From assembly GCA_019429005.1 (NCBI GenBank), contig JAHYJR010000005.1:54581-118580 (forward strand): DNA of 64,000 bases, read 5' to 3'. The DNA is from Nanobdellati archaeon (GTDB taxonomy: Archaea; EX4484-52; GLR71). The translations under genes and the position numbers were made by a program. A model generated the notes under the pieces. The model was not told where the DNA came from. It worked only from the letters and a program-made list of their open reading frames with translations, and did no database searches. This document shows positions 1-64,000 of this stretch, piece by piece (position 1 is the first letter of the stretch; each line of letters starts with the position of its first letter).

Positions 1-1
1 A

Positions 2-529
2 ATGAAATTTTTCGCTAAAAAACGAAAGGGTGTAACACCCATAATTGCGATTGTACTTCTGCTTATGATGACAGTTGCAGCAGGCGGTATGGCTTGGCAG
101 TTCATACAAAGTACAATGGAACAGCAGCAACAATCTGCTGAGAAAGAATTGACTAAAATGAGTCAGTCACAGCTTAGTGTTCTTGAAGGTAACGGTACTG
201 TTGGTACAGGTACAATGATTTCCTTTTTTATAAAGAATCCTGGTGCTGGTTCTAGTTTGACTCTTTCAGATTCTATTGTAAAAATCAATGGTTATCTTGA
301 TAAGAGTTTAACTTCAACAGAAGGTATATTTTCAGGTAGTTGTACTGCAGGTATAATCGCTTCAGGTTCTACATGTTATTTAAATATGGATTTAACTAAT
401 GCTGAAAATACAGTAAAGTTTCCAAATGTTGGTAATACTTTGAATGTTGAAATTATTTCAAATACTGGACAGACTATAATATATTCCTGTACGCCTTCAA
501 GAGTTGTTGGTGGTATTGGTTACTGTTAA
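2..529 (+). CDS. Archaeal type IV pilin, probable major pilin (class III signal peptide)
   Basis: KKRKG|VTPIIAIVLLLMMTVAAGG: basic residues, G cleavage site and hydrophobic helix typical of archaeal pilins. Followed by a hairpin and T-tract. The start lies at the window edge. Confidence 0.85.
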   Translation: MKFFAKKRKGVTPIIAIVLLLMMTVAAGGMAWQFIQSTMEQQQQSAEKELTKMSQSQLSVLEGNGTVGTGTMISFFIKNPGAGSSLTLSDSIVKINGYLDKSLTSTEGIFSGSCTAGIIASGSTCYLNMDLTNAENTVKFPNVGNTLNVEIISNTGQTIIYSCTPSRVVGGIGYC

Positions 530-538
530 ATTTAATTT

Positions 539-584
539 AAGTTAATGTTTAAACACATTAACTTTTTTATTTTTTATTTTTTTT
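539..584 (+). terminator. Hairpin plus T-tract after the pilin gene
   Basis: aagttaatgt (539-548) and acattaactt (555-564) form a perfect 10-bp inverted repeat, followed by a long T-rich run. Confidence 0.6.
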
Positions 585-625
585 CTAACAACTATCTATA
601 TATACAATAAAAATCAATTATTTTT

Positions 626-877
626 ATGTCAAAAGATAATAGCCCAATTGTTTCTATATCAATACTATTATTGTTATCAATGACGATATTCGCATTAAGT
701 GCATCTTTATTATGGGTTGAAACTATTGGTACTAATCAATCCGATTCTCTCTCAGATCTTATTATTATACAAAAAGAAAAAATAAGTAGTTTAGATCAAT
801 CACAAGATTTATCTAATATTGGTATCACAGATAATAATTTACAAGATTCATTTATATCTGATTATAGTTATAAATAA
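626..877 (+). CDS. Small pilin-like membrane protein with degenerate signal peptide
   Basis: SPIVSISILLLL resembles a mature pilin N-terminus but has no K/R-G cleavage motif. It lies inside the pilus locus. Confidence 0.5.
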   Translation: MSKDNSPIVSISILLLLSMTIFALSASLLWVETIGTNQSDSLSDLIIIQKEKISSLDQSQDLSNIGITDNNLQDSFISDYSYK

Positions 878-926
878 TCCCCTTTTTTTATCAAAAATAT
901 ATATGCTAATGTGTATAATATAATGT

Positions 927-1853
927 ATGAGATCTTGTATTAGTCGTAATTCTAGATATCGAAAAGCACAGACTGAAGTTATCACTATAATGATACTTAC
1001 AACTATTGCTATAGCGATGGTTAGTGTAAGTTATATCTGGGGAAAACCTCTTATACAGAAAAGCCAGACAAAGACAGATATTGAGCAAGCAAAAAATTTT
1101 ATGTTTACTTTAGAGGATGCTATTCGTGATGTATCTATTTATGGAGGGCAAAAAGTTCTTAATATTGATTTAAAAGGTACTCTTAAAGTGGATGGTGCGA
1201 CACAAATAGCTGATGGTTCTTATAATAATCTCAATAAGGATAATTGGATAACCTATACCATTAAAACAAAAACAGTGGGTACTAGTATTTCTGATTGGGT
1301 TCCTTTAGATGGATTGAGTCCAATACGTTCAGAACAGTTTTCTGGTACTGCTACGGATTCCGTGGTAATTAATGATACAACTTGTACTGGTGTATCAATT
1401 GATTGTATATCAAAAACCGCAAGTGTATCTGGTTGTGGTATTTATGGTAGTGCAAATGGTCTTGAGGGAACATCTTTTACTTCAAAACCCGAATATAAAC
1501 TAAGTTATGTGCATTGTGCATCAACACCTTATTTTATAACTATATCTGGACCCGAAATACCAGTTCCAGGTATTATCGGTACAAATAAAGCTGGCGTTGT
1601 TATGACTAAAGCAAAAGGTATTGGTAGTGAATATGAAGTTAATTATAAACTCGCATATAGAGAACTTGACGATTTAACTAGTGGAAATGGTTATCTTATT
1701 CAACTTGTTAAAGGTGGGAATACCTTTGTTGGTGAAGGGCAACATAAAATATTTATAAAATCTGATAGGGATAAGGTTTTTGATGATATTAATATAGTTT
1801 CACAAGTAGGTGGACCTGTTACAATAATGCCCGTTGTTATATATATAGAATAA
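927..1853 (+). CDS. Minor pilin-like protein (class III signal peptide, +1 Gln)
   Basis: RYRKA|QTEVITIMILTTIAIAMVSVSYIWG, followed by a Cys-containing beta-rich domain. Confidence 0.75.
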   Translation: MRSCISRNSRYRKAQTEVITIMILTTIAIAMVSVSYIWGKPLIQKSQTKTDIEQAKNFMFTLEDAIRDVSIYGGQKVLNIDLKGTLKVDGATQIADGSYNNLNKDNWITYTIKTKTVGTSISDWVPLDGLSPIRSEQFSGTATDSVVINDTTCTGVSIDCISKTASVSGCGIYGSANGLEGTSFTSKPEYKLSYVHCASTPYFITISGPEIPVPGIIGTNKAGVVMTKAKGIGSEYEVNYKLAYRELDDLTSGNGYLIQLVKGGNTFVGEGQHKIFIKSDRDKVFDDINIVSQVGGPVTIMPVVIYIE

Positions 1854-1889
1854 TTGTTAAAATAGTATTATAGGTGTAAAATAATTAAT

Positions 1890-2327
1890 TTGAGACCGCT
1901 ATTATCTTATCGAAGAAAAGGTCAGAATATGACCTTGGAAGAGGTAATGCTTATTGCAGTTGGTGTTATGATCCTTATGGGTACCTATTCATCATTTGTG
2001 TTTATGAAAACACAAGTATCTTATAAAATACAAGAAAGTTATGGTGAAGAAGTATTGAACTATGTGATTTCAAACATATATAAGTTGATAGATCTTAACT
2101 TGACTGACGGCTATATCATGATTGAACTTCCTGATGTCATAGGTGAAGATTATTATATTATTTCAAAAGGTGTCAAAAAAAATGATATTATGTTAAAATT
2201 TAATAATGGTCGTATATTGTCTAAGAATGCAGGTATTAGTGTCTTTGGACAATCAGCAAGTACGGATAAATGGATTATGCTTAATTATTATAATAATTCA
2301 ATACAATTAAAAGGGGTTAATGAGTAA
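1890..2327 (+). CDS. Minor pilin-like protein (class III signal peptide, +1 Gln)
   Basis: RRKG|QNMTLEEVMLIAVGVMILMG; TTG start; overlaps the ATPase start. Confidence 0.75.
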   Translation: MRPLLSYRRKGQNMTLEEVMLIAVGVMILMGTYSSFVFMKTQVSYKIQESYGEEVLNYVISNIYKLIDLNLTDGYIMIELPDVIGEDYYIISKGVKKNDIMLKFNNGRILSKNAGISVFGQSASTDKWIMLNYYNNSIQLKGVNE

Positions 2328-4155
2328 TATGAAAGTTTCAGTTAAAAAATCATTTTCAAAACTTGCAAAGTCTTATAATACGTATAGATTAGCCTCTAAT
2401 AAAAAAGCACTTTTTATGGAACAAAATGATGGTAATTCATCTACAAATAATATTAATAATAATACTAATACTAGTTCTATTACGCACGTAAAAGAAATTG
2501 TTAAATATGTTGATTCTAAAGATAGTTCAAATAGTGATAATAAACAGTATAATGATGGTTCTAGTGAGGATGTTGATTATACTCCGGTAGACATAGGTAA
2601 TTTGTTTGTCACTAAGAAAAATATACTTAAACAACATGAACATGAGTTGGAGGAGGTTGACGTAAAATATCCTGTAACTCCTGTTGCACCAAAAAATGGT
2701 GAGAAAATATATGCTTGGGTAAATATTAAATGGGACAAAACGGATAATTCTTTAGTATATTACATAATTGAACCTTATGTGACTGCAGAAGATCTAAAAC
2801 GTATAGATCAGATAAAAAAAGTTATTGAAGAAGAAATAGATATAGATTTTCAATCTTTCAATAAGGAAAGTGCAAAAGATTATCTTACAGATAATTTGAA
2901 GGTCATTATTGACCGTTTTGGTGTTACAATTGGTGCCGAGAAAATGGATGTTTATAAGTATTATGTTTTACGTGATTTTATAGGTTTTGGGGCATTACAA
3001 CCAATATTAGATGATGAGAATATTGAAGATATTAGTTGTGATGGTTCTGATATACCTATATTTGTATACCATAGAGATCCTCGTTTTGGTTCAATTAAAA
3101 CATCCGTTCTGCTTGATGATGCTTATCTTGATGATCTTGTTATGAAAATGGCTCAAAGGTCAGGTAGGAGTATATCTATGGCAGAACCTATTTTACAAGG
3201 TGCTCTTCCAGATGGGTCTAGGGTACAAGCTACTCTTGCAACAGATGTTGCAACACGTGGTTCTAATTTTACAATACGTAAATTTTCAAAAGAACCACAT
3301 ACACCCGTAAATATGCTTAAATATAAGACAATGGATTCTAAACTGTTATCATATCTTTGGTTTGCTATAGAAAATAGTAAATCTGTATTTGTTGTTGGTG
3401 CAACTGCTGCAGGTAAAACATCTCTTCTTAATGCATTATCTCTTTTCATAAAACCAGATTTTAAAATTGTAAGTATTGAAGATACTCCCGAAATACAGTT
3501 ACCTCATGAGCATTGGGTTGCAGAAGTTGCTCGAACTGAGACTGAAGAAGGTCCCAAAAAGAAAGGTAGTGTTGATATGTTTGAGCTTCTTAAGGGTTCT
3601 TTAAGGCAAAGACCCGATTTTATCATAGTGGGTGAAATTAGGGGTATTGAAGCTAGTGTACTTTTCCAGCAAATGGCAACAGGGCATCCTGGTATATCAA
3701 CATTCCATGCAGATTCAATAGAAAAAGTTATTGATAGGCTTACTACAAGACCAATTAATTTATCTCCAACACTTCTTGAAAATCTTGATATTGTATTATT
3801 TGCAAAACGTCTTAGGTATAAAAATGGTTATATAAGGCGAGTTGTTGAAGTTCGTGAGATCATAAAATATGATACTGAAAAGAAAAAATTGATAACAAAT
3901 AAAGTATTCTCATGGGATCCTTTAACAGATACGTTTAAAGTTGCTGCAACTAGTTATCTTCTTGGAAAAATTTCAAAACAAACAGGTATTAGTCAAAATG
4001 AAATTAAAGAAGAGATTAAAAATAGAATGAAAGTTCTTGAATGGATGGGTGATAAGTATATAACTCATTATAAACGGGTTGGTGAAGTGATAAAATCCTA
4101 TTATAATAATCCCTCGGATATATTGGAAATTATAGATGGTGAGAGTAAAAATTGA
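2320..4155 (+). CDS. Type IV pilus assembly ATPase (VirB11/TadA/FlaI family)
   Basis: Walker A GATAAGKTS, Asp box SIEDTPE, LRQRPDFIIVGEIRG (Walker B), His box TGH...TFHA, and IEDISCDG. Asn/Ser-rich N-terminal extension. Confidence 0.95.
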   Translation: MSNMKVSVKKSFSKLAKSYNTYRLASNKKALFMEQNDGNSSTNNINNNTNTSSITHVKEIVKYVDSKDSSNSDNKQYNDGSSEDVDYTPVDIGNLFVTKKNILKQHEHELEEVDVKYPVTPVAPKNGEKIYAWVNIKWDKTDNSLVYYIIEPYVTAEDLKRIDQIKKVIEEEIDIDFQSFNKESAKDYLTDNLKVIIDRFGVTIGAEKMDVYKYYVLRDFIGFGALQPILDDENIEDISCDGSDIPIFVYHRDPRFGSIKTSVLLDDAYLDDLVMKMAQRSGRSISMAEPILQGALPDGSRVQATLATDVATRGSNFTIRKFSKEPHTPVNMLKYKTMDSKLLSYLWFAIENSKSVFVVGATAAGKTSLLNALSLFIKPDFKIVSIEDTPEIQLPHEHWVAEVARTETEEGPKKKGSVDMFELLKGSLRQRPDFIIVGEIRGIEASVLFQQMATGHPGISTFHADSIEKVIDRLTTRPINLSPTLLENLDIVLFAKRLRYKNGYIRRVVEVREIIKYDTEKKKLITNKVFSWDPLTDTFKVAATSYLLGKISKQTGISQNEIKEEIKNRMKVLEWMGDKYITHYKRVGEVIKSYYNNPSDILEIIDGESKN

Positions 4156-4232
4156 TATAGTTTATCCCTATATCTATTTCATATATTAGATTGATACAAG
4201 TATATTTTGATATTGTTTATTAGGTTGGTTAT

Positions 4233-5141
4233 ATGTCTTCTTCATCTTCAAATAATTCTTTAACAAATGCATTTAAAGCAATATCTGTAAAATTATTTGG
4301 AGGTCTTGTACAAAATTATCTTGCAGACCATTTAGTATTTTTAAGAAAACAAATGAAAAAAGCCGGTTTAAGTACGTCTCTTATTGATTATGTGTCAATG
4401 TCAATATTGACAAGTATCATAGTTTTTGTTTTAGTGACCTTATCAATAACTGTCGTTGCAACATTAATAGTTTCGAATATTATAATTGGTGCATTTCTTG
4501 GATTTTTTTCAGGATTTATATCAGGGGTGGGGATTTTATTTTTATTTTATACATATCCAGATATTTACATAGGTGAGCGTAAGAAAAAAATAGAATCTGA
4601 TATGCCTTTTGTTATGCTTTATCTTGCAGCTATGGCAGGTGGCGGTACACCTCCTGTTGCTATGTTTAGAACTTTAGCAAAATTTAAAGAGTATGGTGAA
4701 GTTGCAAAAGAAGCTGAGAAAATTGTTGAAGAAACAGATGTTCTTGGTATTGATGTATTGACTGCATTTAAAAACGCTGCTGAGCGAACACCCTCTGATC
4801 AATTAATTGATCTTTTGTGGGGTATGCGAACTGTTATAAAATCAGGTGGTGACCTTAAAGTATATCTTAGAGAACGAGCAAAAATAACTATGTCTGAATA
4901 TCGTCGTCGTCTTAAGCAATTTACCGAACAGCTCGCTATGATGACTGAGATGTATATTACTTTAGTTATTGTCGGTTCTGTTTTATTTGTAATAATAACT
5001 GCAATTATGGGTGCAATGGGTGGTTCTGGTTTTGGTCCAATTATAGTTGGTTCACAATTAGGTCTTGTATTCCTTTTACTTCCTGTAGCTTGTATAGGAT
5101 TTATTGTATTTGCAAAGAGTATATCACCAAAAGCTGATTAA
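4233..5141 (+). CDS. Type IV pilus membrane platform protein (TadC/FlaJ/T2SS F family)
   Basis: Multiple TM helices, YGEVAKE...G.D..TA...AERTPS and SGGDL motifs; follows the ATPase. Confidence 0.9.
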   Translation: MSSSSSNNSLTNAFKAISVKLFGGLVQNYLADHLVFLRKQMKKAGLSTSLIDYVSMSILTSIIVFVLVTLSITVVATLIVSNIIIGAFLGFFSGFISGVGILFLFYTYPDIYIGERKKKIESDMPFVMLYLAAMAGGGTPPVAMFRTLAKFKEYGEVAKEAEKIVEETDVLGIDVLTAFKNAAERTPSDQLIDLLWGMRTVIKSGGDLKVYLRERAKITMSEYRRRLKQFTEQLAMMTEMYITLVIVGSVLFVIITAIMGAMGGSGFGPIIVGSQLGLVFLLLPVACIGFIVFAKSISPKAD

Positions 5142-6116
5142 GTGAAATATATGGCTAATAATGAGATTAAATCAAAAACAAAGATAAATACAAGTTCTAT
5201 TTTAAAGTATGGTTCAATATTTTTAGGTTTTGTTATAATCTTCGTTGGTGCTACTTTTTTAATGTCTGGTGCATCAAAACAGGTTGGTATGGTACTTTTT
5301 ATGGTTGGAGCTCTTGTTTCAATTGTACCTTCATCAATTTTATCTTATCTTCATTTTTCAAAATATCGTAATATGGAACTTGAATTTCCTAGATTTTTAA
5401 GAGATTTAGGTGAAGCAAAAAAGAGTGGTATGACATTTCCACAAGCGTTTGTATCTAGACGAGATACTAAATATGGTCAATTATCAGAGGAAATCAGAAA
5501 AGCTAGTAATCAATTATCATGGGGTATACCGTTTTCAAAAGTATTGACTATGATAGTAGAACGTTTAAAAGAAAGTGCACTTTTAAGACGAACCTTTACT
5601 ATAATTATAGAAGCATTTAATGCGGGTGGTGATGTTAGTGAAGTTCTTGATGATCTTTCTAATGATGTTCAAACACTTAAGGAAATTGATGCTGAACGTA
5701 CAAGTGCACTATCTCAACAAGTTATAATGATGTATTTTATATCTTTTTTATTTTTAGGGATAATATTGATGCTTTTCAATCTTTTGATACCTATGCTTAG
5801 TGCAGATGGTCTTGGTAGTATTTCAGGTGCTGAGGGTGGTGCTCTTGTATATTGTGAATATGCAGAATTTTTATGTAGTTTATGTGATGGTTTTAATTGG
5901 GAAGGTACTGTTGCTGCTAAACAAGCTTCATATAATGATCGAGTAACTGCAAGACAACTTTGTTATTTTAAGAGTCTATTTTTTATGATGGCCTTAATTC
6001 AAGCGATTGGTAGTGGTCTTATCTCTGGTGAAATGAGTGAGGGTTCTGTTAAGGCGGGTGTTAAACATTGTCTTATATTAGGTATTGTGACTGTAAGTAT
6101 CTTTATGATTGCTTAA
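5142..6116 (+). CDS. Second TadC/T2SS F-family membrane protein
   Basis: FPRFLRDL..AKKSGM, YG.LSEEI...QLSWG, AGGDVSEVL, G.ISGEM.EGS..AG.KH. The start may be the ATG at 5151. Confidence 0.9.
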   Translation: MKYMANNEIKSKTKINTSSILKYGSIFLGFVIIFVGATFLMSGASKQVGMVLFMVGALVSIVPSSILSYLHFSKYRNMELEFPRFLRDLGEAKKSGMTFPQAFVSRRDTKYGQLSEEIRKASNQLSWGIPFSKVLTMIVERLKESALLRRTFTIIIEAFNAGGDVSEVLDDLSNDVQTLKEIDAERTSALSQQVIMMYFISFLFLGIILMLFNLLIPMLSADGLGSISGAEGGALVYCEYAEFLCSLCDGFNWEGTVAAKQASYNDRVTARQLCYFKSLFFMMALIQAIGSGLISGEMSEGSVKAGVKHCLILGIVTVSIFMIA

Positions 6117-6128
6117 TGGTGTTTTTTA

Positions 6129-6779
6129 ATGAAATTATATAATCGTTGTGTGTATAAAAAACGTCAAGGTCAAGTCAATATTGATTTTATAGGTGGTTTT
6201 CTTCTTTTTATGGTTTCAGTCATTTATATCTCAACATCAGCTATAAAGATAATACCTTTATATCAAGAAAAGGTTGAATCTGATAATAATAGGCTAGAGC
6301 TTTGGACACTTTCTGAGCGTTTTATAAATTATGTTGAAAGTGAACGTTTTGTATTAGATCCTGAAAAAATGGATGACCTAACAACTATGAATTATGATGC
6401 AATCAAAAGATTATTGGGTGTTGATGAAACGAATAATTTTGTTTTAAGAGTGTATCAATACCCCATAATTACTACTGAAAAAGATATTAATGGTGATTAT
6501 ATTGGTATTGGATCATTTAGTGGTACAGATGTTATGTTCAATGTAACAGATACAGAGGTTTTAATAAATGGCAAATCTTTTGATTTAGGTGATGCTAAAA
6601 TATTATCAGAGCGTGTATATACTATTGATGAGATTGATCCTTATCAAAAATATGTCATTTTAAAAACAGTACTTATTGAAAAAGATGATATTTACGAGAT
6701 TAAGAAAAGTACAAGCCAATTAGTACGTTATAGTACCTATGATAATTTTATAACAAGTATAATAATAACGTATTTTTAG
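6129..6779 (+). CDS. Pilin-like protein (class III signal peptide, +1 Gln, +5 Asp)
   Basis: KKRQG|QVNIDFIGGFLLFMVSVIYI. Confidence 0.75.
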   Translation: MKLYNRCVYKKRQGQVNIDFIGGFLLFMVSVIYISTSAIKIIPLYQEKVESDNNRLELWTLSERFINYVESERFVLDPEKMDDLTTMNYDAIKRLLGVDETNNFVLRVYQYPIITTEKDINGDYIGIGSFSGTDVMFNVTDTEVLINGKSFDLGDAKILSERVYTIDEIDPYQKYVILKTVLIEKDDIYEIKKSTSQLVRYSTYDNFITSIIITYF

Positions 6780-6835
6780 TTGTATCTAATATGTTAAATA
6801 ATACGGTATGTATGTTAAATAATAATGGTGACCTG

Positions 6836-8815
6836 ATGTTTCATAAAAAAAAATCACATTTTAAAAGACGAAAAGGTTATTTTCATTCAATTGAAGGTAT
6901 TCTTGCAGTGCTTCTTTTAATTGGGTATATAGGTGGTGTTTTTTATAGACCTTCAACATTAACAGATTGGGATTCCGCAAATTTACGTCAAGAACTTTCA
7001 GATTATTTAGGATCTCTTGAAAAGACTAATTTGATTGATCTTATACTTGAAAACAAACCTGATGATTTTAAGAGGATAACTGCTAGTTTTTTTGATCCAG
7101 AAAAAGATTTTTCGCTTTCAACAGAGAATCTTTTGAAGCCAAAGCTTATTGTAGGTGTTCTTACAGGAGATACTACTTTGTTTAATATGTATAAACGAAA
7201 CATTACAGATAATATTTATGGTACTGATTATAGGGCAACTGTTAATAATAGACGTGTTGAAATTGTTGTGTTACAGACAAATTTTACTGAAGCACCGTGG
7301 GGTGGTTATAATGTTCTTGTAATCCCTGTGTCTGGAACAGAATCACAGATATCAGCAACACTTGGAACTCAAGGGTATAGTTCGGTTATAAATATGACCT
7401 ATTTTAAGACCTTTAGTAATAATGCTGGTGGTATTGTATTGGTCTCAGATATACCTAATTCAAATATTCTAGATTATACATTCATAAAAACGTTTTTAAA
7501 TCTGGCATGGTCTCAAAATATAACAGATCCTACTGGTTCTTTTTCATATCTTAATGATATTAATCCAAAAGAGATAAGTTATGAAGCACTTAAATATTTT
7601 TCATATATCCCTCTTGAGATAAATACAGAAACTAGTGGTGAAAGGAATACGTCTATAGAATTTTTTGAAACTAATGTTACAGATGGACCTGGTTTTGTTG
7701 ATGTGCATCTTGCCGAAACAGATTATCGTCTGGGAAAAGCATTTTGTACTGTAAACCTTGTTGAACCTTGTGGTGGTGATACAAGAGCGACTCTTGATTA
7801 TACATATACGCTTTGGTCTACAAATAGTATTTATCATTATACTACATTAAATCTTAAGCGAGAAAATTATGGGTTTGTAACGACCCAATCTGGTTCAAAT
7901 ACTATATATGATCGTGTTTTTATAGATTATGATAATAATGATGATTTGACAACATATTATTTTACAAATGATACAGTACAATATTCATTAGATGAGCTCA
8001 CAGGCCCTTCAAATGCAACACTTTCATTTGATTTTCAACCAACAACTGATGGCCTTGCACAGATTTTAATAACTGTTGAGGCTGTAGGTGAAGAACCTAG
8101 TGAAACTGCAATCTATTTTAATGGTGTCTTTTTTGGAAATACTAGTGTTATCTCTTCAGATTATAATATTACACAATGTGATAATTCCATATCTTTATGT
8201 AATTATACAGTATTAATTAATGTTACGGATTTATTAGTAACGGGTTTGAATCATATTGAGTTTTTCAATTATTTGGGCGGTATTCCTTTAGATGAAGTAT
8301 TATATCATAATATCTCAGCAACACTTACAACTGTAAGGGGTTTTTCAGATGGAACTACATTTACTGTTGATAATAATAATTACACAATAATAGAAATTGA
8401 ACCGAAAGGTTTATATGTTAAATTATCAATTGATACGCCTCATGAATTTATAACACTTAATACAAACAGTTTTGTATATCCTGCTAATAACTTTTCAAAT
8501 TCAGCTGAAAATGATTCATATTTTGTTATTATGTATGATAATGCCTTAAATGTATTGGGTGGAAATATTCCCGTATCTATTGTAAATTATCTTTTAACTG
8601 GAAGCCGTAATGCTTGGGTTGTCAATAATTTAAAATCTCAAGATGAATGGCATATCTTAAGATCTCTAATATTTTTTGTTTCAGATCATCACGATGATTT
8701 TATCTTTACACCGCAAGCATTAGGTGATGTTGTGACAACAAGAAATACTATGCTTTCAATTGGCAATATTTATCAACCTTATTGGATTGATTTTAGGGGG
8801 TGGTATCGTGTTTAA
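6836..8815 (+). CDS. Large pilin-like or adhesin protein with class III-like signal peptide
   Basis: KRRKG|YFHSIEGILAVLLLIGYI followed by about 600 aa of beta-rich sequence with many NxT/S sequons. The ATG at 6836 follows GGTGA (the ORF track starts at 6791). Confidence 0.7.
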   Translation: MFHKKKSHFKRRKGYFHSIEGILAVLLLIGYIGGVFYRPSTLTDWDSANLRQELSDYLGSLEKTNLIDLILENKPDDFKRITASFFDPEKDFSLSTENLLKPKLIVGVLTGDTTLFNMYKRNITDNIYGTDYRATVNNRRVEIVVLQTNFTEAPWGGYNVLVIPVSGTESQISATLGTQGYSSVINMTYFKTFSNNAGGIVLVSDIPNSNILDYTFIKTFLNLAWSQNITDPTGSFSYLNDINPKEISYEALKYFSYIPLEINTETSGERNTSIEFFETNVTDGPGFVDVHLAETDYRLGKAFCTVNLVEPCGGDTRATLDYTYTLWSTNSIYHYTTLNLKRENYGFVTTQSGSNTIYDRVFIDYDNNDDLTTYYFTNDTVQYSLDELTGPSNATLSFDFQPTTDGLAQILITVEAVGEEPSETAIYFNGVFFGNTSVISSDYNITQCDNSISLCNYTVLINVTDLLVTGLNHIEFFNYLGGIPLDEVLYHNISATLTTVRGFSDGTTFTVDNNNYTIIEIEPKGLYVKLSIDTPHEFITLNTNSFVYPANNFSNSAENDSYFVIMYDNALNVLGGNIPVSIVNYLLTGSRNAWVVNNLKSQDEWHILRSLIFFVSDHHDDFIFTPQALGDVVTTRNTMLSIGNIYQPYWIDFRGWYRV

Positions 8816-9350
8816 TTTTATTTTAAGTAATTTCAATAAAAAACGAAGAAAAGGTCAGTTTATGATTATCGGTGCGGTAATCGTTGCTGTTATGCTTTAT
8901 AAGGTTGCAGCTATACTTAATGAGAATCAACATTTTGATCCATCCTTTGCTCAAAAAGATATTTCAACAAATATCTTTAAAGATATAGAATTAGGTCTTT
9001 ATAAGACTGCGACAAATAATCATATTTTTGATAATGATGTACTTGAACTTGTAAATTTTTATAAACGGTTATATCTGCGTGAAGGTTATTATATAGATAT
9101 TTATGTAAATGAATCTTATAATTATTCTAAGCCAACTTCTATAACATTTAGTTCAAAAATGTTAAATTATCATAAAGATTTAGTGCTTTACGTTGTTGAT
9201 TCTAAGGATTGCACTCTTTTTGAAACTGAAGATCGTTGTGATTTTATAGATCCTGTTTTATGCTCTTCAATACAAGGTCAAGGTCTTAGTTGTCCAGAAC
9301 CTGGTTATTTTATAGATAATTGTTGTAAAAGTTATAAAAAATGCTGTTGA
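8808..9350 (+). CDS. Pilin-like protein with Cys-rich C-terminus
   Basis: In-frame GTG at 8808 after GGGGTGG; KRRKG|QFMIIGAVIVAVML; 8 Cys in the last ~46 aa. Confidence 0.7.
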   Translation: MFNFILSNFNKKRRKGQFMIIGAVIVAVMLYKVAAILNENQHFDPSFAQKDISTNIFKDIELGLYKTATNNHIFDNDVLELVNFYKRLYLREGYYIDIYVNESYNYSKPTSITFSSKMLNYHKDLVLYVVDSKDCTLFETEDRCDFIDPVLCSSIQGQGLSCPEPGYFIDNCCKSYKKCC

Positions 9351-9362
9351 TTATATTCTTAT

Positions 9363-10181
9363 ATGGAAACTGTATATTTGAAATTTGCATATCTTGGGGA
9401 TAACTTTAGTGGTTTGCAAATGCAACCTCATTTTTTAAAATTGAGGACTGTTGAGGGTGATATTGTAACAGCCTTAATTGATTTGGGTATAATCATAAGT
9501 AAAACTGAAAATTCTGTAAGAGTTTTGAGTCGAACTGATAAAGGTGTCTCTGCAATATTTAATATAATTAGTTTTAAATCAGATAAAACCTTTAAAATAG
9601 GTATGTTAAATAGTATTTTGAAGAATGATTTATGGGTTCTTGCAAAATCAATTCCCAAAGAATCGTTTGATTCTATTAAAACAACTTCAGCATTTGGTAA
9701 TCGTTTCAAAAAAAGATACAGATATCTGCTTTTTGGTAATTATAATATAATTAAGATCAAAGAAGCACTTTTTTTATTTTCAGGAACTCATGATTTTTCA
9801 AATTTTTCAAAACGAGATCTAACAAAGAACAAATCACCTATAAGAACAATTGAAGTTAAAGTTACAAGAAAAAAGTATTTGCCTGATGTATTAATAATAG
9901 ATATAAGGGGTAAAGGTTTTTTATGGCAGATGGTACGTCGTATTATTCAGTGTGCTGTTGATTATGCTAATGATAAAATTTCACTTGATAAGATCTCAAG
10001 ACTTCTTGATGGTGCTGACACAAAAAGTATCAAACCTATAGCTGCAAAAAATCTTATGCTTTTTAATGTTGATTCTGAAATAATTTTCGAAAAAGATGAT
10101 TATCATGCAATTAAATTTTTAAAGACCTTGCGGGATGATGCTGTTCGGAAAGCTGTATTTTTTGATAATTTAATACGTTAA
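9363..10181 (+). CDS. truA: tRNA pseudouridine synthase A
   Basis: AYLGDNFSGLQMQP, TVEG, catalytic SRTDKGVSA, GTHDFSNF and GKGFLWQMVR. Confidence 0.95.
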   Translation: METVYLKFAYLGDNFSGLQMQPHFLKLRTVEGDIVTALIDLGIIISKTENSVRVLSRTDKGVSAIFNIISFKSDKTFKIGMLNSILKNDLWVLAKSIPKESFDSIKTTSAFGNRFKKRYRYLLFGNYNIIKIKEALFLFSGTHDFSNFSKRDLTKNKSPIRTIEVKVTRKKYLPDVLIIDIRGKGFLWQMVRRIIQCAVDYANDKISLDKISRLLDGADTKSIKPIAAKNLMLFNVDSEIIFEKDDYHAIKFLKTLRDDAVRKAVFFDNLIR

Positions 10182-10368
10182 TTTATATTATATCGTTTGA
10201 GTGTATTTTTTTATATATTATAATATGACTATAATACGTTATGTTTATATTATACAAATATTATAATTATATTATAATTATATGTCTTAATAATATCATG
10301 TATTTATATTATTATATATTAATAAACTTACATTGTCATATGAATATAATATTATATTCTTATCCGTT

Positions 10369-10480
10369 TATAATCTTATTTATCTATAATCTTATTTATC
10401 TATAATCTTATTTATCTATAATCTTATTTATCTATAATCTTATTTATCTATAATCTTATTTATCTATAATCTTATTTATC
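10369..10480. repeat. Perfect tandem repeat, 7 x 16 bp (tataatcttatttatc)
   Basis: Seven consecutive identical units, read directly, inside a ~650-bp very AT-rich intergenic region. Confidence 0.95.
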
Positions 10481-10827
10481 TATAAACTTATATTACTATT
10501 TAATTATAGTAATATTGTATCATATATGTATATTTATATTAAATTATATTTTTATCTTAATATATTTTTAGTAATGTATAAACATATATATTTATGTTAT
10601 TATATTTAGATATGTTTATATTGAACTAAATATATATTGTTATTATAATTATATTGATATATCACCATATTAATTATATATATATATATATATATGTATA
10701 GTATACTAATATCTGTATATATTTATATTATATCAATCTAATTAGAACACGGTTTTAAAAATATTTTATTTTTAAAAAATAGTTTATAACCGGAATTTAT
10801 ATAAATAATAAAATATATTTATATACT

Positions 10828-11241
10828 ATGTATTTAGAAGATATGTCTATTATTACGGCTCAAGATATAGAAGAATTATGTTCATATATAAAAAAATATT
10901 CAGAGGATGTATCTAGTTTAGTCGGAGTTATAGAAACAAATAACAAGTTAAAATCTGAACTAAAGACTCCTGAACTGAAGAATTGTAGATATGTTGATTT
11001 TGGTGAAGGTAAAAAGTATGCTATTGTACAGAATGGTTCATCTCTAAGAATTCTTTATAACTCGGAGGGTCATATAAATATACAAGATATGAATCCTTTT
11101 TCAGCTAAGATGTATGAAGGTGATATTGATATGTTTAAAGCTGCTTTAAATGATAAGTATAAACACAAACCTGAAGTTCTTACTGGTCTTATGTCTACTT
11201 TCAAGAAAATTGATGATTTGAAACCTAAACAGAATTCTTAA
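10828..11241 (+). CDS. Hypothetical protein (137 aa)
   Basis: Clean ORF with protein-like composition. A TATA-like tttatataaa lies at ~10796-10805 upstream and T-rich sequence lies downstream. No motif recognised. Confidence 0.7.
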   Translation: MYLEDMSIITAQDIEELCSYIKKYSEDVSSLVGVIETNNKLKSELKTPELKNCRYVDFGEGKKYAIVQNGSSLRILYNSEGHINIQDMNPFSAKMYEGDIDMFKAALNDKYKHKPEVLTGLMSTFKKIDDLKPKQNS

Positions 11242-11327
11242 ATTAAGTTAGCATTATATTTTTTTTAAATTACTTTTTTATTCAGTTACTTTTTCACTTA
11301 GGTCTATTATTATATTTCAAATAATAT

Positions 11328-14300
11328 CTATATTTGATCTAACCTACGAGGTATAATTTGTTCTGTATCTTCTGATACTACATCACGTATTTGGTTAATA
11401 TCACTCATAACCTGTTTGTTTATGTTATTCAAATCATTTGATACTGTATTCTCAAATGTTCTTGTTTGTTCAGCGACAAGTCGTGGTATACTTTCAATAT
11501 TATTTTCAATTGTTCTTTCAAAACTCCTTATTTCATTTACCGATTCTGACATAAATGGTGGGGATGGTGGTGGTAATATTGGTGAAAGCTCAGGTTTTTC
11601 GTTAACAATCGAATCGTATTTAGATTCATAGTTCATGAGTTTTCTATTTTTAAGATATTTATATATTATAATTGTTGAAACACCAAGTAATGCAAGTATA
11701 GCTAGGTATTTTGCCCATATAAATCCATCTTCGGTTGTATCTACAAGACATAATGGTGATGCTGCACAATCTCCACACGAACAATCTTCATCTATGTCAC
11801 AGATACCATTTCCACACACAGAATCTGAAATTATTATAGGTGGTATGTAGAACCCTGTTGCAAAAATAAGTGGTTTTGAAAACTCGAGGAAACCATTACT
11901 TTTGAATGTATAATCATTTATTTTATATCTAATTGTTATTATATCTTCATCAGAGCTTACATTTTCAAACATGATATTGATTGAATTAAGTAATGTATTG
12001 ACTGTAATCTTACCATTATTTGCAAGTACTGTAACTTTATCAAGTTTTAAGGAATCTGGTAACTGTTCACTTATGATAAGCTGATCTATTATTTTTTTCC
12101 CTGTATAATTTATTTCAAGTGTGACGATATATTTACCGTTTTCAAGAGTTTGATATCTTTTAGCTGAAATATCGTTATATACCTCATTTGTGATTTCAGA
12201 TATCGTATTCATATCATCTTCAGTTACAATTTGACCTGTAAGTGATTTAATCATAGTCCTTACTTCATAGAGTAATGTCTTTCTAATTTGGTCAGGTGTC
12301 TTTTTGAATGTGTATGACATGAAATCTGCTTCTGTGCCTTTAGAATCTTTACTGCCTGCATATGGTAATGGTATTGAAAATCCTGAAGAGGATGAGCTTC
12401 CGCATCCAACACATCCTGTTGTTTGTGTTGTTGCAGGTATGTCTTGTATTATCGTAACTGTAATCTGTTTCAATTCACTTTCAGATATGTTAAAAATACT
12501 ACTTTGTGTTATGTATGTTTTATCTGAAATAGTATATTCTGCTTGTATGAGTAATGCTTCTGTATATTTTGTTGTATTAACACCAATCATACCAAGTCCA
12601 GCGATATTAGTTGAAGTTGTTATGTTTGTTGTCATATTTGTACTGACGTTCAAGATTACAGTATTATACATAAGTGTTAGTTTTGCGTTATTTAGCAGTG
12701 TACCCTGTTGGTTTTTGACAGTTATGTTTAAGTATGCATACTTACTTCTATTCATATACACATCCGTTGTCACAAAATTGGTTGTTTTTGTTTCAAATAT
12801 GTGTTTATTTTGGAATATATTATATGTTCCATTAACACTTGTTCCAATAGCGCTATAATTATTTTTGTAAAGATATTTGAAATCTAGTTCACCTATAGCT
12901 GTTGATTTTATGAGTGTTTGGCCTTGTGCATCAACAGTAAGGCCTGTATCATTCCAAACATAAATGAATATAGTATCATCTTTGATTGTTTCTCTTGAGA
13001 TATTATACATATCTTTTACATCATATAGATTCATATACACTGTTACTGGTGTTATATTGAGCTTATTTATTATATTAAGTCCATTTTCAGGTATGTTTTC
13101 TTGTATGTTTATATTGCTTTCATAATATCCAAATCCAAGATTATCTGCATCAATTACATATTTGTAGTTTGGTGTTATACTGTTTAGATTCCAATATTTA
13201 TCTGTAATCACATTATTGAATGTTAAAATTCCATTATTATCTGTAAGTCCTGTAAGTGTTTTATTGAATCCGTTTAATGCGATATCTGTATTTTTATATA
13301 TTGTAACATTTACATCTTCAAATGCACCAGTTTCGTTTGTTATATTGAATTTGATTCTGGTATCATTAAGTGTCATAGTTTGATTATTTCCATTTATTTC
13401 ATCTTCACCAAATATGGCTTCAAGCAAATAACTTTTATTAACAAAACCTAAACTTAGTATCTGCATTGCATTTGGTACAACTGTATATTGTCCATATGGT
13501 ATATTTGACACTGTAATACCTGTTCCGGATGTTCCTGAATATACTAGACCTGTAGGCCCTGATAAAGATAAGCTGATGTTCTCAACCGTACTTCCTGTAT
13601 CATTTACAAATTTTATGAGTATTTCTGTATTGTTCAATAAATACGTAATCTCATTATTTTTACCGCTCATCTGATCTGTTACTGTGAGATTGAATGTATT
13701 GTTTCCATCATATGCGAATATATTGCTTGCAAAGGATATGCTATATGTGCCTGTCGGCACAAGACTGAACATTACGGAACCATTATCATTTGTAATATTA
13801 TTGAAGTAACATAATCCTTTTTGATTTTGAACATTTGTACAATTATAAAGCGACATAGCTATACCAAGATTTTCAACAGAACCTAAACTTTCATCTTTGA
13901 ATATAAGGTTTACTTTTGTTGTGTTAAGTGTGACATTTATTTCATTTTCTTGATTTGTAATACTTGTATACATTATATTCGCAACACTATATCCTAAATA
14001 GCCACCATCAACTTTTGCATTTTGTGTACTTGCCTCCATATGTCTTTGAACTGTTCCATTCTCATTTGTTGTTAATATACAACTTGTAGTTTCATCAATA
14101 CAGCTATAATATGGATTAAATGTTATTGAAATGTTTGCAAGTGTTAAGTTGGTATCACTTTGCACATTAAATCTATTAATTGCAGCTCCTCCTTGATACA
14201 TATATAGTTCCATATCTGTTTCTGTTCCGTTGAATAAATCAGTGATTGTAGTTTCAAAATTTGTAACATATAAGGTTAAGTCCCATGGACTGAATAATGG

Positions 14301-17300
14301 ATTTATAGATATAATAAAATGACCAACTATGTCTGTTATACTTTCGTAATACTTAGATATCCCTTTTTTAAATTTAATTCCAACATTTACAATTGGTGTT
14401 TGTATATTTTTCTCATCAAATAATTGTTTATTATAAATTGTACCGCTTACAGTTCCTTGTCCTATAAGGCTGAAATTATATTCTGATGTTGAACTGTTAT
14501 ATAACACATTGTTTTTTAAAACATCTTTTAAATATCGACCATCAGCTTCAATAAGGATATCATAATTTTGTTTTAAATCATTATACAAAGTCGCACCAGG
14601 TATATATGGACTTGCTGCTATTGAATAATAACCATTTGAATCTGTTTTTGTGGTATACCTTACATTTTGAAGTTCGCCACTGCTATATTGTCCAAATGAA
14701 ACAACAGCATCTTCTACAAATTGACAGTCGTTATGTGTACAATATTTATCCGTAATAAAACCTTCAACTGTTGCAAGACCTGTAAGATTGATTTTTTCTT
14801 TTCCATTTAATTCAGTTAAATTAGTATATGTACCGTTGTATAGACCACCCTCAACACCATATGTATCTAATGAATCATATTGACTGTATCCTTTAGCATC
14901 AACTCTAACATAATATTTACTATCTGCTTTTATTTGGATCTCACCAAATTCATTTGTATTAGCTTCAGAAAATACAAGTTTTCCTACAGGCAATTTTTCA
15001 ATCAAATCAATTCCATAACCTGCAAATTGACCATCTATCCTAATATCATAAAAACCATCTGGTAGTGTGAATGTAATATTTCCACCACTATTTGTAAGGT
15101 TACTTGCTATAAGATATTCGTCTAAAAAGTTTGAATCTCCTTTATATATAGACACATTAGCTAGTGGAATTCCACTTCCGCCTGCAGTTGCCTGTATTGT
15201 TATGTTCCAGTTATCACCGATTATTGATTTGTAAATATTTGATCTGTTTATGCCTTTATGATAATCATAGAACATCACAGATTCATCAAGACCCATAAGT
15301 GATGGATTATTTGTATTTAAAGGGTCATCATTTAATGGTGGATCTATCCATATGCTGAGGTTATCTCCTGCAAATATGCTGAACCTTGTTGAATTTTGAC
15401 CATCTGTTTTATTGCTGACAATTACACTTATGTTACAGTCCATACATGGTAAGACTCTCTCAAATACTCGAGTACCATCAGCAAATGTTAATCCGCTTAA
15501 TGTGTTGTTCATAGCATCAACTGCTGCTGTCACATTATCACTCATGTATACAGTAACATTTGCATCTCCTATAGGGTAATATGTTGCGTTTGTAACATTG
15601 ACTTCAAGTACAGTCATGTTAATGTTTATGGTATATGATGTTGTTGTTTTGTTAATCTCAATAAGTTGTGGATGTGTATAATTTTCATAACCTTGCATAG
15701 TTCCGTCTATATTAAGCGTATAATTATTGTATGGTATTTTTTTGAATGTTGCATTAAATGGATCTGATTCAAGTGCCATGCCATTAAATGTTATTGTAGT
15801 ACCATTTCCATACATATCGAATTCAATATTTGAACCATTTGATGTTATGTTTAAGTGTAATTTATTCTCTTCAATAACAATTGTTTGGTTGTTTCGTCCC
15901 CATGTAAGTTGTGTTTGGTAATTTTGTATTATGGTGCTATTATAACCAATCTGTGTTCCATCTATAACAAGGTTGTACACTTCACCCGGATCACCAACAA
16001 CAACACGCCTTAATGTTGCAGTACTATTTGTAGTCTGATTTGTAATGTCTGAGGTGTATGGTAATATATCATTTTCAAGAAGGCTGACAATCACATTATC
16101 ATCAACCTGTGCTGTGCCGTTTGTAACATTTATAACAAGATAATTTTCTGTAAGTGTTGCATTTTTAGTTGTTACAGTACCTATCGTGATACTAAACAAT
16201 TCTGTTTCATTAAGATTATATCCATTATGACGTCCATCTGCAGATATCTTATGGTTTCCTGGAATTAGTGTTGTGCTTACAAATTGTACATAACCATCTT
16301 TATCTGAATCTGTTGTTGACATAACAATATCATCTGTAGAGTTCAAAAGATTTATTATTGTACCTTCAGTGGTTGCAGTTATGATTTTGTTTATTTCGTC
16401 ATATATATACACATTTATTATGGTAGTACCTCCAAGGTTTACTGGTGTAGGGTATGTATTATTACCATAATCAATCACAATTGTTGTGTCGTTCCATTGT
16501 GTATAACCTGACATATTGATACTTAATAAAGCCCATGCTTCAGACAACAATTTATTGAATGTTACGATACCATTTATGTCTGTAAGTGCTGTAAGTGCAA
16601 TTCCTTGTGCGTTATTGATGATGCTTGTCATTGAACTATCTGTCCAGATAGATACATTTGCACCTTGTAATGGATTAATTCCATCACTTGTGACTAATAT
16701 TTCAAATAAATTTTCATCAATATATACTGTCTGTATATTTTGACTTCCAAGTGTTAGGTTAACTTGGTATTGTGTTAAACTGTAACCTTCCTTTGTACCA
16801 TTTATAGTTATATTGTATGTTCCGGAAAGTAATGTTCCGTCTCCAAGAAGTACTTCACCTCCACTTGTTATGTTTGTATAATTTTCAGCAGGGTTGTTTT
16901 CTTTTACCATTGAAACATTTATATTATTTAAATCGCTTTGTGTTGATGAATCTCTGACTATTATTCTTGTAAATGTCTGTTGTAGGTCGAGTTCAACATA
17001 TCTGAAACCATCTGAGAAGTTTGTTGATTGGTCTAATGTAATCTCTCCGGTATAATTATTATGTCCATCAAGTGATATAGAGATATTATAAGTACCCCAC
17101 AATAAACCACGGAATGTAACATTTTCACCATCTCCACCAACATCTGTAATACCTATTACTTGTAAATTAGAACCTGTTGAATTCTGTGCGATTGTGCTGC
17201 CGACAGGTCCGGACCATAAGGTTACATTAGCACCTTGTACAGAACTACCTTCAATAAATAATACTAGTTCATTGTTTTTCAGTGTAAGATCAACATGTTT

Positions 17301-20300
17301 TGATTGATCTGGTAATACATATATATACGCTTCAGTTATATTGTATCCTTTAGCTGTTCCATTCACAGTTATGTTTTGGTATGATTGCAAATTGCTAAAT
17401 GATACTAATCCATTTATTGTTGTATTTTTAATGTAGAAATCTGAACCTATATCTATTAATGTTTCTGCATCAGTTGGATTTGATTGGTTTATGAACACAT
17501 CTTCAATTATAATATAATCTGTACCACTTATAATTAATGGAAGTGTACTGAAGTCATATGTGTTAGGTGTTCCATCATAATTTATTGTTACATCGTTGAT
17601 TGTAAATGACACCATTGTAATATTGTGTATGTTACTTAGATTATCTTTTATATTTAAAACTGTACCAATTTCAAGTATTGCTTTACCCTTTGTTTTGATT
17701 TCGACATCGTCTATTACAGGGAATCCTGTTTCATCAGTTATATTTAATATTAGATTTCCTGCATGTGGTGGTAATATTATAGGTGTTGATGTCATGTTTA
17801 TTATTGTTCCTGCTTGTGCTTCCGTAATCAGTATATCTGTGGTGTTTGTATAATAATTGGATGGTATGTCTAGTGCCGTCAATGTATTTATGCCTGAAGG
17901 CACATATTCAAATGTGTGTGTGTTGTTTACTGTATAATTGAGTAGATATGGTCCTGTTAAACCTATGATTTGTGTGTTATTTATTATGATTCCTCGCGGA
18001 TCTGATGCTGTAAGAATCAATACTGTTTTATTTATGTTGAATGTTTGATTATAGGTGATACCCGCTGTAGTTATATTTATATTACCAGCTGTATTTCCAC
18101 AACCTAGGCTTGATGCATTTACATTTATATCAAAATATCCTGTTGGGACTTCACTAAACATTGTTAAATTATTGAACGTTGTATTTGTATCATTGTTTTT
18201 GATACCTATTATGTTTGGATTTCGCTCTATATAGACTGTGGCGTTTGTTGTATTAGATAAATTATCACACGTTACATATACTTCAAGTTCTGTGCTAGTA
18301 AGTGATTTTATAAATGTCAAATTATTGAAGTAATGGTATAAACTGACTTTTGCATTTTCTATTGGTGATATTGCCATATCATAGTTTTGGCTGTCTTTAA
18401 CTTCAATTTCAAATACGGGTTCAATTACAAAATTATATGGGCTTGTACCATATCCTGTGCAACCTTGTTCACATTTTGTTATGTCTGTGTATTGGCTTGA
18501 ATGTGTGGTTATCTTATATGTGAGTGTGCTTGGTATTTTTGCACTGAAGTTTCCATATATGTCTGTGCTTTTATAATATGAGAATCCCTTAATTGTATCA
18601 TATATTATTATGTCTGCATTTTGTACGGGTTCATCGAAAAGTGTTTTAACTGAACCTGTTATTGTAATTGAACCATCAAGTCTTGGATTTATAACTATTG
18701 ATTGATTTGCAGGATATCCTATCCCTAGAAGACTACTATTCCATGCAAGGTATCCACTTTTATCTACAAGTATCTTATAATTTCCCGAAAGTCCTATCTG
18801 GTAATCAAAGTTACCATTTGAATCTGATTGTAGTCTGTATATTGTCGTATCATTTGAATTATATTGTATTGTCATGTTTGCATATGGTATTTTTACAATG
18901 TTATTGTTGTATATTTCAGAATCTGTAACAATACCTGATAATCTGATGTTTCCTGTCATTTGTATTACAAAATCACGAGGGTTTGTCGGACTTGCAATTT
19001 GTTGTTCAGTATTATTGAACAAGTAAAAGCCATCAGCTATATAATAAACGTTATAATTGAGTGTCCCTGGAACATTTATACCAAATTCACCATTTGTATT
19101 TGTTGTTGTCTTATATAATTTTGTGCTGTTTATGTCATCTACATATACGAACGCATTAACTAGTTCTTGTTTGACTTTACCTGTATTTTGATCAAGTACA
19201 GTTCCATTTATCCATGAGTTTCCTTTTATCGTAATGTCAACTATATTTGATACTTGTGTTGTAGTTTCGATTGTTGTAATTGTATTATAACCATTTTTTT
19301 CTGCAGTTAGATAATATTCGCTGTTACCTTTCATCCTTGTATTGTATTCACCTGTATTGTTTGTTATGAGTGCATATGTGAAATATCCGGATGGTGTTGT
19401 TACATACGCTGTTATATTTACAAGATTTGCAGGTATTTCTGCAGGGTTATATTCATCTGCATAATTAAGGTTGATATCTATAACTTTTCCAGAGAGTGTT
19501 GCAGTACCATTTAATCTGATATCACCAGAATAGTTTCCAGTTAATGCAAGTGGTGCAGTTGCAGTATATCCATCGGAAAGTATGGATAACGCGTAACCCG
19601 TATTATCTCTAATCTTAAACGAGAATTCGCCAGTATTATTTGTAAATGTTGTGTATTTTATATTCTGATCAAAATCTTCAACAACTGTTATTGTTGCGTT
19701 ATATATAGGTTGCGTATTCCAATAATCTGTTATTTTTGCATATACTGTTGTAGGACCTTCAAGTGTTGTGCTTATTTCTTCAAAATCACCATAAACTAAG
19801 TTATTGGTGCTACTTTCTCCAACTATTTTGGTATTATATTTATTATGTGTGATTTTGATTCTATATCCATTTGTATTATTAAGCAGAGTTTTTGGTACAT
19901 ATAATTCATAATATCCATTTACATCTGTCAATATTGTGTAGAAATATTTGTTGTCGTATCCAAAAGGGTTTCCATTGGAATCAACAATTGTAACATTTGC
20001 ATTTTGTACTTTTATCGTAGTATTGTATGTATCTCTAAGAGTTCCATAAATTTTTGCAGTACCTTTTATAGCAATATTAAGTATTTCATCTTGTCTTGAT
20101 GTATATGGTATATTATAAGAATATGTTGAACTTTTGTATGTATCATAACTTGTATGATTTATTGTCACATAATAACTAGTATTTGTAGCAGTGACACTTC
20201 CAAACATAAGTATATTTCCATCTGAATCTGTTTTACAGATATTATCAATGCATCTGTAATTACCATAATTATTAATTGTTTCATCTATTCCAACTTTATA

Positions 20301-20732
20301 GACTTTTACTTGAGCATCTTTTATCGGCATACTATTTGCAAAATCTTTTACCGTTATGTTAAAGCTTGAGTGTGTGTTTGGTATAACTTCTAGAGATATT
20401 GGGTTGTTCGTATAATAACAATTTGAACCATTTAGGACTGTTTGATTAACATATCCTACTGCGGCAATTTTTAATGCGTAACCATCTGCTGTTGTTATAT
20501 TTTCTGAAAAGATACCATTAGGACTTATAGTTGTTGTACTGATAACACCAAAAACACCGCTTGAGTTACATTCAAGTATGTCTATAGTTCCGGCTGTTGG
20601 GTATGAGAATCCATCTATTATGTCTTTAAGACTTCCCTGAACATTATAATCTACAGCGTATGTTGTATTTATTCCATATATTGCAAATAAGGCTAGCAAT
20701 ATTGTGATAATAAGAAGTATTTTAGATTTCAT
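11328..20732 (-). CDS. Giant 3134-aa cell-surface protein with tandem carboxypeptidase-regulatory-like (prealbumin-fold) repeats and a C-terminal TM anchor
   Basis: Signal peptide; many ~90-aa repeats (G.V.D...PI.NA.V...T..NG.F...GY); Gly/Ser linker; CGNGIC..DEDC..C..DC motif; TM FIWAKYLAILALLGVSTIIIY followed by basic residues. Confidence 0.85.
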   Translation of the reverse strand: MKSKILLIITILLALFAIYGINTTYAVDYNVQGSLKDIIDGFSYPTAGTIDILECNSSGVFGVISTTTISPNGIFSENITTADGYALKIAAVGYVNQTVLNGSNCYYTNNPISLEVIPNTHSSFNITVKDFANSMPIKDAQVKVYKVGIDETINNYGNYRCIDNICKTDSDGNILMFGSVTATNTSYYVTINHTSYDTYKSSTYSYNIPYTSRQDEILNIAIKGTAKIYGTLRDTYNTTIKVQNANVTIVDSNGNPFGYDNKYFYTILTDVNGYYELYVPKTLLNNTNGYRIKITHNKYNTKIVGESSTNNLVYGDFEEISTTLEGPTTVYAKITDYWNTQPIYNATITVVEDFDQNIKYTTFTNNTGEFSFKIRDNTGYALSILSDGYTATAPLALTGNYSGDIRLNGTATLSGKVIDINLNYADEYNPAEIPANLVNITAYVTTPSGYFTYALITNNTGEYNTRMKGNSEYYLTAEKNGYNTITTIETTTQVSNIVDITIKGNSWINGTVLDQNTGKVKQELVNAFVYVDDINSTKLYKTTTNTNGEFGINVPGTLNYNVYYIADGFYLFNNTEQQIASPTNPRDFVIQMTGNIRLSGIVTDSEIYNNNIVKIPYANMTIQYNSNDTTIYRLQSDSNGNFDYQIGLSGNYKILVDKSGYLAWNSSLLGIGYPANQSIVINPRLDGSITITGSVKTLFDEPVQNADIIIYDTIKGFSYYKSTDIYGNFSAKIPSTLTYKITTHSSQYTDITKCEQGCTGYGTSPYNFVIEPVFEIEVKDSQNYDMAISPIENAKVSLYHYFNNLTFIKSLTSTELEVYVTCDNLSNTTNATVYIERNPNIIGIKNNDTNTTFNNLTMFSEVPTGYFDINVNASSLGCGNTAGNINITTAGITYNQTFNINKTVLILTASDPRGIIINNTQIIGLTGPYLLNYTVNNTHTFEYVPSGINTLTALDIPSNYYTNTTDILITEAQAGTIINMTSTPIILPPHAGNLILNITDETGFPVIDDVEIKTKGKAILEIGTVLNIKDNLSNIHNITMVSFTINDVTINYDGTPNTYDFSTLPLIISGTDYIIIEDVFINQSNPTDAETLIDIGSDFYIKNTTINGLVSFSNLQSYQNITVNGTAKGYNITEAYIYVLPDQSKHVDLTLKNNELVLFIEGSSVQGANVTLWSGPVGSTIAQNSTGSNLQVIGITDVGGDGENVTFRGLLWGTYNISISLDGHNNYTGEITLDQSTNFSDGFRYVELDLQQTFTRIIVRDSSTQSDLNNINVSMVKENNPAENYTNITSGGEVLLGDGTLLSGTYNITINGTKEGYSLTQYQVNLTLGSQNIQTVYIDENLFEILVTSDGINPLQGANVSIWTDSSMTSIINNAQGIALTALTDINGIVTFNKLLSEAWALLSINMSGYTQWNDTTIVIDYGNNTYPTPVNLGGTTIINVYIYDEINKIITATTEGTIINLLNSTDDIVMSTTDSDKDGYVQFVSTTLIPGNHKISADGRHNGYNLNETELFSITIGTVTTKNATLTENYLVINVTNGTAQVDDNVIVSLLENDILPYTSDITNQTTNSTATLRRVVVGDPGEVYNLVIDGTQIGYNSTIIQNYQTQLTWGRNNQTIVIEENKLHLNITSNGSNIEFDMYGNGTTITFNGMALESDPFNATFKKIPYNNYTLNIDGTMQGYENYTHPQLIEINKTTTSYTININMTVLEVNVTNATYYPIGDANVTVYMSDNVTAAVDAMNNTLSGLTFADGTRVFERVLPCMDCNISVIVSNKTDGQNSTRFSIFAGDNLSIWIDPPLNDDPLNTNNPSLMGLDESVMFYDYHKGINRSNIYKSIIGDNWNITIQATAGGSGIPLANVSIYKGDSNFLDEYLIASNLTNSGGNITFTLPDGFYDIRIDGQFAGYGIDLIEKLPVGKLVFSEANTNEFGEIQIKADSKYYVRVDAKGYSQYDSLDTYGVEGGLYNGTYTNLTELNGKEKINLTGLATVEGFITDKYCTHNDCQFVEDAVVSFGQYSSGELQNVRYTTKTDSNGYYSIAASPYIPGATLYNDLKQNYDILIEADGRYLKDVLKNNVLYNSSTSEYNFSLIGQGTVSGTIYNKQLFDEKNIQTPIVNVGIKFKKGISKYYESITDIVGHFIISINPLFSPWDLTLYVTNFETTITDLFNGTETDMELYMYQGGAAINRFNVQSDTNLTLANISITFNPYYSCIDETTSCILTTNENGTVQRHMEASTQNAKVDGGYLGYSVANIMYTSITNQENEINVTLNTTKVNLIFKDESLGSVENLGIAMSLYNCTNVQNQKGLCYFNNITNDNGSVMFSLVPTGTYSISFASNIFAYDGNNTFNLTVTDQMSGKNNEITYLLNNTEILIKFVNDTGSTVENISLSLSGPTGLVYSGTSGTGITVSNIPYGQYTVVPNAMQILSLGFVNKSYLLEAIFGEDEINGNNQTMTLNDTRIKFNITNETGAFEDVNVTIYKNTDIALNGFNKTLTGLTDNNGILTFNNVITDKYWNLNSITPNYKYVIDADNLGFGYYESNINIQENIPENGLNIINKLNITPVTVYMNLYDVKDMYNISRETIKDDTIFIYVWNDTGLTVDAQGQTLIKSTAIGELDFKYLYKNNYSAIGTSVNGTYNIFQNKHIFETKTTNFVTTDVYMNRSKYAYLNITVKNQQGTLLNNAKLTLMYNTVILNVSTNMTTNITTSTNIAGLGMIGVNTTKYTEALLIQAEYTISDKTYITQSSIFNISESELKQITVTIIQDIPATTQTTGCVGCGSSSSSGFSIPLPYAGSKDSKGTEADFMSYTFKKTPDQIRKTLLYEVRTMIKSLTGQIVTEDDMNTISEITNEVYNDISAKRYQTLENGKYIVTLEINYTGKKIIDQLIISEQLPDSLKLDKVTVLANNGKITVNTLLNSINIMFENVSSDEDIITIRYKINDYTFKSNGFLEFSKPLIFATGFYIPPIIISDSVCGNGICDIDEDCSCGDCAASPLCLVDTTEDGFIWAKYLAILALLGVSTIIIYKYLKNRKLMNYESKYDSIVNEKPELSPILPPPSPPFMSESVNEIRSFERTIENNIESIPRLVAEQTRTFENTVSNDLNNINKQVMSDINQIRDVVSEDTEQIIPRRLDQI

Positions 20733-20935
20733 ACACTAACCTCCCTTTTAGGCTGGTATACTTTTGCTTTTCCAACTACAATAAGTTCAAGTTTGCCTGA
20801 CATTTTTAATGCTTCAAGATATCCTGATAGAAAATCACGTCTAAGGCCCAGTTCCTCTGCAAGGTGAGAAACAGAATATGGTTTACTCTCTAGTTTTTTT
20901 AATATTCTTGTCTCTAGGTTAGGGCTTGTCGACAT
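20729..20935 (-). CDS. Small winged-helix HTH protein
   Basis: ILKKLE..PYSVSHLAEELGLRRDFLSGYLEAL...G.L....VGKAKVY; ATGA overlap with the giant gene. Confidence 0.8.
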   Translation of the reverse strand: MSTSPNLETRILKKLESKPYSVSHLAEELGLRRDFLSGYLEALKMSGKLELIVVGKAKVYQPKREVSV

Positions 20936-21148
20936 AGTAAATTATTGTATTATGTTCTATATAAAGGTTCATATTGTATTTTATATTATTTACTATTTTG
21001 TATACTTTATTACGTATTATATTAAATACTATATATACTACTATATATACTACAATATAACATATTAATTGGTATGCTATATTGTTTTCTATAATAAATA
21101 CTATATTGTATACAATAGAAACAATATACTCTGTATTATTTTACTAAA

Positions 21149-22324
21149 CTATATGTTCACACCAATCTCTTCAGAAAGTCTTCTATATTGTTCTGGATTT
21201 TTCTCTTTCATAAGTTTAATTAATGGAAAATATTCTCTTGCAACATGTGTAGATGTGTGTATATGAGGACTTAAAGCCTTTGCATTTGTCTTGTTTTTTG
21301 CTCGCTCAAACATAGTTCGTGCCATAACAGCAATCTTAGTAGGGAAATGATAGCTTTTAAGATTTCGCGGTTTCTCACTCTTTGATGCTGCAACACCTGC
21401 GGTCATAAGTTGTATCTCATACACCATAAATCTGTAATATTGCATCCGTGTTATTCTCCCTTTAAAGATATCAGCTCTTGATATAAATTCGTATGCTTTT
21501 GCTATATCTTTCTTATCTGTGTATTCTCTTGGCATATTTTCTCGAACCCACTCTAGCATCTCTCCCGGGTCAACACCAAGATTATCCATAGATTCTATTG
21601 CAATGTTTGCATCATTTGTAATAAATAGAATCTTCAATATGTTTTCAATAGATCTTTTTGAATCACGGAATCCTATACCTTTAACAGAATCTAAGTTAAT
21701 ATCTGTTCCTTTTATAGCAAGTGTTTCAAGATCATTTATAGCTGCTCGTATGTCACCATCTGCATGTCTTGAGATTGCACGTATTATTTTATCTTCAATA
21801 TAAACCTTTTCTAAATCACAGATATTTTTTAGAAGATTTTGTATTATATCAGTATCAACTTTTTCAAATTTAATGATTTTACAGATCTTTTTAATTGCTT
21901 TAACTGCACTTGATCCTGAATCAGTTCCTGTAAGGATAATTGGGTGTGAGCTTGTCTCAATTATTTTTTTGATAACACCAGGTGCACCTCTATCATTTTG
22001 TCCAGATATTCCATCAATCTCATCAAAAAGGACAATTTTGCCTTTATAAAATAAGGATTGTTGGTTTAGAGATTGCCCAAAAAAAGTTTCAAGTGCTTTT
22101 TTACTTCTGACATCTGATGCATTTGTTTCAACAATATTATAGTTCAATTTTTTTGCGATTAATTTGGTAATTGTCGTTTTTCCTGAACCTGTGGGACCCA
22201 TTATAAGTACAGCTTTCATTTTCTCATTTTTCCAGTTATCTGCCCAATTAATAAGTGATTTGACTGCTGATTCATTTCCGATGAATTCTTCAAGAGTTTT
22301 TAGTTTATATTTATGGATCCACAT
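21149..22324 (-). CDS. rfcL: Replication factor C large subunit
   Basis: WIHKYK, GPTGSGKT, ETNASDVR, FDEIDG and GDIRAAINDLE; lies downstream of rfcS. The start could be 22324 or 22333. Confidence 0.93.
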   Translation of the reverse strand: MWIHKYKLKTLEEFIGNESAVKSLINWADNWKNEKMKAVLIMGPTGSGKTTITKLIAKKLNYNIVETNASDVRSKKALETFFGQSLNQQSLFYKGKIVLFDEIDGISGQNDRGAPGVIKKIIETSSHPIILTGTDSGSSAVKAIKKICKIIKFEKVDTDIIQNLLKNICDLEKVYIEDKIIRAISRHADGDIRAAINDLETLAIKGTDINLDSVKGIGFRDSKRSIENILKILFITNDANIAIESMDNLGVDPGEMLEWVRENMPREYTDKKDIAKAYEFISRADIFKGRITRMQYYRFMVYEIQLMTAGVAASKSEKPRNLKSYHFPTKIAVMARTMFERAKNKTNAKALSPHIHTSTHVAREYFPLIKLMKEKNPEQYRRLSEEIGVNI

Positions 22325-22329
22325 AAGTA

Positions 22330-23283
22330 TCATTTTTTGATATTTGTCAAAGCAAGGTTTGCAAGAAATGCTTCTATCTGTATATCTTCAGAACCGCCTT
22401 CAACGATTCTAAATTCATATTCACCAAGAAGATCAATTAGTCTTGCTTTTTCCATTGCATCCACATCAAGAATTAATATTTCTCTATGTATTGCTTTTAT
22501 AACATCAATACCTGAAAGACCTCGCGAAATCATAACATCCATAAGCTGTTTTCGTGCACCAAGAAAATCATTTTCAAGTGCTTTTTTAACAATCTCTTTG
22601 ACTTCTTCAGGTTTTAGCATTGCAGCCATTGCATATATTGTATCTTTATCTATTATTTTTGTGGTTATTGATGCCGATTGCAGTATATTTACAGCTTTTC
22701 TTAAATCCCCTTCAGAAATATCAAGAAGTGCATCCATACCATCATCGGTTACCTTTACGCCTTCTTCATCACAAATGTATTTGAGTCTGTCTGATATGTC
22801 TTTATTATTGATTTTACCAAAACGAAATACTGCACATCTTGATTGAATTGGTGGTATGATTTTTGATGAATAGTTACAGCTTAAGATAAATCTAGTTGAA
22901 TTTGTATATTTTTCCATTGTCCTTCTCAATGCCTGTTGAGCTTGTGGTGTTAAAGCATCGCTTTCATCTAAAAATATTATTTTGAAGTCCGCACCAAGAG
23001 GTTTTGTTTTTGCGAAATCCTTGATTTTATTCCTAACAACATCAATACCACGTTCATCAGATGCATTTGTTTCCATTAAGTTGCTTTTCCATCTGTCTCC
23101 ATACAAATCTTTTGCAAGTGCAATAGCTGATGTTGTTTTACCGATACCTGCAGTTCCTGCAAAAAGGCAGTGTGGTAAGGTCTTGTTTTTAGCAAATGCT
23201 TTGAGTTTATCTGTTATGTTTTTTTGTCCGACTACGTCATCAAGTTTATCCGGTCTGTATTTCTCAGTCCATATATCTATCAT
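22330..23283 (-). CDS. rfcS: Replication factor C small subunit
   Basis: WTEKYRP, GTAGIGKTT, NASDERGID, LDESD, QQALRRTME and IQSRC; no intein. Confidence 0.97.
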   Translation of the reverse strand: MIDIWTEKYRPDKLDDVVGQKNITDKLKAFAKNKTLPHCLFAGTAGIGKTTSAIALAKDLYGDRWKSNLMETNASDERGIDVVRNKIKDFAKTKPLGADFKIIFLDESDALTPQAQQALRRTMEKYTNSTRFILSCNYSSKIIPPIQSRCAVFRFGKINNKDISDRLKYICDEEGVKVTDDGMDALLDISEGDLRKAVNILQSASITTKIIDKDTIYAMAAMLKPEEVKEIVKKALENDFLGARKQLMDVMISRGLSGIDVIKAIHREILILDVDAMEKARLIDLLGEYEFRIVEGGSEDIQIEAFLANLALTNIKK

Positions 23284-23393
23284 AAAAATTTCACCTGTTG
23301 ATTTATGTTAGGGTAAGAAATCTTAAATATGTGTTTTATTTTTTTAGAAAACGTTCACTATCTCTCCAACCTATATCTGTTCTATAATGCAGA

Positions 23394-23935
23394 TTATTTC
23401 CTTCGACATGTATTTTTGAAATTGCACAATAAGCGTTTTTTTGTTTCTTCATTTATTATAAAATGTATATTTAAAATTTTGTCATCAAATTCCGTATTTT
23501 CAATTTTATGTTCAATCAGTCCAAAAAGATTTTCCAAATCTGTATCTGTATATTCATGAACACCAATTTGAATATAATCTAAATTTGTATAAAGTTCATC
23601 AAAAATCTCAAAATTTGATTTAAGTGTACGTCCATTTGTATAAACGCCTGTTCTGAGACCTAATTCTTTAAACATTTTTGCAGATTCTAGAACTAATTGT
23701 GTTGTTTCTTTATCAATCAGGGGTTCTCCACCAGTAAAATCAACAGTGTGTAAGGGTTTTTATGTTTCATTATCTGCTGTAAATTCAATTATATCTGTTA
23801 TTATCTCTTTAATCTTATCTGCATCCATTGTAGTCGGTTCATAGACACCATAATGTCTTTTAGACCCTCTTTACGTTTGCAATAAATGCAATCTAAATCG
23901 CATCTGTTTGTGATATCTAAAAGTATATTTGTCAT
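23394..23935 (-). pseudogene. Radical SAM protein pseudogene
   Basis: Manual translation from ATG 23935 gives MTNILLDITNRCDLDCIYC (CxxxCxxC). A frameshift and an in-frame TAA follow, then VDFTGGEPL and YTNG continuing into ORF 23394-23675. Confidence 0.85.
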
Positions 23936-24154
23936 AAGGACATCTTTATTATTATATTATTATTTTGCTTATTATTTTTTTCAGTAATATGTTCAATTCA
24001 AAATGTTTCAAACGTTTGAACTTGAGTATTATACATTTATTTAACTTTTTAAACGTTAAGCTGTTACAAACAAGTAATTAGGAGTTAATTGTATCGTTTA
24101 ATGTAAAACAATATCTCAAAATATCCAAAAAAGAGTTTATTTATTTAATCCTAA

Positions 24155-24636
24155 TTAAAACTTAATCAAACAGCCTATAACATCCTGAAAAAAGACTTCT
24201 TTACCTTTATGTGATATAGATTCTCTTGCTGTAAAATATGTGTAATCACCATTAATTACAAATTGATATTTATAATCACCATCTTTAAATTCTGGAGGGC
24301 CTCTGAATGGCAGATTTTAATCAATGTTACGATGTGCTTTTTTTAAAAAGTCGAATGCGTCGTCTATAAATTTATCAGAAAGTCCAGAAATCGTCTGACC
24401 TTGATATGACATAGACCATATGTTAATACCTTTAAAGAAAACCACTTCACGTCCAGATGCCCACGAATGATTAGTATAAGAATCATGGTATTTCCAATCA
24501 CTTCTGTGTATTCATAATCCTTATGTTGATCAAGAATTGGTGTTTCACAACGATATTGATTCTTTATTTCTTTTGATGCTGCGTATGTGTTTTTATGTGC
24601 TTTTGCGATGAATTTAAGTAATGTCTTAATATCCAT
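24155..24636 (-). pseudogene. DUF5680-like pseudogene
   Basis: FIAKAHKNTYA, then a frameshift to DWKYHDSY...GREVV...WSMSYQG...FLKKA...*NLPFRGP.EFKDGDYKY...GCLIKF*. One frameshift and one in-frame TAA. Family assignment is from memory of the motif pattern. Confidence 0.7.
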
Positions 24637-24791
24637 AAATTAATTTGGTATGGTATAGATATAAATTTAATTTAAAATATAGATTATTTGATTGGTCTGT
24701 ATTGGTTTAAAATATATTCTACTATTAGAACTCTTAAGAAAATATAATTAAATCTTCATTTTAAAAAGACAATTATGCTGATTATATGATT

Positions 24792-25025
24792 TTATTTTTC
24801 ATGTGCTTTTGTAGTTTTTCGCTTCTTGTTCAACGTCTCTAAATCATCTTTAAGTTCTTTTATCTCATCATTCAAATCCTTTTCTTCATTATTCATTTTT
24901 AATGATATGAGGGATAATTGTTTAAATTCAAATTTAATTGTGATTAGGTATAATAAAACAACAATGCATGTAATTACAATTGCTTCTTCAACAGGAAAAA
25001 ATATTCCTAAAAATGGTATATTCAT
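24792..25025 (-). CDS. Small single-TM coiled-coil protein (paralog 2)
   Basis: TM AIVITCIVVLLYLITI, then FEFKQL and heptad-like EEKDLNDEIKELKDDLETL. Start at ATG 25025 (the ORF track gives 25034). Confidence 0.75.
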   Translation of the reverse strand: MNIPFLGIFFPVEEAIVITCIVVLLYLITIKFEFKQLSLISLKMNNEEKDLNDEIKELKDDLETLNKKRKTTKAHEK

Positions 25026-25039
25026 ATAAATCAATCCAT

Positions 25040-25240
25040 CTATTTTTTCTTGAATGTATCAAGTTCTTCTCTTAATTCTGTAATATTTTGTTTAAGTGCT
25101 GTTTCTTGATTATCATAATTTTTAACAATTTTGATAATCTCTTTGAATTCATATTCAAGTATGACTATATATAGGACTAATACGACAAAAAACATCGTAA
25201 TTAAATCCAATAAGTCAACACTGAAACCAAATATATACAT
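25040..25240 (-). CDS. Small single-TM coiled-coil protein (paralog 1)
   Basis: TM LITMFFVVLVLYIVIL, then YEFKEI and QETALKQNITELREELDTF. Aligns by eye with the neighbouring small ORF. Confidence 0.75.
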   Translation of the reverse strand: MYIFGFSVDLLDLITMFFVVLVLYIVILEYEFKEIIKIVKNYDNQETALKQNITELREELDTFKKK

Positions 25241-25267
25241 ATTACATCAACATATCTTTTTTTAGGA

Positions 25268-28200
25268 TTATTGTTTAAAAGAATAATCCGTAGCTTGATT
25301 ACTTTTTGTTTTGATTATTCTTTTGTTTAGGTACACTGCTAAGAATCCACCTGCTAACAATAAGATTAATGTGTATAATGCATTTAATCCTGTTGATGCT
25401 TTAGCACCTGTAACATAAAACTGTCCGGTAGTTTCAGCGAGTGTTGTAAAATCTTCTTTGAATTTTATGTTTGCTATATACATTCCACTTGGTGCTGACA
25501 ATGGTATAATAAATTTCTCTGAAAATTCTGTTTTCTCAAGTGGTTCAAGATCTTCGAGTTGTTGTATGTTCAAGTGTATAAGTTCAAGGTCTTGTGTATA
25601 TATTTCACTTTCAATATATGGTTTTTCAATATTATCACCACCATTTATTATCAGTATTTCAAGATATCCTGGTGTTCCTGAATCATATTTACTATTTTTT
25701 GTATTTACAATGATTGTTGGATATGATTGTTTGTATATTATACTTATAGTTCTTAATCCTTCAGCTTCAATTGCTGGTATAATTATAGTTGAACTACTTT
25801 CACCACCAGTATATTCTAATTCGTTTCCAAATGCGTCTTTAACTTCAATTATTTTGTCGGCAGCTATGATTGTATTTAATTTAACATTTGTATATTCTTC
25901 TTTAGCTAAATTCTTCAAGAATATATCTGTTTTGATTTTAACTTGTTTATCTTCAAGTTTATCTATAACTTCAGTATTTCTATCAATAGTGATTACAGGT
26001 GGTGTTGTTACACCAATTGTATATAATCTAGATTCCATAGCGTATATAGTTGATTCCCATATAGCTTTTGTTCCATCTGTTGTTGTATCTACATCAAGAG
26101 ATTCTTCAAGTTTTTCTCCTTTTACATTATAATAACTTGCATATACATTAAGTGTATCTTCAAATATTGATGTTGTAAATGTTGCTACTGTTGATCTTTG
26201 ATTAGGGTTGTATACTTCAAAGTCTTTAATCCATAAAGCAGGAGTGCCTACAATTACAGATTTTGCAAGTTTAAAGTTCTCATTATCTATTATGTTTAAT
26301 GGTTCTAGACTTTTTGGGGTGTATACATTTACTACACCCATGTCCATAGTCTGTATGCTTTTACCTACAATTGGATCGAAAGCCGCAATCTCTACTGGGA
26401 GTGTATATATACCACCTTCTGAAATATTCATTTTATATCCTACTTGTATATAATCATCAGTTATATCCCATCCAGACGTCACATTTTTCCGATATTCCCA
26501 TACACTAACATTTAACCCATCACTAAGTGTTGTGTATCCCATAAATGCTAAGTAATAATCCGTACCATTAACAAGTACTTGTGAACCATTTTGTACATTT
26601 ACTTCATTGTTAATTATACTGAATGTGATATCTGCAGGGATGTAATCCATAAATCTGATATCATTAACTGTACCTGTGACACTTACATTGATTGTTGCAT
26701 TCACTATTGTTGGTGTACTTGAATCTGAAATCCATAATTCTTTATAACCACTTAAGGAATTCTGGCTTGCTGTCATTTGTAATGTTTGCTGGTATTCAGT
26801 TAAAGGTGTACCTGATTGTGATACAAGTGTGTTGTTTCCTACAAATGTAAATACTTCACCTTCTTGAGGTAATGGTTCTTGTGTTAATATGGCATATACT
26901 ACTTGTATGTCTTCACCTGTTGTTAAATCATGTTCGACAATACCGCCTGCAACATAACTTACATTACTCATGTTTGTTATCTGTACTGTTATTGTACCAT
27001 TGTTCCCATCACTAGATTGAACAACAGTTACTTCTAAACTGCCAGTTTCTTGTTTTAGTTCATAAGTTGTATTTAGGTATATTTGTATTGAACTTGAATT
27101 TATCGTTAAATTCCTATAATCTGATGCACCATCATAAGTCCAAGGTATTTGTGATATTATTGTTATGTTATCTGCATTAACTTGACTATCTGCATTACCT
27201 GTGTGTAATAATGTATCTGTAATAGATACAATCGTATCATTTATACCGGGTGGTAATATGTTTGTTGTTGCTTTTGTATTTACCATATCAATTTCATAAA
27301 GAGTTGGAAGTTGCATAGATGTATTTATCGTAGCAAGGTAGGTATATGTGTTTGTATCGTTCCATACGACAAACCAATCAAAAGATCCTGCCATATATGG
27401 TTTTGAATCATCTGTTGGTCCGTCTACATAACTTGTATAACTTTGGTCGCCTGACGCAAATAATGAATTCCAGGTTTCACTTAAGTTATAAGGTGTTACG
27501 GGTTGACCTGTTGTTGGATTAACAGAATATATCTGTGCTGTTGTAACATTGTATGTTAAATTTGAGCCAGTTGAAGATTCTGCAGTGTTTTTGAAAAATG
27601 ATCGAATTTTCCATGGTGTGGAACTAATAAGGTCAACACCTTCACGTACAGGACCTCTTGAAAATGTACCAGACACTTTAATCTGCGTCATAAGTTCTGT
27701 GTTATTGCTGTAAGTTGCACGTGCACCTATATCTGTAGCTTCACCATTTAGGTTTATTGCGTTATCACCACCTGGATAGTTTATACCACTTATAATTGTT
27801 GCATTGAATGATATTGTTATTGTTGTGTCTGCATCAATATCACCGTTCCATACTATACGGTCAATATGTGTATCTGTACCATCACTGTTTGATGGTGTTG
27901 AGACACCAGATGTTTCTGAAATTGTGCTTTCTGTAATATTTAATGAATCATTTAAATTTAATGTATTTTTATTGAATTCCATTGTAAGTGTAACATCTGT
28001 AAGATTTGCACCAGTTACAGCTGCATCATTTCGTATTGTGTATACGAAATACATTATGTTTGAACTAGAATCAATATTGCCTTCTGAATAAAGATCATCA
28101 CCACCTGCTGTATTTACTACAGTCATAGTAAGGTTTAGAGAGGGAGCCCAATCATAATCTGGAGTGTAGCTTAAATCATCATCTGTGTCATCACCATCTG

Positions 28201-28597
28201 TGGATGTGTTTAAGAACATTGTTGTTTTATCGGTTAATGCTGGATAAGAAAGAGCGTAATTTTTGTATGCTGTATATGAGCCACTGTATGAATCACTATT
28301 AAGAGTCCAAAGTTCAACATCAGCACGAGTGTTTGCTTCACTTGATAAGTTTACTCTAACGTATTGTAATACATCTTCTGTATTTGGAACATAAACATAA
28401 ACAGTACCTGTACGTGTTGTTGCACTTAAAGACCCATAACCTCCAGCACCACCTGCGCCAGCATCACCTGCAGTATATATAGGATCAGTTCCAGAAACAC
28501 TTTCAGTGATATACACTCGTGGCCCGTCTATACCTGAAACTGAGCCTATAATGAAATATAGACTAAGGAGAATAACTAATAATATTTTTTTATTCAT
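25268..28597 (-). CDS. 1109-aa secreted, C-terminally anchored multi-Ig-like surface protein
   Basis: Signal peptide, beta-rich modules including DUF11-like K...DYIP, and a C-terminal TM plus basic tail. Paralogous to both upstream genes. Confidence 0.8.
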   Translation of the reverse strand: MNKKILLVILLSLYFIIGSVSGIDGPRVYITESVSGTDPIYTAGDAGAGGAGGYGSLSATTRTGTVYVYVPNTEDVLQYVRVNLSSEANTRADVELWTLNSDSYSGSYTAYKNYALSYPALTDKTTMFLNTSTDGDDTDDDLSYTPDYDWAPSLNLTMTVVNTAGGDDLYSEGNIDSSSNIMYFVYTIRNDAAVTGANLTDVTLTMEFNKNTLNLNDSLNITESTISETSGVSTPSNSDGTDTHIDRIVWNGDIDADTTITISFNATIISGINYPGGDNAINLNGEATDIGARATYSNNTELMTQIKVSGTFSRGPVREGVDLISSTPWKIRSFFKNTAESSTGSNLTYNVTTAQIYSVNPTTGQPVTPYNLSETWNSLFASGDQSYTSYVDGPTDDSKPYMAGSFDWFVVWNDTNTYTYLATINTSMQLPTLYEIDMVNTKATTNILPPGINDTIVSITDTLLHTGNADSQVNADNITIISQIPWTYDGASDYRNLTINSSSIQIYLNTTYELKQETGSLEVTVVQSSDGNNGTITVQITNMSNVSYVAGGIVEHDLTTGEDIQVVYAILTQEPLPQEGEVFTFVGNNTLVSQSGTPLTEYQQTLQMTASQNSLSGYKELWISDSSTPTIVNATINVSVTGTVNDIRFMDYIPADITFSIINNEVNVQNGSQVLVNGTDYYLAFMGYTTLSDGLNVSVWEYRKNVTSGWDITDDYIQVGYKMNISEGGIYTLPVEIAAFDPIVGKSIQTMDMGVVNVYTPKSLEPLNIIDNENFKLAKSVIVGTPALWIKDFEVYNPNQRSTVATFTTSIFEDTLNVYASYYNVKGEKLEESLDVDTTTDGTKAIWESTIYAMESRLYTIGVTTPPVITIDRNTEVIDKLEDKQVKIKTDIFLKNLAKEEYTNVKLNTIIAADKIIEVKDAFGNELEYTGGESSSTIIIPAIEAEGLRTISIIYKQSYPTIIVNTKNSKYDSGTPGYLEILIINGGDNIEKPYIESEIYTQDLELIHLNIQQLEDLEPLEKTEFSEKFIIPLSAPSGMYIANIKFKEDFTTLAETTGQFYVTGAKASTGLNALYTLILLLAGGFLAVYLNKRIIKTKSNQATDYSFKQ

Positions 28598-28638
28598 ATT
28601 TAAGACCTGTATCGTTCAATAATTATTTGTTTTTCGTT

Positions 28639-28652
28639 ATTTATAAGTTTTG
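28639..28652 (-). promoter_or_regulatory. Putative BRE/TATA promoter for the 1109-aa gene
   Basis: The minus strand reads caaaacttataaat about 45 bp upstream of the ATG at 28597. Confidence 0.4.
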
Positions 28653-28768
28653 AATAATGACATTAAAGGGTACTTTTATTTGTATTTGATTTATGTTATT
28701 TTTATAAGGTATAAATTATTTATTTCATTTAGTTTATAATCATTTCGGTTATTTATATTTTAAACATT

Positions 28769-31700
28769 TTAATTATTTTTGAGATTATATGTCTTGATTA
28801 TTATTCTTAATGTCACGAGCCCTGTAAGAATTATTAATATTCCAAATCCCATTTTATATGTATCTGCAATTGTTTTTTTTTCAACCGTAAATGTTTCATA
28901 ATCAGAGCCTATAAGTTTTGTTTTAGAATATACTTTTGCAAATATTGTGTATGTTCCAGATAATATAGGTTTAAATAAAAGATTATCATATATGTTTATT
29001 TCCTTTTGACTTGTTATATTTTCAATTTTAATTATATCAGCATAAACTGTATTTAGTTTTTCACCATCTTTAAAACTCAATACTTCTACACTGATTGTAA
29101 TAGTTTTTTCATCATCTTGAGGCACATATAATATCTTATAATCTAAATCAGTTTCGTAAGTGAGATTTTCTAAATTAATTTGAAATATTCCTGGAACATC
29201 ATTATAGATAATATTTATTTGTTCTATCGAATTATTTTTTATATTAGGTATTGTTATAGTCATATCTTTATTGTTAGTTATGTATTCAAGTTGATTTCCA
29301 TTTGAATCAACTATATTTATAATGTTTAGAATTTGTGGATATACAAATTTAACATTATTATAATCAATAAGACTTGGATTCTTTAGGGATATTTCTGTAA
29401 GTAATTTCAGACTATTATCTACGTTTTCAAGAACTGTTGTATTTTCTTTTATACGTATTACGGGTGCGGTTGTTATTGTTATTGTATATTTTTGTGTCTC
29501 AAATTCTTTTATGACTAATTTCCATTCAGCAGTTATTTCATCATATTTTTTGATTGAATATAATACTTCTTTACCCTCTTCAGTTATGTCTATATTTAAG
29601 AAATCCTGCAAAAGTTGAGTTTCAATCAAATCACTTATTGTGAATTTATTAGGGTTGTATATCTCAAGAGTTTTTGTCCATATAAGGGGTATTCCAACAA
29701 TAATATTATCTACTTTAAATTCACTCTCATTTATTTCAAGTGGTTTTAATTCGTCAATTTCTTCAATGATTCGTACAGGTATATTTATGTTTGTATGTTG
29801 TGTCTCATTTGTATAAGGATTTTGCATAATTGCACGTATCATCAAATCATATGAACCAAATGGTAATGTTAAACCATAATCAACTTTTAGAAGATCATTA
29901 TCTTTCAATATTGGTTCTGTTACATAATTAGGGTTAAGATTAATGTAATATAATGTTTTATTTAATGAGTTATCTTCAATTTTTTTAATTGTTGTCTTAT
30001 CTATAGGTATCCATATACCTTGAGTTGAATCATATCTTGTGATTCGTATATCTGATTCATCAAACAGGATAACTTTTTGAGGGATGTCAAGAAGAACATT
30101 TATTTTATTTAAGCCTTTGTTCATAGCATTCAGATCTATAAGCCTATAGGTTCCAGTGATGTCAATTGTATTTGTATCTATAAATGAGACACCAACATCT
30201 TCTTTAACTAGTTCTATTATAGTATCAAAATCTATTGCAGGACTTCCCGCAGCTGCACCACCGCCACCGCCGGCAGAACCACCTTCAACAGGGGCTGTTA
30301 TTATAGCACCATACAATATTACAGTTTCATTATCATAAAGAGTTAGGGGTGTGCCCGAAATAGTTTTTGTTGTTATATTACTATTAAATAAAAAGGTATT
30401 CTGACCTGAATTTGGGTTTGTTGAGATATTATATGTAAGCATTATATCTTCATTTAATTTAAGATTGGTTATTGAAAAATTGGATAGATTATCTATATTT
30501 AGATACACATAACCATTACTTGATGCTGTCGGCATTACAATTGTTATTATGTCTGTGGTAATATTAAGCAATGTCTTGTTTCCTGTTGAATTAATATGGT
30601 ATACATAGATATCATTTTTATCAAGTGACGTCCAGCTATGTACAAAACCCTCAACAGATTTATGCGGTATTGTCGAATTGATATAAATTGATGCAATCTC
30701 AAGATTTTCATGACCCATATATGTAGTCGTTTTAATGACCGAAACAATATTTTCTGTAAGTTTATGTGTGGATGATTTTGAAAGGCTTATGTCTGCTTCA
30801 TAAAGTACTGGCATATCGATAAAACTTCTTGTAATTCCATAATAATTTGGACTACCCCATAATATTTCCCAATCAAATGCAGCACTGAAATATTTTTCAG
30901 TACTTTTATTTGTCTGATACCATCCTGTTTGAGTTAATTCTCCGGGGTTAAGAATGACTGCATCAGAACTTTCTAATAGTGGTGTTTCAATATCGGTTAC
31001 ATTATACAATCTCCAGCCATTTACAATATAATCCAATCCATTCGCAATATTTTTTATAAATCCTCTAACAAGTGTATTTTCTATAAATATAATATCAATA
31101 CCACTTTGTATTGGTCCTCTAGAAAAATGTTTTTGAACAGTTATATTTGTAAATGTAGGACCATAACTTATAGTCTCAACACAGGATGCACATACTAAAT
31201 CAAGAACATATAAATTTTCATCAAAATTGATGTTTGGTGTTATATTTGTATAGAATATGATACTTATTGGAACGTCTTCTTTCAGAGTACCCGTCCAATT
31301 TAATGTGTCATAAAAACTATCATTATCATAATCGTATAAATTGAGATTACCTGTTATTGTGCTTTGATTATATATGTTTAAACTATCATTTGTACCATAA
31401 TAATCAATCGGTATTTTTAATGTTAAAGAGACATTTTCAAGAGTTTTTGTGGAGTTTAAAGATAGGTTGAATATGAAAATATTCGTATCATCAGGATATA
31501 AATCAGACCCTCCTTTCGTGTTAAAATAATTAATTTTTAATTGTATAATTGGTATAATACTAGAATTTGTTATTTTATATGTAATGTCTAGAGGATTATT
31601 ATCTGTATTAAAAAATAATCTAGTCAAATCCCCTGTAGTTGGAGATGCTGCAACAGGTGCATATACAGTTTTTGAAAGTACGTTAGTATTACTAATCTCA

Positions 31701-31945
31701 TTATCTGAAATATTTAGTAATATGTATTGAAGGACATCTATAGTATTTGAGACTTCAACATCAATATAACCCTCGGCTGAAACATTATAAGCTACAGTTC
31801 CATTTGTATTATAATAATAAGTGACTTCTTCTTTAAGGTATGTTGCCGGATTATCTATTGCAGAAGCAGGGTATACACAAATAATTAGATAAATACATAT
31901 TATAAGAAGTATATTGAATTTGTTTTTATTTCGCAAATATTCCAC
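28769..31945 (-). CDS. 1058-aa secreted, C-terminally anchored surface protein, full-length paralog of the 1109-aa protein
   Basis: Shared motifs in the same order: DVLQY, GG.DLY, NDSLNI, FSRGP, P.LYE.D, SGTPLT, VG.P..W.K..E.YNPN. Gly-rich linker and C-terminal TM. Confidence 0.8.
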   Translation of the reverse strand: MEYLRNKNKFNILLIICIYLIICVYPASAIDNPATYLKEEVTYYYNTNGTVAYNVSAEGYIDVEVSNTIDVLQYILLNISDNEISNTNVLSKTVYAPVAASPTTGDLTRLFFNTDNNPLDITYKITNSSIIPIIQLKINYFNTKGGSDLYPDDTNIFIFNLSLNSTKTLENVSLTLKIPIDYYGTNDSLNIYNQSTITGNLNLYDYDNDSFYDTLNWTGTLKEDVPISIIFYTNITPNINFDENLYVLDLVCASCVETISYGPTFTNITVQKHFSRGPIQSGIDIIFIENTLVRGFIKNIANGLDYIVNGWRLYNVTDIETPLLESSDAVILNPGELTQTGWYQTNKSTEKYFSAAFDWEILWGSPNYYGITRSFIDMPVLYEADISLSKSSTHKLTENIVSVIKTTTYMGHENLEIASIYINSTIPHKSVEGFVHSWTSLDKNDIYVYHINSTGNKTLLNITTDIITIVMPTASSNGYVYLNIDNLSNFSITNLKLNEDIMLTYNISTNPNSGQNTFLFNSNITTKTISGTPLTLYDNETVILYGAIITAPVEGGSAGGGGGAAAGSPAIDFDTIIELVKEDVGVSFIDTNTIDITGTYRLIDLNAMNKGLNKINVLLDIPQKVILFDESDIRITRYDSTQGIWIPIDKTTIKKIEDNSLNKTLYYINLNPNYVTEPILKDNDLLKVDYGLTLPFGSYDLMIRAIMQNPYTNETQHTNINIPVRIIEEIDELKPLEINESEFKVDNIIVGIPLIWTKTLEIYNPNKFTISDLIETQLLQDFLNIDITEEGKEVLYSIKKYDEITAEWKLVIKEFETQKYTITITTAPVIRIKENTTVLENVDNSLKLLTEISLKNPSLIDYNNVKFVYPQILNIINIVDSNGNQLEYITNNKDMTITIPNIKNNSIEQINIIYNDVPGIFQINLENLTYETDLDYKILYVPQDDEKTITISVEVLSFKDGEKLNTVYADIIKIENITSQKEINIYDNLLFKPILSGTYTIFAKVYSKTKLIGSDYETFTVEKKTIADTYKMGFGILIILTGLVTLRIIIKTYNLKNN

Positions 31946-32068
31946 CTTATTATTATGTTTTTTAAATTATATGAATTCTCCTGTTTGTATATAAATTATA
32001 TTTTCAATTTTATTTTATGTTTTTTTTATTTAGGTTTTTATTGGACTATTGTTTGTATTATTTATCGT

Positions 32069-35000
32069 CTAATTTATTTTATTATTATTATTTGGATTAT
32101 TTGTTTTTTCATCATCTTTTTTGGATTTATAGCTTTGTTTCCATATTAAATAGATTATTGTGAGGAGGATAATAATATCTAAAATAAGAGATCTATCTAT
32201 ATCAAAAGAACCCGATTTATCTTTAACTTCTTTAGCATCTTTAACCTCGAAAGTTCGCGTTGATATGGCTTCTCGTCCGGTATAAGTTACAAATGCTTCA
32301 AATGTATACATACCTTTTTCTGTGCTTTCTGGAAGGTAAAGGCTTAATGTTCTTTCTTTTTTATCTACAACAGCAATGGTGTCTGTTGATTCTGTAATCA
32401 GTTTACCACTCATAGTTTTTATTGCATAATTTATAACAACATCAACTTTTGCTTTAGGACCACCCATATTTTCCATTGTTAATAGTGCCATAACAGGATT
32501 TCCAACTGTTACAGTTCTTGTGATAATGTCCACAATTATATCAAATAATGGTATATTAACATCTGTATACATCTCGGTTCTAATGTGTTGCTGATAACTT
32601 GGATCATAACCACCAATTATTGTTGGAAGTAACCATGAACCACCACCCAATATTGTTGCATTATAAATGATAGTAATTGTATCATTATTATATAATAATC
32701 CATCCCAATTTGTATAATTATATGTGAAATTATAATGGTAAATGTCAACAAGAACACCATCTGGTAATGTATCACTTCCAGGTGCACCTAGGTAATAATC
32801 CGAATCATTTAAGAATTGATACGTCTGATCTGTTGACGCATTATAATATGTGATATTCTTATTATTTATTGTTGCACTATTCGGCAAGAAATCTGCTATC
32901 AATATTTCACCCATTGGATTTAATCCGATTTCTTGTATTATTATTGTGACTGTTATATTCTGTGGATTTACAGGATTAATCCATATATATTTAGTACCTC
33001 GAAGCACAGCTTCAGACGCCATAATTGTTTTAGTTATATAACTTTCATTAATATTTTCATTTATATCAATAACAGACGCATTTGTATACATTGTCCTGTT
33101 TTCACCAGGTGTTAGTTTAGCTGAAACCATCAAATATTTAAATTCAATAGAATCATTTTCATCTAAACCAGAACCGATATTTGTCAGAGACATATTTGTT
33201 ATATTGACCTGTATCTGTGTATTGTTTGTTCCAATAAGATCAATAATTTCAATGTTTAATCCTGTTGTGATTTCTGTAATTTCAGCTGTTGTGTAGTTCT
33301 TGAAATTAACAGTTATACTTGTTGAGTTATAGAAATCATAAGGTATTTCATCAGTGATGTTTATTGAATATACTTCATTTTGTGTACTGTTTATTTTGAT
33401 TGTGGTTGTCACATTTATTGTCTCATTCTCGTCTGAGACGATGATGTCAGGTGATAATATTTTGGTTATCTGTGTTGAAATACTATTTTGAGTTTCATAT
33501 GTAAAATATAATATTTCAGTTGAATTCATATTTCCAGAAGTGTCGTTCGCATATACCTGCCACCTTATTGTCGCACCTACTGTTGAATTGACCCACTTAC
33601 TCACATTAGACCAGTTACCTGTTCCTGTCATGTTGACATAACTATCATTCACAAATGTTCCAGTTCCATTATCAAATGAAAATATGTATCCTGAAAGTGC
33701 ACTATCTGACCAGTAAAGGCTGAACAGGACATCAATCCCTGCACTTGTTGAGTCTGTCTGGTTAAGTGAATATAATGGTGCGGTTACATCTTTGATTGTA
33801 ATATTAACAGTTTCTGTAACATTATCTGTAATATAAGCACGGTATGTTGTCGCATTATAATCGACAAAAAATTCCCAAGTTGTATCTCCTAGACCTGTAG
33901 CATTCACAGTCCAATTATTGGTACATTCATCACCTGCACGCATATCAGATAAACAATTAGAATATAGTCCATCTTGTGGATTATCGGATGTTGTATAAAA
34001 TGGTCTTGCACCAACAGTCATAGAAATAACTTTTGTAGTTACATCAAAGGTCCATGAACTAAATGTGGTATTACCATCACCATCTCCTGCAAGGATACTG
34101 ACATTCCATGTACCAATCATATCTATTACATAATACGATGAATTCCAATATGTAGTCCAGAGTGAACTGTTATAATACATTGTTCCATTTTCATTATTTA
34201 TTACTTTTGTGCCTAAGGGATTTATCAATGTGAAATTAACCCATTCAATACCGGGTCTATTATAATCACTGACAATTGTATTTATCGTGATATTATTCCC
34301 ACCTATTGGCTGGTATGGATATGTCTGATTAGTTTCTATTACCGGTGGTGCATAAGCAAGGTCTGTAACTGTTCCATACCACCCCCATTGACTATTAATA
34401 TATGTTGAATCTGGTAGTGTTATGACCTTAAAATAATTACTATCATTAGTTTTCCAACAAGAGACCCATTCAGTTTCTGCAAAATAATCTATATTACCAT
34501 AAGTCCGTCCATCTGTTTTATTGCAGATGATTGAATCATAATCTACAATACCAAGATTTACGGCTGTAGAGCCACCTGTTATATGATTTCGGATATTAGT
34601 TGCTGTACCACTTCCCCAACCACCATAAGGTGCTGAACTATCTCCAAAGGTCATATCACCCAATAGTGAATCATGGTTTGCTGTTATTTTATTGTCAAGA
34701 TCATAGAATGCTCCATTTACAAATAATTCTGCATGCATTGTATCTCCAATCCTAATTGGATCTTCCCATAGAATTTTAATTTCATTATAATATCCTAATG
34801 AATTAAACGCAGTTATTGTTGCATTATATTCTATAGTTAATGCATCATGAACAATCCATGTCCCAATCCATTGTCCTTCATAAATAGTACCGTCTGTTAA
34901 ATTTAATGTGATTGTTTCAATCCCACCCATATCAATAGTCATTAATACAATTCCTTGTGAGTCTTTAGCACGAATATCAAAATGCATTGTATCATTATTG

Positions 35001-38000
35001 ATTACACTTTTAGGCCATAATTTAGTATCAATAAATACAGGTCCAATTGATTCTGTTTTATCTTCTTTTTGTTCAGGATCTAAAGTCGCATTAAATTGTC
35101 CGCATTCACCATCAAGACAAGTTATTTTACTTTCAAATGTAAAAAACTCATTTTGAGATACATTTGTCGGTATTGTAGGGGTTACTAATTCTACATTTAT
35201 ATGTCCCCATGGCACAAACCACGAGGTTTGGTTAGACTTAGAAACTGTGTCATCATTTATACACGTTCCAGTTATATTCCATTGACCTGAATCCGTTATA
35301 TTAATCCCAGAAGGTAATGTATATATCCACCAATCTCCATCTGTAGATGTTGCATTATTTGCGTTTAAAAATGTGGTATCATCAATTATATTTTTTACAA
35401 GGTATGTTGCATTTGTGATATATTGTCCACCGTCAGCAGTACAGTTCACTCTAATTTGAGTTATATTTTCATAATATGAATAATTACAAATACCCCATTC
35501 AGAACTGCTATTATAACATTCAACAGCCCCTATTATTGGTTCTGAACTGACAGATATTATTGTGCTATTTTCTCCAGTAATACTATCTTCATCTGTAATA
35601 TTTGTTTTAATTATGTATGCCCCATTTGAAGTTGGTGCATTAAAGGTTATGTTGTAATATCCAATATAATTTGTTCTGGGACCATATTCAATTGCAAATG
35701 TAATATTATTTATTTCAGCAGTCTGCCATATATTATCTGTCGTAAAATTAATACGATATTGTAGGGTATTATCAATACCAAGACCACATCCCGACTCAAG
35801 AAGTGTATCATTATAAACTTCACACCAGCTAACATTATTTTCTGTTGATACAAAAACAGTAAAATTTGTTCCTGTTGGTATTGTTGCATACCACACAGGT
35901 TTCACAGTCAAAAGTGTTCCGGGTATATATACTAAATCCGAATCATAAGTACCATTTTCATTATATTGGATTGTATATTTTACAGTTATATTGGTTGGAT
36001 AATAATCATCATTCAGTGCATATGCACTATGTGTTATACGTGTCACTTTACTATTTTTTTCAGGATTTCCAGCATTATCTATAGTCTCTTCAAGAACATC
36101 ATTCACATATATTGTCCACGTTGTACCATCAAATAATACATTGACTTTATATTCTGTATTATCACTGATAACAACGCCAGTATCAATAGAATATGCTGTA
36201 TTTCTAACATCACTAAATGAGGGATTACAGATCCCATCATAAACATATAAATGATTATTGCCTTCATAACGATATATTGTAAATATACCCAGATTACAAC
36301 CTTCAGTACCTACAAATGTTACAATTCTTGAATGTCTGTCCAAGAATGATGATTTTGTCTGAAATAAGGAATAATTGAAATAAAAGGTATAATTTATAGT
36401 ATCTGGAGGTGTTTCAAAATCATGATAAAAACCATTATTTGGAACATTATATGTTGAGATACCCCAATCACTTTTTGCATATGCGGTAAAAATATTCTTA
36501 TCTACATCCGGGCCGAATTCACCGCTAACTAAGGTCTCTATGTATGGATACATCATATGACTGGTAGCTAATTGATCTGCCGTATTATTCATTGTCTGGT
36601 TTTGAACATATGTGCCAGATACCCAATACGTACTGTTTTTCCAATCATAAGATGCGGTGTTATTCATCAGACTATCATTCAAATATACATTAACTCTTTG
36701 ATCTATAACAGCATTTGTTGAACCTTCATATAGTGCAAACCCTGAAACAAATACATCTTCATTAGCTGCATAAATGAGTTTATTCGGATTTAAACTGATT
36801 GTGATATTATCTGAATTGAAAAAGTGATGGTGTGTCGCTTCTGTATTGATGTTTCCAATTGTATCGTTACATTTATACCAAAAGTTATAAGCTATCTTAT
36901 TTGAGATACTAGTATAATTATATGCGTGTGTTATTGTTTCCTGTCCAATTTCAAAATCAGTTCCTGTACCATATTCAAAGTCACTTATTGTATCGTTCCA
37001 TTGACAATTTGCATTTGTATCTGTTGTGATGTTTAACCAGATCCATGTATTTTCAGTGTATATGTTTGAATCATTATTTGGGTATACGATAGTTATTATT
37101 GGTGGAAATATGTCTGTCATTATATTTGGTTGTGGGAATATTCCAGAATGTATTGTAGGCATCCATAAATTAAGCGTACTATAATCGCCTTTTGTAAAAA
37201 CAAGAAGATAATTTATTTCATCTGTTGAACTTGCAGATGTTGGATTATATTCAAGGCGTAAGCCTTCATTATCATTTGTTGAATCGTTCCAAAATCCAAC
37301 AGTACTTATCGTTATATTTTCGGATTCATTAAATCTGACTAAAGATATAAAGCTTGTATTTGTTGAATCTTCTGTTATTGAATTGTCAAATATCAATGAA
37401 TAATTGCTGATAAGCATACTATAATCAGTCCATTGGTCTGTTGGTAAATCGGTTATAAGTCCCGTAGAACCATTTTCAAGTGCATAATTATCATCAATAG
37501 CAGAAGAACCCAAAGTTCCAGTAATGATTGGGAATAGTGAATTTATATTTGTTATATTTTCATCAAAGTTATGTATCCTATAGTTAAGATAATCAGATGT
37601 ACTATTAATAATTTTTACAGTGATATTAAATGTGGTTGTATAAACTGTAGTGATTTTTGAACGTATCATAAACTCATTACCCCCTGATTGAACTTCCCAA
37701 CCTGAACCAAAATCAAAATAACTGTTAGTAGGTGGTGAAGCAGCACCATCATCAAGGAAAAAGGGTCCACCTGTAACGGAATCTCCTGTATTTTCTGTAA
37801 GTTCAACACCTATCCAGAAATTACCTGATGTTATTTCAATATTATATGAAGATAGGTCAATTGTCGCCCAATTAGAATAAAAAGAAGTAATTGTTGTATT
37901 GAATGGCTGTATCAAATTATTTCCTGGCACGCCTTCATTATCTTCATAGATATGTATAATATATACTGTTGATCCAACTGTATTTATATCATAAAGTTGA

Positions 38001-41000
38001 ATATTTGTACTCATAATTTTATAAGGGTAATTCGTTGTGGATGCTGTGAACTTACATGCAATTGTATCTCCAATAAATCTATTTGTATAAAATGATGACG
38101 CTGCACCATCATCATTTTGTAATGTCTCTTCTGTTGGACTATCTGGTACAAAACGATATTCTATTTGCATATCTAGTTCAATTTCAGCTAAATTTTCACC
38201 TTCTTGTGAAAATGTCTTAGATGTATATTTAGAAGTGACCATATTGTTTATTACAATATCACCTAATCCAAATAATGTATTATCTGAAAGTGTTTCAATA
38301 TTATATGATTCATTTAATTCTTTATTTTCCAAAAAGATGATAGCTTGTGTTGTATTTATAGTTCCATTATATACAATTATTAGATTTTCGCCTTCAATAA
38401 TATAATCCTCCGTATTATCAGCATCATAATCTAATTTATATGCTGAAACATTTGATCCTGAATAAATGTGTATTGTGGTGTTCTCAATTAAAGAACCATA
38501 AGGATTTGTTGCGTTAATTTTTATAGTATAAATTCCAGGTGCGTCTGTTATTTGAGATGTCCAATTACCATAATATCTACTTGAACCACTACCACTATAA
38601 GTGAGATTTATCGTATTAACAATGTCATCTGTATTATTAATTATACTTAAAATAACATCTCCGTCTGTAACATTTCCTGCTTGATTTGTAACTTTTGTAT
38701 CTATGAAAATTGTATCATTTATTGTAAAAAGTTTATCTAAATATAGGTAGTTTGAATCTCTATAAGTTTCAATAATTATATTTGTTGGTAGTGGAGATAC
38801 AACGTCAATTTCTATGTTTGGGTATGGGTCATCATAATCAATATAACCTTGTGTGTCATTAACCCAAGAAGTATTTACTGATAAGGTCCCACCTGTTGAT
38901 CCTACATTGAGTACAACACCATAAATACTTCCACCCGAACCACAAACTCCTGTTGAATTTGATGTAGATATATTTGATGATGTTCCATTTGGATATTTTA
39001 TTTCAATCCATGTGCTGCTTATTGGATATGATTCAATCGTTATGGTGTGGTTTATACAAATTTCAGTATTTATACTTACTGTTGTTGCATTAACTGTAGT
39101 TTGATTTGTTTTTGGTTTTATATTGACTGTTATTGGACTATTAACTGTATTTCCTGTAGTAGTACATTTTTTTGTAACTGAATCATCGCATGCAAATGCA
39201 TACCAATTTTGTGCACCTGAACCTGTACTTACCCAAGTACAAGTATTTTCAGAACCATCTGCAACTGTGGATGACGACACACAATATGCACCACCATCAC
39301 AAGTTGGGGGTAATCCACCAGTAACTGCATCGGTTTTACATATGGCTAAGTACCAAGTATCACCATTTATATCTGTTGCTGTTGCGTTAAATGTAACTGT
39401 ATTTCCAAGTAGTACAGGATCTGGATTGTCTTTGGGAGTTACAGTAAAAACTGGCGGTGCTGGTGCTGCATCAATCCACCAAATGTTTGTTGTAATTTTA
39501 TTTTGTTTATTTAAAATCCCAGTTTGTAATGTTAATATCACTGGTGCATTATACCATTCAGATGTATGGGTCACATTTAACGTATAATTCATCTGATACT
39601 GTTGTCCATCTAAAAAATAACTTTCATTCCATCTTGTCCTTGCAAACAGTTCATCTGGTCTATCCCATAATTCAAAAGATCGTGTTGTTAGGTTATCTTG
39701 ATTAATAAGTAAAGAAAGTGCTGGGTCTGAAATATTATACGATTCTAATCCTGATGTTAATGATAATTCTAAAGTATCATTTTCATAAGTTGTATTTATG
39801 CGTATATTGTAATTTATGACTGTTATTTCAGATTCACTATATTCATTGTTACCTACATTTGTAATTGTTGGTGTTACAAGAATCTCTCTCCAATCTGTTT
39901 CAAGGTAATATTCTAATGCAATCTCAATTCTATTGTTTTTATCTTTGAATGTTGTAAATCCTGTCAAGTTTGTATATGTTATATTATCTGTTGTTGCAAT
40001 CCATTCCCATGTGCCATCATCAATACAATATTGATACCATACTGTTGATTTTAATCTTGCACAATAACTTGTGTATCCCCAATATGCATATTGATCGTTT
40101 GTTATCTGAAAACCATTTGTTAGGTTGACATAATAACTATCGTATGTATTCCAAAGATGATATATACTCTCTACATATTCATATCCTATATCTGTTGTCG
40201 GATCAATATTTACAGGGTATGCTCTTAATGGGTCATTCAACCACATATAAGGTGTTTTTATGGTTATAAATATAGAATTACCTTGTTTTTTAAGTTGATA
40301 TTTTAACTCTGTGTAATCATATTCATTGTCGTAAGCATACGGTTTTTGCATGTAGAATAATGTATTTTCTGTGTTTTGTTCTTTGAACAAAATCTTTTTT
40401 GTAGTTTCAATTGTGCTTTTTTTATCCCATAATGCGTCGTTGATATAAATATCTAAATTTGCAGTATAATCAATAAGAAAATCCATATCAAGTGTAATGT
40501 TATTTCCTGCCAGAACATCTGGATGCGGTTGCGTTGGTTTTTGGTCTAGTATCAAATTCTTTTCTAACTTATCTGTTTTTACTGTATATGTAAGATTGTA
40601 ATTGTTTCCAAAAATGTTAGGATATACAAATGTATCACCTTGTTCAACACCTATAATTGGTTGTGTCTTATTTATCTCTTGAGTGTATCCATCTGAATTT
40701 CTATAGTTTAATGATATCGGCTGGTATGTAACATAACCTTCAGCAGGATTGGTTTTATTTATTGTTTCTTGACTAAATTTAAATTTAATTGCATCTAAAT
40801 TTAGAGGGTCTTGTTTAAAATATGTCTTATGTGTATTGTTTTCAACACCATAATCATATTCTAGTTCATCTTGTGGTTCTGAAGTTATCATCGTATTTGC
40901 TGTAATATATTCAGTTCTATTATAATAATTTTTTAGTTTGCCTATGTATGTTGTGTATGTCCCATCTCGGTTTTCAAATTTATCAAAGTTTTGACCACGT

Positions 41001-42493
41001 TGAGATACGGTTTCTTTAGTTTTTTTTTCAGTTTGAACTTCGGTTTTAGTTTGATTTTCGGAGTCGTTCAAATTAATCATATTCAAAATGATACTTGAAC
41101 TATTAATCATAGTTCTATCAAAACTATAGACTTTGATTGTAACTTCATTTTCTCCAGAAGTATAATTTATAGGTACAGTCCATTTGTATTCCCATAAATC
41201 CTCAGAGCTCATTTCTAATTCTATATCTTTTCCGTCTATGGAAAGTATTGTTTTTTTAATAATTTGGCTATTTCCTAATGCATAAAATGAAATCGTTTCA
41301 CCTTGATTTATTTCCGTTTTATTTGTGTATAGGTTTATGTTTGCAGGTTTATTTTCATATTGTATTTCTAAGAAAATGCTGTTTATGTTAATGCCTTTTT
41401 GTTTTAGATTATTATCTGAATCTTGTGTTTGATTTATCGTTTCATTGTTTGGTTGAACTTGTGTTGTTTTTGTAGATTCTTTATTATTTATAACATTATT
41501 TTCTTCAGTTGTATTCATCTCATCTGAAGTTATATTTTGTTCTGTGCTTGTGTTTACTTCAGAATTATTAACTGTATTATTTTCCATATCGATTTGTTCA
41601 TCTGTACTATTATTTTGAGCTACATTAGCGTTTGTTATGTTTTCAATATTTGTAATGTTATCTATAATTTCTAGATTTTTCGTGTTGGTTATATTTTTGT
41701 TAGTTTCATTTGAAGAGTCCGTCGTTGTATTTGTTTTGTTATTTATTGTATTTTCAATATTCAGATTGTCATTTGTATCATTTTCGTTTTCAAGATTATT
41801 ATGTATTGTAATATTTTCATTTGATTCATTCAAGGGTTCAATTCCAATTATGTTTTCATCAATACTATCGTTTAAGCTACTGTTTTGTTTATCTTTATTT
41901 GTTATTCCATTTAACGTTTCATTTGTTTGTTCTGTGTCATCTGTTCTTAGCACATTACCTGTTATCAAATTAGCACTTTCTTTTTTTTGCACGAATTCAA
42001 TACGTATTGTTGCATCGTCAATGTTTTGTATTGCTTGTATATGTGTAGATAAATCACATATAGATTGTTGTGGTTTTGTTGGTACTTCAAAATTACAAAT
42101 ATGTATATATGTTCCATTTATTTGATAATATATATTGCCATCTTGCTTAATGTCAGAATACCAATCTAGCACCAGGTTTAATCCTATTATATTAACAAGA
42201 TTTTGATTTTTATCTGAGAACGAGAATTCAATATATGAAACAGAATCATTTAGGCAGTCGTTTTGTGTTAGGAGTATGTCTTTTATTAATAATTGACGGT
42301 TTGGATTATTGTCATTGTTACATATCATAATATTTTGTGGACTTAATTGGTATTCTTGTCCTGTATTTGATGCTAATAAATAACCTGTAAGATTCGTAAT
42401 TGGACCCATTAAAACTAATAATAATAAGAATATTAGGAGAATGCTGATGCTGGCATAAATTCTATATTTCGTGTCGATATCTAGATTATACAC
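32069..42493 (-). CDS. Giant 3474-aa mosaic surface protein
   Basis: N-terminal hydrophobic segment with LTG/ITG motifs, N/T/E low-complexity linker, YPVNIDPT module, Cys module, many Ig-like and lectin-like modules, C-terminal modules shared with the 1109-aa protein, and a C-terminal TM. Confidence 0.85.
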   Translation of the reverse strand: MYNLDIDTKYRIYASISILLIFLLLLVLMGPITNLTGYLLASNTGQEYQLSPQNIMICNNDNNPNRQLLIKDILLTQNDCLNDSVSYIEFSFSDKNQNLVNIIGLNLVLDWYSDIKQDGNIYYQINGTYIHICNFEVPTKPQQSICDLSTHIQAIQNIDDATIRIEFVQKKESANLITGNVLRTDDTEQTNETLNGITNKDKQNSSLNDSIDENIIGIEPLNESNENITIHNNLENENDTNDNLNIENTINNKTNTTTDSSNETNKNITNTKNLEIIDNITNIENITNANVAQNNSTDEQIDMENNTVNNSEVNTSTEQNITSDEMNTTEENNVINNKESTKTTQVQPNNETINQTQDSDNNLKQKGININSIFLEIQYENKPANINLYTNKTEINQGETISFYALGNSQIIKKTILSIDGKDIELEMSSEDLWEYKWTVPINYTSGENEVTIKVYSFDRTMINSSSIILNMINLNDSENQTKTEVQTEKKTKETVSQRGQNFDKFENRDGTYTTYIGKLKNYYNRTEYITANTMITSEPQDELEYDYGVENNTHKTYFKQDPLNLDAIKFKFSQETINKTNPAEGYVTYQPISLNYRNSDGYTQEINKTQPIIGVEQGDTFVYPNIFGNNYNLTYTVKTDKLEKNLILDQKPTQPHPDVLAGNNITLDMDFLIDYTANLDIYINDALWDKKSTIETTKKILFKEQNTENTLFYMQKPYAYDNEYDYTELKYQLKKQGNSIFITIKTPYMWLNDPLRAYPVNIDPTTDIGYEYVESIYHLWNTYDSYYVNLTNGFQITNDQYAYWGYTSYCARLKSTVWYQYCIDDGTWEWIATTDNITYTNLTGFTTFKDKNNRIEIALEYYLETDWREILVTPTITNVGNNEYSESEITVINYNIRINTTYENDTLELSLTSGLESYNISDPALSLLINQDNLTTRSFELWDRPDELFARTRWNESYFLDGQQYQMNYTLNVTHTSEWYNAPVILTLQTGILNKQNKITTNIWWIDAAPAPPVFTVTPKDNPDPVLLGNTVTFNATATDINGDTWYLAICKTDAVTGGLPPTCDGGAYCVSSSTVADGSENTCTWVSTGSGAQNWYAFACDDSVTKKCTTTGNTVNSPITVNIKPKTNQTTVNATTVSINTEICINHTITIESYPISSTWIEIKYPNGTSSNISTSNSTGVCGSGGSIYGVVLNVGSTGGTLSVNTSWVNDTQGYIDYDDPYPNIEIDVVSPLPTNIIIETYRDSNYLYLDKLFTINDTIFIDTKVTNQAGNVTDGDVILSIINNTDDIVNTINLTYSGSGSSRYYGNWTSQITDAPGIYTIKINATNPYGSLIENTTIHIYSGSNVSAYKLDYDADNTEDYIIEGENLIIVYNGTINTTQAIIFLENKELNESYNIETLSDNTLFGLGDIVINNMVTSKYTSKTFSQEGENLAEIELDMQIEYRFVPDSPTEETLQNDDGAASSFYTNRFIGDTIACKFTASTTNYPYKIMSTNIQLYDINTVGSTVYIIHIYEDNEGVPGNNLIQPFNTTITSFYSNWATIDLSSYNIEITSGNFWIGVELTENTGDSVTGGPFFLDDGAASPPTNSYFDFGSGWEVQSGGNEFMIRSKITTVYTTTFNITVKIINSTSDYLNYRIHNFDENITNINSLFPIITGTLGSSAIDDNYALENGSTGLITDLPTDQWTDYSMLISNYSLIFDNSITEDSTNTSFISLVRFNESENITISTVGFWNDSTNDNEGLRLEYNPTSASSTDEINYLLVFTKGDYSTLNLWMPTIHSGIFPQPNIMTDIFPPIITIVYPNNDSNIYTENTWIWLNITTDTNANCQWNDTISDFEYGTGTDFEIGQETITHAYNYTSISNKIAYNFWYKCNDTIGNINTEATHHHFFNSDNITISLNPNKLIYAANEDVFVSGFALYEGSTNAVIDQRVNVYLNDSLMNNTASYDWKNSTYWVSGTYVQNQTMNNTADQLATSHMMYPYIETLVSGEFGPDVDKNIFTAYAKSDWGISTYNVPNNGFYHDFETPPDTINYTFYFNYSLFQTKSSFLDRHSRIVTFVGTEGCNLGIFTIYRYEGNNHLYVYDGICNPSFSDVRNTAYSIDTGVVISDNTEYKVNVLFDGTTWTIYVNDVLEETIDNAGNPEKNSKVTRITHSAYALNDDYYPTNITVKYTIQYNENGTYDSDLVYIPGTLLTVKPVWYATIPTGTNFTVFVSTENNVSWCEVYNDTLLESGCGLGIDNTLQYRINFTTDNIWQTAEINNITFAIEYGPRTNYIGYYNITFNAPTSNGAYIIKTNITDEDSITGENSTIISVSSEPIIGAVECYNSSSEWGICNYSYYENITQIRVNCTADGGQYITNATYLVKNIIDDTTFLNANNATSTDGDWWIYTLPSGINITDSGQWNITGTCINDDTVSKSNQTSWFVPWGHINVELVTPTIPTNVSQNEFFTFESKITCLDGECGQFNATLDPEQKEDKTESIGPVFIDTKLWPKSVINNDTMHFDIRAKDSQGIVLMTIDMGGIETITLNLTDGTIYEGQWIGTWIVHDALTIEYNATITAFNSLGYYNEIKILWEDPIRIGDTMHAELFVNGAFYDLDNKITANHDSLLGDMTFGDSSAPYGGWGSGTATNIRNHITGGSTAVNLGIVDYDSIICNKTDGRTYGNIDYFAETEWVSCWKTNDSNYFKVITLPDSTYINSQWGWYGTVTDLAYAPPVIETNQTYPYQPIGGNNITINTIVSDYNRPGIEWVNFTLINPLGTKVINNENGTMYYNSSLWTTYWNSSYYVIDMIGTWNVSILAGDGDGNTTFSSWTFDVTTKVISMTVGARPFYTTSDNPQDGLYSNCLSDMRAGDECTNNWTVNATGLGDTTWEFFVDYNATTYRAYITDNVTETVNITIKDVTAPLYSLNQTDSTSAGIDVLFSLYWSDSALSGYIFSFDNGTGTFVNDSYVNMTGTGNWSNVSKWVNSTVGATIRWQVYANDTSGNMNSTEILYFTYETQNSISTQITKILSPDIIVSDENETINVTTTIKINSTQNEVYSINITDEIPYDFYNSTSITVNFKNYTTAEITEITTGLNIEIIDLIGTNNTQIQVNITNMSLTNIGSGLDENDSIEFKYLMVSAKLTPGENRTMYTNASVIDINENINESYITKTIMASEAVLRGTKYIWINPVNPQNITVTIIIQEIGLNPMGEILIADFLPNSATINNKNITYYNASTDQTYQFLNDSDYYLGAPGSDTLPDGVLVDIYHYNFTYNYTNWDGLLYNNDTITIIYNATILGGGSWLLPTIIGGYDPSYQQHIRTEMYTDVNIPLFDIIVDIITRTVTVGNPVMALLTMENMGGPKAKVDVVINYAIKTMSGKLITESTDTIAVVDKKERTLSLYLPESTEKGMYTFEAFVTYTGREAISTRTFEVKDAKEVKDKSGSFDIDRSLILDIIILLTIIYLIWKQSYKSKKDDEKTNNPNNNNKIN

Positions 42494-43196
42494 TATTACA
42501 CCAAATTATTGAACGATTTTGTTTTATTTTTGGAAACTAAAACCTTGTTGTTATTTAAATTGTGTTTAGTATGCCGTTTTATAAACAAAATGTATATTAC
42601 ACTATAATATATAGGATGTGTTTTTATTTAAATGGTTATCTTGTGTACGGAATAAGTACTATTAAGTACTATCTTGTGTTAGTTTGAGTTTTTCTAACAA
42701 ATAATTAAATTTTAAACTTAATTTAATCTTAAATTATCTAAAATTTGATAGTTTTAATTTTATGAAACTCCAAGAATATAATTAAAAACTTAAACTTTGT
42801 ATCTAAATTAAGATACTTATTTATATAGTGTTAAATTATTTTAAAATCAATAACTTAAAGGTTCTTAATTTATTTTGTACCTAAATATAATCTAAAATTA
42901 TTCTGATTTTAAGTGGATTTATTTTAAGTCTGTTTAGTTATAATTTTTTAAAAGTATTTATTTAAATTTATTTTATTGTCTTTTTTATAATCCAAACTAT
43001 GTATTTTTAGAGCTCATAAAATCTGAACAATAGTTTGATTTATGTTGATCTGTACGCTTTGTAGAATCTAACAAAATTGAAATTCTCAATTTTAACAAAA
43101 TTAAAATGCTTTATTTTTATAAAAAAAGTATATATCTTAATAAAAAATTAGTTATTTTAATTTAAAAATACGAGTTTTAACAAAATACACTATAAT

Positions 43197-43258
43197 ATAT
43201 TACATATTAATATATTATATTACATATATTAATAAATTATATTACATATTAATATATT
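43197..43258. repeat. Three tandem 20-22 bp units (atattacatattaatatatt)
   Basis: Units 1 and 3 are identical; unit 2 has a 2-bp insertion and one substitution. Confidence 0.7.
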
Positions 43259-43406
43259 ATATAAGGTGTGATTTTATTTTAATCTGTTATAATTTATGGT
43301 ATTTAATTAAAACCTATAATTATTATGTTAATCTGTTTCAATCTATTTTGATTTAAGATATGTCTATAAAAATAAACTATTAATATTTAGGAAAGTAAAA
43401 AATTGT

Positions 43407-45506
43407 ATGGATCTAAAAAAATCAATTTTATTTATTTTAATAATTCTCTTATTTAGCTTATCTCCAACTATGGCCTCTGTAGAAATCACAGATGCAAGAA
43501 TGGTTTCAGAAGTATCTGTACAAATTACAGAAAGTGGTACAATCTCAATAACATCTGGAAGTCTTGATTGGCTTAAGATAAATCAGACAATCCCACAAAA
43601 CCATCCTCCTTTGCAACAAGTATCAACAGATACTGAAATTGTCACAGATAGTCTTGGTAATGAGCTTAGTCATATCTATTTGGATAAACCTAATTTATTA
43701 TCAAATTATAATATTAAAACAGATGTCATTTCAAAATCAATTCATACTGGTTCAATTTCGAATCAATATATTATACCCGATTCGATTAAAATATATCTTG
43801 AATCAAGCGAAAATATACAGAGTAATAATCCAAATATAATCGCAATTGCAAAAGAGATAACAAAAGATTCAATTGATGATTTTGAGAAAGTTGTAAAATT
43901 AGCACTATGGGTAAATAATAATCTAGAGTATGATATGAAATATGGTGACGTCACAAAAGATGCTTTATGGGTCTTGAATAATAAAGTAGGTGTCTGTGCT
44001 GAATATACAACCCTATTTACTGCATTTGCACGCGCATCTGGCATACCTGCAAGATATGTGTCTGCACAAGCTTACGGTGAACATGGTTGGGAACCTCATG
44101 CATATTCTGAAGTTTATTTAGGTAAGTGGATACCTGTTGACCCCTTGTGGCTTGAAGTAGGGTATCTTGATGCGACGCATATCAAATATACCATTCAACA
44201 AGATAATATTGTTATGAATGATGTCAAGGCATATGGTTCAGATATTGGTAAAATCTTATGGACTGATTTAAGTACGGTTATTGATGTGAAGTCAGTTAAG
44301 ACTGCAGATCGTTTTGTTTATGATTCTTTGTATTACAGCGAAACACTTGAATCTGGTGATGATGTTTTTGTTATTGCTGGAGTGACAGGTCCTGATTATC
44401 GGCTTGAACAATTTAATCTTGAGCCTTGTAAAGGTACTACTATAAATCCAATAATTATTGAGAATAAAAAGACTGATATAATCTTTAAAGCCAATCAAAA
44501 AAAATATGTTATTTGGACTGGAAAAGTTTCAGATGCTCTTAATTCCCGGATGATTTATACTTGTCCTTTAGTAATCTATTCAGCATTTTTCAAATTAGAA
44601 AATATGCCTATAACTATAAGTAGTCAGCAAAAAAATTCAGTTGAACTTGAAGTAACTTTGAGTAATATTAATATGAATTTAGGTGGTACACAAACTGTTT
44701 ATGCAACAATACGACGTGTTTCGGGTACTGGACCTCTTGACGTTATTGTTGTGACAGACGATTTATTATCTAAACAAGTGATAAATATTAATCCTGGAGA
44801 ATCATTTAATCTTGAAGAATCTTTTCCAATATTGAAAAAAGGTAACCAAGATGTGTATGTGTTTGTATCTAGTGGCGACCTTTTGAAATTATCATATTAT
44901 TCTGGAGATTCTGGACTTTTACTATTTGATGATTTCACATTACCTTCTGCAATAAAAATAAATACACCACTTTCAGCAGAGATAAAAGTTATAAATGATA
45001 AAACAGTTCCACAATCAATAAAGTTGCATATGGATGATGATATTGAAAGTGTTGTGGTGGATAAGTCAATTGAACGTTCTTTTGATATTGATACAACTGT
45101 TCTTGGTCTAAAAAAGGTCAATGTCAAGATTGTTGATGGTACAAATGTTCTTGATGAAATAAATAAGCAAGTGATTGTGTACGATATTCCCATTGTTGAA
45201 GTATCTGATGTTGCTGTAAATATCGATGGTTTAACAACAGTTTCAATAGAAAATTCTGTTGACGCTGCAAAAAATATTGAATTAACTATTGGCGATTCTT
45301 TTAAAAAATTAGATAGTCTTTTAGGCAAAAAATCCCTTTTATTTGATGGGTTAAGTCCAGGTGAATATAGTGCAAAACTAATATATGAAGACGCATCTGG
45401 CGAATCTTATAGTAAAAATATAACCGTTACAGTTCGTAATGAAAATATCCTAGAGAAAATAATAAGGTTTTTAAGTACTTTAATCAAATCGTTTTATTTA
45501 GGTTAA
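43407..45506 (+). CDS. Secreted transglutaminase-like (Cys-His-Asp) protein with C-terminal Ig-like domains
   Basis: Signal peptide; GVCAEY...ARASGIPARYV, HAYSEVY and WIPVDP give an intact triad; amphipathic C-terminus. Confidence 0.9.
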   Translation: MDLKKSILFILIILLFSLSPTMASVEITDARMVSEVSVQITESGTISITSGSLDWLKINQTIPQNHPPLQQVSTDTEIVTDSLGNELSHIYLDKPNLLSNYNIKTDVISKSIHTGSISNQYIIPDSIKIYLESSENIQSNNPNIIAIAKEITKDSIDDFEKVVKLALWVNNNLEYDMKYGDVTKDALWVLNNKVGVCAEYTTLFTAFARASGIPARYVSAQAYGEHGWEPHAYSEVYLGKWIPVDPLWLEVGYLDATHIKYTIQQDNIVMNDVKAYGSDIGKILWTDLSTVIDVKSVKTADRFVYDSLYYSETLESGDDVFVIAGVTGPDYRLEQFNLEPCKGTTINPIIIENKKTDIIFKANQKKYVIWTGKVSDALNSRMIYTCPLVIYSAFFKLENMPITISSQQKNSVELEVTLSNINMNLGGTQTVYATIRRVSGTGPLDVIVVTDDLLSKQVININPGESFNLEESFPILKKGNQDVYVFVSSGDLLKLSYYSGDSGLLLFDDFTLPSAIKINTPLSAEIKVINDKTVPQSIKLHMDDDIESVVVDKSIERSFDIDTTVLGLKKVNVKIVDGTNVLDEINKQVIVYDIPIVEVSDVAVNIDGLTTVSIENSVDAAKNIELTIGDSFKKLDSLLGKKSLLFDGLSPGEYSAKLIYEDASGESYSKNITVTVRNENILEKIIRFLSTLIKSFYLG

Positions 45507-45514
45507 GGGGTATT

Positions 45515-46060
45515 TTGAAGTTTGATATATCTTTATTGAAAGCACTTGCATCTGTTACTAGATTAAATCTGTTGAAAACTTTAGCTTTACGACGAATGAC
45601 TTTATCTGAACTGTCAAAATCACAAGATATGCATGTATCAACAATAAAAGATCATCTTGAAATTCTTAAAAGTGTGGATCTTGTAAGTATCTGCGATGAT
45701 GGTCATAAGTGGAAATATTATGATCTTACCACGTCCGGAAAATATGTTGTTTTGCCGTCAAAAAAAGAGATTGAGATACTTCTTCCTATAAGTCTTGTAT
45801 TTATTTTGGTTGGTCTTAAAAATCAATTATTTAATGCTTTATCTTTTGCAAGGGGTGGTGGACTTCAAAGCGAAATGATGGCTTCTGTAGAGAAAAGTGC
45901 TGACCTTGTAATTTCTGCGTCATCTGAAGCTTTAGATGTTTCTGATTCCGCAATTAAGTCTGTAAGTGTATTGCCTGATATTTATACAATTTTATTAACA
46001 TTTGGTGTAGTTATTTTTGTATATGTTTGTATTAGGCTTCTTTTAAGAGTAAAAACGTGA
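45515..46060 (+). CDS. ArsR-type HTH regulator with two C-terminal hydrophobic segments
   Basis: LKALAS.TRL.LLK.L..RRMTLSELS...STIKDHL..L....LV...KWKYY.LT..G; TM-like ILLPISLVFILVG and IYTILLTFGVVIFVYVCI. Confidence 0.85.
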   Translation: MKFDISLLKALASVTRLNLLKTLALRRMTLSELSKSQDMHVSTIKDHLEILKSVDLVSICDDGHKWKYYDLTTSGKYVVLPSKKEIEILLPISLVFILVGLKNQLFNALSFARGGGLQSEMMASVEKSADLVISASSEALDVSDSAIKSVSVLPDIYTILLTFGVVIFVYVCIRLLLRVKT

Positions 46061-46189
46061 TTAATATTTTTTTATATTATATCTGTGTGTATGTTTTTGT
46101 GTATTCTTTTGTGTCTTTATTTGTGTTTCTATTTGCGTATCTGTCTAAAACCCTATATATTTATTAGTTTAATTTTGTAATCTATCTTT

Positions 46190-46702
46190 ATGAAAATTGC
46201 AATTACGGGTACACCTGGAACTGGAAAGACTGAGGTATCTAAAATTGTTGCAAAATCTTTAGATTATAAATTATTTGCTGTAAATGATTTTGCAAAAGAT
46301 AAGGGTTTGGTAGAAGATCTTGATGTTGCACGCGATTCTTACATAATTGACGAATCTAAACTTAAAGGCGAATTTAAGAAAATTAAAGGTAATTGTGTGC
46401 TTGAAGGACACATTTCACAGTTCTGTGATATGGATTTTATTATTGTATTACGTACAAATCCAAAAGAACTAAAACGTCGTCTTTTGAAACGTGATTGGTC
46501 TGCTGAAAAGATCGCTGAGAATATCGATGCTGAGATAGCAGGCGTTTGTCTTGAAGAATCATTAAATTGTAATGTTGTGGTTGAAATTGACACATCTCAA
46601 AGAACTTCTCAAGCGACAAGTACCCTTATTTTGGATATTATTAGGGATAAATTATTTGATAAATATAGTCCTGGAAAAATTGATTGGGTTGAATATTTGT
46701 AA
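46190..46702 (+). CDS. Adenylate kinase, AK6/Fap7 family
   Basis: ITGTPGTGKT, hhhEGH motif, IVLRTNP..L..RL..R.W...KI.EN..AE. Confidence 0.9.
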   Translation: MKIAITGTPGTGKTEVSKIVAKSLDYKLFAVNDFAKDKGLVEDLDVARDSYIIDESKLKGEFKKIKGNCVLEGHISQFCDMDFIIVLRTNPKELKRRLLKRDWSAEKIAENIDAEIAGVCLEESLNCNVVVEIDTSQRTSQATSTLILDIIRDKLFDKYSPGKIDWVEYL

Positions 46703-46881
46703 TTTTATTAAATTTAAACGCAAGTTTTATATTTGATACGAGTATAAGAAGATTGTACGGAAAATAAAAGTATCTATAAGAATAATATAATAATTTAAAG
46801 TAATGTTTAAAAAGTTTATTTACAAATAGCAATTCTAGATATTTATTTTAGAAAATTTAATTAATATATAATGGTGAGAAT

Positions 46882-47046
46882 ATGGCAAAAGCAGTAACAG
46901 GACCAACATTTGATAGATTATACAAAAATATGTATGTTTGTATGCGATGTAATGCTACAAACCGCTCTGGAACAAAAGCAACAATTATGTGCCGGAAATG
47001 TGGATCTAAAGCTTTAAGACTTAAGAACAAAGAACGTAAAGGTTAA
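46882..47046 (+). CDS. rpl40e: 50S ribosomal protein L40e (not in the ORF track)
   Basis: Manual translation MAKAVTGPTFDRLYKNMYVCMRCNATNRSGTKATIMCRKCGSKALRLKNKERKG; zinc ribbon CMRCNA.N...CRKCG..LR.K; GGTGA upstream. Confidence 0.93.
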   Translation: MAKAVTGPTFDRLYKNMYVCMRCNATNRSGTKATIMCRKCGSKALRLKNKERKG

Positions 47047-47050
47047 ACTA

Positions 47051-47869
47051 ATGAATGCGTATCTTGAGATACTAAGACCTGTAAATGGTTTGCTTGCTGG
47101 TTTTGGTGTAATCATTTCTATGTTTATAGGTCTCAACGGTATAATATATAGTCCTTTACTTTTTTTTGCATTTATTGCAATTTTTTTTATAACTTCAGCT
47201 GGAAATGTCGCAAATGATTATTTTGATTGTGAAGTTGATAGGGTAAATAAGAAATATCGTCCGATTCCTTCAGGTCGTATAACTCTTAAAAATGCGCTTA
47301 TCTATATGTATGCACTTTTTGCAATTGGTATTATAGCATCTGCTTTTATAAATATGTATACTTTGATTTTCGCAATATTTAGCAGTTTGGTACTTTATGA
47401 GTATAATACTATAAAACGAAATTCTCCATATGGGGGTATTGTTATTGGTATTTTGGTGGCATCTCTTTTCATTTTTGGTGGTCTTGCTGTTGGTAATGTG
47501 ATAAGTCTTGTGTTTATGGGATTTCTTGCAGGTTTATGTAACATAGCTCGTGAGATCACAAAAGATATTGAGGATATTGAAGGTGATCGTGGGCGAAAAC
47601 AGACATTACCATTAATTTATGGTGCTAAAGCAACTAGTTATTTAGCGTCATTTTTGCTTTTTGTGTGTATTGGATTAAGTCTCCATCCTTTGATAACATC
47701 AATGTTTGGACAATATTATTTTATCACGATTTATATTGCAGATACTATTCTTCTTTATTCTGCGGCACGATTGATATATAATCCTACAAAATATGCATCT
47801 GATGTTCATCAGTTAGAGAAAATTGGTATGTCTATGGCTTTGCTTGCATTTTTTGTAGGTATCATTTAA
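47051..47869 (+). CDS. UbiA-family prenyltransferase, probable digeranylgeranylglyceryl phosphate synthase
   Basis: LRPVN, NDYFD.EVDRVNK.YRPIPSG and AREITKDIEDIEGD..TLP motifs; multiple TM helices. Confidence 0.85.
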   Translation: MNAYLEILRPVNGLLAGFGVIISMFIGLNGIIYSPLLFFAFIAIFFITSAGNVANDYFDCEVDRVNKKYRPIPSGRITLKNALIYMYALFAIGIIASAFINMYTLIFAIFSSLVLYEYNTIKRNSPYGGIVIGILVASLFIFGGLAVGNVISLVFMGFLAGLCNIAREITKDIEDIEGDRGRKQTLPLIYGAKATSYLASFLLFVCIGLSLHPLITSMFGQYYFITIYIADTILLYSAARLIYNPTKYASDVHQLEKIGMSMALLAFFVGII

Positions 47870-47905
47870 ACCTTTTTATTGTTTACTTTAGAAATAATGG
47901 TTATT

Positions 47906-48073
47906 GCCCTGATGGCTCAGTTGGTTAGAGTACTGCCTTGGTACGTCCGTGAAATCCGGCGTCGCTTTGAGTGATAGTTAAAATTTCGTTTTGAAGTCAC
48001 TCTGTAATTATTTATGCGTCGGGTTTGTGGCACAAAAAGGCAGAGATCGCGTGTTCGAATCTCGCTCAGGGCT
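47906..48073 (+). tRNA. tRNA-Thr(GGT) with 94-nt intron at 37/38 (47944-48037)
   Basis: Acceptor gccctga/tcagggc, anticodon stem ctgcc/ggcag, anticodon GGT at 47940-47942, T-loop gttcgaat. One T-T mismatch in the T-stem. Confidence 0.9.
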
Positions 48074-48081
48074 TATTTTTT

Positions 48082-48558
48082 TTAAAACTTAGTCTTATCA
48101 AGAAGTTGTATGTCCTCAGAACTCAGATTCCAACCAAACGCATCTTGATTTTCTTTAAGATGCTCAATATTTGTAGATTTTGGGGTTTTAAATATGTTCT
48201 TTTTGGATGTTAACCAGTTAATCGCGATTTGAGCTTTAGTTTTATTGTATTTTTCTGCAAGCCTGTCCATAAAAGGGTGTGGTTTTTATAGAAATCCTCT
48301 TTCAATAAGTCTTTCAGCTATTATTATGATGTTATTTTCTTGGCAATATGGGATTTTATAGGATTCCATGCTATGGTTATTGCCATATCGCCCCTTTTCT
48401 CGTGTCAACAAATTATATTCTATTTCATTTGCAACAATCTTGTTGACTGAATGTTTTTGAGCTTCTTTGAGTTTTTCGAGCGTGAAATTACTGACACCAA
48501 TATATTTCACAATTTATTGTTCTACCAAATAATCCATCGCTTTCATTGTTTCTTTTAA
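48082..48558 (-). pseudogene. Aldo/keto reductase pseudogene (C-terminal part only)
   Basis: A single frame reads LKETMKAMDYLVEQ*IVKYIGVSNF...NEIEYNLL...RGFL*KPHPFMDRLAEKYNKTKAQIAINWL...PKSTNIEHLKEN. Two in-frame TAA stops; the catalytic N-terminal half is missing. Confidence 0.85.
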
Positions 48559-48597
48559 GTAATTTGTGTTATATCTAAACGTTTTATTTAACATCTC

Positions 48598-48691
48598 TCT
48601 ATTCGTATGTTGTAGTGCTTCTGTTATCAACTCCCATTTTTAAATTTACCGTGAATAACAATCTATTCGTATGTTGTAGTGCTTCTGTTAT
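48598..48691. repeat. Two identical 30-bp direct repeats separated by 34 bp
   Basis: tctattcgtatgttgtagtgcttctgttat at 48598-48627 and 48662-48691. Confidence 0.9.
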
Positions 48692-48739
48692 TGAATGGGT
48701 ATATAAGAATGAAACAAAAGGTAGTTTTTCACCTATCAT

Positions 48740-49230
48740 CTAGTTGCAAAGAAATTGATACATACCATATTCATTTTCTATAGCAATTTTATGGACTTCG
48801 TGACCAAATGTGTCGTATGCTCTTTCTTTTATCAATGCAATCATTGCATTTTTTGAATTTCCATATCGTTTTATCCATTCAATCATTTCAATTTTTTCGT
48901 GTAATAAGACACCTTCTGAATCGATTGTTTGGATTTTATTATTTTTTATATATTCAAACAAATGTCTGACTAAGACACTTTGAGGGTCTGAACAATATTG
49001 GTTATCATCAAATTTTTGGAGAAAAAATGCATTAAACAGTTCATTTGCTTCTTGGATATTATATTCATTATTATTTTCTATAGATTGCAATGGTTTATAT
49101 TTTTGAATATATTTTAAAATTGGTGCATTCTTATGGTTGTTTATATACTGTTTTAGATTTGGAAATATTTTTTGTGCTTTTTCTATATTTTCATATTTTT
49201 TCCAATTTTGCGGTAATGTACAGTAATGTA
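48740..49230 (-). pseudogene. 5'-truncated hypothetical gene remnant
   Basis: The frame of ORF 48740-49090 stays open to ~49230 with no ATG and a stop just upstream. No motif recognised. Confidence 0.4.
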
Positions 49231-49436
49231 ATTAGTTTTATATTATAATAATATTATTTGTATTATTTATAGATTTATCAAACCTTTGATAATTTAGGTT
49301 TTATTTAATTCTAAAAACTATTTAACATAAATATGTTTTGAGCAATTTTTGTTCAACCTTAGAATATTCCATATTTTCAATTTAAAAGGGTGTAGCTTCA
49401 AATAATTTTATATACCTAAGATAACAATAAATATAC

Positions 49437-50867
49437 ATGGTGGTTAAGAAAATATTAATAGTGTTAGTTCTATTCCTACTATTTTTATCAGTACCTGTGT
49501 CTGCTGCAGATAGTAATCCCTTTGAACTGTCTTTTGAAAATATTAAGACTACAAACATAATCTATGTTGGCAATGCATTACAATATACAATTAATATCAA
49601 AAGCAATCTTAACGAATCTGTAAATGCTGAAATTGTTTTGTCTATGAATCATAAGGATTGGGCAACAGCGGGTAAAAAAACAGATTTTAATATTGATTCT
49701 TTTGGAAATACTTCATATTCTATCGAATTAACACCTCCTTTAGGCACATCAACAGATAATTATAATCCAATTATTTATGTGTGTGTAAAAAATGTTGGTC
49801 AATGTTCTAGTATAATTTTAAGGCTGCATGTTGTAGATAGGTTACAGCTTAAACTTGATGCTTTTGAAAGTGTTCTTGATACTTATGAGGCTGATGAGAA
49901 TATCAGTATAATGTTTACTCTAAATAATCAAGGTAAATCAAATATAATTAATTATAAATTCAAAGTAAATTTTGTAAAAGATGATGTTGTTTTAGTTTCT
50001 GAATTATTTGATTTAGATCCAATAGATCGTGGCGATATTTTACGTCGTATTGAAGAACTTGATTTGATACAATCTATTACCGAACCAGGATTGTATGTTC
50101 TTGAAGGTATTTTAATTGGTGATGCAGGTGATACTTTAATTAAAAAGTCTGTGAATATCACAATAAAGCCTCCACGAGATTCAAGTTTTGAAAAAAGTGT
50201 ATCTACACAACCTGGAATTTTTAAGAAATCTGTTACTACAACACTTAAAAATGAAGAACGTTTGATAAATAATATTACTTTGACTGGGCCAATTTATGGT
50301 TTTGAACAGCTTTATTCTTTTGATAGTCCTGTTGAGATATTAATTGAAGCTAATAACAAATATTTCACTTATTCTTGTGAGCTTAATCCTCGGGATACAC
50401 CTGGTGATAGTTGTACACTTTCTTATACTGTCAATTATTGGAAGTTGTATTTATTATTAGTATTACTCACTTCCGTTTTGTTTTTATTATATGTTTATTT
50501 AGAATTACCTAATATAACAAAAAAGCATACTAAACATGATGATGTGCATTCAATACAAGTACACTTTAAGAATAATAGTATGAAGTCGTTAACTAGTGTA
50601 AAAATCAAAGAGTTTATTCCCTCTTCTGTGATGCTAATCGGAACTTTTAGTATAAAACCCTCATCTCATAAGAAAAAAGAAAATGGTACTGAAATAATCT
50701 GGAATATTGGGAATTTAGACTCTAAAGATGAACGTGTAATTACCTATTCTGTTAAACCTCGGCTTGAAGTTGACGAAGGTATTGTTTTACCTCCTGCAGA
50801 GATTTCAGGAATAAATTATCGTAAAAAGAAAGATTTAGTTAAATCTGGTACTTTACATTTGAAATAA
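49437..50867 (+). CDS. Secreted/membrane protein with Ig-like domains, an internal TM and a C-terminal DUF11-like domain
   Basis: Signal peptide, beta-rich domains, TM LYLLLVLLTSVLFLLYVYL, then K...IKEFIP...IIWNIGNL...ERVITY...LPPA. Confidence 0.75.
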   Translation: MVVKKILIVLVLFLLFLSVPVSAADSNPFELSFENIKTTNIIYVGNALQYTINIKSNLNESVNAEIVLSMNHKDWATAGKKTDFNIDSFGNTSYSIELTPPLGTSTDNYNPIIYVCVKNVGQCSSIILRLHVVDRLQLKLDAFESVLDTYEADENISIMFTLNNQGKSNIINYKFKVNFVKDDVVLVSELFDLDPIDRGDILRRIEELDLIQSITEPGLYVLEGILIGDAGDTLIKKSVNITIKPPRDSSFEKSVSTQPGIFKKSVTTTLKNEERLINNITLTGPIYGFEQLYSFDSPVEILIEANNKYFTYSCELNPRDTPGDSCTLSYTVNYWKLYLLLVLLTSVLFLLYVYLELPNITKKHTKHDDVHSIQVHFKNNSMKSLTSVKIKEFIPSSVMLIGTFSIKPSSHKKKENGTEIIWNIGNLDSKDERVITYSVKPRLEVDEGIVLPPAEISGINYRKKKDLVKSGTLHLK

Positions 50868-50937
50868 TGCGTTTATGTCAAAACATATAAAAAGCTTTTT
50901 ATTAAAGTTTAATTACACATACCAGTTTGATAATTAA

Positions 50938-51059
50938 CCCGCTGTAGCTCAACCTGGTAGAGCACTCGGCTGTAGATTAGCACGTTTTTAAGTGTTTTTC
51001 ATTTAGTCTCTGCTCAGATAGTAACCGAGGTGTTGCCTGTTCAAATCAGGCCAGCGGGA
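50938..51059 (+). tRNA. tRNA-Tyr(GTA) with 48-nt intron at 37/38 (50976-51023)
   Basis: C1:G72 acceptor cccgctg/cagcggg, anticodon stem ctcgg/ccgag, GTA at 50972-50974. BHB central helix ctgt/atag with 3-nt bulges. Confidence 0.93.
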
Positions 51060-51435
51060 CTCTTTATTTTTTAATTAGGTATACAGCTATATTTAGGCAT
51101 TTCTTGTTTTTAATGTCTATGTCGTGTATATATGCATTAACTCTATAATATTATTTACAATTTGGGTCTATTTTGTATTATGTTGTAAATTTACACAGTC
51201 TATAGTGTGTCTGCGTGCTTGTTGTGTTGTTAGGTTGTATTTAAATAGTTGATACTTTGTGTAGCACATATGTTGTTTAATCATATAGGCTGTCTACATT
51301 TATGGATAAAATGTTATGATGTTATTTCAATTTGGTATTAATCTTAGTATAATGTGATCTGTTATAGTATACAGGTTTATTGGTAAACTACAGGGTTATA
51401 GTCTTAATATATTATAATATTAGTATATAATAATA

Positions 51436-51525
51436 TAATTATATTAATATTTAATTATATTAATATTTAATTATATTAATATTTAATTATATTAATATTT
51501 AATTATATTAATATTTAATTATATT
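51436..51525. repeat. Perfect tandem repeat, 5.6 x 16 bp (taattatattaatatt)
   Basis: Five full identical units plus a 10-bp partial unit, all A/T. Confidence 0.92.
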
Positions 51526-51740
51526 TTTATGTTCATATATTACTAACATATTATAATACTATATTTATACAATTTTAGTATGTTATAAACTTATAAAATT
51601 ATAATTAAATAGAGCTATATTGATATATCAATATATAATTATAATTAAGTCTGATTATAATCTTATATCTTTTTATATGTAATTTTATGTATTTTTAATT
51701 GATTCGCACCTAATTCTTTCAATTTTACAGAAATTGTAGG

Positions 51741-51754
51741 AAACGTTTATAAAG
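51741..51754 (+). promoter_or_regulatory. Putative BRE/TATA promoter of the 5S rRNA gene
   Basis: aaacgtttataaag centred about 25 bp before the 5S 5' end. Confidence 0.5.
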
Positions 51755-51774
51755 TTTTATGGTTTAAGATATCT

Positions 51775-51890
51775 TGTTGACGGTCACAGCGAGAATGGTA
51801 CACCCGAACCCATCCCGAACTCGGAAGTTAAGATTCTCAGCGACCTGTGTTGTACTGCTTTTTTGTGGGAAGCTCATGACGCTGTCAACA
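51775..51890 (+). rRNA. rrf: 5S rRNA, not linked to 16S/23S
   Basis: Terminal helix tgttgacggt/gctgtcaaca and conserved cacccgaacccatcccgaactcggaagttaag; about 116 nt. Confidence 0.95.
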
Positions 51891-51913
51891 TATTTATAAT
51901 TATATAAAAATGT

Positions 51914-52052
51914 GTCCTGGTAGTGTAGTTGGCCTATCATTCAAGACTGTCACTCTTGTAACCCGGGTTCAAATTGTATGAAATAATCTATTTTTAATAA
52001 ATTTAACACTTATTGATTGGTTTCAGACATGAAAATCCCGGCCAGGACGCCA
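51914..52052 (+). tRNA. tRNA-Asp(GTC) with 62-nt T-loop intron at 59/60 (51974-52035); CCA encoded
   Basis: Acceptor gtcctgg/ccaggac plus GCCA, anticodon arm caaga-ctGTCac-tcttg, T-stem ccggg/cccgg split by the intron. BHB helix ttca/tgaa. Confidence 0.92.
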
Positions 52053-52174
52053 ATATTACGAATATTATAATCCGGATAAATAATAGTGTTTCATAATGTT
52101 TTAATGATTGTTATGTAAAAGTTTTTAAAGTTTAATACTATAATCATAAGACTTATGAATCTTGTATACGTACT

Positions 52175-52323
52175 GGGCCTGTAGCTCAGTCTGGCAGAGC
52201 ACTGGACTCTTAATCCAGGTGTCGAGGGTTCAAAAAGGTAAATGTTATCATACAATGTTGTTTTAATTATTATGTAATTATAACTTTGTTATGCATTTGC
52301 TCTTGGAAATCCCTTCAGGCTCA
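52175..52323 (+). tRNA. tRNA-Lys(CTT) with 75-nt T-loop intron at 59/60 (52235-52309)
   Basis: Acceptor gggcctg/caggctc, anticodon arm ctgga-ctCTTaa-tccag, T-stem gaggg/ccctt split by the intron. BHB helix ttca/tgga. Confidence 0.92.
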
Positions 52324-52349
52324 TTATATAATTATAAAAGGTAGATTAT

Positions 52350-52745
52350 TTGAAAGAAAATGCAATCGATAAAACGACTTCAAAAAAGACCCCTGAAAAG
52401 GCTTCTGTGAAAGCATCTCCTAAAAAGGCTGCAGTAAAAGCATCTCCTAAAAAGGCTGTTGATAAAGCATCTTCTAAAACAGTTGTTGAAAAACCAACTG
52501 AACTTATGGCACATAATTTAATACCTAAACATGAGATTCTGATTGATGCTCAAGTAAAAACACTTCTTGAAAAATATCATATTGAAAAAAGTAATTTACC
52601 ACATATTTTTGATACAGATGTTATAGCTAAACAGCTTGGTGCTAAACCCGGCGATGTTATCTGTATAGAACGAGCATCAAAGACTGCAGGAATCTCTTTA
52701 TATTATCGTCTTGTTGTTTCTGAAGAAGGTGAAGATTATGATTAA
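52350..52745 (+). CDS. rpoH: RNA polymerase subunit H (Rpo5) with Lys/Ala-rich N-terminal extension
   Basis: HNLIPKHEIL...LPHI..TD.IAK.LGAKPGDVI.I.R.S.TAG...YYRLVV. TTG start; an alternative ATG lies at 52506. Confidence 0.93.
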   Translation: MKENAIDKTTSKKTPEKASVKASPKKAAVKASPKKAVDKASSKTVVEKPTELMAHNLIPKHEILIDAQVKTLLEKYHIEKSNLPHIFDTDVIAKQLGAKPGDVICIERASKTAGISLYYRLVVSEEGEDYD

Positions 52746-54222
52746 AAGCTTTTTGAACGAACAGAAAGATAAGTCTCGATATGTATCACACCATATTGAT
52801 TCTTTCAATGATTTTGTAGCAAGACGTATTCAAAGTATTATTGATGAACTTGGAGAAATCAAAATAGACCTTCCAACTCAAGAAAGTCTTACTATTAAAC
52901 TGGGTAAAGTTTTAATTGAAGCTCCACAGATTAGAGAAAGTGATGGCGCAACAAAAAGTATATTACCAATGGAAGCACGACTTAGAAATCTAACTTATTC
53001 CTCGCCACTTTATGTAGAAATGACACCTGTTTTTGAAGATGTTGAACATGAAACAACTTTTGTAAACATTGGTGAATTTCCAATAATGGTTAAATCAGAT
53101 CTTTGTCCATTATCTAGCATGTCAAGAACTGAATTAATTGCAGCTGGTGAAGATTCACACGATATGGGCGGTTATTTCATAATAAATGGTATTGAGCGAG
53201 TTCTTATTTTATCTGAAGAGATTGCAACAAACAAACTTATTATACAGAAAAAAGTCGAAGAAATTACAGCAAGATTAGATTCCAAAAATAGAGGTTATAC
53301 ACAAAGACATGCTTTTGAAAGAAAAGAGGATGGTAGCGTTGTTGTAAAATTTGCTAATTTAACAAGTACTCCAATAAATCTTATTATTTTAATGAAAGCT
53401 CTTGGTCTTGGTACTGATAAAGATGTTATGACTGCAATATCAAGAGATGGTAACATTAATGAAGCAACTTATTTACATCTTTTAATTGTTGATGTTACAA
53501 GTAGTGATGATGCAATTAATCATATTGGTCATCTTATGAAAATTTCTCAAAAAGAACAAATAGAATCAAGAGTTATGAATATACTTGATAATTATCTTTT
53601 ACCACATATTGGTCAAACTGCTGCAAGTAGAATTGATAAAGCATTATTCCTTGGTAAAGTTATAAATAAATTAGAGCTTTTAAAATCTGGAAAACTTAAT
53701 GATGATGATATAGATCATTATTCAAACAAACGATTACGTCTTTCAGGAGATTTACTTGAGTCTATATTAAGAGCAATTCTTCTTGGACGATGGGGCCTTA
53801 TTGCAAGATTACAGTATAATTATCAAAAAATGATTAAAAGAGGACGAAAATTACCAAATTTACAAAGTATCGTGATAACAGGTGTTCTTACAAAACAGAT
53901 TTTGAGGGCTATGGCCGTTGGTAATTTTGCAAATCAGACTGGTGTAAGTCAAAGGCTTGAGCGAAGTAATTTTGTTAGAGCTCAAGAGCATTTAAGAGCT
54001 GTTGTATCTCCTTTATCTTCAACTCAAGAACATTATGAAGCACGATCTCTACATTCAACACATTGGGGTAGGCTTGATGCTGTAAGAACTCCGGAAGGTC
54101 AAAACATTGGTCTTAGGAAATTTCTTGCCTTGGGTGCGCAAGTAACAACAACACCTAAAGCTGATGATGATCTTAAGATTGAATCTGCTTTAAAAAGTTT
54201 AGGTGTTTTAAAAGAATTATAA
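52738..54222 (+). CDS. rpoB2: RNA polymerase subunit B'' (Rpo2N)
   Basis: HIDSFNDF, EARLRNLTYSSPL, GGYFIING.ERV, DHYSNKRLRLSGDL and TPEG.N.GL. ATG at 52738 after GGTGA, overlapping rpoH. Confidence 0.97.
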   Translation: MIKSFLNEQKDKSRYVSHHIDSFNDFVARRIQSIIDELGEIKIDLPTQESLTIKLGKVLIEAPQIRESDGATKSILPMEARLRNLTYSSPLYVEMTPVFEDVEHETTFVNIGEFPIMVKSDLCPLSSMSRTELIAAGEDSHDMGGYFIINGIERVLILSEEIATNKLIIQKKVEEITARLDSKNRGYTQRHAFERKEDGSVVVKFANLTSTPINLIILMKALGLGTDKDVMTAISRDGNINEATYLHLLIVDVTSSDDAINHIGHLMKISQKEQIESRVMNILDNYLLPHIGQTAASRIDKALFLGKVINKLELLKSGKLNDDDIDHYSNKRLRLSGDLLESILRAILLGRWGLIARLQYNYQKMIKRGRKLPNLQSIVITGVLTKQILRAMAVGNFANQTGVSQRLERSNFVRAQEHLRAVVSPLSSTQEHYEARSLHSTHWGRLDAVRTPEGQNIGLRKFLALGAQVTTTPKADDDLKIESALKSLGVLKEL

Positions 54223-54282
54223 TCAAAGAATTATAATTCTAAGTAAAAGTATAGTCAATTATTAATTATCAATATATAAAGG

Positions 54283-56094
54283 GTGTCATATATCGCAGAA
54301 GTTTATTTTAATGGTAAATATGTAGGAGAGCATGAATCTCCACAAACGCTTGTAAAGTCATTGATTGAAAAGAGGCGAAAAAATATACTATCACACGACA
54401 TGAATGTTGGATATGTTGAGGATCGTAATGAGGTTCAAATCAATACTGATAGTGGTAGAGTTCGAAGACTTCTTATAGTTGTTAATGATGGTGTTCCTCT
54501 TTTGACTGAAGAACTTATCGCTAAATTAAAAAAGAAAGAAGTTTCCTGGGATGATATGACTGCACAGAATATTGTAGAATTTATTGATGCTGAAGAGGAA
54601 GAAAATACTTATATTGCATTAAAACGTGAAGATGTTACAAAAGATCATACACATCTTGAATTAGATCCAGTTCTTATGTTTGGTATATCTACATCAATAC
54701 TTCCATTCCCTGAAAAGAATCGTGGTGATCGTCTTAACTATGGTGCACGTATGGCAATTCAGGCAATTGGTTCTCCTGCACAAAATTATCTGATGCGTGA
54801 TGATACAACAATGAATGTTCTTGTATATCCTCAAGTACCTATTGTTGATACTGAAACAATAGATTCAATAGGTCTTACTTCACATCCATCTGGACAGAAT
54901 CTTGTTATTGCAATAATGCCTTTTTATGGTTACAATATAGAGGATGCTATAATTATAAATAAAGCTTCAATAGATCGTGGTTTTGGTAGATCTTTAAGTT
55001 ATAAAACACATGTCAGTGAATTTAGAAGATATTGGGGTGGTCAGGAAGATGAGATCCGTGTACCCGACCCAAGTGTTCATGGTTATAAATCAGAAGAAGC
55101 ATATAGGGATCTTGATGAGTATGGTATAATCAACCCCGAAATAAAAGTTTCAGAAGGTTCAACTCTTGTAGGTAAAGTATCTCCTTTAAGATTTCTTGGT
55201 ATAACAAAAGAAGTACGTATGGGTATACAGAATTTTAGAGAGAATTCACTTACAGTTGAAAAAAATGCATCAGGTTATGTTGAGAAAGTAATTCTTACAA
55301 CAGATCAGCAAGGAAATAAGATTGTTAAAGTAAGTGTACGTGATACTAAGATACCTGAAGTTGGCGATAAATTTGCAACAAGACATGGTCAAAAAGGTGT
55401 TATAGGTATTGTTGTTCCTGAAGAAGATATGCCTTTTACTGAAGATGGTACAAGACCTGATGTAATTATAACAACACATGCTATTCCTTCTAGAATGACT
55501 GTTGGTCAGCTTCTTGAGATAATTGCTGGTAAAGCTGGTGCTCTTGCAGGAAAACGTGTGAATGGTACTGCTTTTAAAGGTGATGAAGCTCATATTCGTG
55601 AAGCTCTTAAAGTCTTAGGTTTCCGTGATGATGGTCGTGAGACTATGTATAATGGTATCACGGGCGAAAAAATGGAAAGTACTGTGCTTATCGGTATTGG
55701 TTATTATCAAAAGCTTTATCATTTAGTTTCAAAGAAGATGCATGCAAGATCTCGTGGTCCTGTTGCACTTATGACAAAACAACCTACAGAAGGTAGATCT
55801 AAGGATGGTGGACTTAGAATAGGTGAGATGGAAAAAGATTGTTTCATCGCACATGGTGCACCTATTGTACTTAGGGAAAGATTCAGTTCCGATATGGTTA
55901 TAGTTCCAGTGTGTAGGGAATGTGGTGTTGTTGCAGTAGATGATAAACTTAAAAACAAAATAACTTGTCCTGTTTGTAAGACCTCATCAAAGAACAATAT
56001 TGTGATGACTGAGATGTCATACGCATTTAAGCTTATGCTTGATGAGTTAAAAAGTATGACACTATATCCAAAAATCATACCTGTTGAGAAATAA
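54283..56094 (+). CDS. rpoB1: RNA polymerase subunit B' (Rpo2C)
   Basis: GYNIEDA, GDKFATRHGQKG, HAIPSRMTVGQ, KMHARSRGP, GGLRIGEME and the C-terminal Zn ribbon. Confidence 0.97.
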   Translation: MSYIAEVYFNGKYVGEHESPQTLVKSLIEKRRKNILSHDMNVGYVEDRNEVQINTDSGRVRRLLIVVNDGVPLLTEELIAKLKKKEVSWDDMTAQNIVEFIDAEEEENTYIALKREDVTKDHTHLELDPVLMFGISTSILPFPEKNRGDRLNYGARMAIQAIGSPAQNYLMRDDTTMNVLVYPQVPIVDTETIDSIGLTSHPSGQNLVIAIMPFYGYNIEDAIIINKASIDRGFGRSLSYKTHVSEFRRYWGGQEDEIRVPDPSVHGYKSEEAYRDLDEYGIINPEIKVSEGSTLVGKVSPLRFLGITKEVRMGIQNFRENSLTVEKNASGYVEKVILTTDQQGNKIVKVSVRDTKIPEVGDKFATRHGQKGVIGIVVPEEDMPFTEDGTRPDVIITTHAIPSRMTVGQLLEIIAGKAGALAGKRVNGTAFKGDEAHIREALKVLGFRDDGRETMYNGITGEKMESTVLIGIGYYQKLYHLVSKKMHARSRGPVALMTKQPTEGRSKDGGLRIGEMEKDCFIAHGAPIVLRERFSSDMVIVPVCRECGVVAVDDKLKNKITCPVCKTSSKNNIVMTEMSYAFKLMLDELKSMTLYPKIIPVEK

Positions 56095-56136
56095 TTAGGT
56101 AATTTAAATAAATATAATTAAGATTAGGTTATTAAG

Positions 56137-58638
56137 ATGGTTTCAGTTATCGAAAAAATTAATTTCAAAATGATGTCACCCCAGATGATACAAAAATTGG
56201 GGGCAATAAATGTGACAAATTCCGAAGTGTATGATGCCGACGCATATCCTGTTGAAGGTGGAGTTATGGATCCTCATATGGGTGTCATAGACCCAGGTAT
56301 GCGTTGTAAAACTTGTGGTGGCAGAAGTGGTGAGTGTCAAGGCCATTTTGGTTATATTAATCTTGCTAAACCTGTTCTTAATATATTATTTATTAAGCAA
56401 ATAAAAACAGTTCTTACATATACTTGTGAGCATTGTGGTGAACTTCTTTTTTCAAAAGATTTACTTAAAACTTCTAAATTATCTAAAATTAAACCTTCAA
56501 AAGATTGTCCTGTATGTACTAAAGCAAACAGAAAATTAGTTTTTGAGAGACCTCAGACATTTAAAAGGGATAAACAGATTATTACTCCTGAAGAAATTAG
56601 AGAACACTTTGAAAAGATAAAAGATTCTGATGTAAAATATGTAGGTCTCGCGGGTGGAAGACCTGAATGGATGATACTTACAGTTATGCCTGTACCTTCA
56701 ATAACAACAAGGCCTTCAATTACACTTACAACTGGTGAGCGAAGTGAAGATGATCTTACACACAAACTTGTTGATGTAATTAGAACAAATCAGAGACTTG
56801 CAAGCAATCTAGAGATTGGTGCACCTGAATTTATTCTTGATGATCTTTGGGAACTTCTTCAATATCATGTTACTACATTTTTTAATAACGAAGTAAGTGG
56901 TTTACCACCTGCAAGACATCGTTCAGGAAGACAACTTAAAACGCTCTCACAAAGATTAAAATCTAAAGATGGACGTTTTAGAAATAATCTTACTGGTAAA
57001 AGAGTTAACTTTTCAGCAAGAACTGTTGTATCTCCAGATCCAAATATTGGTGTTAATGAAGTTGGTGTGCCTGCAGCTATAACAAGAGAATTAACTGTAC
57101 CTGCTCGAGCTACTAAAGATAACCTTAAAGAACTTAAGGAAATGCTTAATCGTGGACCAAATCAAATTGGTGGGGCTAATTATGTTATTAGACCAGATGG
57201 TTTAAGGAAAAAGATAACAGATATGAACAAAGATTTAATCCTTGAAGAATTTGATGTTGATTTTATACTTGAACGACATATAAACAATGGTGATATTGTT
57301 CTTTTCAATAGACAACCATCATTACATCGTATGTCTATTATGGCACATAAGGTTGTAGTTACACAGGATAAAACATTTAAATTAAATCTTGTTGTATGTA
57401 AACCTTATAATGCCGATTTTGATGGTGATGAAATGAATCTTCATGTACCACAATCTGCTGAAGCACGTGCTGAAGCTAAACAGCTTATGCTTGTTGAAGA
57501 AAATCTAAGATCTCCACGATTTGGTGGTCCAATAATAGGTTGTGATCAGGATTATATTTCTGGAAGTTATATCCTAACAAAAAAGGGTGTAATTATCAAT
57601 AAGAAAGATGTAGCACAATTAATGTATGCTGTTGGTATTTCAGAAGATCTTAATAAAGAAGAATACACAGGTAAGGAAGTTATGAGTATGGTTCTTCCTA
57701 AAGGTCTTAACATTGAATATAAGACTGGATTTTGTTTAAAATGTTCAGAATGTAAAAAAGGTAAATGTGTATCTGATGCATATCTTGTTATTGAAGATGG
57801 TAATTTAATTTGTGGTGTATTTGATAGTAAAGCTATTGCATCATTTAAAGGTGCTATTCTTGACAGGATTGATCTTGAATTTGGTCATAAGGTTGCTATA
57901 AAATTCCTTGAACAGTTGACAAGATTAACTTTAGAATTTATTATGCGAGATGGATTCAGTATCTCTGTTTCAGATATGGATATATCTAATAATACTCAAA
58001 AACAGATTGATGGTGTTATAGATAAAAGTCTTATTGGTGTCAATAAACTTATAGATAAATATGATGCTGGTGAGATTGTACCAAACCCTGGACGAAGTAT
58101 GGAAGAAACTCTTGAAACTCTAGTTATGTCTGAATTACAAAGTATCCTTACACGTGCACAGGTTATAATTTCTGATAACGCAGTTGAAAATTCTGCGGTA
58201 ATTATGGCAAAAACAGGTGCAAGGGGTAGTATGCAAAATCTTACATTTATGGCAGGTTTGATTGGTCAAGAAGCTATAAGTGGTGGACGAATATTTAGAG
58301 GTTATAGGACACGTACTCTTACACATTTTAAACAGAATGATTTTTCAGCAGAATCTCATGGTTTTGTAAGATCTTCATTTAAAAAAGGTTTGAATCCTAT
58401 CGAGTTTTTCTTTGAAGCTATGAAAGGTCGTGAAGGTATTATGGATTCATCTCTTAAGACTAGGATTAGTGGATATATGCAACGAAGACTTGTTAATGCA
58501 CTTCAGGATAATATTGTTCAGAAAGATATATCTGTTAGAGATGGTGCTGGAACAATAATACAATTCCTTGCTGGTGAAGATGGAATTGATCCTGCAAAGA
58601 GTGATAATGGTGTATTAATCAATTTAAAAAGGATTTAA
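56137..58638 (+). CDS. rpoA1: RNA polymerase subunit A' (Rpo1N)
   Basis: C..CG...C.GHFG, GKRVNFSARTV, FNRQPSLH and catalytic YNADFDGDEMN. Confidence 0.98.
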   Translation: MVSVIEKINFKMMSPQMIQKLGAINVTNSEVYDADAYPVEGGVMDPHMGVIDPGMRCKTCGGRSGECQGHFGYINLAKPVLNILFIKQIKTVLTYTCEHCGELLFSKDLLKTSKLSKIKPSKDCPVCTKANRKLVFERPQTFKRDKQIITPEEIREHFEKIKDSDVKYVGLAGGRPEWMILTVMPVPSITTRPSITLTTGERSEDDLTHKLVDVIRTNQRLASNLEIGAPEFILDDLWELLQYHVTTFFNNEVSGLPPARHRSGRQLKTLSQRLKSKDGRFRNNLTGKRVNFSARTVVSPDPNIGVNEVGVPAAITRELTVPARATKDNLKELKEMLNRGPNQIGGANYVIRPDGLRKKITDMNKDLILEEFDVDFILERHINNGDIVLFNRQPSLHRMSIMAHKVVVTQDKTFKLNLVVCKPYNADFDGDEMNLHVPQSAEARAEAKQLMLVEENLRSPRFGGPIIGCDQDYISGSYILTKKGVIINKKDVAQLMYAVGISEDLNKEEYTGKEVMSMVLPKGLNIEYKTGFCLKCSECKKGKCVSDAYLVIEDGNLICGVFDSKAIASFKGAILDRIDLEFGHKVAIKFLEQLTRLTLEFIMRDGFSISVSDMDISNNTQKQIDGVIDKSLIGVNKLIDKYDAGEIVPNPGRSMEETLETLVMSELQSILTRAQVIISDNAVENSAVIMAKTGARGSMQNLTFMAGLIGQEAISGGRIFRGYRTRTLTHFKQNDFSAESHGFVRSSFKKGLNPIEFFFEAMKGREGIMDSSLKTRISGYMQRRLVNALQDNIVQKDISVRDGAGTIIQFLAGEDGIDPAKSDNGVLINLKRI

Positions 58639-58668
58639 TTAAGGATTTATTCAATAGGTGATAATTTC

Positions 58669-59775
58669 ATGTCAAACGAAATCATAGAATATTACGAAAA
58701 AAAAATAGATAATTTAGATATAGATGCAAAATTAAAGACTGCTCTTAAAAAGAAAGTTTCTATTATGTATCCTAAAATGAGTTATGATCATGGTGAAGCT
58801 GTTGGTGTTGTAGCAGCACAGTCAATAAGTGAACCTGCTACACAAACAACTTTAAAATCATATCATAGGGATGCTACGGCTGGTCTTGAAATAACTCAAG
58901 GTCTACCAAGAATTCTTGAAATCTTTGATGGTCGACGTGAACCAAAAACACCTTCTATGAAAATATTATTATTGGATGATTATAATAATGTTGATGGTGC
59001 GAAATTAGTTGCAGCAAATATAAGAGAAACCGTCCTTAAACAAGTTGTTTATGAAGATGCAATCAATCTTGTAAACATGAATATTGAATTTACATTTGAT
59101 AAAGCACAACTTAAGATATTAAATTTGAGTCTTGATGAAATCTCAAAAGGTGTTAAGAAAGCAATCAAAAACATTGAAGTAAAGATCGAAGGCGATAAAG
59201 TTATTGTTGAACCTAAAAAAGCAAATATTACTGTAAAAGATTTACAAAGTATAAGGGTGAAAGCACGATTATCGTATGTGAAAGGTATAAAAGGTATAAC
59301 GCATACTGTTATTGAAAATGATAGTAATACATGGATAATACATACCCTTGGCTCCAACCTTAAGAAAGTTTTAAAAATTGCAGGTGTAGATACTTATAAT
59401 ACTAAAACAAATAATATTTTTGAAATACAAGAAGTTATGGGTATTGAAGCTTCACGAAATGCTATTATAAATGAATTATTAGAAACAATGCGATCTCAAG
59501 GTGTAGATACTGATATTAGACATATTATGCTTGTAGCAGATGCTATGACAAGTCATGGTAAAGTTTATGCTATTGGACGATATGGTCTTTCTGGTATAAA
59601 ATCATCAGTCCTTGCAAGAGCAAATTTTGAGGAAACTGTAAAACATCTTATAAATGCATCAGCAGAGGATGTTGTGGATGTAATTGATGGTGTTGTTGAA
59701 AACGTTATAATTGGCAAGACTGCGAAAGTAGGAACTGGTCTTGTGAATTTAGTGATTAAAAAAACAGACAAATAA
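58669..59775 (+). CDS. rpoA2: RNA polymerase subunit A'' (Rpo1C)
   Basis: [29 protein letters not shown]-like motif, DIRHIML.AD.MT, SVLARA.FE and ENVIIG...VGTG. Confidence 0.97.
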
Positions 59776-59819
59776 GTTTAAAAAGAATTAGATAAGATAA
59801 TTTTTCAAGGTGGATATAT

Positions 59820-60092
59820 ATGACAGAAAAAAATGTGGATGCTGTAATAAAAACAGCTTTGACTACTGATAAATTGCTTATCGGTACAAATAAAGTACTT
59901 AAAGCGGTTAAATTAGGAAAAGCAGAAATAGTAGTACTTGCATCAAATTGTTCAGATTTAATAAGGAATGATATAATGAGTAGTGCAAAATTATCTGGTG
60001 TTGAAATAATTAATTATGAAAAAAACGCTAGAAATTTAGGAGCTATATGTAAAAAAGAATTTACAGTAGTCAGTGTGTGTACATTGAAATAG
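59820..60092 (+). CDS. rpl30e: 50S ribosomal protein L30e
   Basis: IG...LKA...GKA..VVLASNC...LG.ICKK.F; conserved position after rpoA''. Confidence 0.92.
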   Translation: MTEKNVDAVIKTALTTDKLLIGTNKVLKAVKLGKAEIVVLASNCSDLIRNDIMSSAKLSGVEIINYEKNARNLGAICKKEFTVVSVCTLK

Positions 60093-60190
60093 ATAAGTAT
60101 ATAATACTTTCAGTTGATATAAATAATGTGTTTTTATTATATCTGAAGAATATTATTAAAATATTAAATAAAAAATATTAGTGATTTACA

Positions 60191-60610
60191 ATGCCAGGAC
60201 TTTTCGCAGGAAGGAATATCAAAAAGAAAAGACAAGAATCCAGATGGAAAGACATCTATTATAAACAGAGGGTTCTTGGTCTAAAAGTTGCACAGGATCC
60301 TCTTAAAGGTAGTCCTCAAGCTAAAGCTATCGTTCTAGAAAAAAGGAATATTGAAGCAAAACAACCGAATTCAGCAATGCGAAAATGTGTTAGAATACAA
60401 CTTACAAAAAATGGTAAGCAAATAACAGCTTTTGTTCCTGGTAATGGTGCTATAAGCCATATACAGGAGCATGATGAAGTTCTTGTAGAAGGTATTGGTG
60501 GAACAAAAGGACGAGCTAAAGGAGATATTCCAACAGTAAGATGGCAAGTTATTAAAGTAAACAATCTATCTCTTAATGCTTTATTAAAAGGAAAAGTTAA
60601 GAGAGGTTAA
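60191..60610 (+). CDS. rps12: 30S ribosomal protein S12 (uS12, archaeal type)
   Basis: [33 protein letters not shown] and GDIP.VRW.V. Confidence 0.98.
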
Positions 60611-60612
60611 TC

Positions 60613-61590
60613 GTGATTTTTATGATGGATTCAAAACAAGATAAAATCGAAACTCCGGTAACAAATGCTCCGGTAACAAAAACAAAAGTAGCTAGTACAA
60701 AAGTAGCTAGTACAAAAGTAGCTAGTACAAAAGTAGCTGATACAAAAGTAGCTGATACAAAAGTAGCTAGTACAAAAGTAGCTGATACAAAAGTAGCTAG
60801 TACAAAAGTAGCTAGTACAAAAGTAGCTGATACAAAAGTAGCTGATACAAAAGTAGCTGATACAAAAGTAGCTAGTACAAAAGTAGCTAGTACAAAAGTA
60901 GCTAGTACAAAAGTAGCTAGTACAAAAGTAGCTAGTACAAAAGTAGCTGATACAAAAGTTGTTAAAACAAAGGCAATAGCTGTAGATATAACTCCAGAAT
61001 TATTATTATTTAATAGATGGTCTACTAGTGCAATTGTTGTAGAAGATCCGGGTCTTAAAGGTTATATTAATTTAAAACCTATGATTGTTCCAAAATCAGG
61101 TGGAAAATTACAGAAAAAACAATTTTATAAATCTAATATGCATATTGTTGAAAGGCTTTTAAACAAGCTTTTTGTTTCAGGTCATAAAGGTAAGAAACAT
61201 AAACTTTCATCTGGACAGAATGTTGGTAAGACTATGGTAGTTTGGAATATTATTGAAAACGCATTTGATATTATAGAGAAAAAGACTACTAAGAATCCTG
61301 TTGAAGTTCTTGTTCGTGCAATTGAGAACAGTGCTCCTATTGAAGAAGTATTATCTTTCCAGAAAGGTGGTAGTTTTACAAGAGAACCTGTTTTAACATC
61401 ACCACAAAGACGTGTTGATCTTGCATTAAGATTTATTGTACAGACTGTGTATTCAAAAAGTAAGATGAAAAAGAAAAAAGCTTATGATGCTCTTGCTGAT
61501 GAGCTTATCGCTGCATACAAAAATGAAACAGCATCTGCTGCAGTATCTGAAAAGATTAGACGTGAGAAAGAAGCACACGGTGCAAGATAA
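60613..61590 (+). CDS. rps7: 30S ribosomal protein S7 (uS7) with ~120-aa repeat-built N-terminal extension
   Basis: Core LFNRW...DPGL..YINL, IVERLLNKL, NPVEVLVRAIENSAP.EE and SPQRRVDLALR, ending in AR. Start at GTG 60613 or ATG 60622/60625. Confidence 0.96.
   Translation: MIFMMDSKQDKIETPVTNAPVTKTKVASTKVASTKVASTKVADTKVADTKVASTKVADTKVASTKVASTKVADTKVADTKVADTKVASTKVASTKVASTKVASTKVASTKVADTKVVKTKAIAVDITPELLLFNRWSTSAIVVEDPGLKGYINLKPMIVPKSGGKLQKKQFYKSNMHIVERLLNKLFVSGHKGKKHKLSSGQNVGKTMVVWNIIENAFDIIEKKTTKNPVEVLVRAIENSAPIEEVLSFQKGGSFTREPVLTSPQRRVDLALRFIVQTVYSKSKMKKKKAYDALADELIAAYKNETASAAVSEKIRREKEAHGAR
60682..60951 (+). repeat. In-frame tandem repeat, 18 x 15 bp (acaaaagtagct + agt or gat) encoding TKVAS/TKVAD
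   Basis: Order S,S,S,D,D,S,D,S,S,D,D,D,S,S,S,S,S,D (11 S, 7 D); no other variation. Confidence 0.97.
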
Positions 61591-61632
61591 TATTATCTTG
61601 TATTTCACTTTTTTTTATTTTTTATTTTTTTT
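61583..61632 (+). terminator. Palindrome plus T-tract ending the rpo/S7 operon
   Basis: caagataatattatcttg (61583-61600) spans the rps7 stop and is followed by long T runs. Confidence 0.55.
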
Positions 61633-61738
61633 AAAGTAATTATACAGTCTCGAGTTTAATTTTTTTATTAAAAATGTATTGTCTATTTCTATCTAACTAT
61701 ATCAAAAAGACATTTAAGGAAATACACCTTATTATTTA

Positions 61739-63127
61739 ATGTGTTTAATGATGTATTATCGAAAACAGATTTTATTTATACTTTTAATTCTATTTGTAAT
61801 AGTAAGCAGTGGGTGTACAACAATAAATGACAATACTGATTTAATAGATACTTTCTTTTTAGAAAACACTTATATAACTGGACTAATCCCTCAATGTGAA
61901 TCTGGTCTTGTTGACAAAGATTTATGTTATCTTGATATCGCAATTCAGACAAAAAATGTATCTTATTGTTTTAATGTAGGTAGTGTCAATTTAATTCTAG
62001 AATGTATAACACGTTATGCGATTAAGACAAAAAATCCTAATATTTGTACAACGTCATATAGGGTTACAGATTCTTCTCGTGTGAACAAATTTACAAATGA
62101 TTACAGGTATAAATGCTATTATCATTACGCTCTTGAAACTGATGACAAATCAATTTGTGAATTTATTGAACCTCAGAATGAAGAAGCTAAACTGCTTAAA
62201 AAGTACTGTCTTGCAATCTTTGATAAAAACATAGATGCTTGCAGTTCTCTTGAGGTTGATTATTATATTAGCAATAAATATGATAAAATCCAAGGAGATT
62301 GCTTGATTGAGGTTGCAATACGCACAAAAGATGCGAAATTATGTGAATATGCTCTTTTACTTGAAAATGGTCCTTACGGTGTCTATCTTGATCGTCGTAT
62401 GGATGGTGTTTTTATATCTGATTGTTATTCAAAAGTTGCTGAAGCTGTAGGTGATAAAGGTCTATGTGAAAATGCAATAACATATCCTTACAAATATATA
62501 CCTTGTGTTGGCACATTCATACAGCCTGAAGAAGTCACAGATTTTTGCAACACATATACACCAGATTATATTTTAAGTTATAATATGGATACACAATGTG
62601 TAAAAGATCTTGTTCTTGGAAAAGACAACCATTTTTGTGATAATATAATTGATAAATCTGATAAAATACAATGTTTTGATACTGTATGTTCTGAACCTTA
62701 TACTGATTGTAAATCTAAGTACAAACTTTTGCTTGATGAAACCCTTTGTGTTCAGACAACGAAATATGATTTAAACACAAAATCTGAAGATTATGGACAT
62801 ATCTGGAGCGGTTATGCGGGTGGTGCTTGTATAGCAGATATTGCTCAGAAAACAAATAATCCAGTTCTTTGCGAAACAATAACAAACGAGGCATACAGAA
62901 ACAAATGTTATGTCGATTATGCGTACATGACAAAAGATTCAAAATATTGCATAAGTTTGACAATAACAGATGCAAAATCTGACTGCTATACCCCATTTGC
63001 AATATATGATATGGATGAGACTTATTGTCAAAAGATAGGTGTAGATACAAGTTTGATTCAACCTTGTCTTGACAGAATCGCATCAATTCGTGGTTCTGAA
63101 ATCAATTCCAAAACAGAATCTGTGTAA
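61739..63127 (+). CDS. Cys-rich repeat lipoprotein-like surface protein
   Basis: Lipobox-like VIVSSG|C after a hydrophobic helix; about 30 Cys in recurring CY..IA....N...C units. The true start is probably one of the next Mets. Confidence 0.8.
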   Translation: MCLMMYYRKQILFILLILFVIVSSGCTTINDNTDLIDTFFLENTYITGLIPQCESGLVDKDLCYLDIAIQTKNVSYCFNVGSVNLILECITRYAIKTKNPNICTTSYRVTDSSRVNKFTNDYRYKCYYHYALETDDKSICEFIEPQNEEAKLLKKYCLAIFDKNIDACSSLEVDYYISNKYDKIQGDCLIEVAIRTKDAKLCEYALLLENGPYGVYLDRRMDGVFISDCYSKVAEAVGDKGLCENAITYPYKYIPCVGTFIQPEEVTDFCNTYTPDYILSYNMDTQCVKDLVLGKDNHFCDNIIDKSDKIQCFDTVCSEPYTDCKSKYKLLLDETLCVQTTKYDLNTKSEDYGHIWSGYAGGACIADIAQKTNNPVLCETITNEAYRNKCYVDYAYMTKDSKYCISLTITDAKSDCYTPFAIYDMDETYCQKIGVDTSLIQPCLDRIASIRGSEINSKTESV

Positions 63128-63372
63128 TGTCATTATAAATTATACTTGTTGAATCTAACAAACATTTATAAATTTCACATATATAATTTATATCATGGAT
63201 ATTAATACGGCTAATAATACAAATGCAATAAGTATAAAAATTATTAACCTTAGCTCTATTATTATACAGATATAATTACAATATTTGATCTGTGTTTCAG
63301 TTTAAATGTTGTGTAGTTCTTTTCTGATATTTAAACTTTAATACATCTAATATTTATTATGAGGTAATCCGT

Positions 63373-64000
63373 ATGAGCCATAATGATGTTGAAAAGGAAT
63401 TATTAGGATTCTGGAAAAAGAAAGATATATTTATGAAATCGGTAGATCAGAGACCGAAAGATAAGCAGTTTATATTTTATGATGGCCCGCCTTTTGCAAC
63501 AGGATTACCTCATTATGGTCACATTTTAGGTCTTACTATTAAAGACCTTTATCCACGATTTTGGACAATGAAAGGTTATCGTGTAGAACGACGTTGGGGT
63601 TGGGATTGTCATGGTCTTCCAATTGAAAACATCGCAGAAAAAGAGCTTGGTATTAAAAACAAGAAAGGTATTGAAGAATTAGGCGTTACAAAATTCAATA
63701 ATTTTTGCAGATCAAAAGTATTCTTTTTTGAGAAAGAATGGAAAACGACAGTAGATCGTATGGGTAAATGGATTGAGTTTGATAATTCTTACAAGACTCT
63801 TGATAATAGTTACATGGAGACAATCTGGTGGATATTTAAAAAATTGTATGATACTGATTATATCTACAAAGGTAAAAAAGTTCTTATGTATTGTCCGCGT
63901 TGTGAAACACCAATTGCTAATGCAGAAATTTCTATGGATAACAGTTATAAGGATGTTACTGAAAAAAGTGTAATTGCAAAATTCGCTCTTAAAGGTGAGA
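63373..64000 (+). CDS. ileS: Isoleucyl-tRNA synthetase (runs off the window; not in the ORF track)
   Basis: Manual translation from ATG 63373 after GAGGT: FIFYDGPPFATGLPHYGH...KDLYPRF.TMKGY.V.RRWGWDCHGLPIE...YCPRCETP. Confidence 0.95.
   Translation, partial: MSHNDVEKELLGFWKKKDIFMKSVDQRPKDKQFIFYDGPPFATGLPHYGHILGLTIKDLYPRFWTMKGYRVERRWGWDCHGLPIENIAEKELGIKNKKGIEELGVTKFNNFCRSKVFFFEKEWKTTVDRMGKWIEFDNSYKTLDNSYMETIWWIFKKLYDTDYIYKGKKVLMYCPRCETPIANAEISMDNSYKDVTEKSVIAKFALKGE

Follow-up and report, generated by a model that had tools for sequence, protein, structure and literature searches.

In Haloferax volcanii the S-layer protein csg (7ptp) is lipid-anchored after processing, and in the two-component SlaA/SlaB coat of the Sulfolobales a membrane-anchored stalk protein bears the canopy, with a coiled coil as part of the anchoring portion. 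We know of no obligate small partner combining a transmembrane (TM) segment and a coiled coil for either csg or the S-layer protein SLP of Nitrosopumilus maritimus (8c8o). A recent preprint (10.1101/2024.05.28.596244) describes anchoring of archaeal S-layers by lipidation, TM helices, membrane-binding domains or co-expressed accessory proteins. It lists Aenigmatarchaeota among the phyla with newly identified S-layer proteins, and assigns these proteins to the MSTP-like beta-sandwich class, orthologous to those of methanogens.

Here we describe five neighbouring genes in a 64-kb stretch of DNA (the window) from a tiny DPANN archaeon of the symbiotic type, a gene set whose function has not previously been studied. 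According to the open reading frames and their translations, all five are on the minus strand, in the 5' to 3' order P3, P2, P1, P4 and P5. P3 (32069..42493) encodes 3474 aa, P2 (28769..31945) encodes 1058 aa from a GTG start, P1 (25268..28597) encodes 1109 aa, P4 (25040..25240) encodes 66 aa, and P5 (24792..25034) encodes 80 aa from a TTG or 77 aa from the ATG at 25025. P2 also has an in-frame TTG at 31936, 5 nt past a GGTGG. The intergenic gaps are 123 bp (P3-P2), 171 bp (P2-P1), 27 bp (P1-P4) and 5-14 bp (P4-P5). An earlier note on this DNA had reported the same five reading frames, and all motifs that it quoted are present in the translations. It had also credited P1 with its own TATA box. 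Inspection of the P2-P1 spacer (28598..28768, minus strand, 171 bp) does reveal a TATA-like CTTATAAATA at 28638-28647, 41-50 nt 5' of the P1 ATG, but in a spacer this rich in A and T the element is indistinguishable from chance. Among orthologous loci the P2-P1 gap ranges from 14 to 720 bp.

None of the five proteins matched any Pfam, NCBIfam or PDB sequence family. P1, P2 and P3 contain 2.6-4.5 N-x-S/T sequons per 100 aa, compared with 0.2-1.7 in eight of the nine other window proteins that were counted; the ninth, an unannotated protein of 674 aa, has 2.5. Two further proteins of the window have a plan of beta-sandwiches and a C-terminal TM helix: a second giant (11328-20732; 3134 aa) and, at 49437-50867, a protein of 476 aa containing a DUF11-like domain.

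P1 is predicted to start with a Sec-type signal peptide, which is followed by a chain of about seven beta-sandwich domains, a TM helix (residues ~1070-1088) and ~20 aa of basic tail. Its AlphaFold2 models are all-beta except for the signal peptide and the C-terminal helix, and Foldseek matched them to arrays of Ig-like and beta-sandwich domains, in agreement with the Ig modules proposed earlier. The ectodomain (computed as 115 kDa, pI 4.13, no Cys) fits the generic S-layer profile given in 10.1101/2021.04.28.441871, and P1 carries 29 sequons. The N-terminal head, with the DVLQY and FSRGP motifs (residues 22-445; 27263..28534, minus strand), was modelled from a 70-row alignment as a compact multi-sandwich unit with a pLDDT of 90.4 and a pTM of 0.86. 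Its best Foldseek matches in the PDB were only integrin alpha legs and mu-homology domains, with TM-scores of at most 0.35 normalised to the query and 0.54 normalised to the target. The integrin alpha legs (thigh, calf) came first, with E-values of 2.6e-8 to 1e-6, at TM-scores of at most 0.22 over mismatched lengths and identities of 7-10%. Integrin alpha and P1 share a plan in which legs of beta-sandwiches are followed by a single TM helix and a short tail in the cytoplasm; this is an architectural likeness and no evidence of kinship.

The P1 family has 107 representatives among 1.84 billion proteins, and the nearest relatives are 66-68% identical. P1 is the best-conserved member of the five-gene set, with a mean identity to the window residue of 39% across 33 orthologues, against 29% among orthologues of P2; these values fit the major subunit and minor paralogue of the earlier note. 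Per-domain mean identities in P1 are 0.30-0.53 along its full length and highest in the two membrane-proximal domains (0.50-0.53), a pattern that differs from that of an adhesin whose tip varies. The TM helix and tail are the least conserved part (0.19), which argues against a specific contact between the TM segments of P1 and the small protein. Codon adaptation of P1 (0.645) lies inside the range of other window genes (0.59-0.75), and this weak test gives no sign of high expression.

P2 likewise has a predicted signal peptide and C-terminal TM helix (residues 1032-1050), and 31 sequons. The proposed relatedness of the 1109-aa and 1058-aa proteins was borne out by BLASTP, which aligned P1 with P2 at 1e-32 (residues 21-602) and 1e-25 (714-973). 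In the tree, 36 P1-type and 33 P2-type rows are split by a branch with a support of 100, and the two sides hold the same lineages. By their sequences, P1 and P2 represent two sister clades of ancient origin, both kept since before these lineages split.

The likeness to csg and to SLP extends to the signal peptide, the chain of beta-sandwiches, the many N-glycosylation sequons, the acidic and Cys-poor ectodomain and the C-terminal membrane attachment. No sequence similarity of P1 to either protein was found. Foldseek did list S-layer chains 8c8o and 7ptp for the P1 model, with TM-scores of only 0.06-0.12, which amounts to a generic Ig-array likeness.

MSTP-like S-layer proteins (the Methanosarcina DUF1608 / TIGR01567 class) are beta-sandwich surface proteins that, in the 2024 survey (10.1101/2024.05.28.596244), occur in the same phylum. 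This survey names Aenigmatarchaeota and the beta-sandwich class, and P1 is all-beta, yet it is very unlikely that P1 and P2 are diverged versions of the MSTP-like proteins modelled there. P1, P2 and P3 had no match to MSTP-like family models, nor to any Pfam or NCBIfam S-layer model at E<=0.01 and E<=0.1. Nineteen family members had no S-layer model match at E<=1, and the family profile found no PDB sequence below E = 1.2. Moreover, no MSTP entry was among the 50 Foldseek matches listed for either P1 model. In contrast, the S-layer protein of Micrarchaeum is recognised by those domain models, as stated in 10.1101/2021.04.28.441871. The absence of family-model matches speaks strongly against the known MSTP-type S-layer family as the identity of P1, P2 and P3. 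As P1 matches no MSTP-like family, the class indicated by the survey, the real S-layer may be another protein. The search among characterised S-layer families, suggested by the earlier note, thus returned no match.

As judged from hydropathy, P3 begins with a signal-anchor-like N-terminus, continues with a sequon-rich ectodomain of ~3400 aa and ends in a TM helix (residues 3432-3450) followed by a tail of 24 aa. Its 157 sequons correspond to 4.5 per 100 aa. The 'varied adhesin-like modules' once read into its first ~3000 aa were not recovered: P3 had no Pfam match even at E<=5, and this region showed no internal repeat and no relative among 52 loci. The claim that its membrane-proximal part carries P1 modules held up, with P1 residues 521-788 (the stalk module common to both; 26234..27037, minus strand) aligning with P3 residues 3079-3335 at 3e-13 and 27% identity. 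This segment belongs to a stalk-and-anchor module of ~480 aa (residues ~2980-3465; 32099..33556, minus strand), which adds a terminal sandwich and TM helix to the part paralogous to P1. Eight proteins from other loci, 511-1668 aa long, share 38-47% identity with the module (E 4e-56 to 1e-113); seven of these span ~2980/3005 to 3415-3465 and one covers only 3159-3465. The module also matches P1-type proteins of other loci (2e-8 to 3e-19). The heads of P3-type proteins differ by locus, with a NosD beta-helix in L029 and a DUF2341 in L027. These patterns agree with the proposal of a variable head on shared modules.

Synteny was examined in 52 loci from 44 DPANN assemblies, of which 20 loci are labelled Aenigmatarchaeota. 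A small TM-coiled-coil gene lies directly 3' of P1 in 28 of the 31 testable loci, with gaps of -4 to 51 bp that are zero or overlapping in 13 of the 28 pairs. P2 lies directly 5' of P1 in 17 of 25 loci, and a protein with the 480-aa C-terminal module of P3 lies 5' of P2 in 7 of 24. Stretches fetched from 29 of the 44 assemblies contain both P1 and P2. The complete-chromosome locus L027 has P3-P2 without a P1 nearby. Judged by these sequences, the gene set has stayed together in dozens of related DPANN genomes. The co-occurrence anticipated by the earlier note was therefore found for the P2-P1-small core, and less often for the P3-type gene.

The same data bear on whether P1, P2 and P3 might be independent anchored surface glycoproteins or adhesins, generated by tandem duplication and domain shuffling and merely co-regulated, with the small proteins as an unrelated membrane factor and no common assembly. 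The composition of the set is variable (P2 is unlinked from P1 in 8 of 25 loci, and the P3-type gene is infrequent), the same plan is common in the window, as in the 3134-aa and 476-aa proteins, and in a protein atlas the nearest neighbours of P1 are DUF11/CARDB/NPCBM_assoc surface proteins (scores of 0.80-0.83), which is no more than a lead. However, the pairing of P1 with the small gene spans lineages that are only 35-40% identical, often with overlapping stop and start codons, and both paralogue clades were retained since before the lineage split. Moreover, the nearest relatives share the P2-P1-small-small core with the window but not its flanking genes. We consider independent glycoproteins unlikely.

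P4 and P5 are paralogues (BLASTP 1e-9), in line with the two small paralogous genes at gaps of at most 27 bp that had been noted before. In P4 a short acidic N-terminus (MYIFG...) precedes a single TM helix, behind which lie five heptads of coiled coil; the predicted topology is N-out, C-in. An alignment of 28 homologues shows the acidic N-terminal stub, basic residues past the TM segment and heptad spacing of L/I/M/F; the family has 215 members, for which no Pfam family was found. The coiled coil is most probably cytoplasmic, and hence the small protein is probably not an extracellular anchor. Two small genes are present in 8 of the 30 loci holding a small gene and one in the others, so that the P4/P5 pair is, on this distribution, a lineage-specific duplication. 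A small membrane-anchoring heterodimer, as suggested earlier, is not what these results indicate. Orthologues of P5 (L001-3, L006-8, L011) are 131-164 aa long and end in LK.MLD, while the window P5 lacks their long charged tail. The coiled coil of SlaB is extracellular and inside a large protein, whereas here it is in a separate protein of ~70 aa and predicted cytoplasmic; no search found a sequence relation to SlaA/SlaB. An automatic JGI annotation labels 21 of the 120 small-protein homologues listed as GspM/PulM. Both are bitopic with a helix past the TM segment, but the small protein (~70 aa) lacks the GspM periplasmic domain and has the opposite predicted orientation, and the 25 most frequent Pfam families among the hits of 28 members at E<=1 do not include T2SSM.

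A sixth gene belongs to the conserved set in relatives, and it encodes a giant surface protein (~2950-3070 aa) with a cytoplasmic HerA-type ATPase. Being absent from the window, it was beyond the reach of the first reading. It begins 37-1409 bp past the small gene in 19 of the 26 loci with room for it, and is found somewhere in 28 of the 52 loci. The giant has a signal peptide, an N-terminal beta-propeller (weak FG-GAP, PQQ_2 and Beta-prop matches), which is a further likeness to integrin alpha, 3.7-5.2 sequons per 100 aa and one TM helix at ~2560-2700. Behind this helix is a DUF87/HerA domain (37-43 bits; cut-off 23.2); all 12 proteins compared have an intact Walker A, followed by VFDEVHRL. 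Weak NCBIfam matches to CedD, CedB, HerA, TraC and VirB4 were accompanied by matches to PDB HerA helicases. The module of the relatives thus resembles FtsK/HerA transfer systems (Ced, VirB4/TraC) in having a membrane-tethered HerA-type ATPase beside small membrane and large surface proteins. It differs in the scores, which at 19-39 bits are far under the family cut-offs of 325-970, and in the fusion of the ATPase behind an ectodomain of ~2600 aa; to our knowledge, no Ced, VirB4 or TraC system has such a fusion.

Owing to this giant, a trans-envelope machine stays a candidate: the five genes could be the extracellular arm of an ATP-driven contact or transfer apparatus rather than a coat, with the ATPase giant encoded outside the 64 kb or lost. 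Besides the gene order and domains of the giant, the coiled coil predicted on the ATPase side is consistent with such an apparatus, as are the LK.MLD motif in the disordered tail of P5 orthologues, of a type that docks on cytoplasmic partners, and the resemblance between the membrane-proximal sandwiches of P3 (residues 3316-3454, last sandwich and TM) and of the giant family (27 bits). However, the window contains no giant-family member and no HerA domain, and the nearest relative's giant returned, in a weak, word-limited search, no protein on a contig with the length of P1's own. The window P5 lacks the tail motif, nothing indicates a transported cargo, and adjacency alone is weak evidence of binding. 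We regard this apparatus as possible but doubtful.

The reading that we prefer, with a probability of roughly 40%, is an S-layer-like scaffold of anchored glycoproteins with a plug-in giant head and a small partner facing the cytoplasm. P1 and P2 would be Sec-exported, heavily N-glycosylated type-I membrane proteins, each with a compact multi-sandwich head on an Ig-like beta-sandwich stalk and one C-terminal helix in the membrane. Standing side by side, they would form an S-layer-like coat or fence by association of their conserved domains, with P1 as the main and P2 as the minor subunit, while P3, through its copied stalk and anchor, would display a lineage-specific head of 3000 aa from the same scaffold. 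P4 and P5 would be N-out/C-in bitopic proteins, with the five-heptad coiled coil in the cytoplasm. The tight linkage of the small genes to P1, often overlapping its stop codon, points to synthesis in a fixed ratio, and the small proteins may gather the anchors into bundles or order them on the cytoplasmic side of the membrane. Where the neighbouring giant is present, as in relatives, they may also connect these anchors to its cytoplasmic ATPase. The subunit roles and variable head of the earlier interpretation are kept in this scaffold, and its anchoring heterodimer is given up. A plain S-layer leaves the conserved cytoplasmic coiled coil and the neighbouring HerA-ATPase giant unexplained. The five genes are best explained as an envelope gene module shared across the lineage of Aenigmatarchaeota-type DPANN archaea, a module that probably helps to build part of the cell coat or of a host-contact surface.

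On the minus strand of the window, positions 24792-42493 hold five co-directional ORFs in the order P3, P2, P1, P4 and P5. Three encode large, paralogous membrane-anchored surface proteins, namely P3 (32069-42493, 3474 aa), P2 (28769-31945, 1058 aa) and P1 (25268-28597, 1109 aa), and two encode small TM-coiled-coil proteins, P4 (25040-25240, 66 aa) and P5 (24792-25034; 80 aa from a TTG, or 77 aa from the ATG at 25025). The successive gaps measure 123, 171, 27 and 5-14 bp, the last two agreeing with the small-gene gaps of at most 27 bp described in the earlier note. Every motif listed there was found in the translations of the five ORFs, and the paralogies it claimed held up as well: P1 and P2 align in two blocks over nearly their whole length (1e-32 and 1e-25; 28-31% identity), residues 521-788 of P1 match residues 3079-3335 of P3 (3e-13), and P4 aligns with P5 (1e-9). 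At 31934-31946, the listed GTG start of P2 sits within a Shine-Dalgarno-like GGTGG word; the in-frame TTG at 31936-31934, three codons on and 5 nt past GGTGG, is the more likely start, giving a P2 of 1055 aa.

The window DNA is archaeal chromosome of about 30% G+C, with genes for RFC subunits, split RNA polymerase subunits and ribosomal proteins S12 and S7, a 5S rRNA gene and tRNA matches. Because of these neighbours and the even GC content, a mobile element or island was ruled out. The Rfam tRNA matches lie at 47906-48073 (168 nt), 50938-51059 (122 nt) and 52175-52232 (58 nt; 29.2 bits, barely over the gathering score of 29), with the lone 5S rRNA gene (51776-51890) between them. ARAGORN recovered none of the three in the window; the two longer matches, far above standard tRNA size, probably carry introns. 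Between P3 and a divergent transglutaminase-like gene (43407-45506) lies an AT-rich gap of 913 bp (42494-43406), which may be a regulatory region of the giant gene P3. At 43191-43262 this gap contains a 30-nt AT-rich repeat in three overlapping copies, whose starts are 20-22 nt apart and which double as an imperfect inverted repeat of 32 nt.

Among 1.84 billion representative proteins, a scan found 107 relatives of P1 at E≤1e-3, 68 of them at ≤1e-30, and the named relatives are annotated as "hypothetical protein" of DPANN metagenome bins. Scanning one genome per species gave 52 loci in 44 assemblies. Candidatus Aenigmatarchaeota is the label of 20 loci; the others are recorded as uncultured archaeon, Nanohal(o)archaeota, Nanoarchaeota, Undinarchaeota and a few unlikely names. 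ORFs were called across all 52 loci and then searched with the window proteins. The loci contain 38 P1-type genes that reach 700 aa or more, and for 31 of these at least 300 bp of downstream sequence is available. A homologue of P4/P5 directly follows P1 in 28 of these 31, with gaps of -4 to 51 bp (13 zero or overlapping). The linkage is absent in three loci (L005, L051 and L015); in the last of these the P1 gene is split, with the small gene 474 bp further on. In 17 of the 25 loci with room for it, the gene directly upstream of P1 is of P2 type. Among the eight others, P2 is on another contig of the same assembly in three, and in a fourth (L041) it is within the same locus on the opposite strand. 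Within the stretches covered, both types were seen in 29 of the 44 assemblies. The gene directly upstream of P2 codes for a protein with the P3 C-terminal module in 7 of 24 loci, a count that may miss distant members since it comes from a single-sequence phmmer search. The co-occurrence of the genes elsewhere, on which the earlier note had made its reading depend, is thus borne out in related genomes for the P2-P1-small gene core, and less often for P3. Beyond the P2-P1-small-small core there was no synteny, even with the closest relatives (loci L001-L003). That the large proteins are independent adhesins seems unlikely.

A FastTree phylogeny of 69 full-length proteins, with long branches flagged for L030, L035, L036 and L042, splits 36 P1-type from 33 P2-type proteins by one branch with a support of 100. 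The same lineages occur in both halves of the tree, so the duplication predates the split of these lineages. Conservation is 0.39 overall for P1 and lower, 0.29, for P2. In P1 it extends over the whole length at 0.30-0.53 per domain, highest in the two membrane-proximal domains (0.50-0.53) and lowest in the TM helix and tail (0.19). Two antisense ORFs within P1, at 25458-26132 (+; 224 aa) and 26208-26453 (+; 81 aa), have counterparts in 25 loci; they look like a shadow of P1 conservation in an AT-rich genome and are no evidence of genes.

P1, P2 and P3 each have a hydrophobic, signal-like N-terminal segment and end in a single TM helix with a short tail. They contain 29, 31 and 157 N-x-S/T sequons, respectively (2.6-4.5 per 100 aa), as against 0.2-1.7 per 100 aa in eight of nine other window proteins. 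The ninth, an unannotated protein of 674 aa, has 2.5 per 100 aa and is one of three unannotated ORFs that follow a type IV pilus/archaellum-type set (2320-9350, +), consisting of one T2SSE ATPase that ends in PilB3_C plus two T2SSF membrane proteins. These ORFs may encode pilins or pilus-associated surface proteins. The ectodomain of P1 has a mass of 115 kDa, a pI of 4.13, no Cys and 17 Met. Codon adaptation of P1 (0.645, versus 0.59-0.75 for other genes) gave no signal of high expression, a weak test in a genome with weak and strand-dependent codon bias.

An AlphaFold2 model of whole P1 (19 sequences; pLDDT 72) shows only beta structure between the signal peptide and the terminal helix, arranged as about seven sandwich domains. 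In the PDB it resembles Ig arrays in a generic way; the matches, the S-layer chains 8c8o and 7ptp among them, have TM-scores of about 0.1. The P1 head (residues 22-445) was modelled from 70 sequences with a pLDDT of 90.4 and a pTM of 0.86, and is therefore predicted to be a compact unit. Structure comparison with the PDB found no solved structure close to it; the best matches were integrin alpha legs and mu-homology domains (TM-score up to 0.35 by query and 0.54 by target; 7-13% identity).

The membrane-proximal part of P3 (about 2980-3465) shares 38-47% identity with eight proteins, 511-1668 aa long, from other loci. In contrast, the first 3000 aa have no relative in the 52 loci, no Pfam match at E≤5 and no internal repeats. 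P3-type heads elsewhere include a NosD beta-helix (L029) and DUF2341 (L027). Read from the sequences, this pattern is one of a swappable head on a conserved stalk and anchor. The window encodes a second giant surface protein, of 3134 aa, at 11328-20732 (-). Besides a signal peptide it has three CarboxypepD_reg stretches, 136 sequons and, at 3005-3023, a TM helix; it has no repeats in common with P3 and no similarity to it at 1e-4. Its start is overlapped by 4 bp by a 68-aa ORF (20729-20935, -) with weak HTH matches below the Pfam cut-offs.

The small-protein family has 215 members at E≤1e-3, and an alignment of 28 homologues shows a uniform plan. A nearly invariant MYIFG stub of about 12 residues, whose charges are acidic only, precedes one TM helix with an invariant E-F at its end and then an R/K-rich run. 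In the C-terminal part, L/I/M/F recur alternately 3 and 4 residues apart for about five heptads, and the protein ends about 40 residues past the helix. By the established positive-inside rule, an N-out/C-in topology with a cytoplasmic coiled coil is predicted. Because only 8 of the 30 loci with any small gene have two, the P4/P5 pair is a lineage-specific duplication. In seven of those eight loci, P5-type proteins reach 131-164 aa through a charged, K/D/E/S-rich low-complexity tail ending in a conserved LK.MLD (L001:15184-15678, L002:13611-14090, L003:13407-13886, L006:13479-13892, L007:3757-4152, L008:9043-9483 and L011:3914-4345). P5 of the window ends at about 77 aa and has neither the long tail nor the LK.MLD ending. 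A complex prediction for P1 960-1109 with the small protein, made from both alignments and without controls, scored 0.00, which speaks neither for nor against binding. The automatic JGI label "PulM", carried by 21 of 120 listed homologues, was rejected: T2SSM is not among the 25 Pfam families most matched by the 28 members, and neither P4 nor P5 has a Pfam match at E≤0.01 that would place it in GspM/PulM.

P1, P2 and P3 likewise fell into no Pfam family at E≤0.01, and NCBIfam gave nothing above noise for the five proteins, with zero families for P1-P3 at E≤0.1. Searching the PDB by sequence returned nothing for P1 and one chance match for P3 (E 0.13); with our profile A1 it returned a single match at E 1.2, and with profile A2 only leucine-zipper-like rows at E≥0.026. 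In a protein atlas, the clusters nearest to P1 were DUF11, CARDB and NPCBM_assoc, a lead only, with scores of 0.80-0.83 that are below the 0.9 level; the corresponding domain models found no sequence match in P1-P3. For P4 the best score was 0.88, to unnamed clusters, and gave no lead. Among 19 family members, weak matches were to bMG10 (4/19), DUF7927 (3/19) and Big_5 (1/19).

With respect to S-layers, P1 fits generic criteria found in the consulted part of one source (secreted, 40-200 kDa, pI 4-6, few sulphur amino acids, glycosylation sites; 10.1101/2021.04.28.441871) through its mass, pI, lack of Cys, 29 sequons and signal-peptide-like N-terminus, a loose fit that many surface proteins would share. 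In excerpt, the survey of Johnston et al. describes Aenigmatarchaeota S-layer proteins as MSTP-like and orthologous to those of methanogens (10.1101/2024.05.28.596244), and the accessible text of Li et al. reports S-layer genes, unnamed there, in most Aenigmarchaeota bins (PMC8407114). The MSTP-like/DUF1608 models (PF07752, TIGR01567) have no match in P1, P2 or P3, and there was no Pfam match to the Methanococcales-type domains S_layer_N and S_layer_C. None of the nine families matched by any of the 19 family members at E≤1 is an S-layer family, and the MSTP-like tile fold is absent from the best 50 of at least 500 PDB matches for both the whole-P1 and head models. By every comparison made here, P1 is outside the MSTP-like S-layer class. 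That P1 and P2 are a diverged known S-layer family is very improbable.

Clustering of all locus ORFs exposed a third conserved family, a protein of about 2950-3070 aa. In 19 of the 26 loci with room, its start lies 37-1409 bp beyond the small gene; it is found elsewhere in five of the seven misses, and is present in 28 of the 52 loci overall (L013:13733-22603, L039:9089-18037, L016:13442-22414 and 25 further loci). Its features include a signal peptide, matches to beta-propellers, a sequon density of 3.7-5.2 per 100 aa and a single TM helix at about 2560-2700, followed by a predicted cytoplasmic DUF87/HerA domain. PF01935 matched all three giants scanned (37-43 bits; cut-off 23.2), and Walker A (G[AS]TG[AS]GKS), followed by VFDEVHRL, is intact in 12 of 12. 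The protein also weakly resembles CedD, CedB, HerA, TraC and VirB4 models as well as HerA structures. An FtsK/HerA-type motor carried on the inner end of a giant surface protein makes for an unusual architecture.

In the nearest relatives this giant is divergent and lies upstream of P2, at the place held by P3 in the window. With default filters its family HMM found nothing in the window, which also lacks an FtsK/HerA ATPase domain; unfiltered, it matched only the membrane-proximal sandwich of P3 (27 bits) and an unannotated 476-aa surface protein at 49437-50867 (+; 21 bits, to the membrane-proximal beta-sandwich region). The latter also has a weak DUF11 match (E 2.5e-4) and draws on the same pool of surface-protein domains. 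The 3134-aa protein was rejected as a counterpart of the HerA-tailed giant (best BLASTP E 0.33, no HMM match). Of the 23 proteins found with the L003 giant as query, none is on a contig of the length listed for that of P1, which is a weak test.

Our main alternative, itself rather unlikely, makes the module the outer part of an ATP-driven apparatus that spans the envelope and is built around the HerA-tailed giant; the position of the giant after the small gene speaks for it, and the lack of such an ATPase in the window speaks against it. On a further reading, unlikely in our estimate, the module would be the surface arm of an as yet undescribed trans-envelope machine in Aenigmatarchaeota-type DPANN archaea, in which three paralogous stalk glycoproteins would be coupled through the ~70-aa N-out/C-in coiled-coil protein to the HerA/FtsK-type ATPase of the giant, for ATP-driven host contact or uptake. 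A published predicted secretion system, which in the excerpts of Makarova et al. comprises MoxR, vWA and DUF4350 proteins, is a different one (PMC6393860, PMC5898192). As the arCOG01314-associated system (Makarova et al. 2015; PMC5898192, seen in excerpt) it was ruled out for the window genes, because DUF4350, a MoxR-type AAA+ ATPase and vWA domains are absent from the annotated ORFs of the window. We found no published description of the cluster in literature on Aenigmatarchaeota S-layers and DUF87, DPANN HerA giants, arCOG02884/arCOG02487 and Nanobdellota attachment organelles; related sources, consulted in part, are a JBC review (PMC12175726), PMC11420986 and PMC13195033.

What the data show is a conserved gene module. 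Our preferred reading, tentative at a probability of roughly 0.4, is that P1 and P2 would together make up an S-layer-like scaffold, anchored and glycosylated, into which P3 would plug its giant head via the common stalk, and that the small proteins, lying on the cytoplasmic side, would organise the anchors from there. Such a scaffold is favoured by the conservation of P1 along its entire length, by the fact that both paralogues were retained, by the close coupling of P1 to the small gene and by the generic S-layer properties. Conversely, P1 is not of the MSTP-like class that the survey, in the part consulted, assigns to Aenigmatarchaeota S-layers (10.1101/2024.05.28.596244), a coat needs neither a cytoplasmic coiled coil nor an ATPase neighbour, and codon adaptation, weak as that test is, gave no sign of high expression.

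DPANN archaea are believed to live in attachment to other cells. To our knowledge, almost nothing is known of their surface molecules, and we know of no member of the Aenigmatarchaeota with a described envelope. The loci provide a defined, phylum-wide gene set for testing: two families of anchored glycoproteins of ~1100 aa, a plug-in stalk module whose giant heads are lineage-specific, and a membrane partner of ~70 aa that is strongly conserved. Pfam and NCBIfam contain none of these families, and whichever reading is true, profiles A1, A2 and A3 can serve to annotate hundreds of proteins now called "hypothetical". Should the module prove to be a coat, its S-layer class would fall outside the families compared here; should it act together with the HerA-tailed giant of the relatives, the result would be a trans-envelope apparatus of a new kind, and a candidate means by which these archaea hold on to, or draw from, their hosts.
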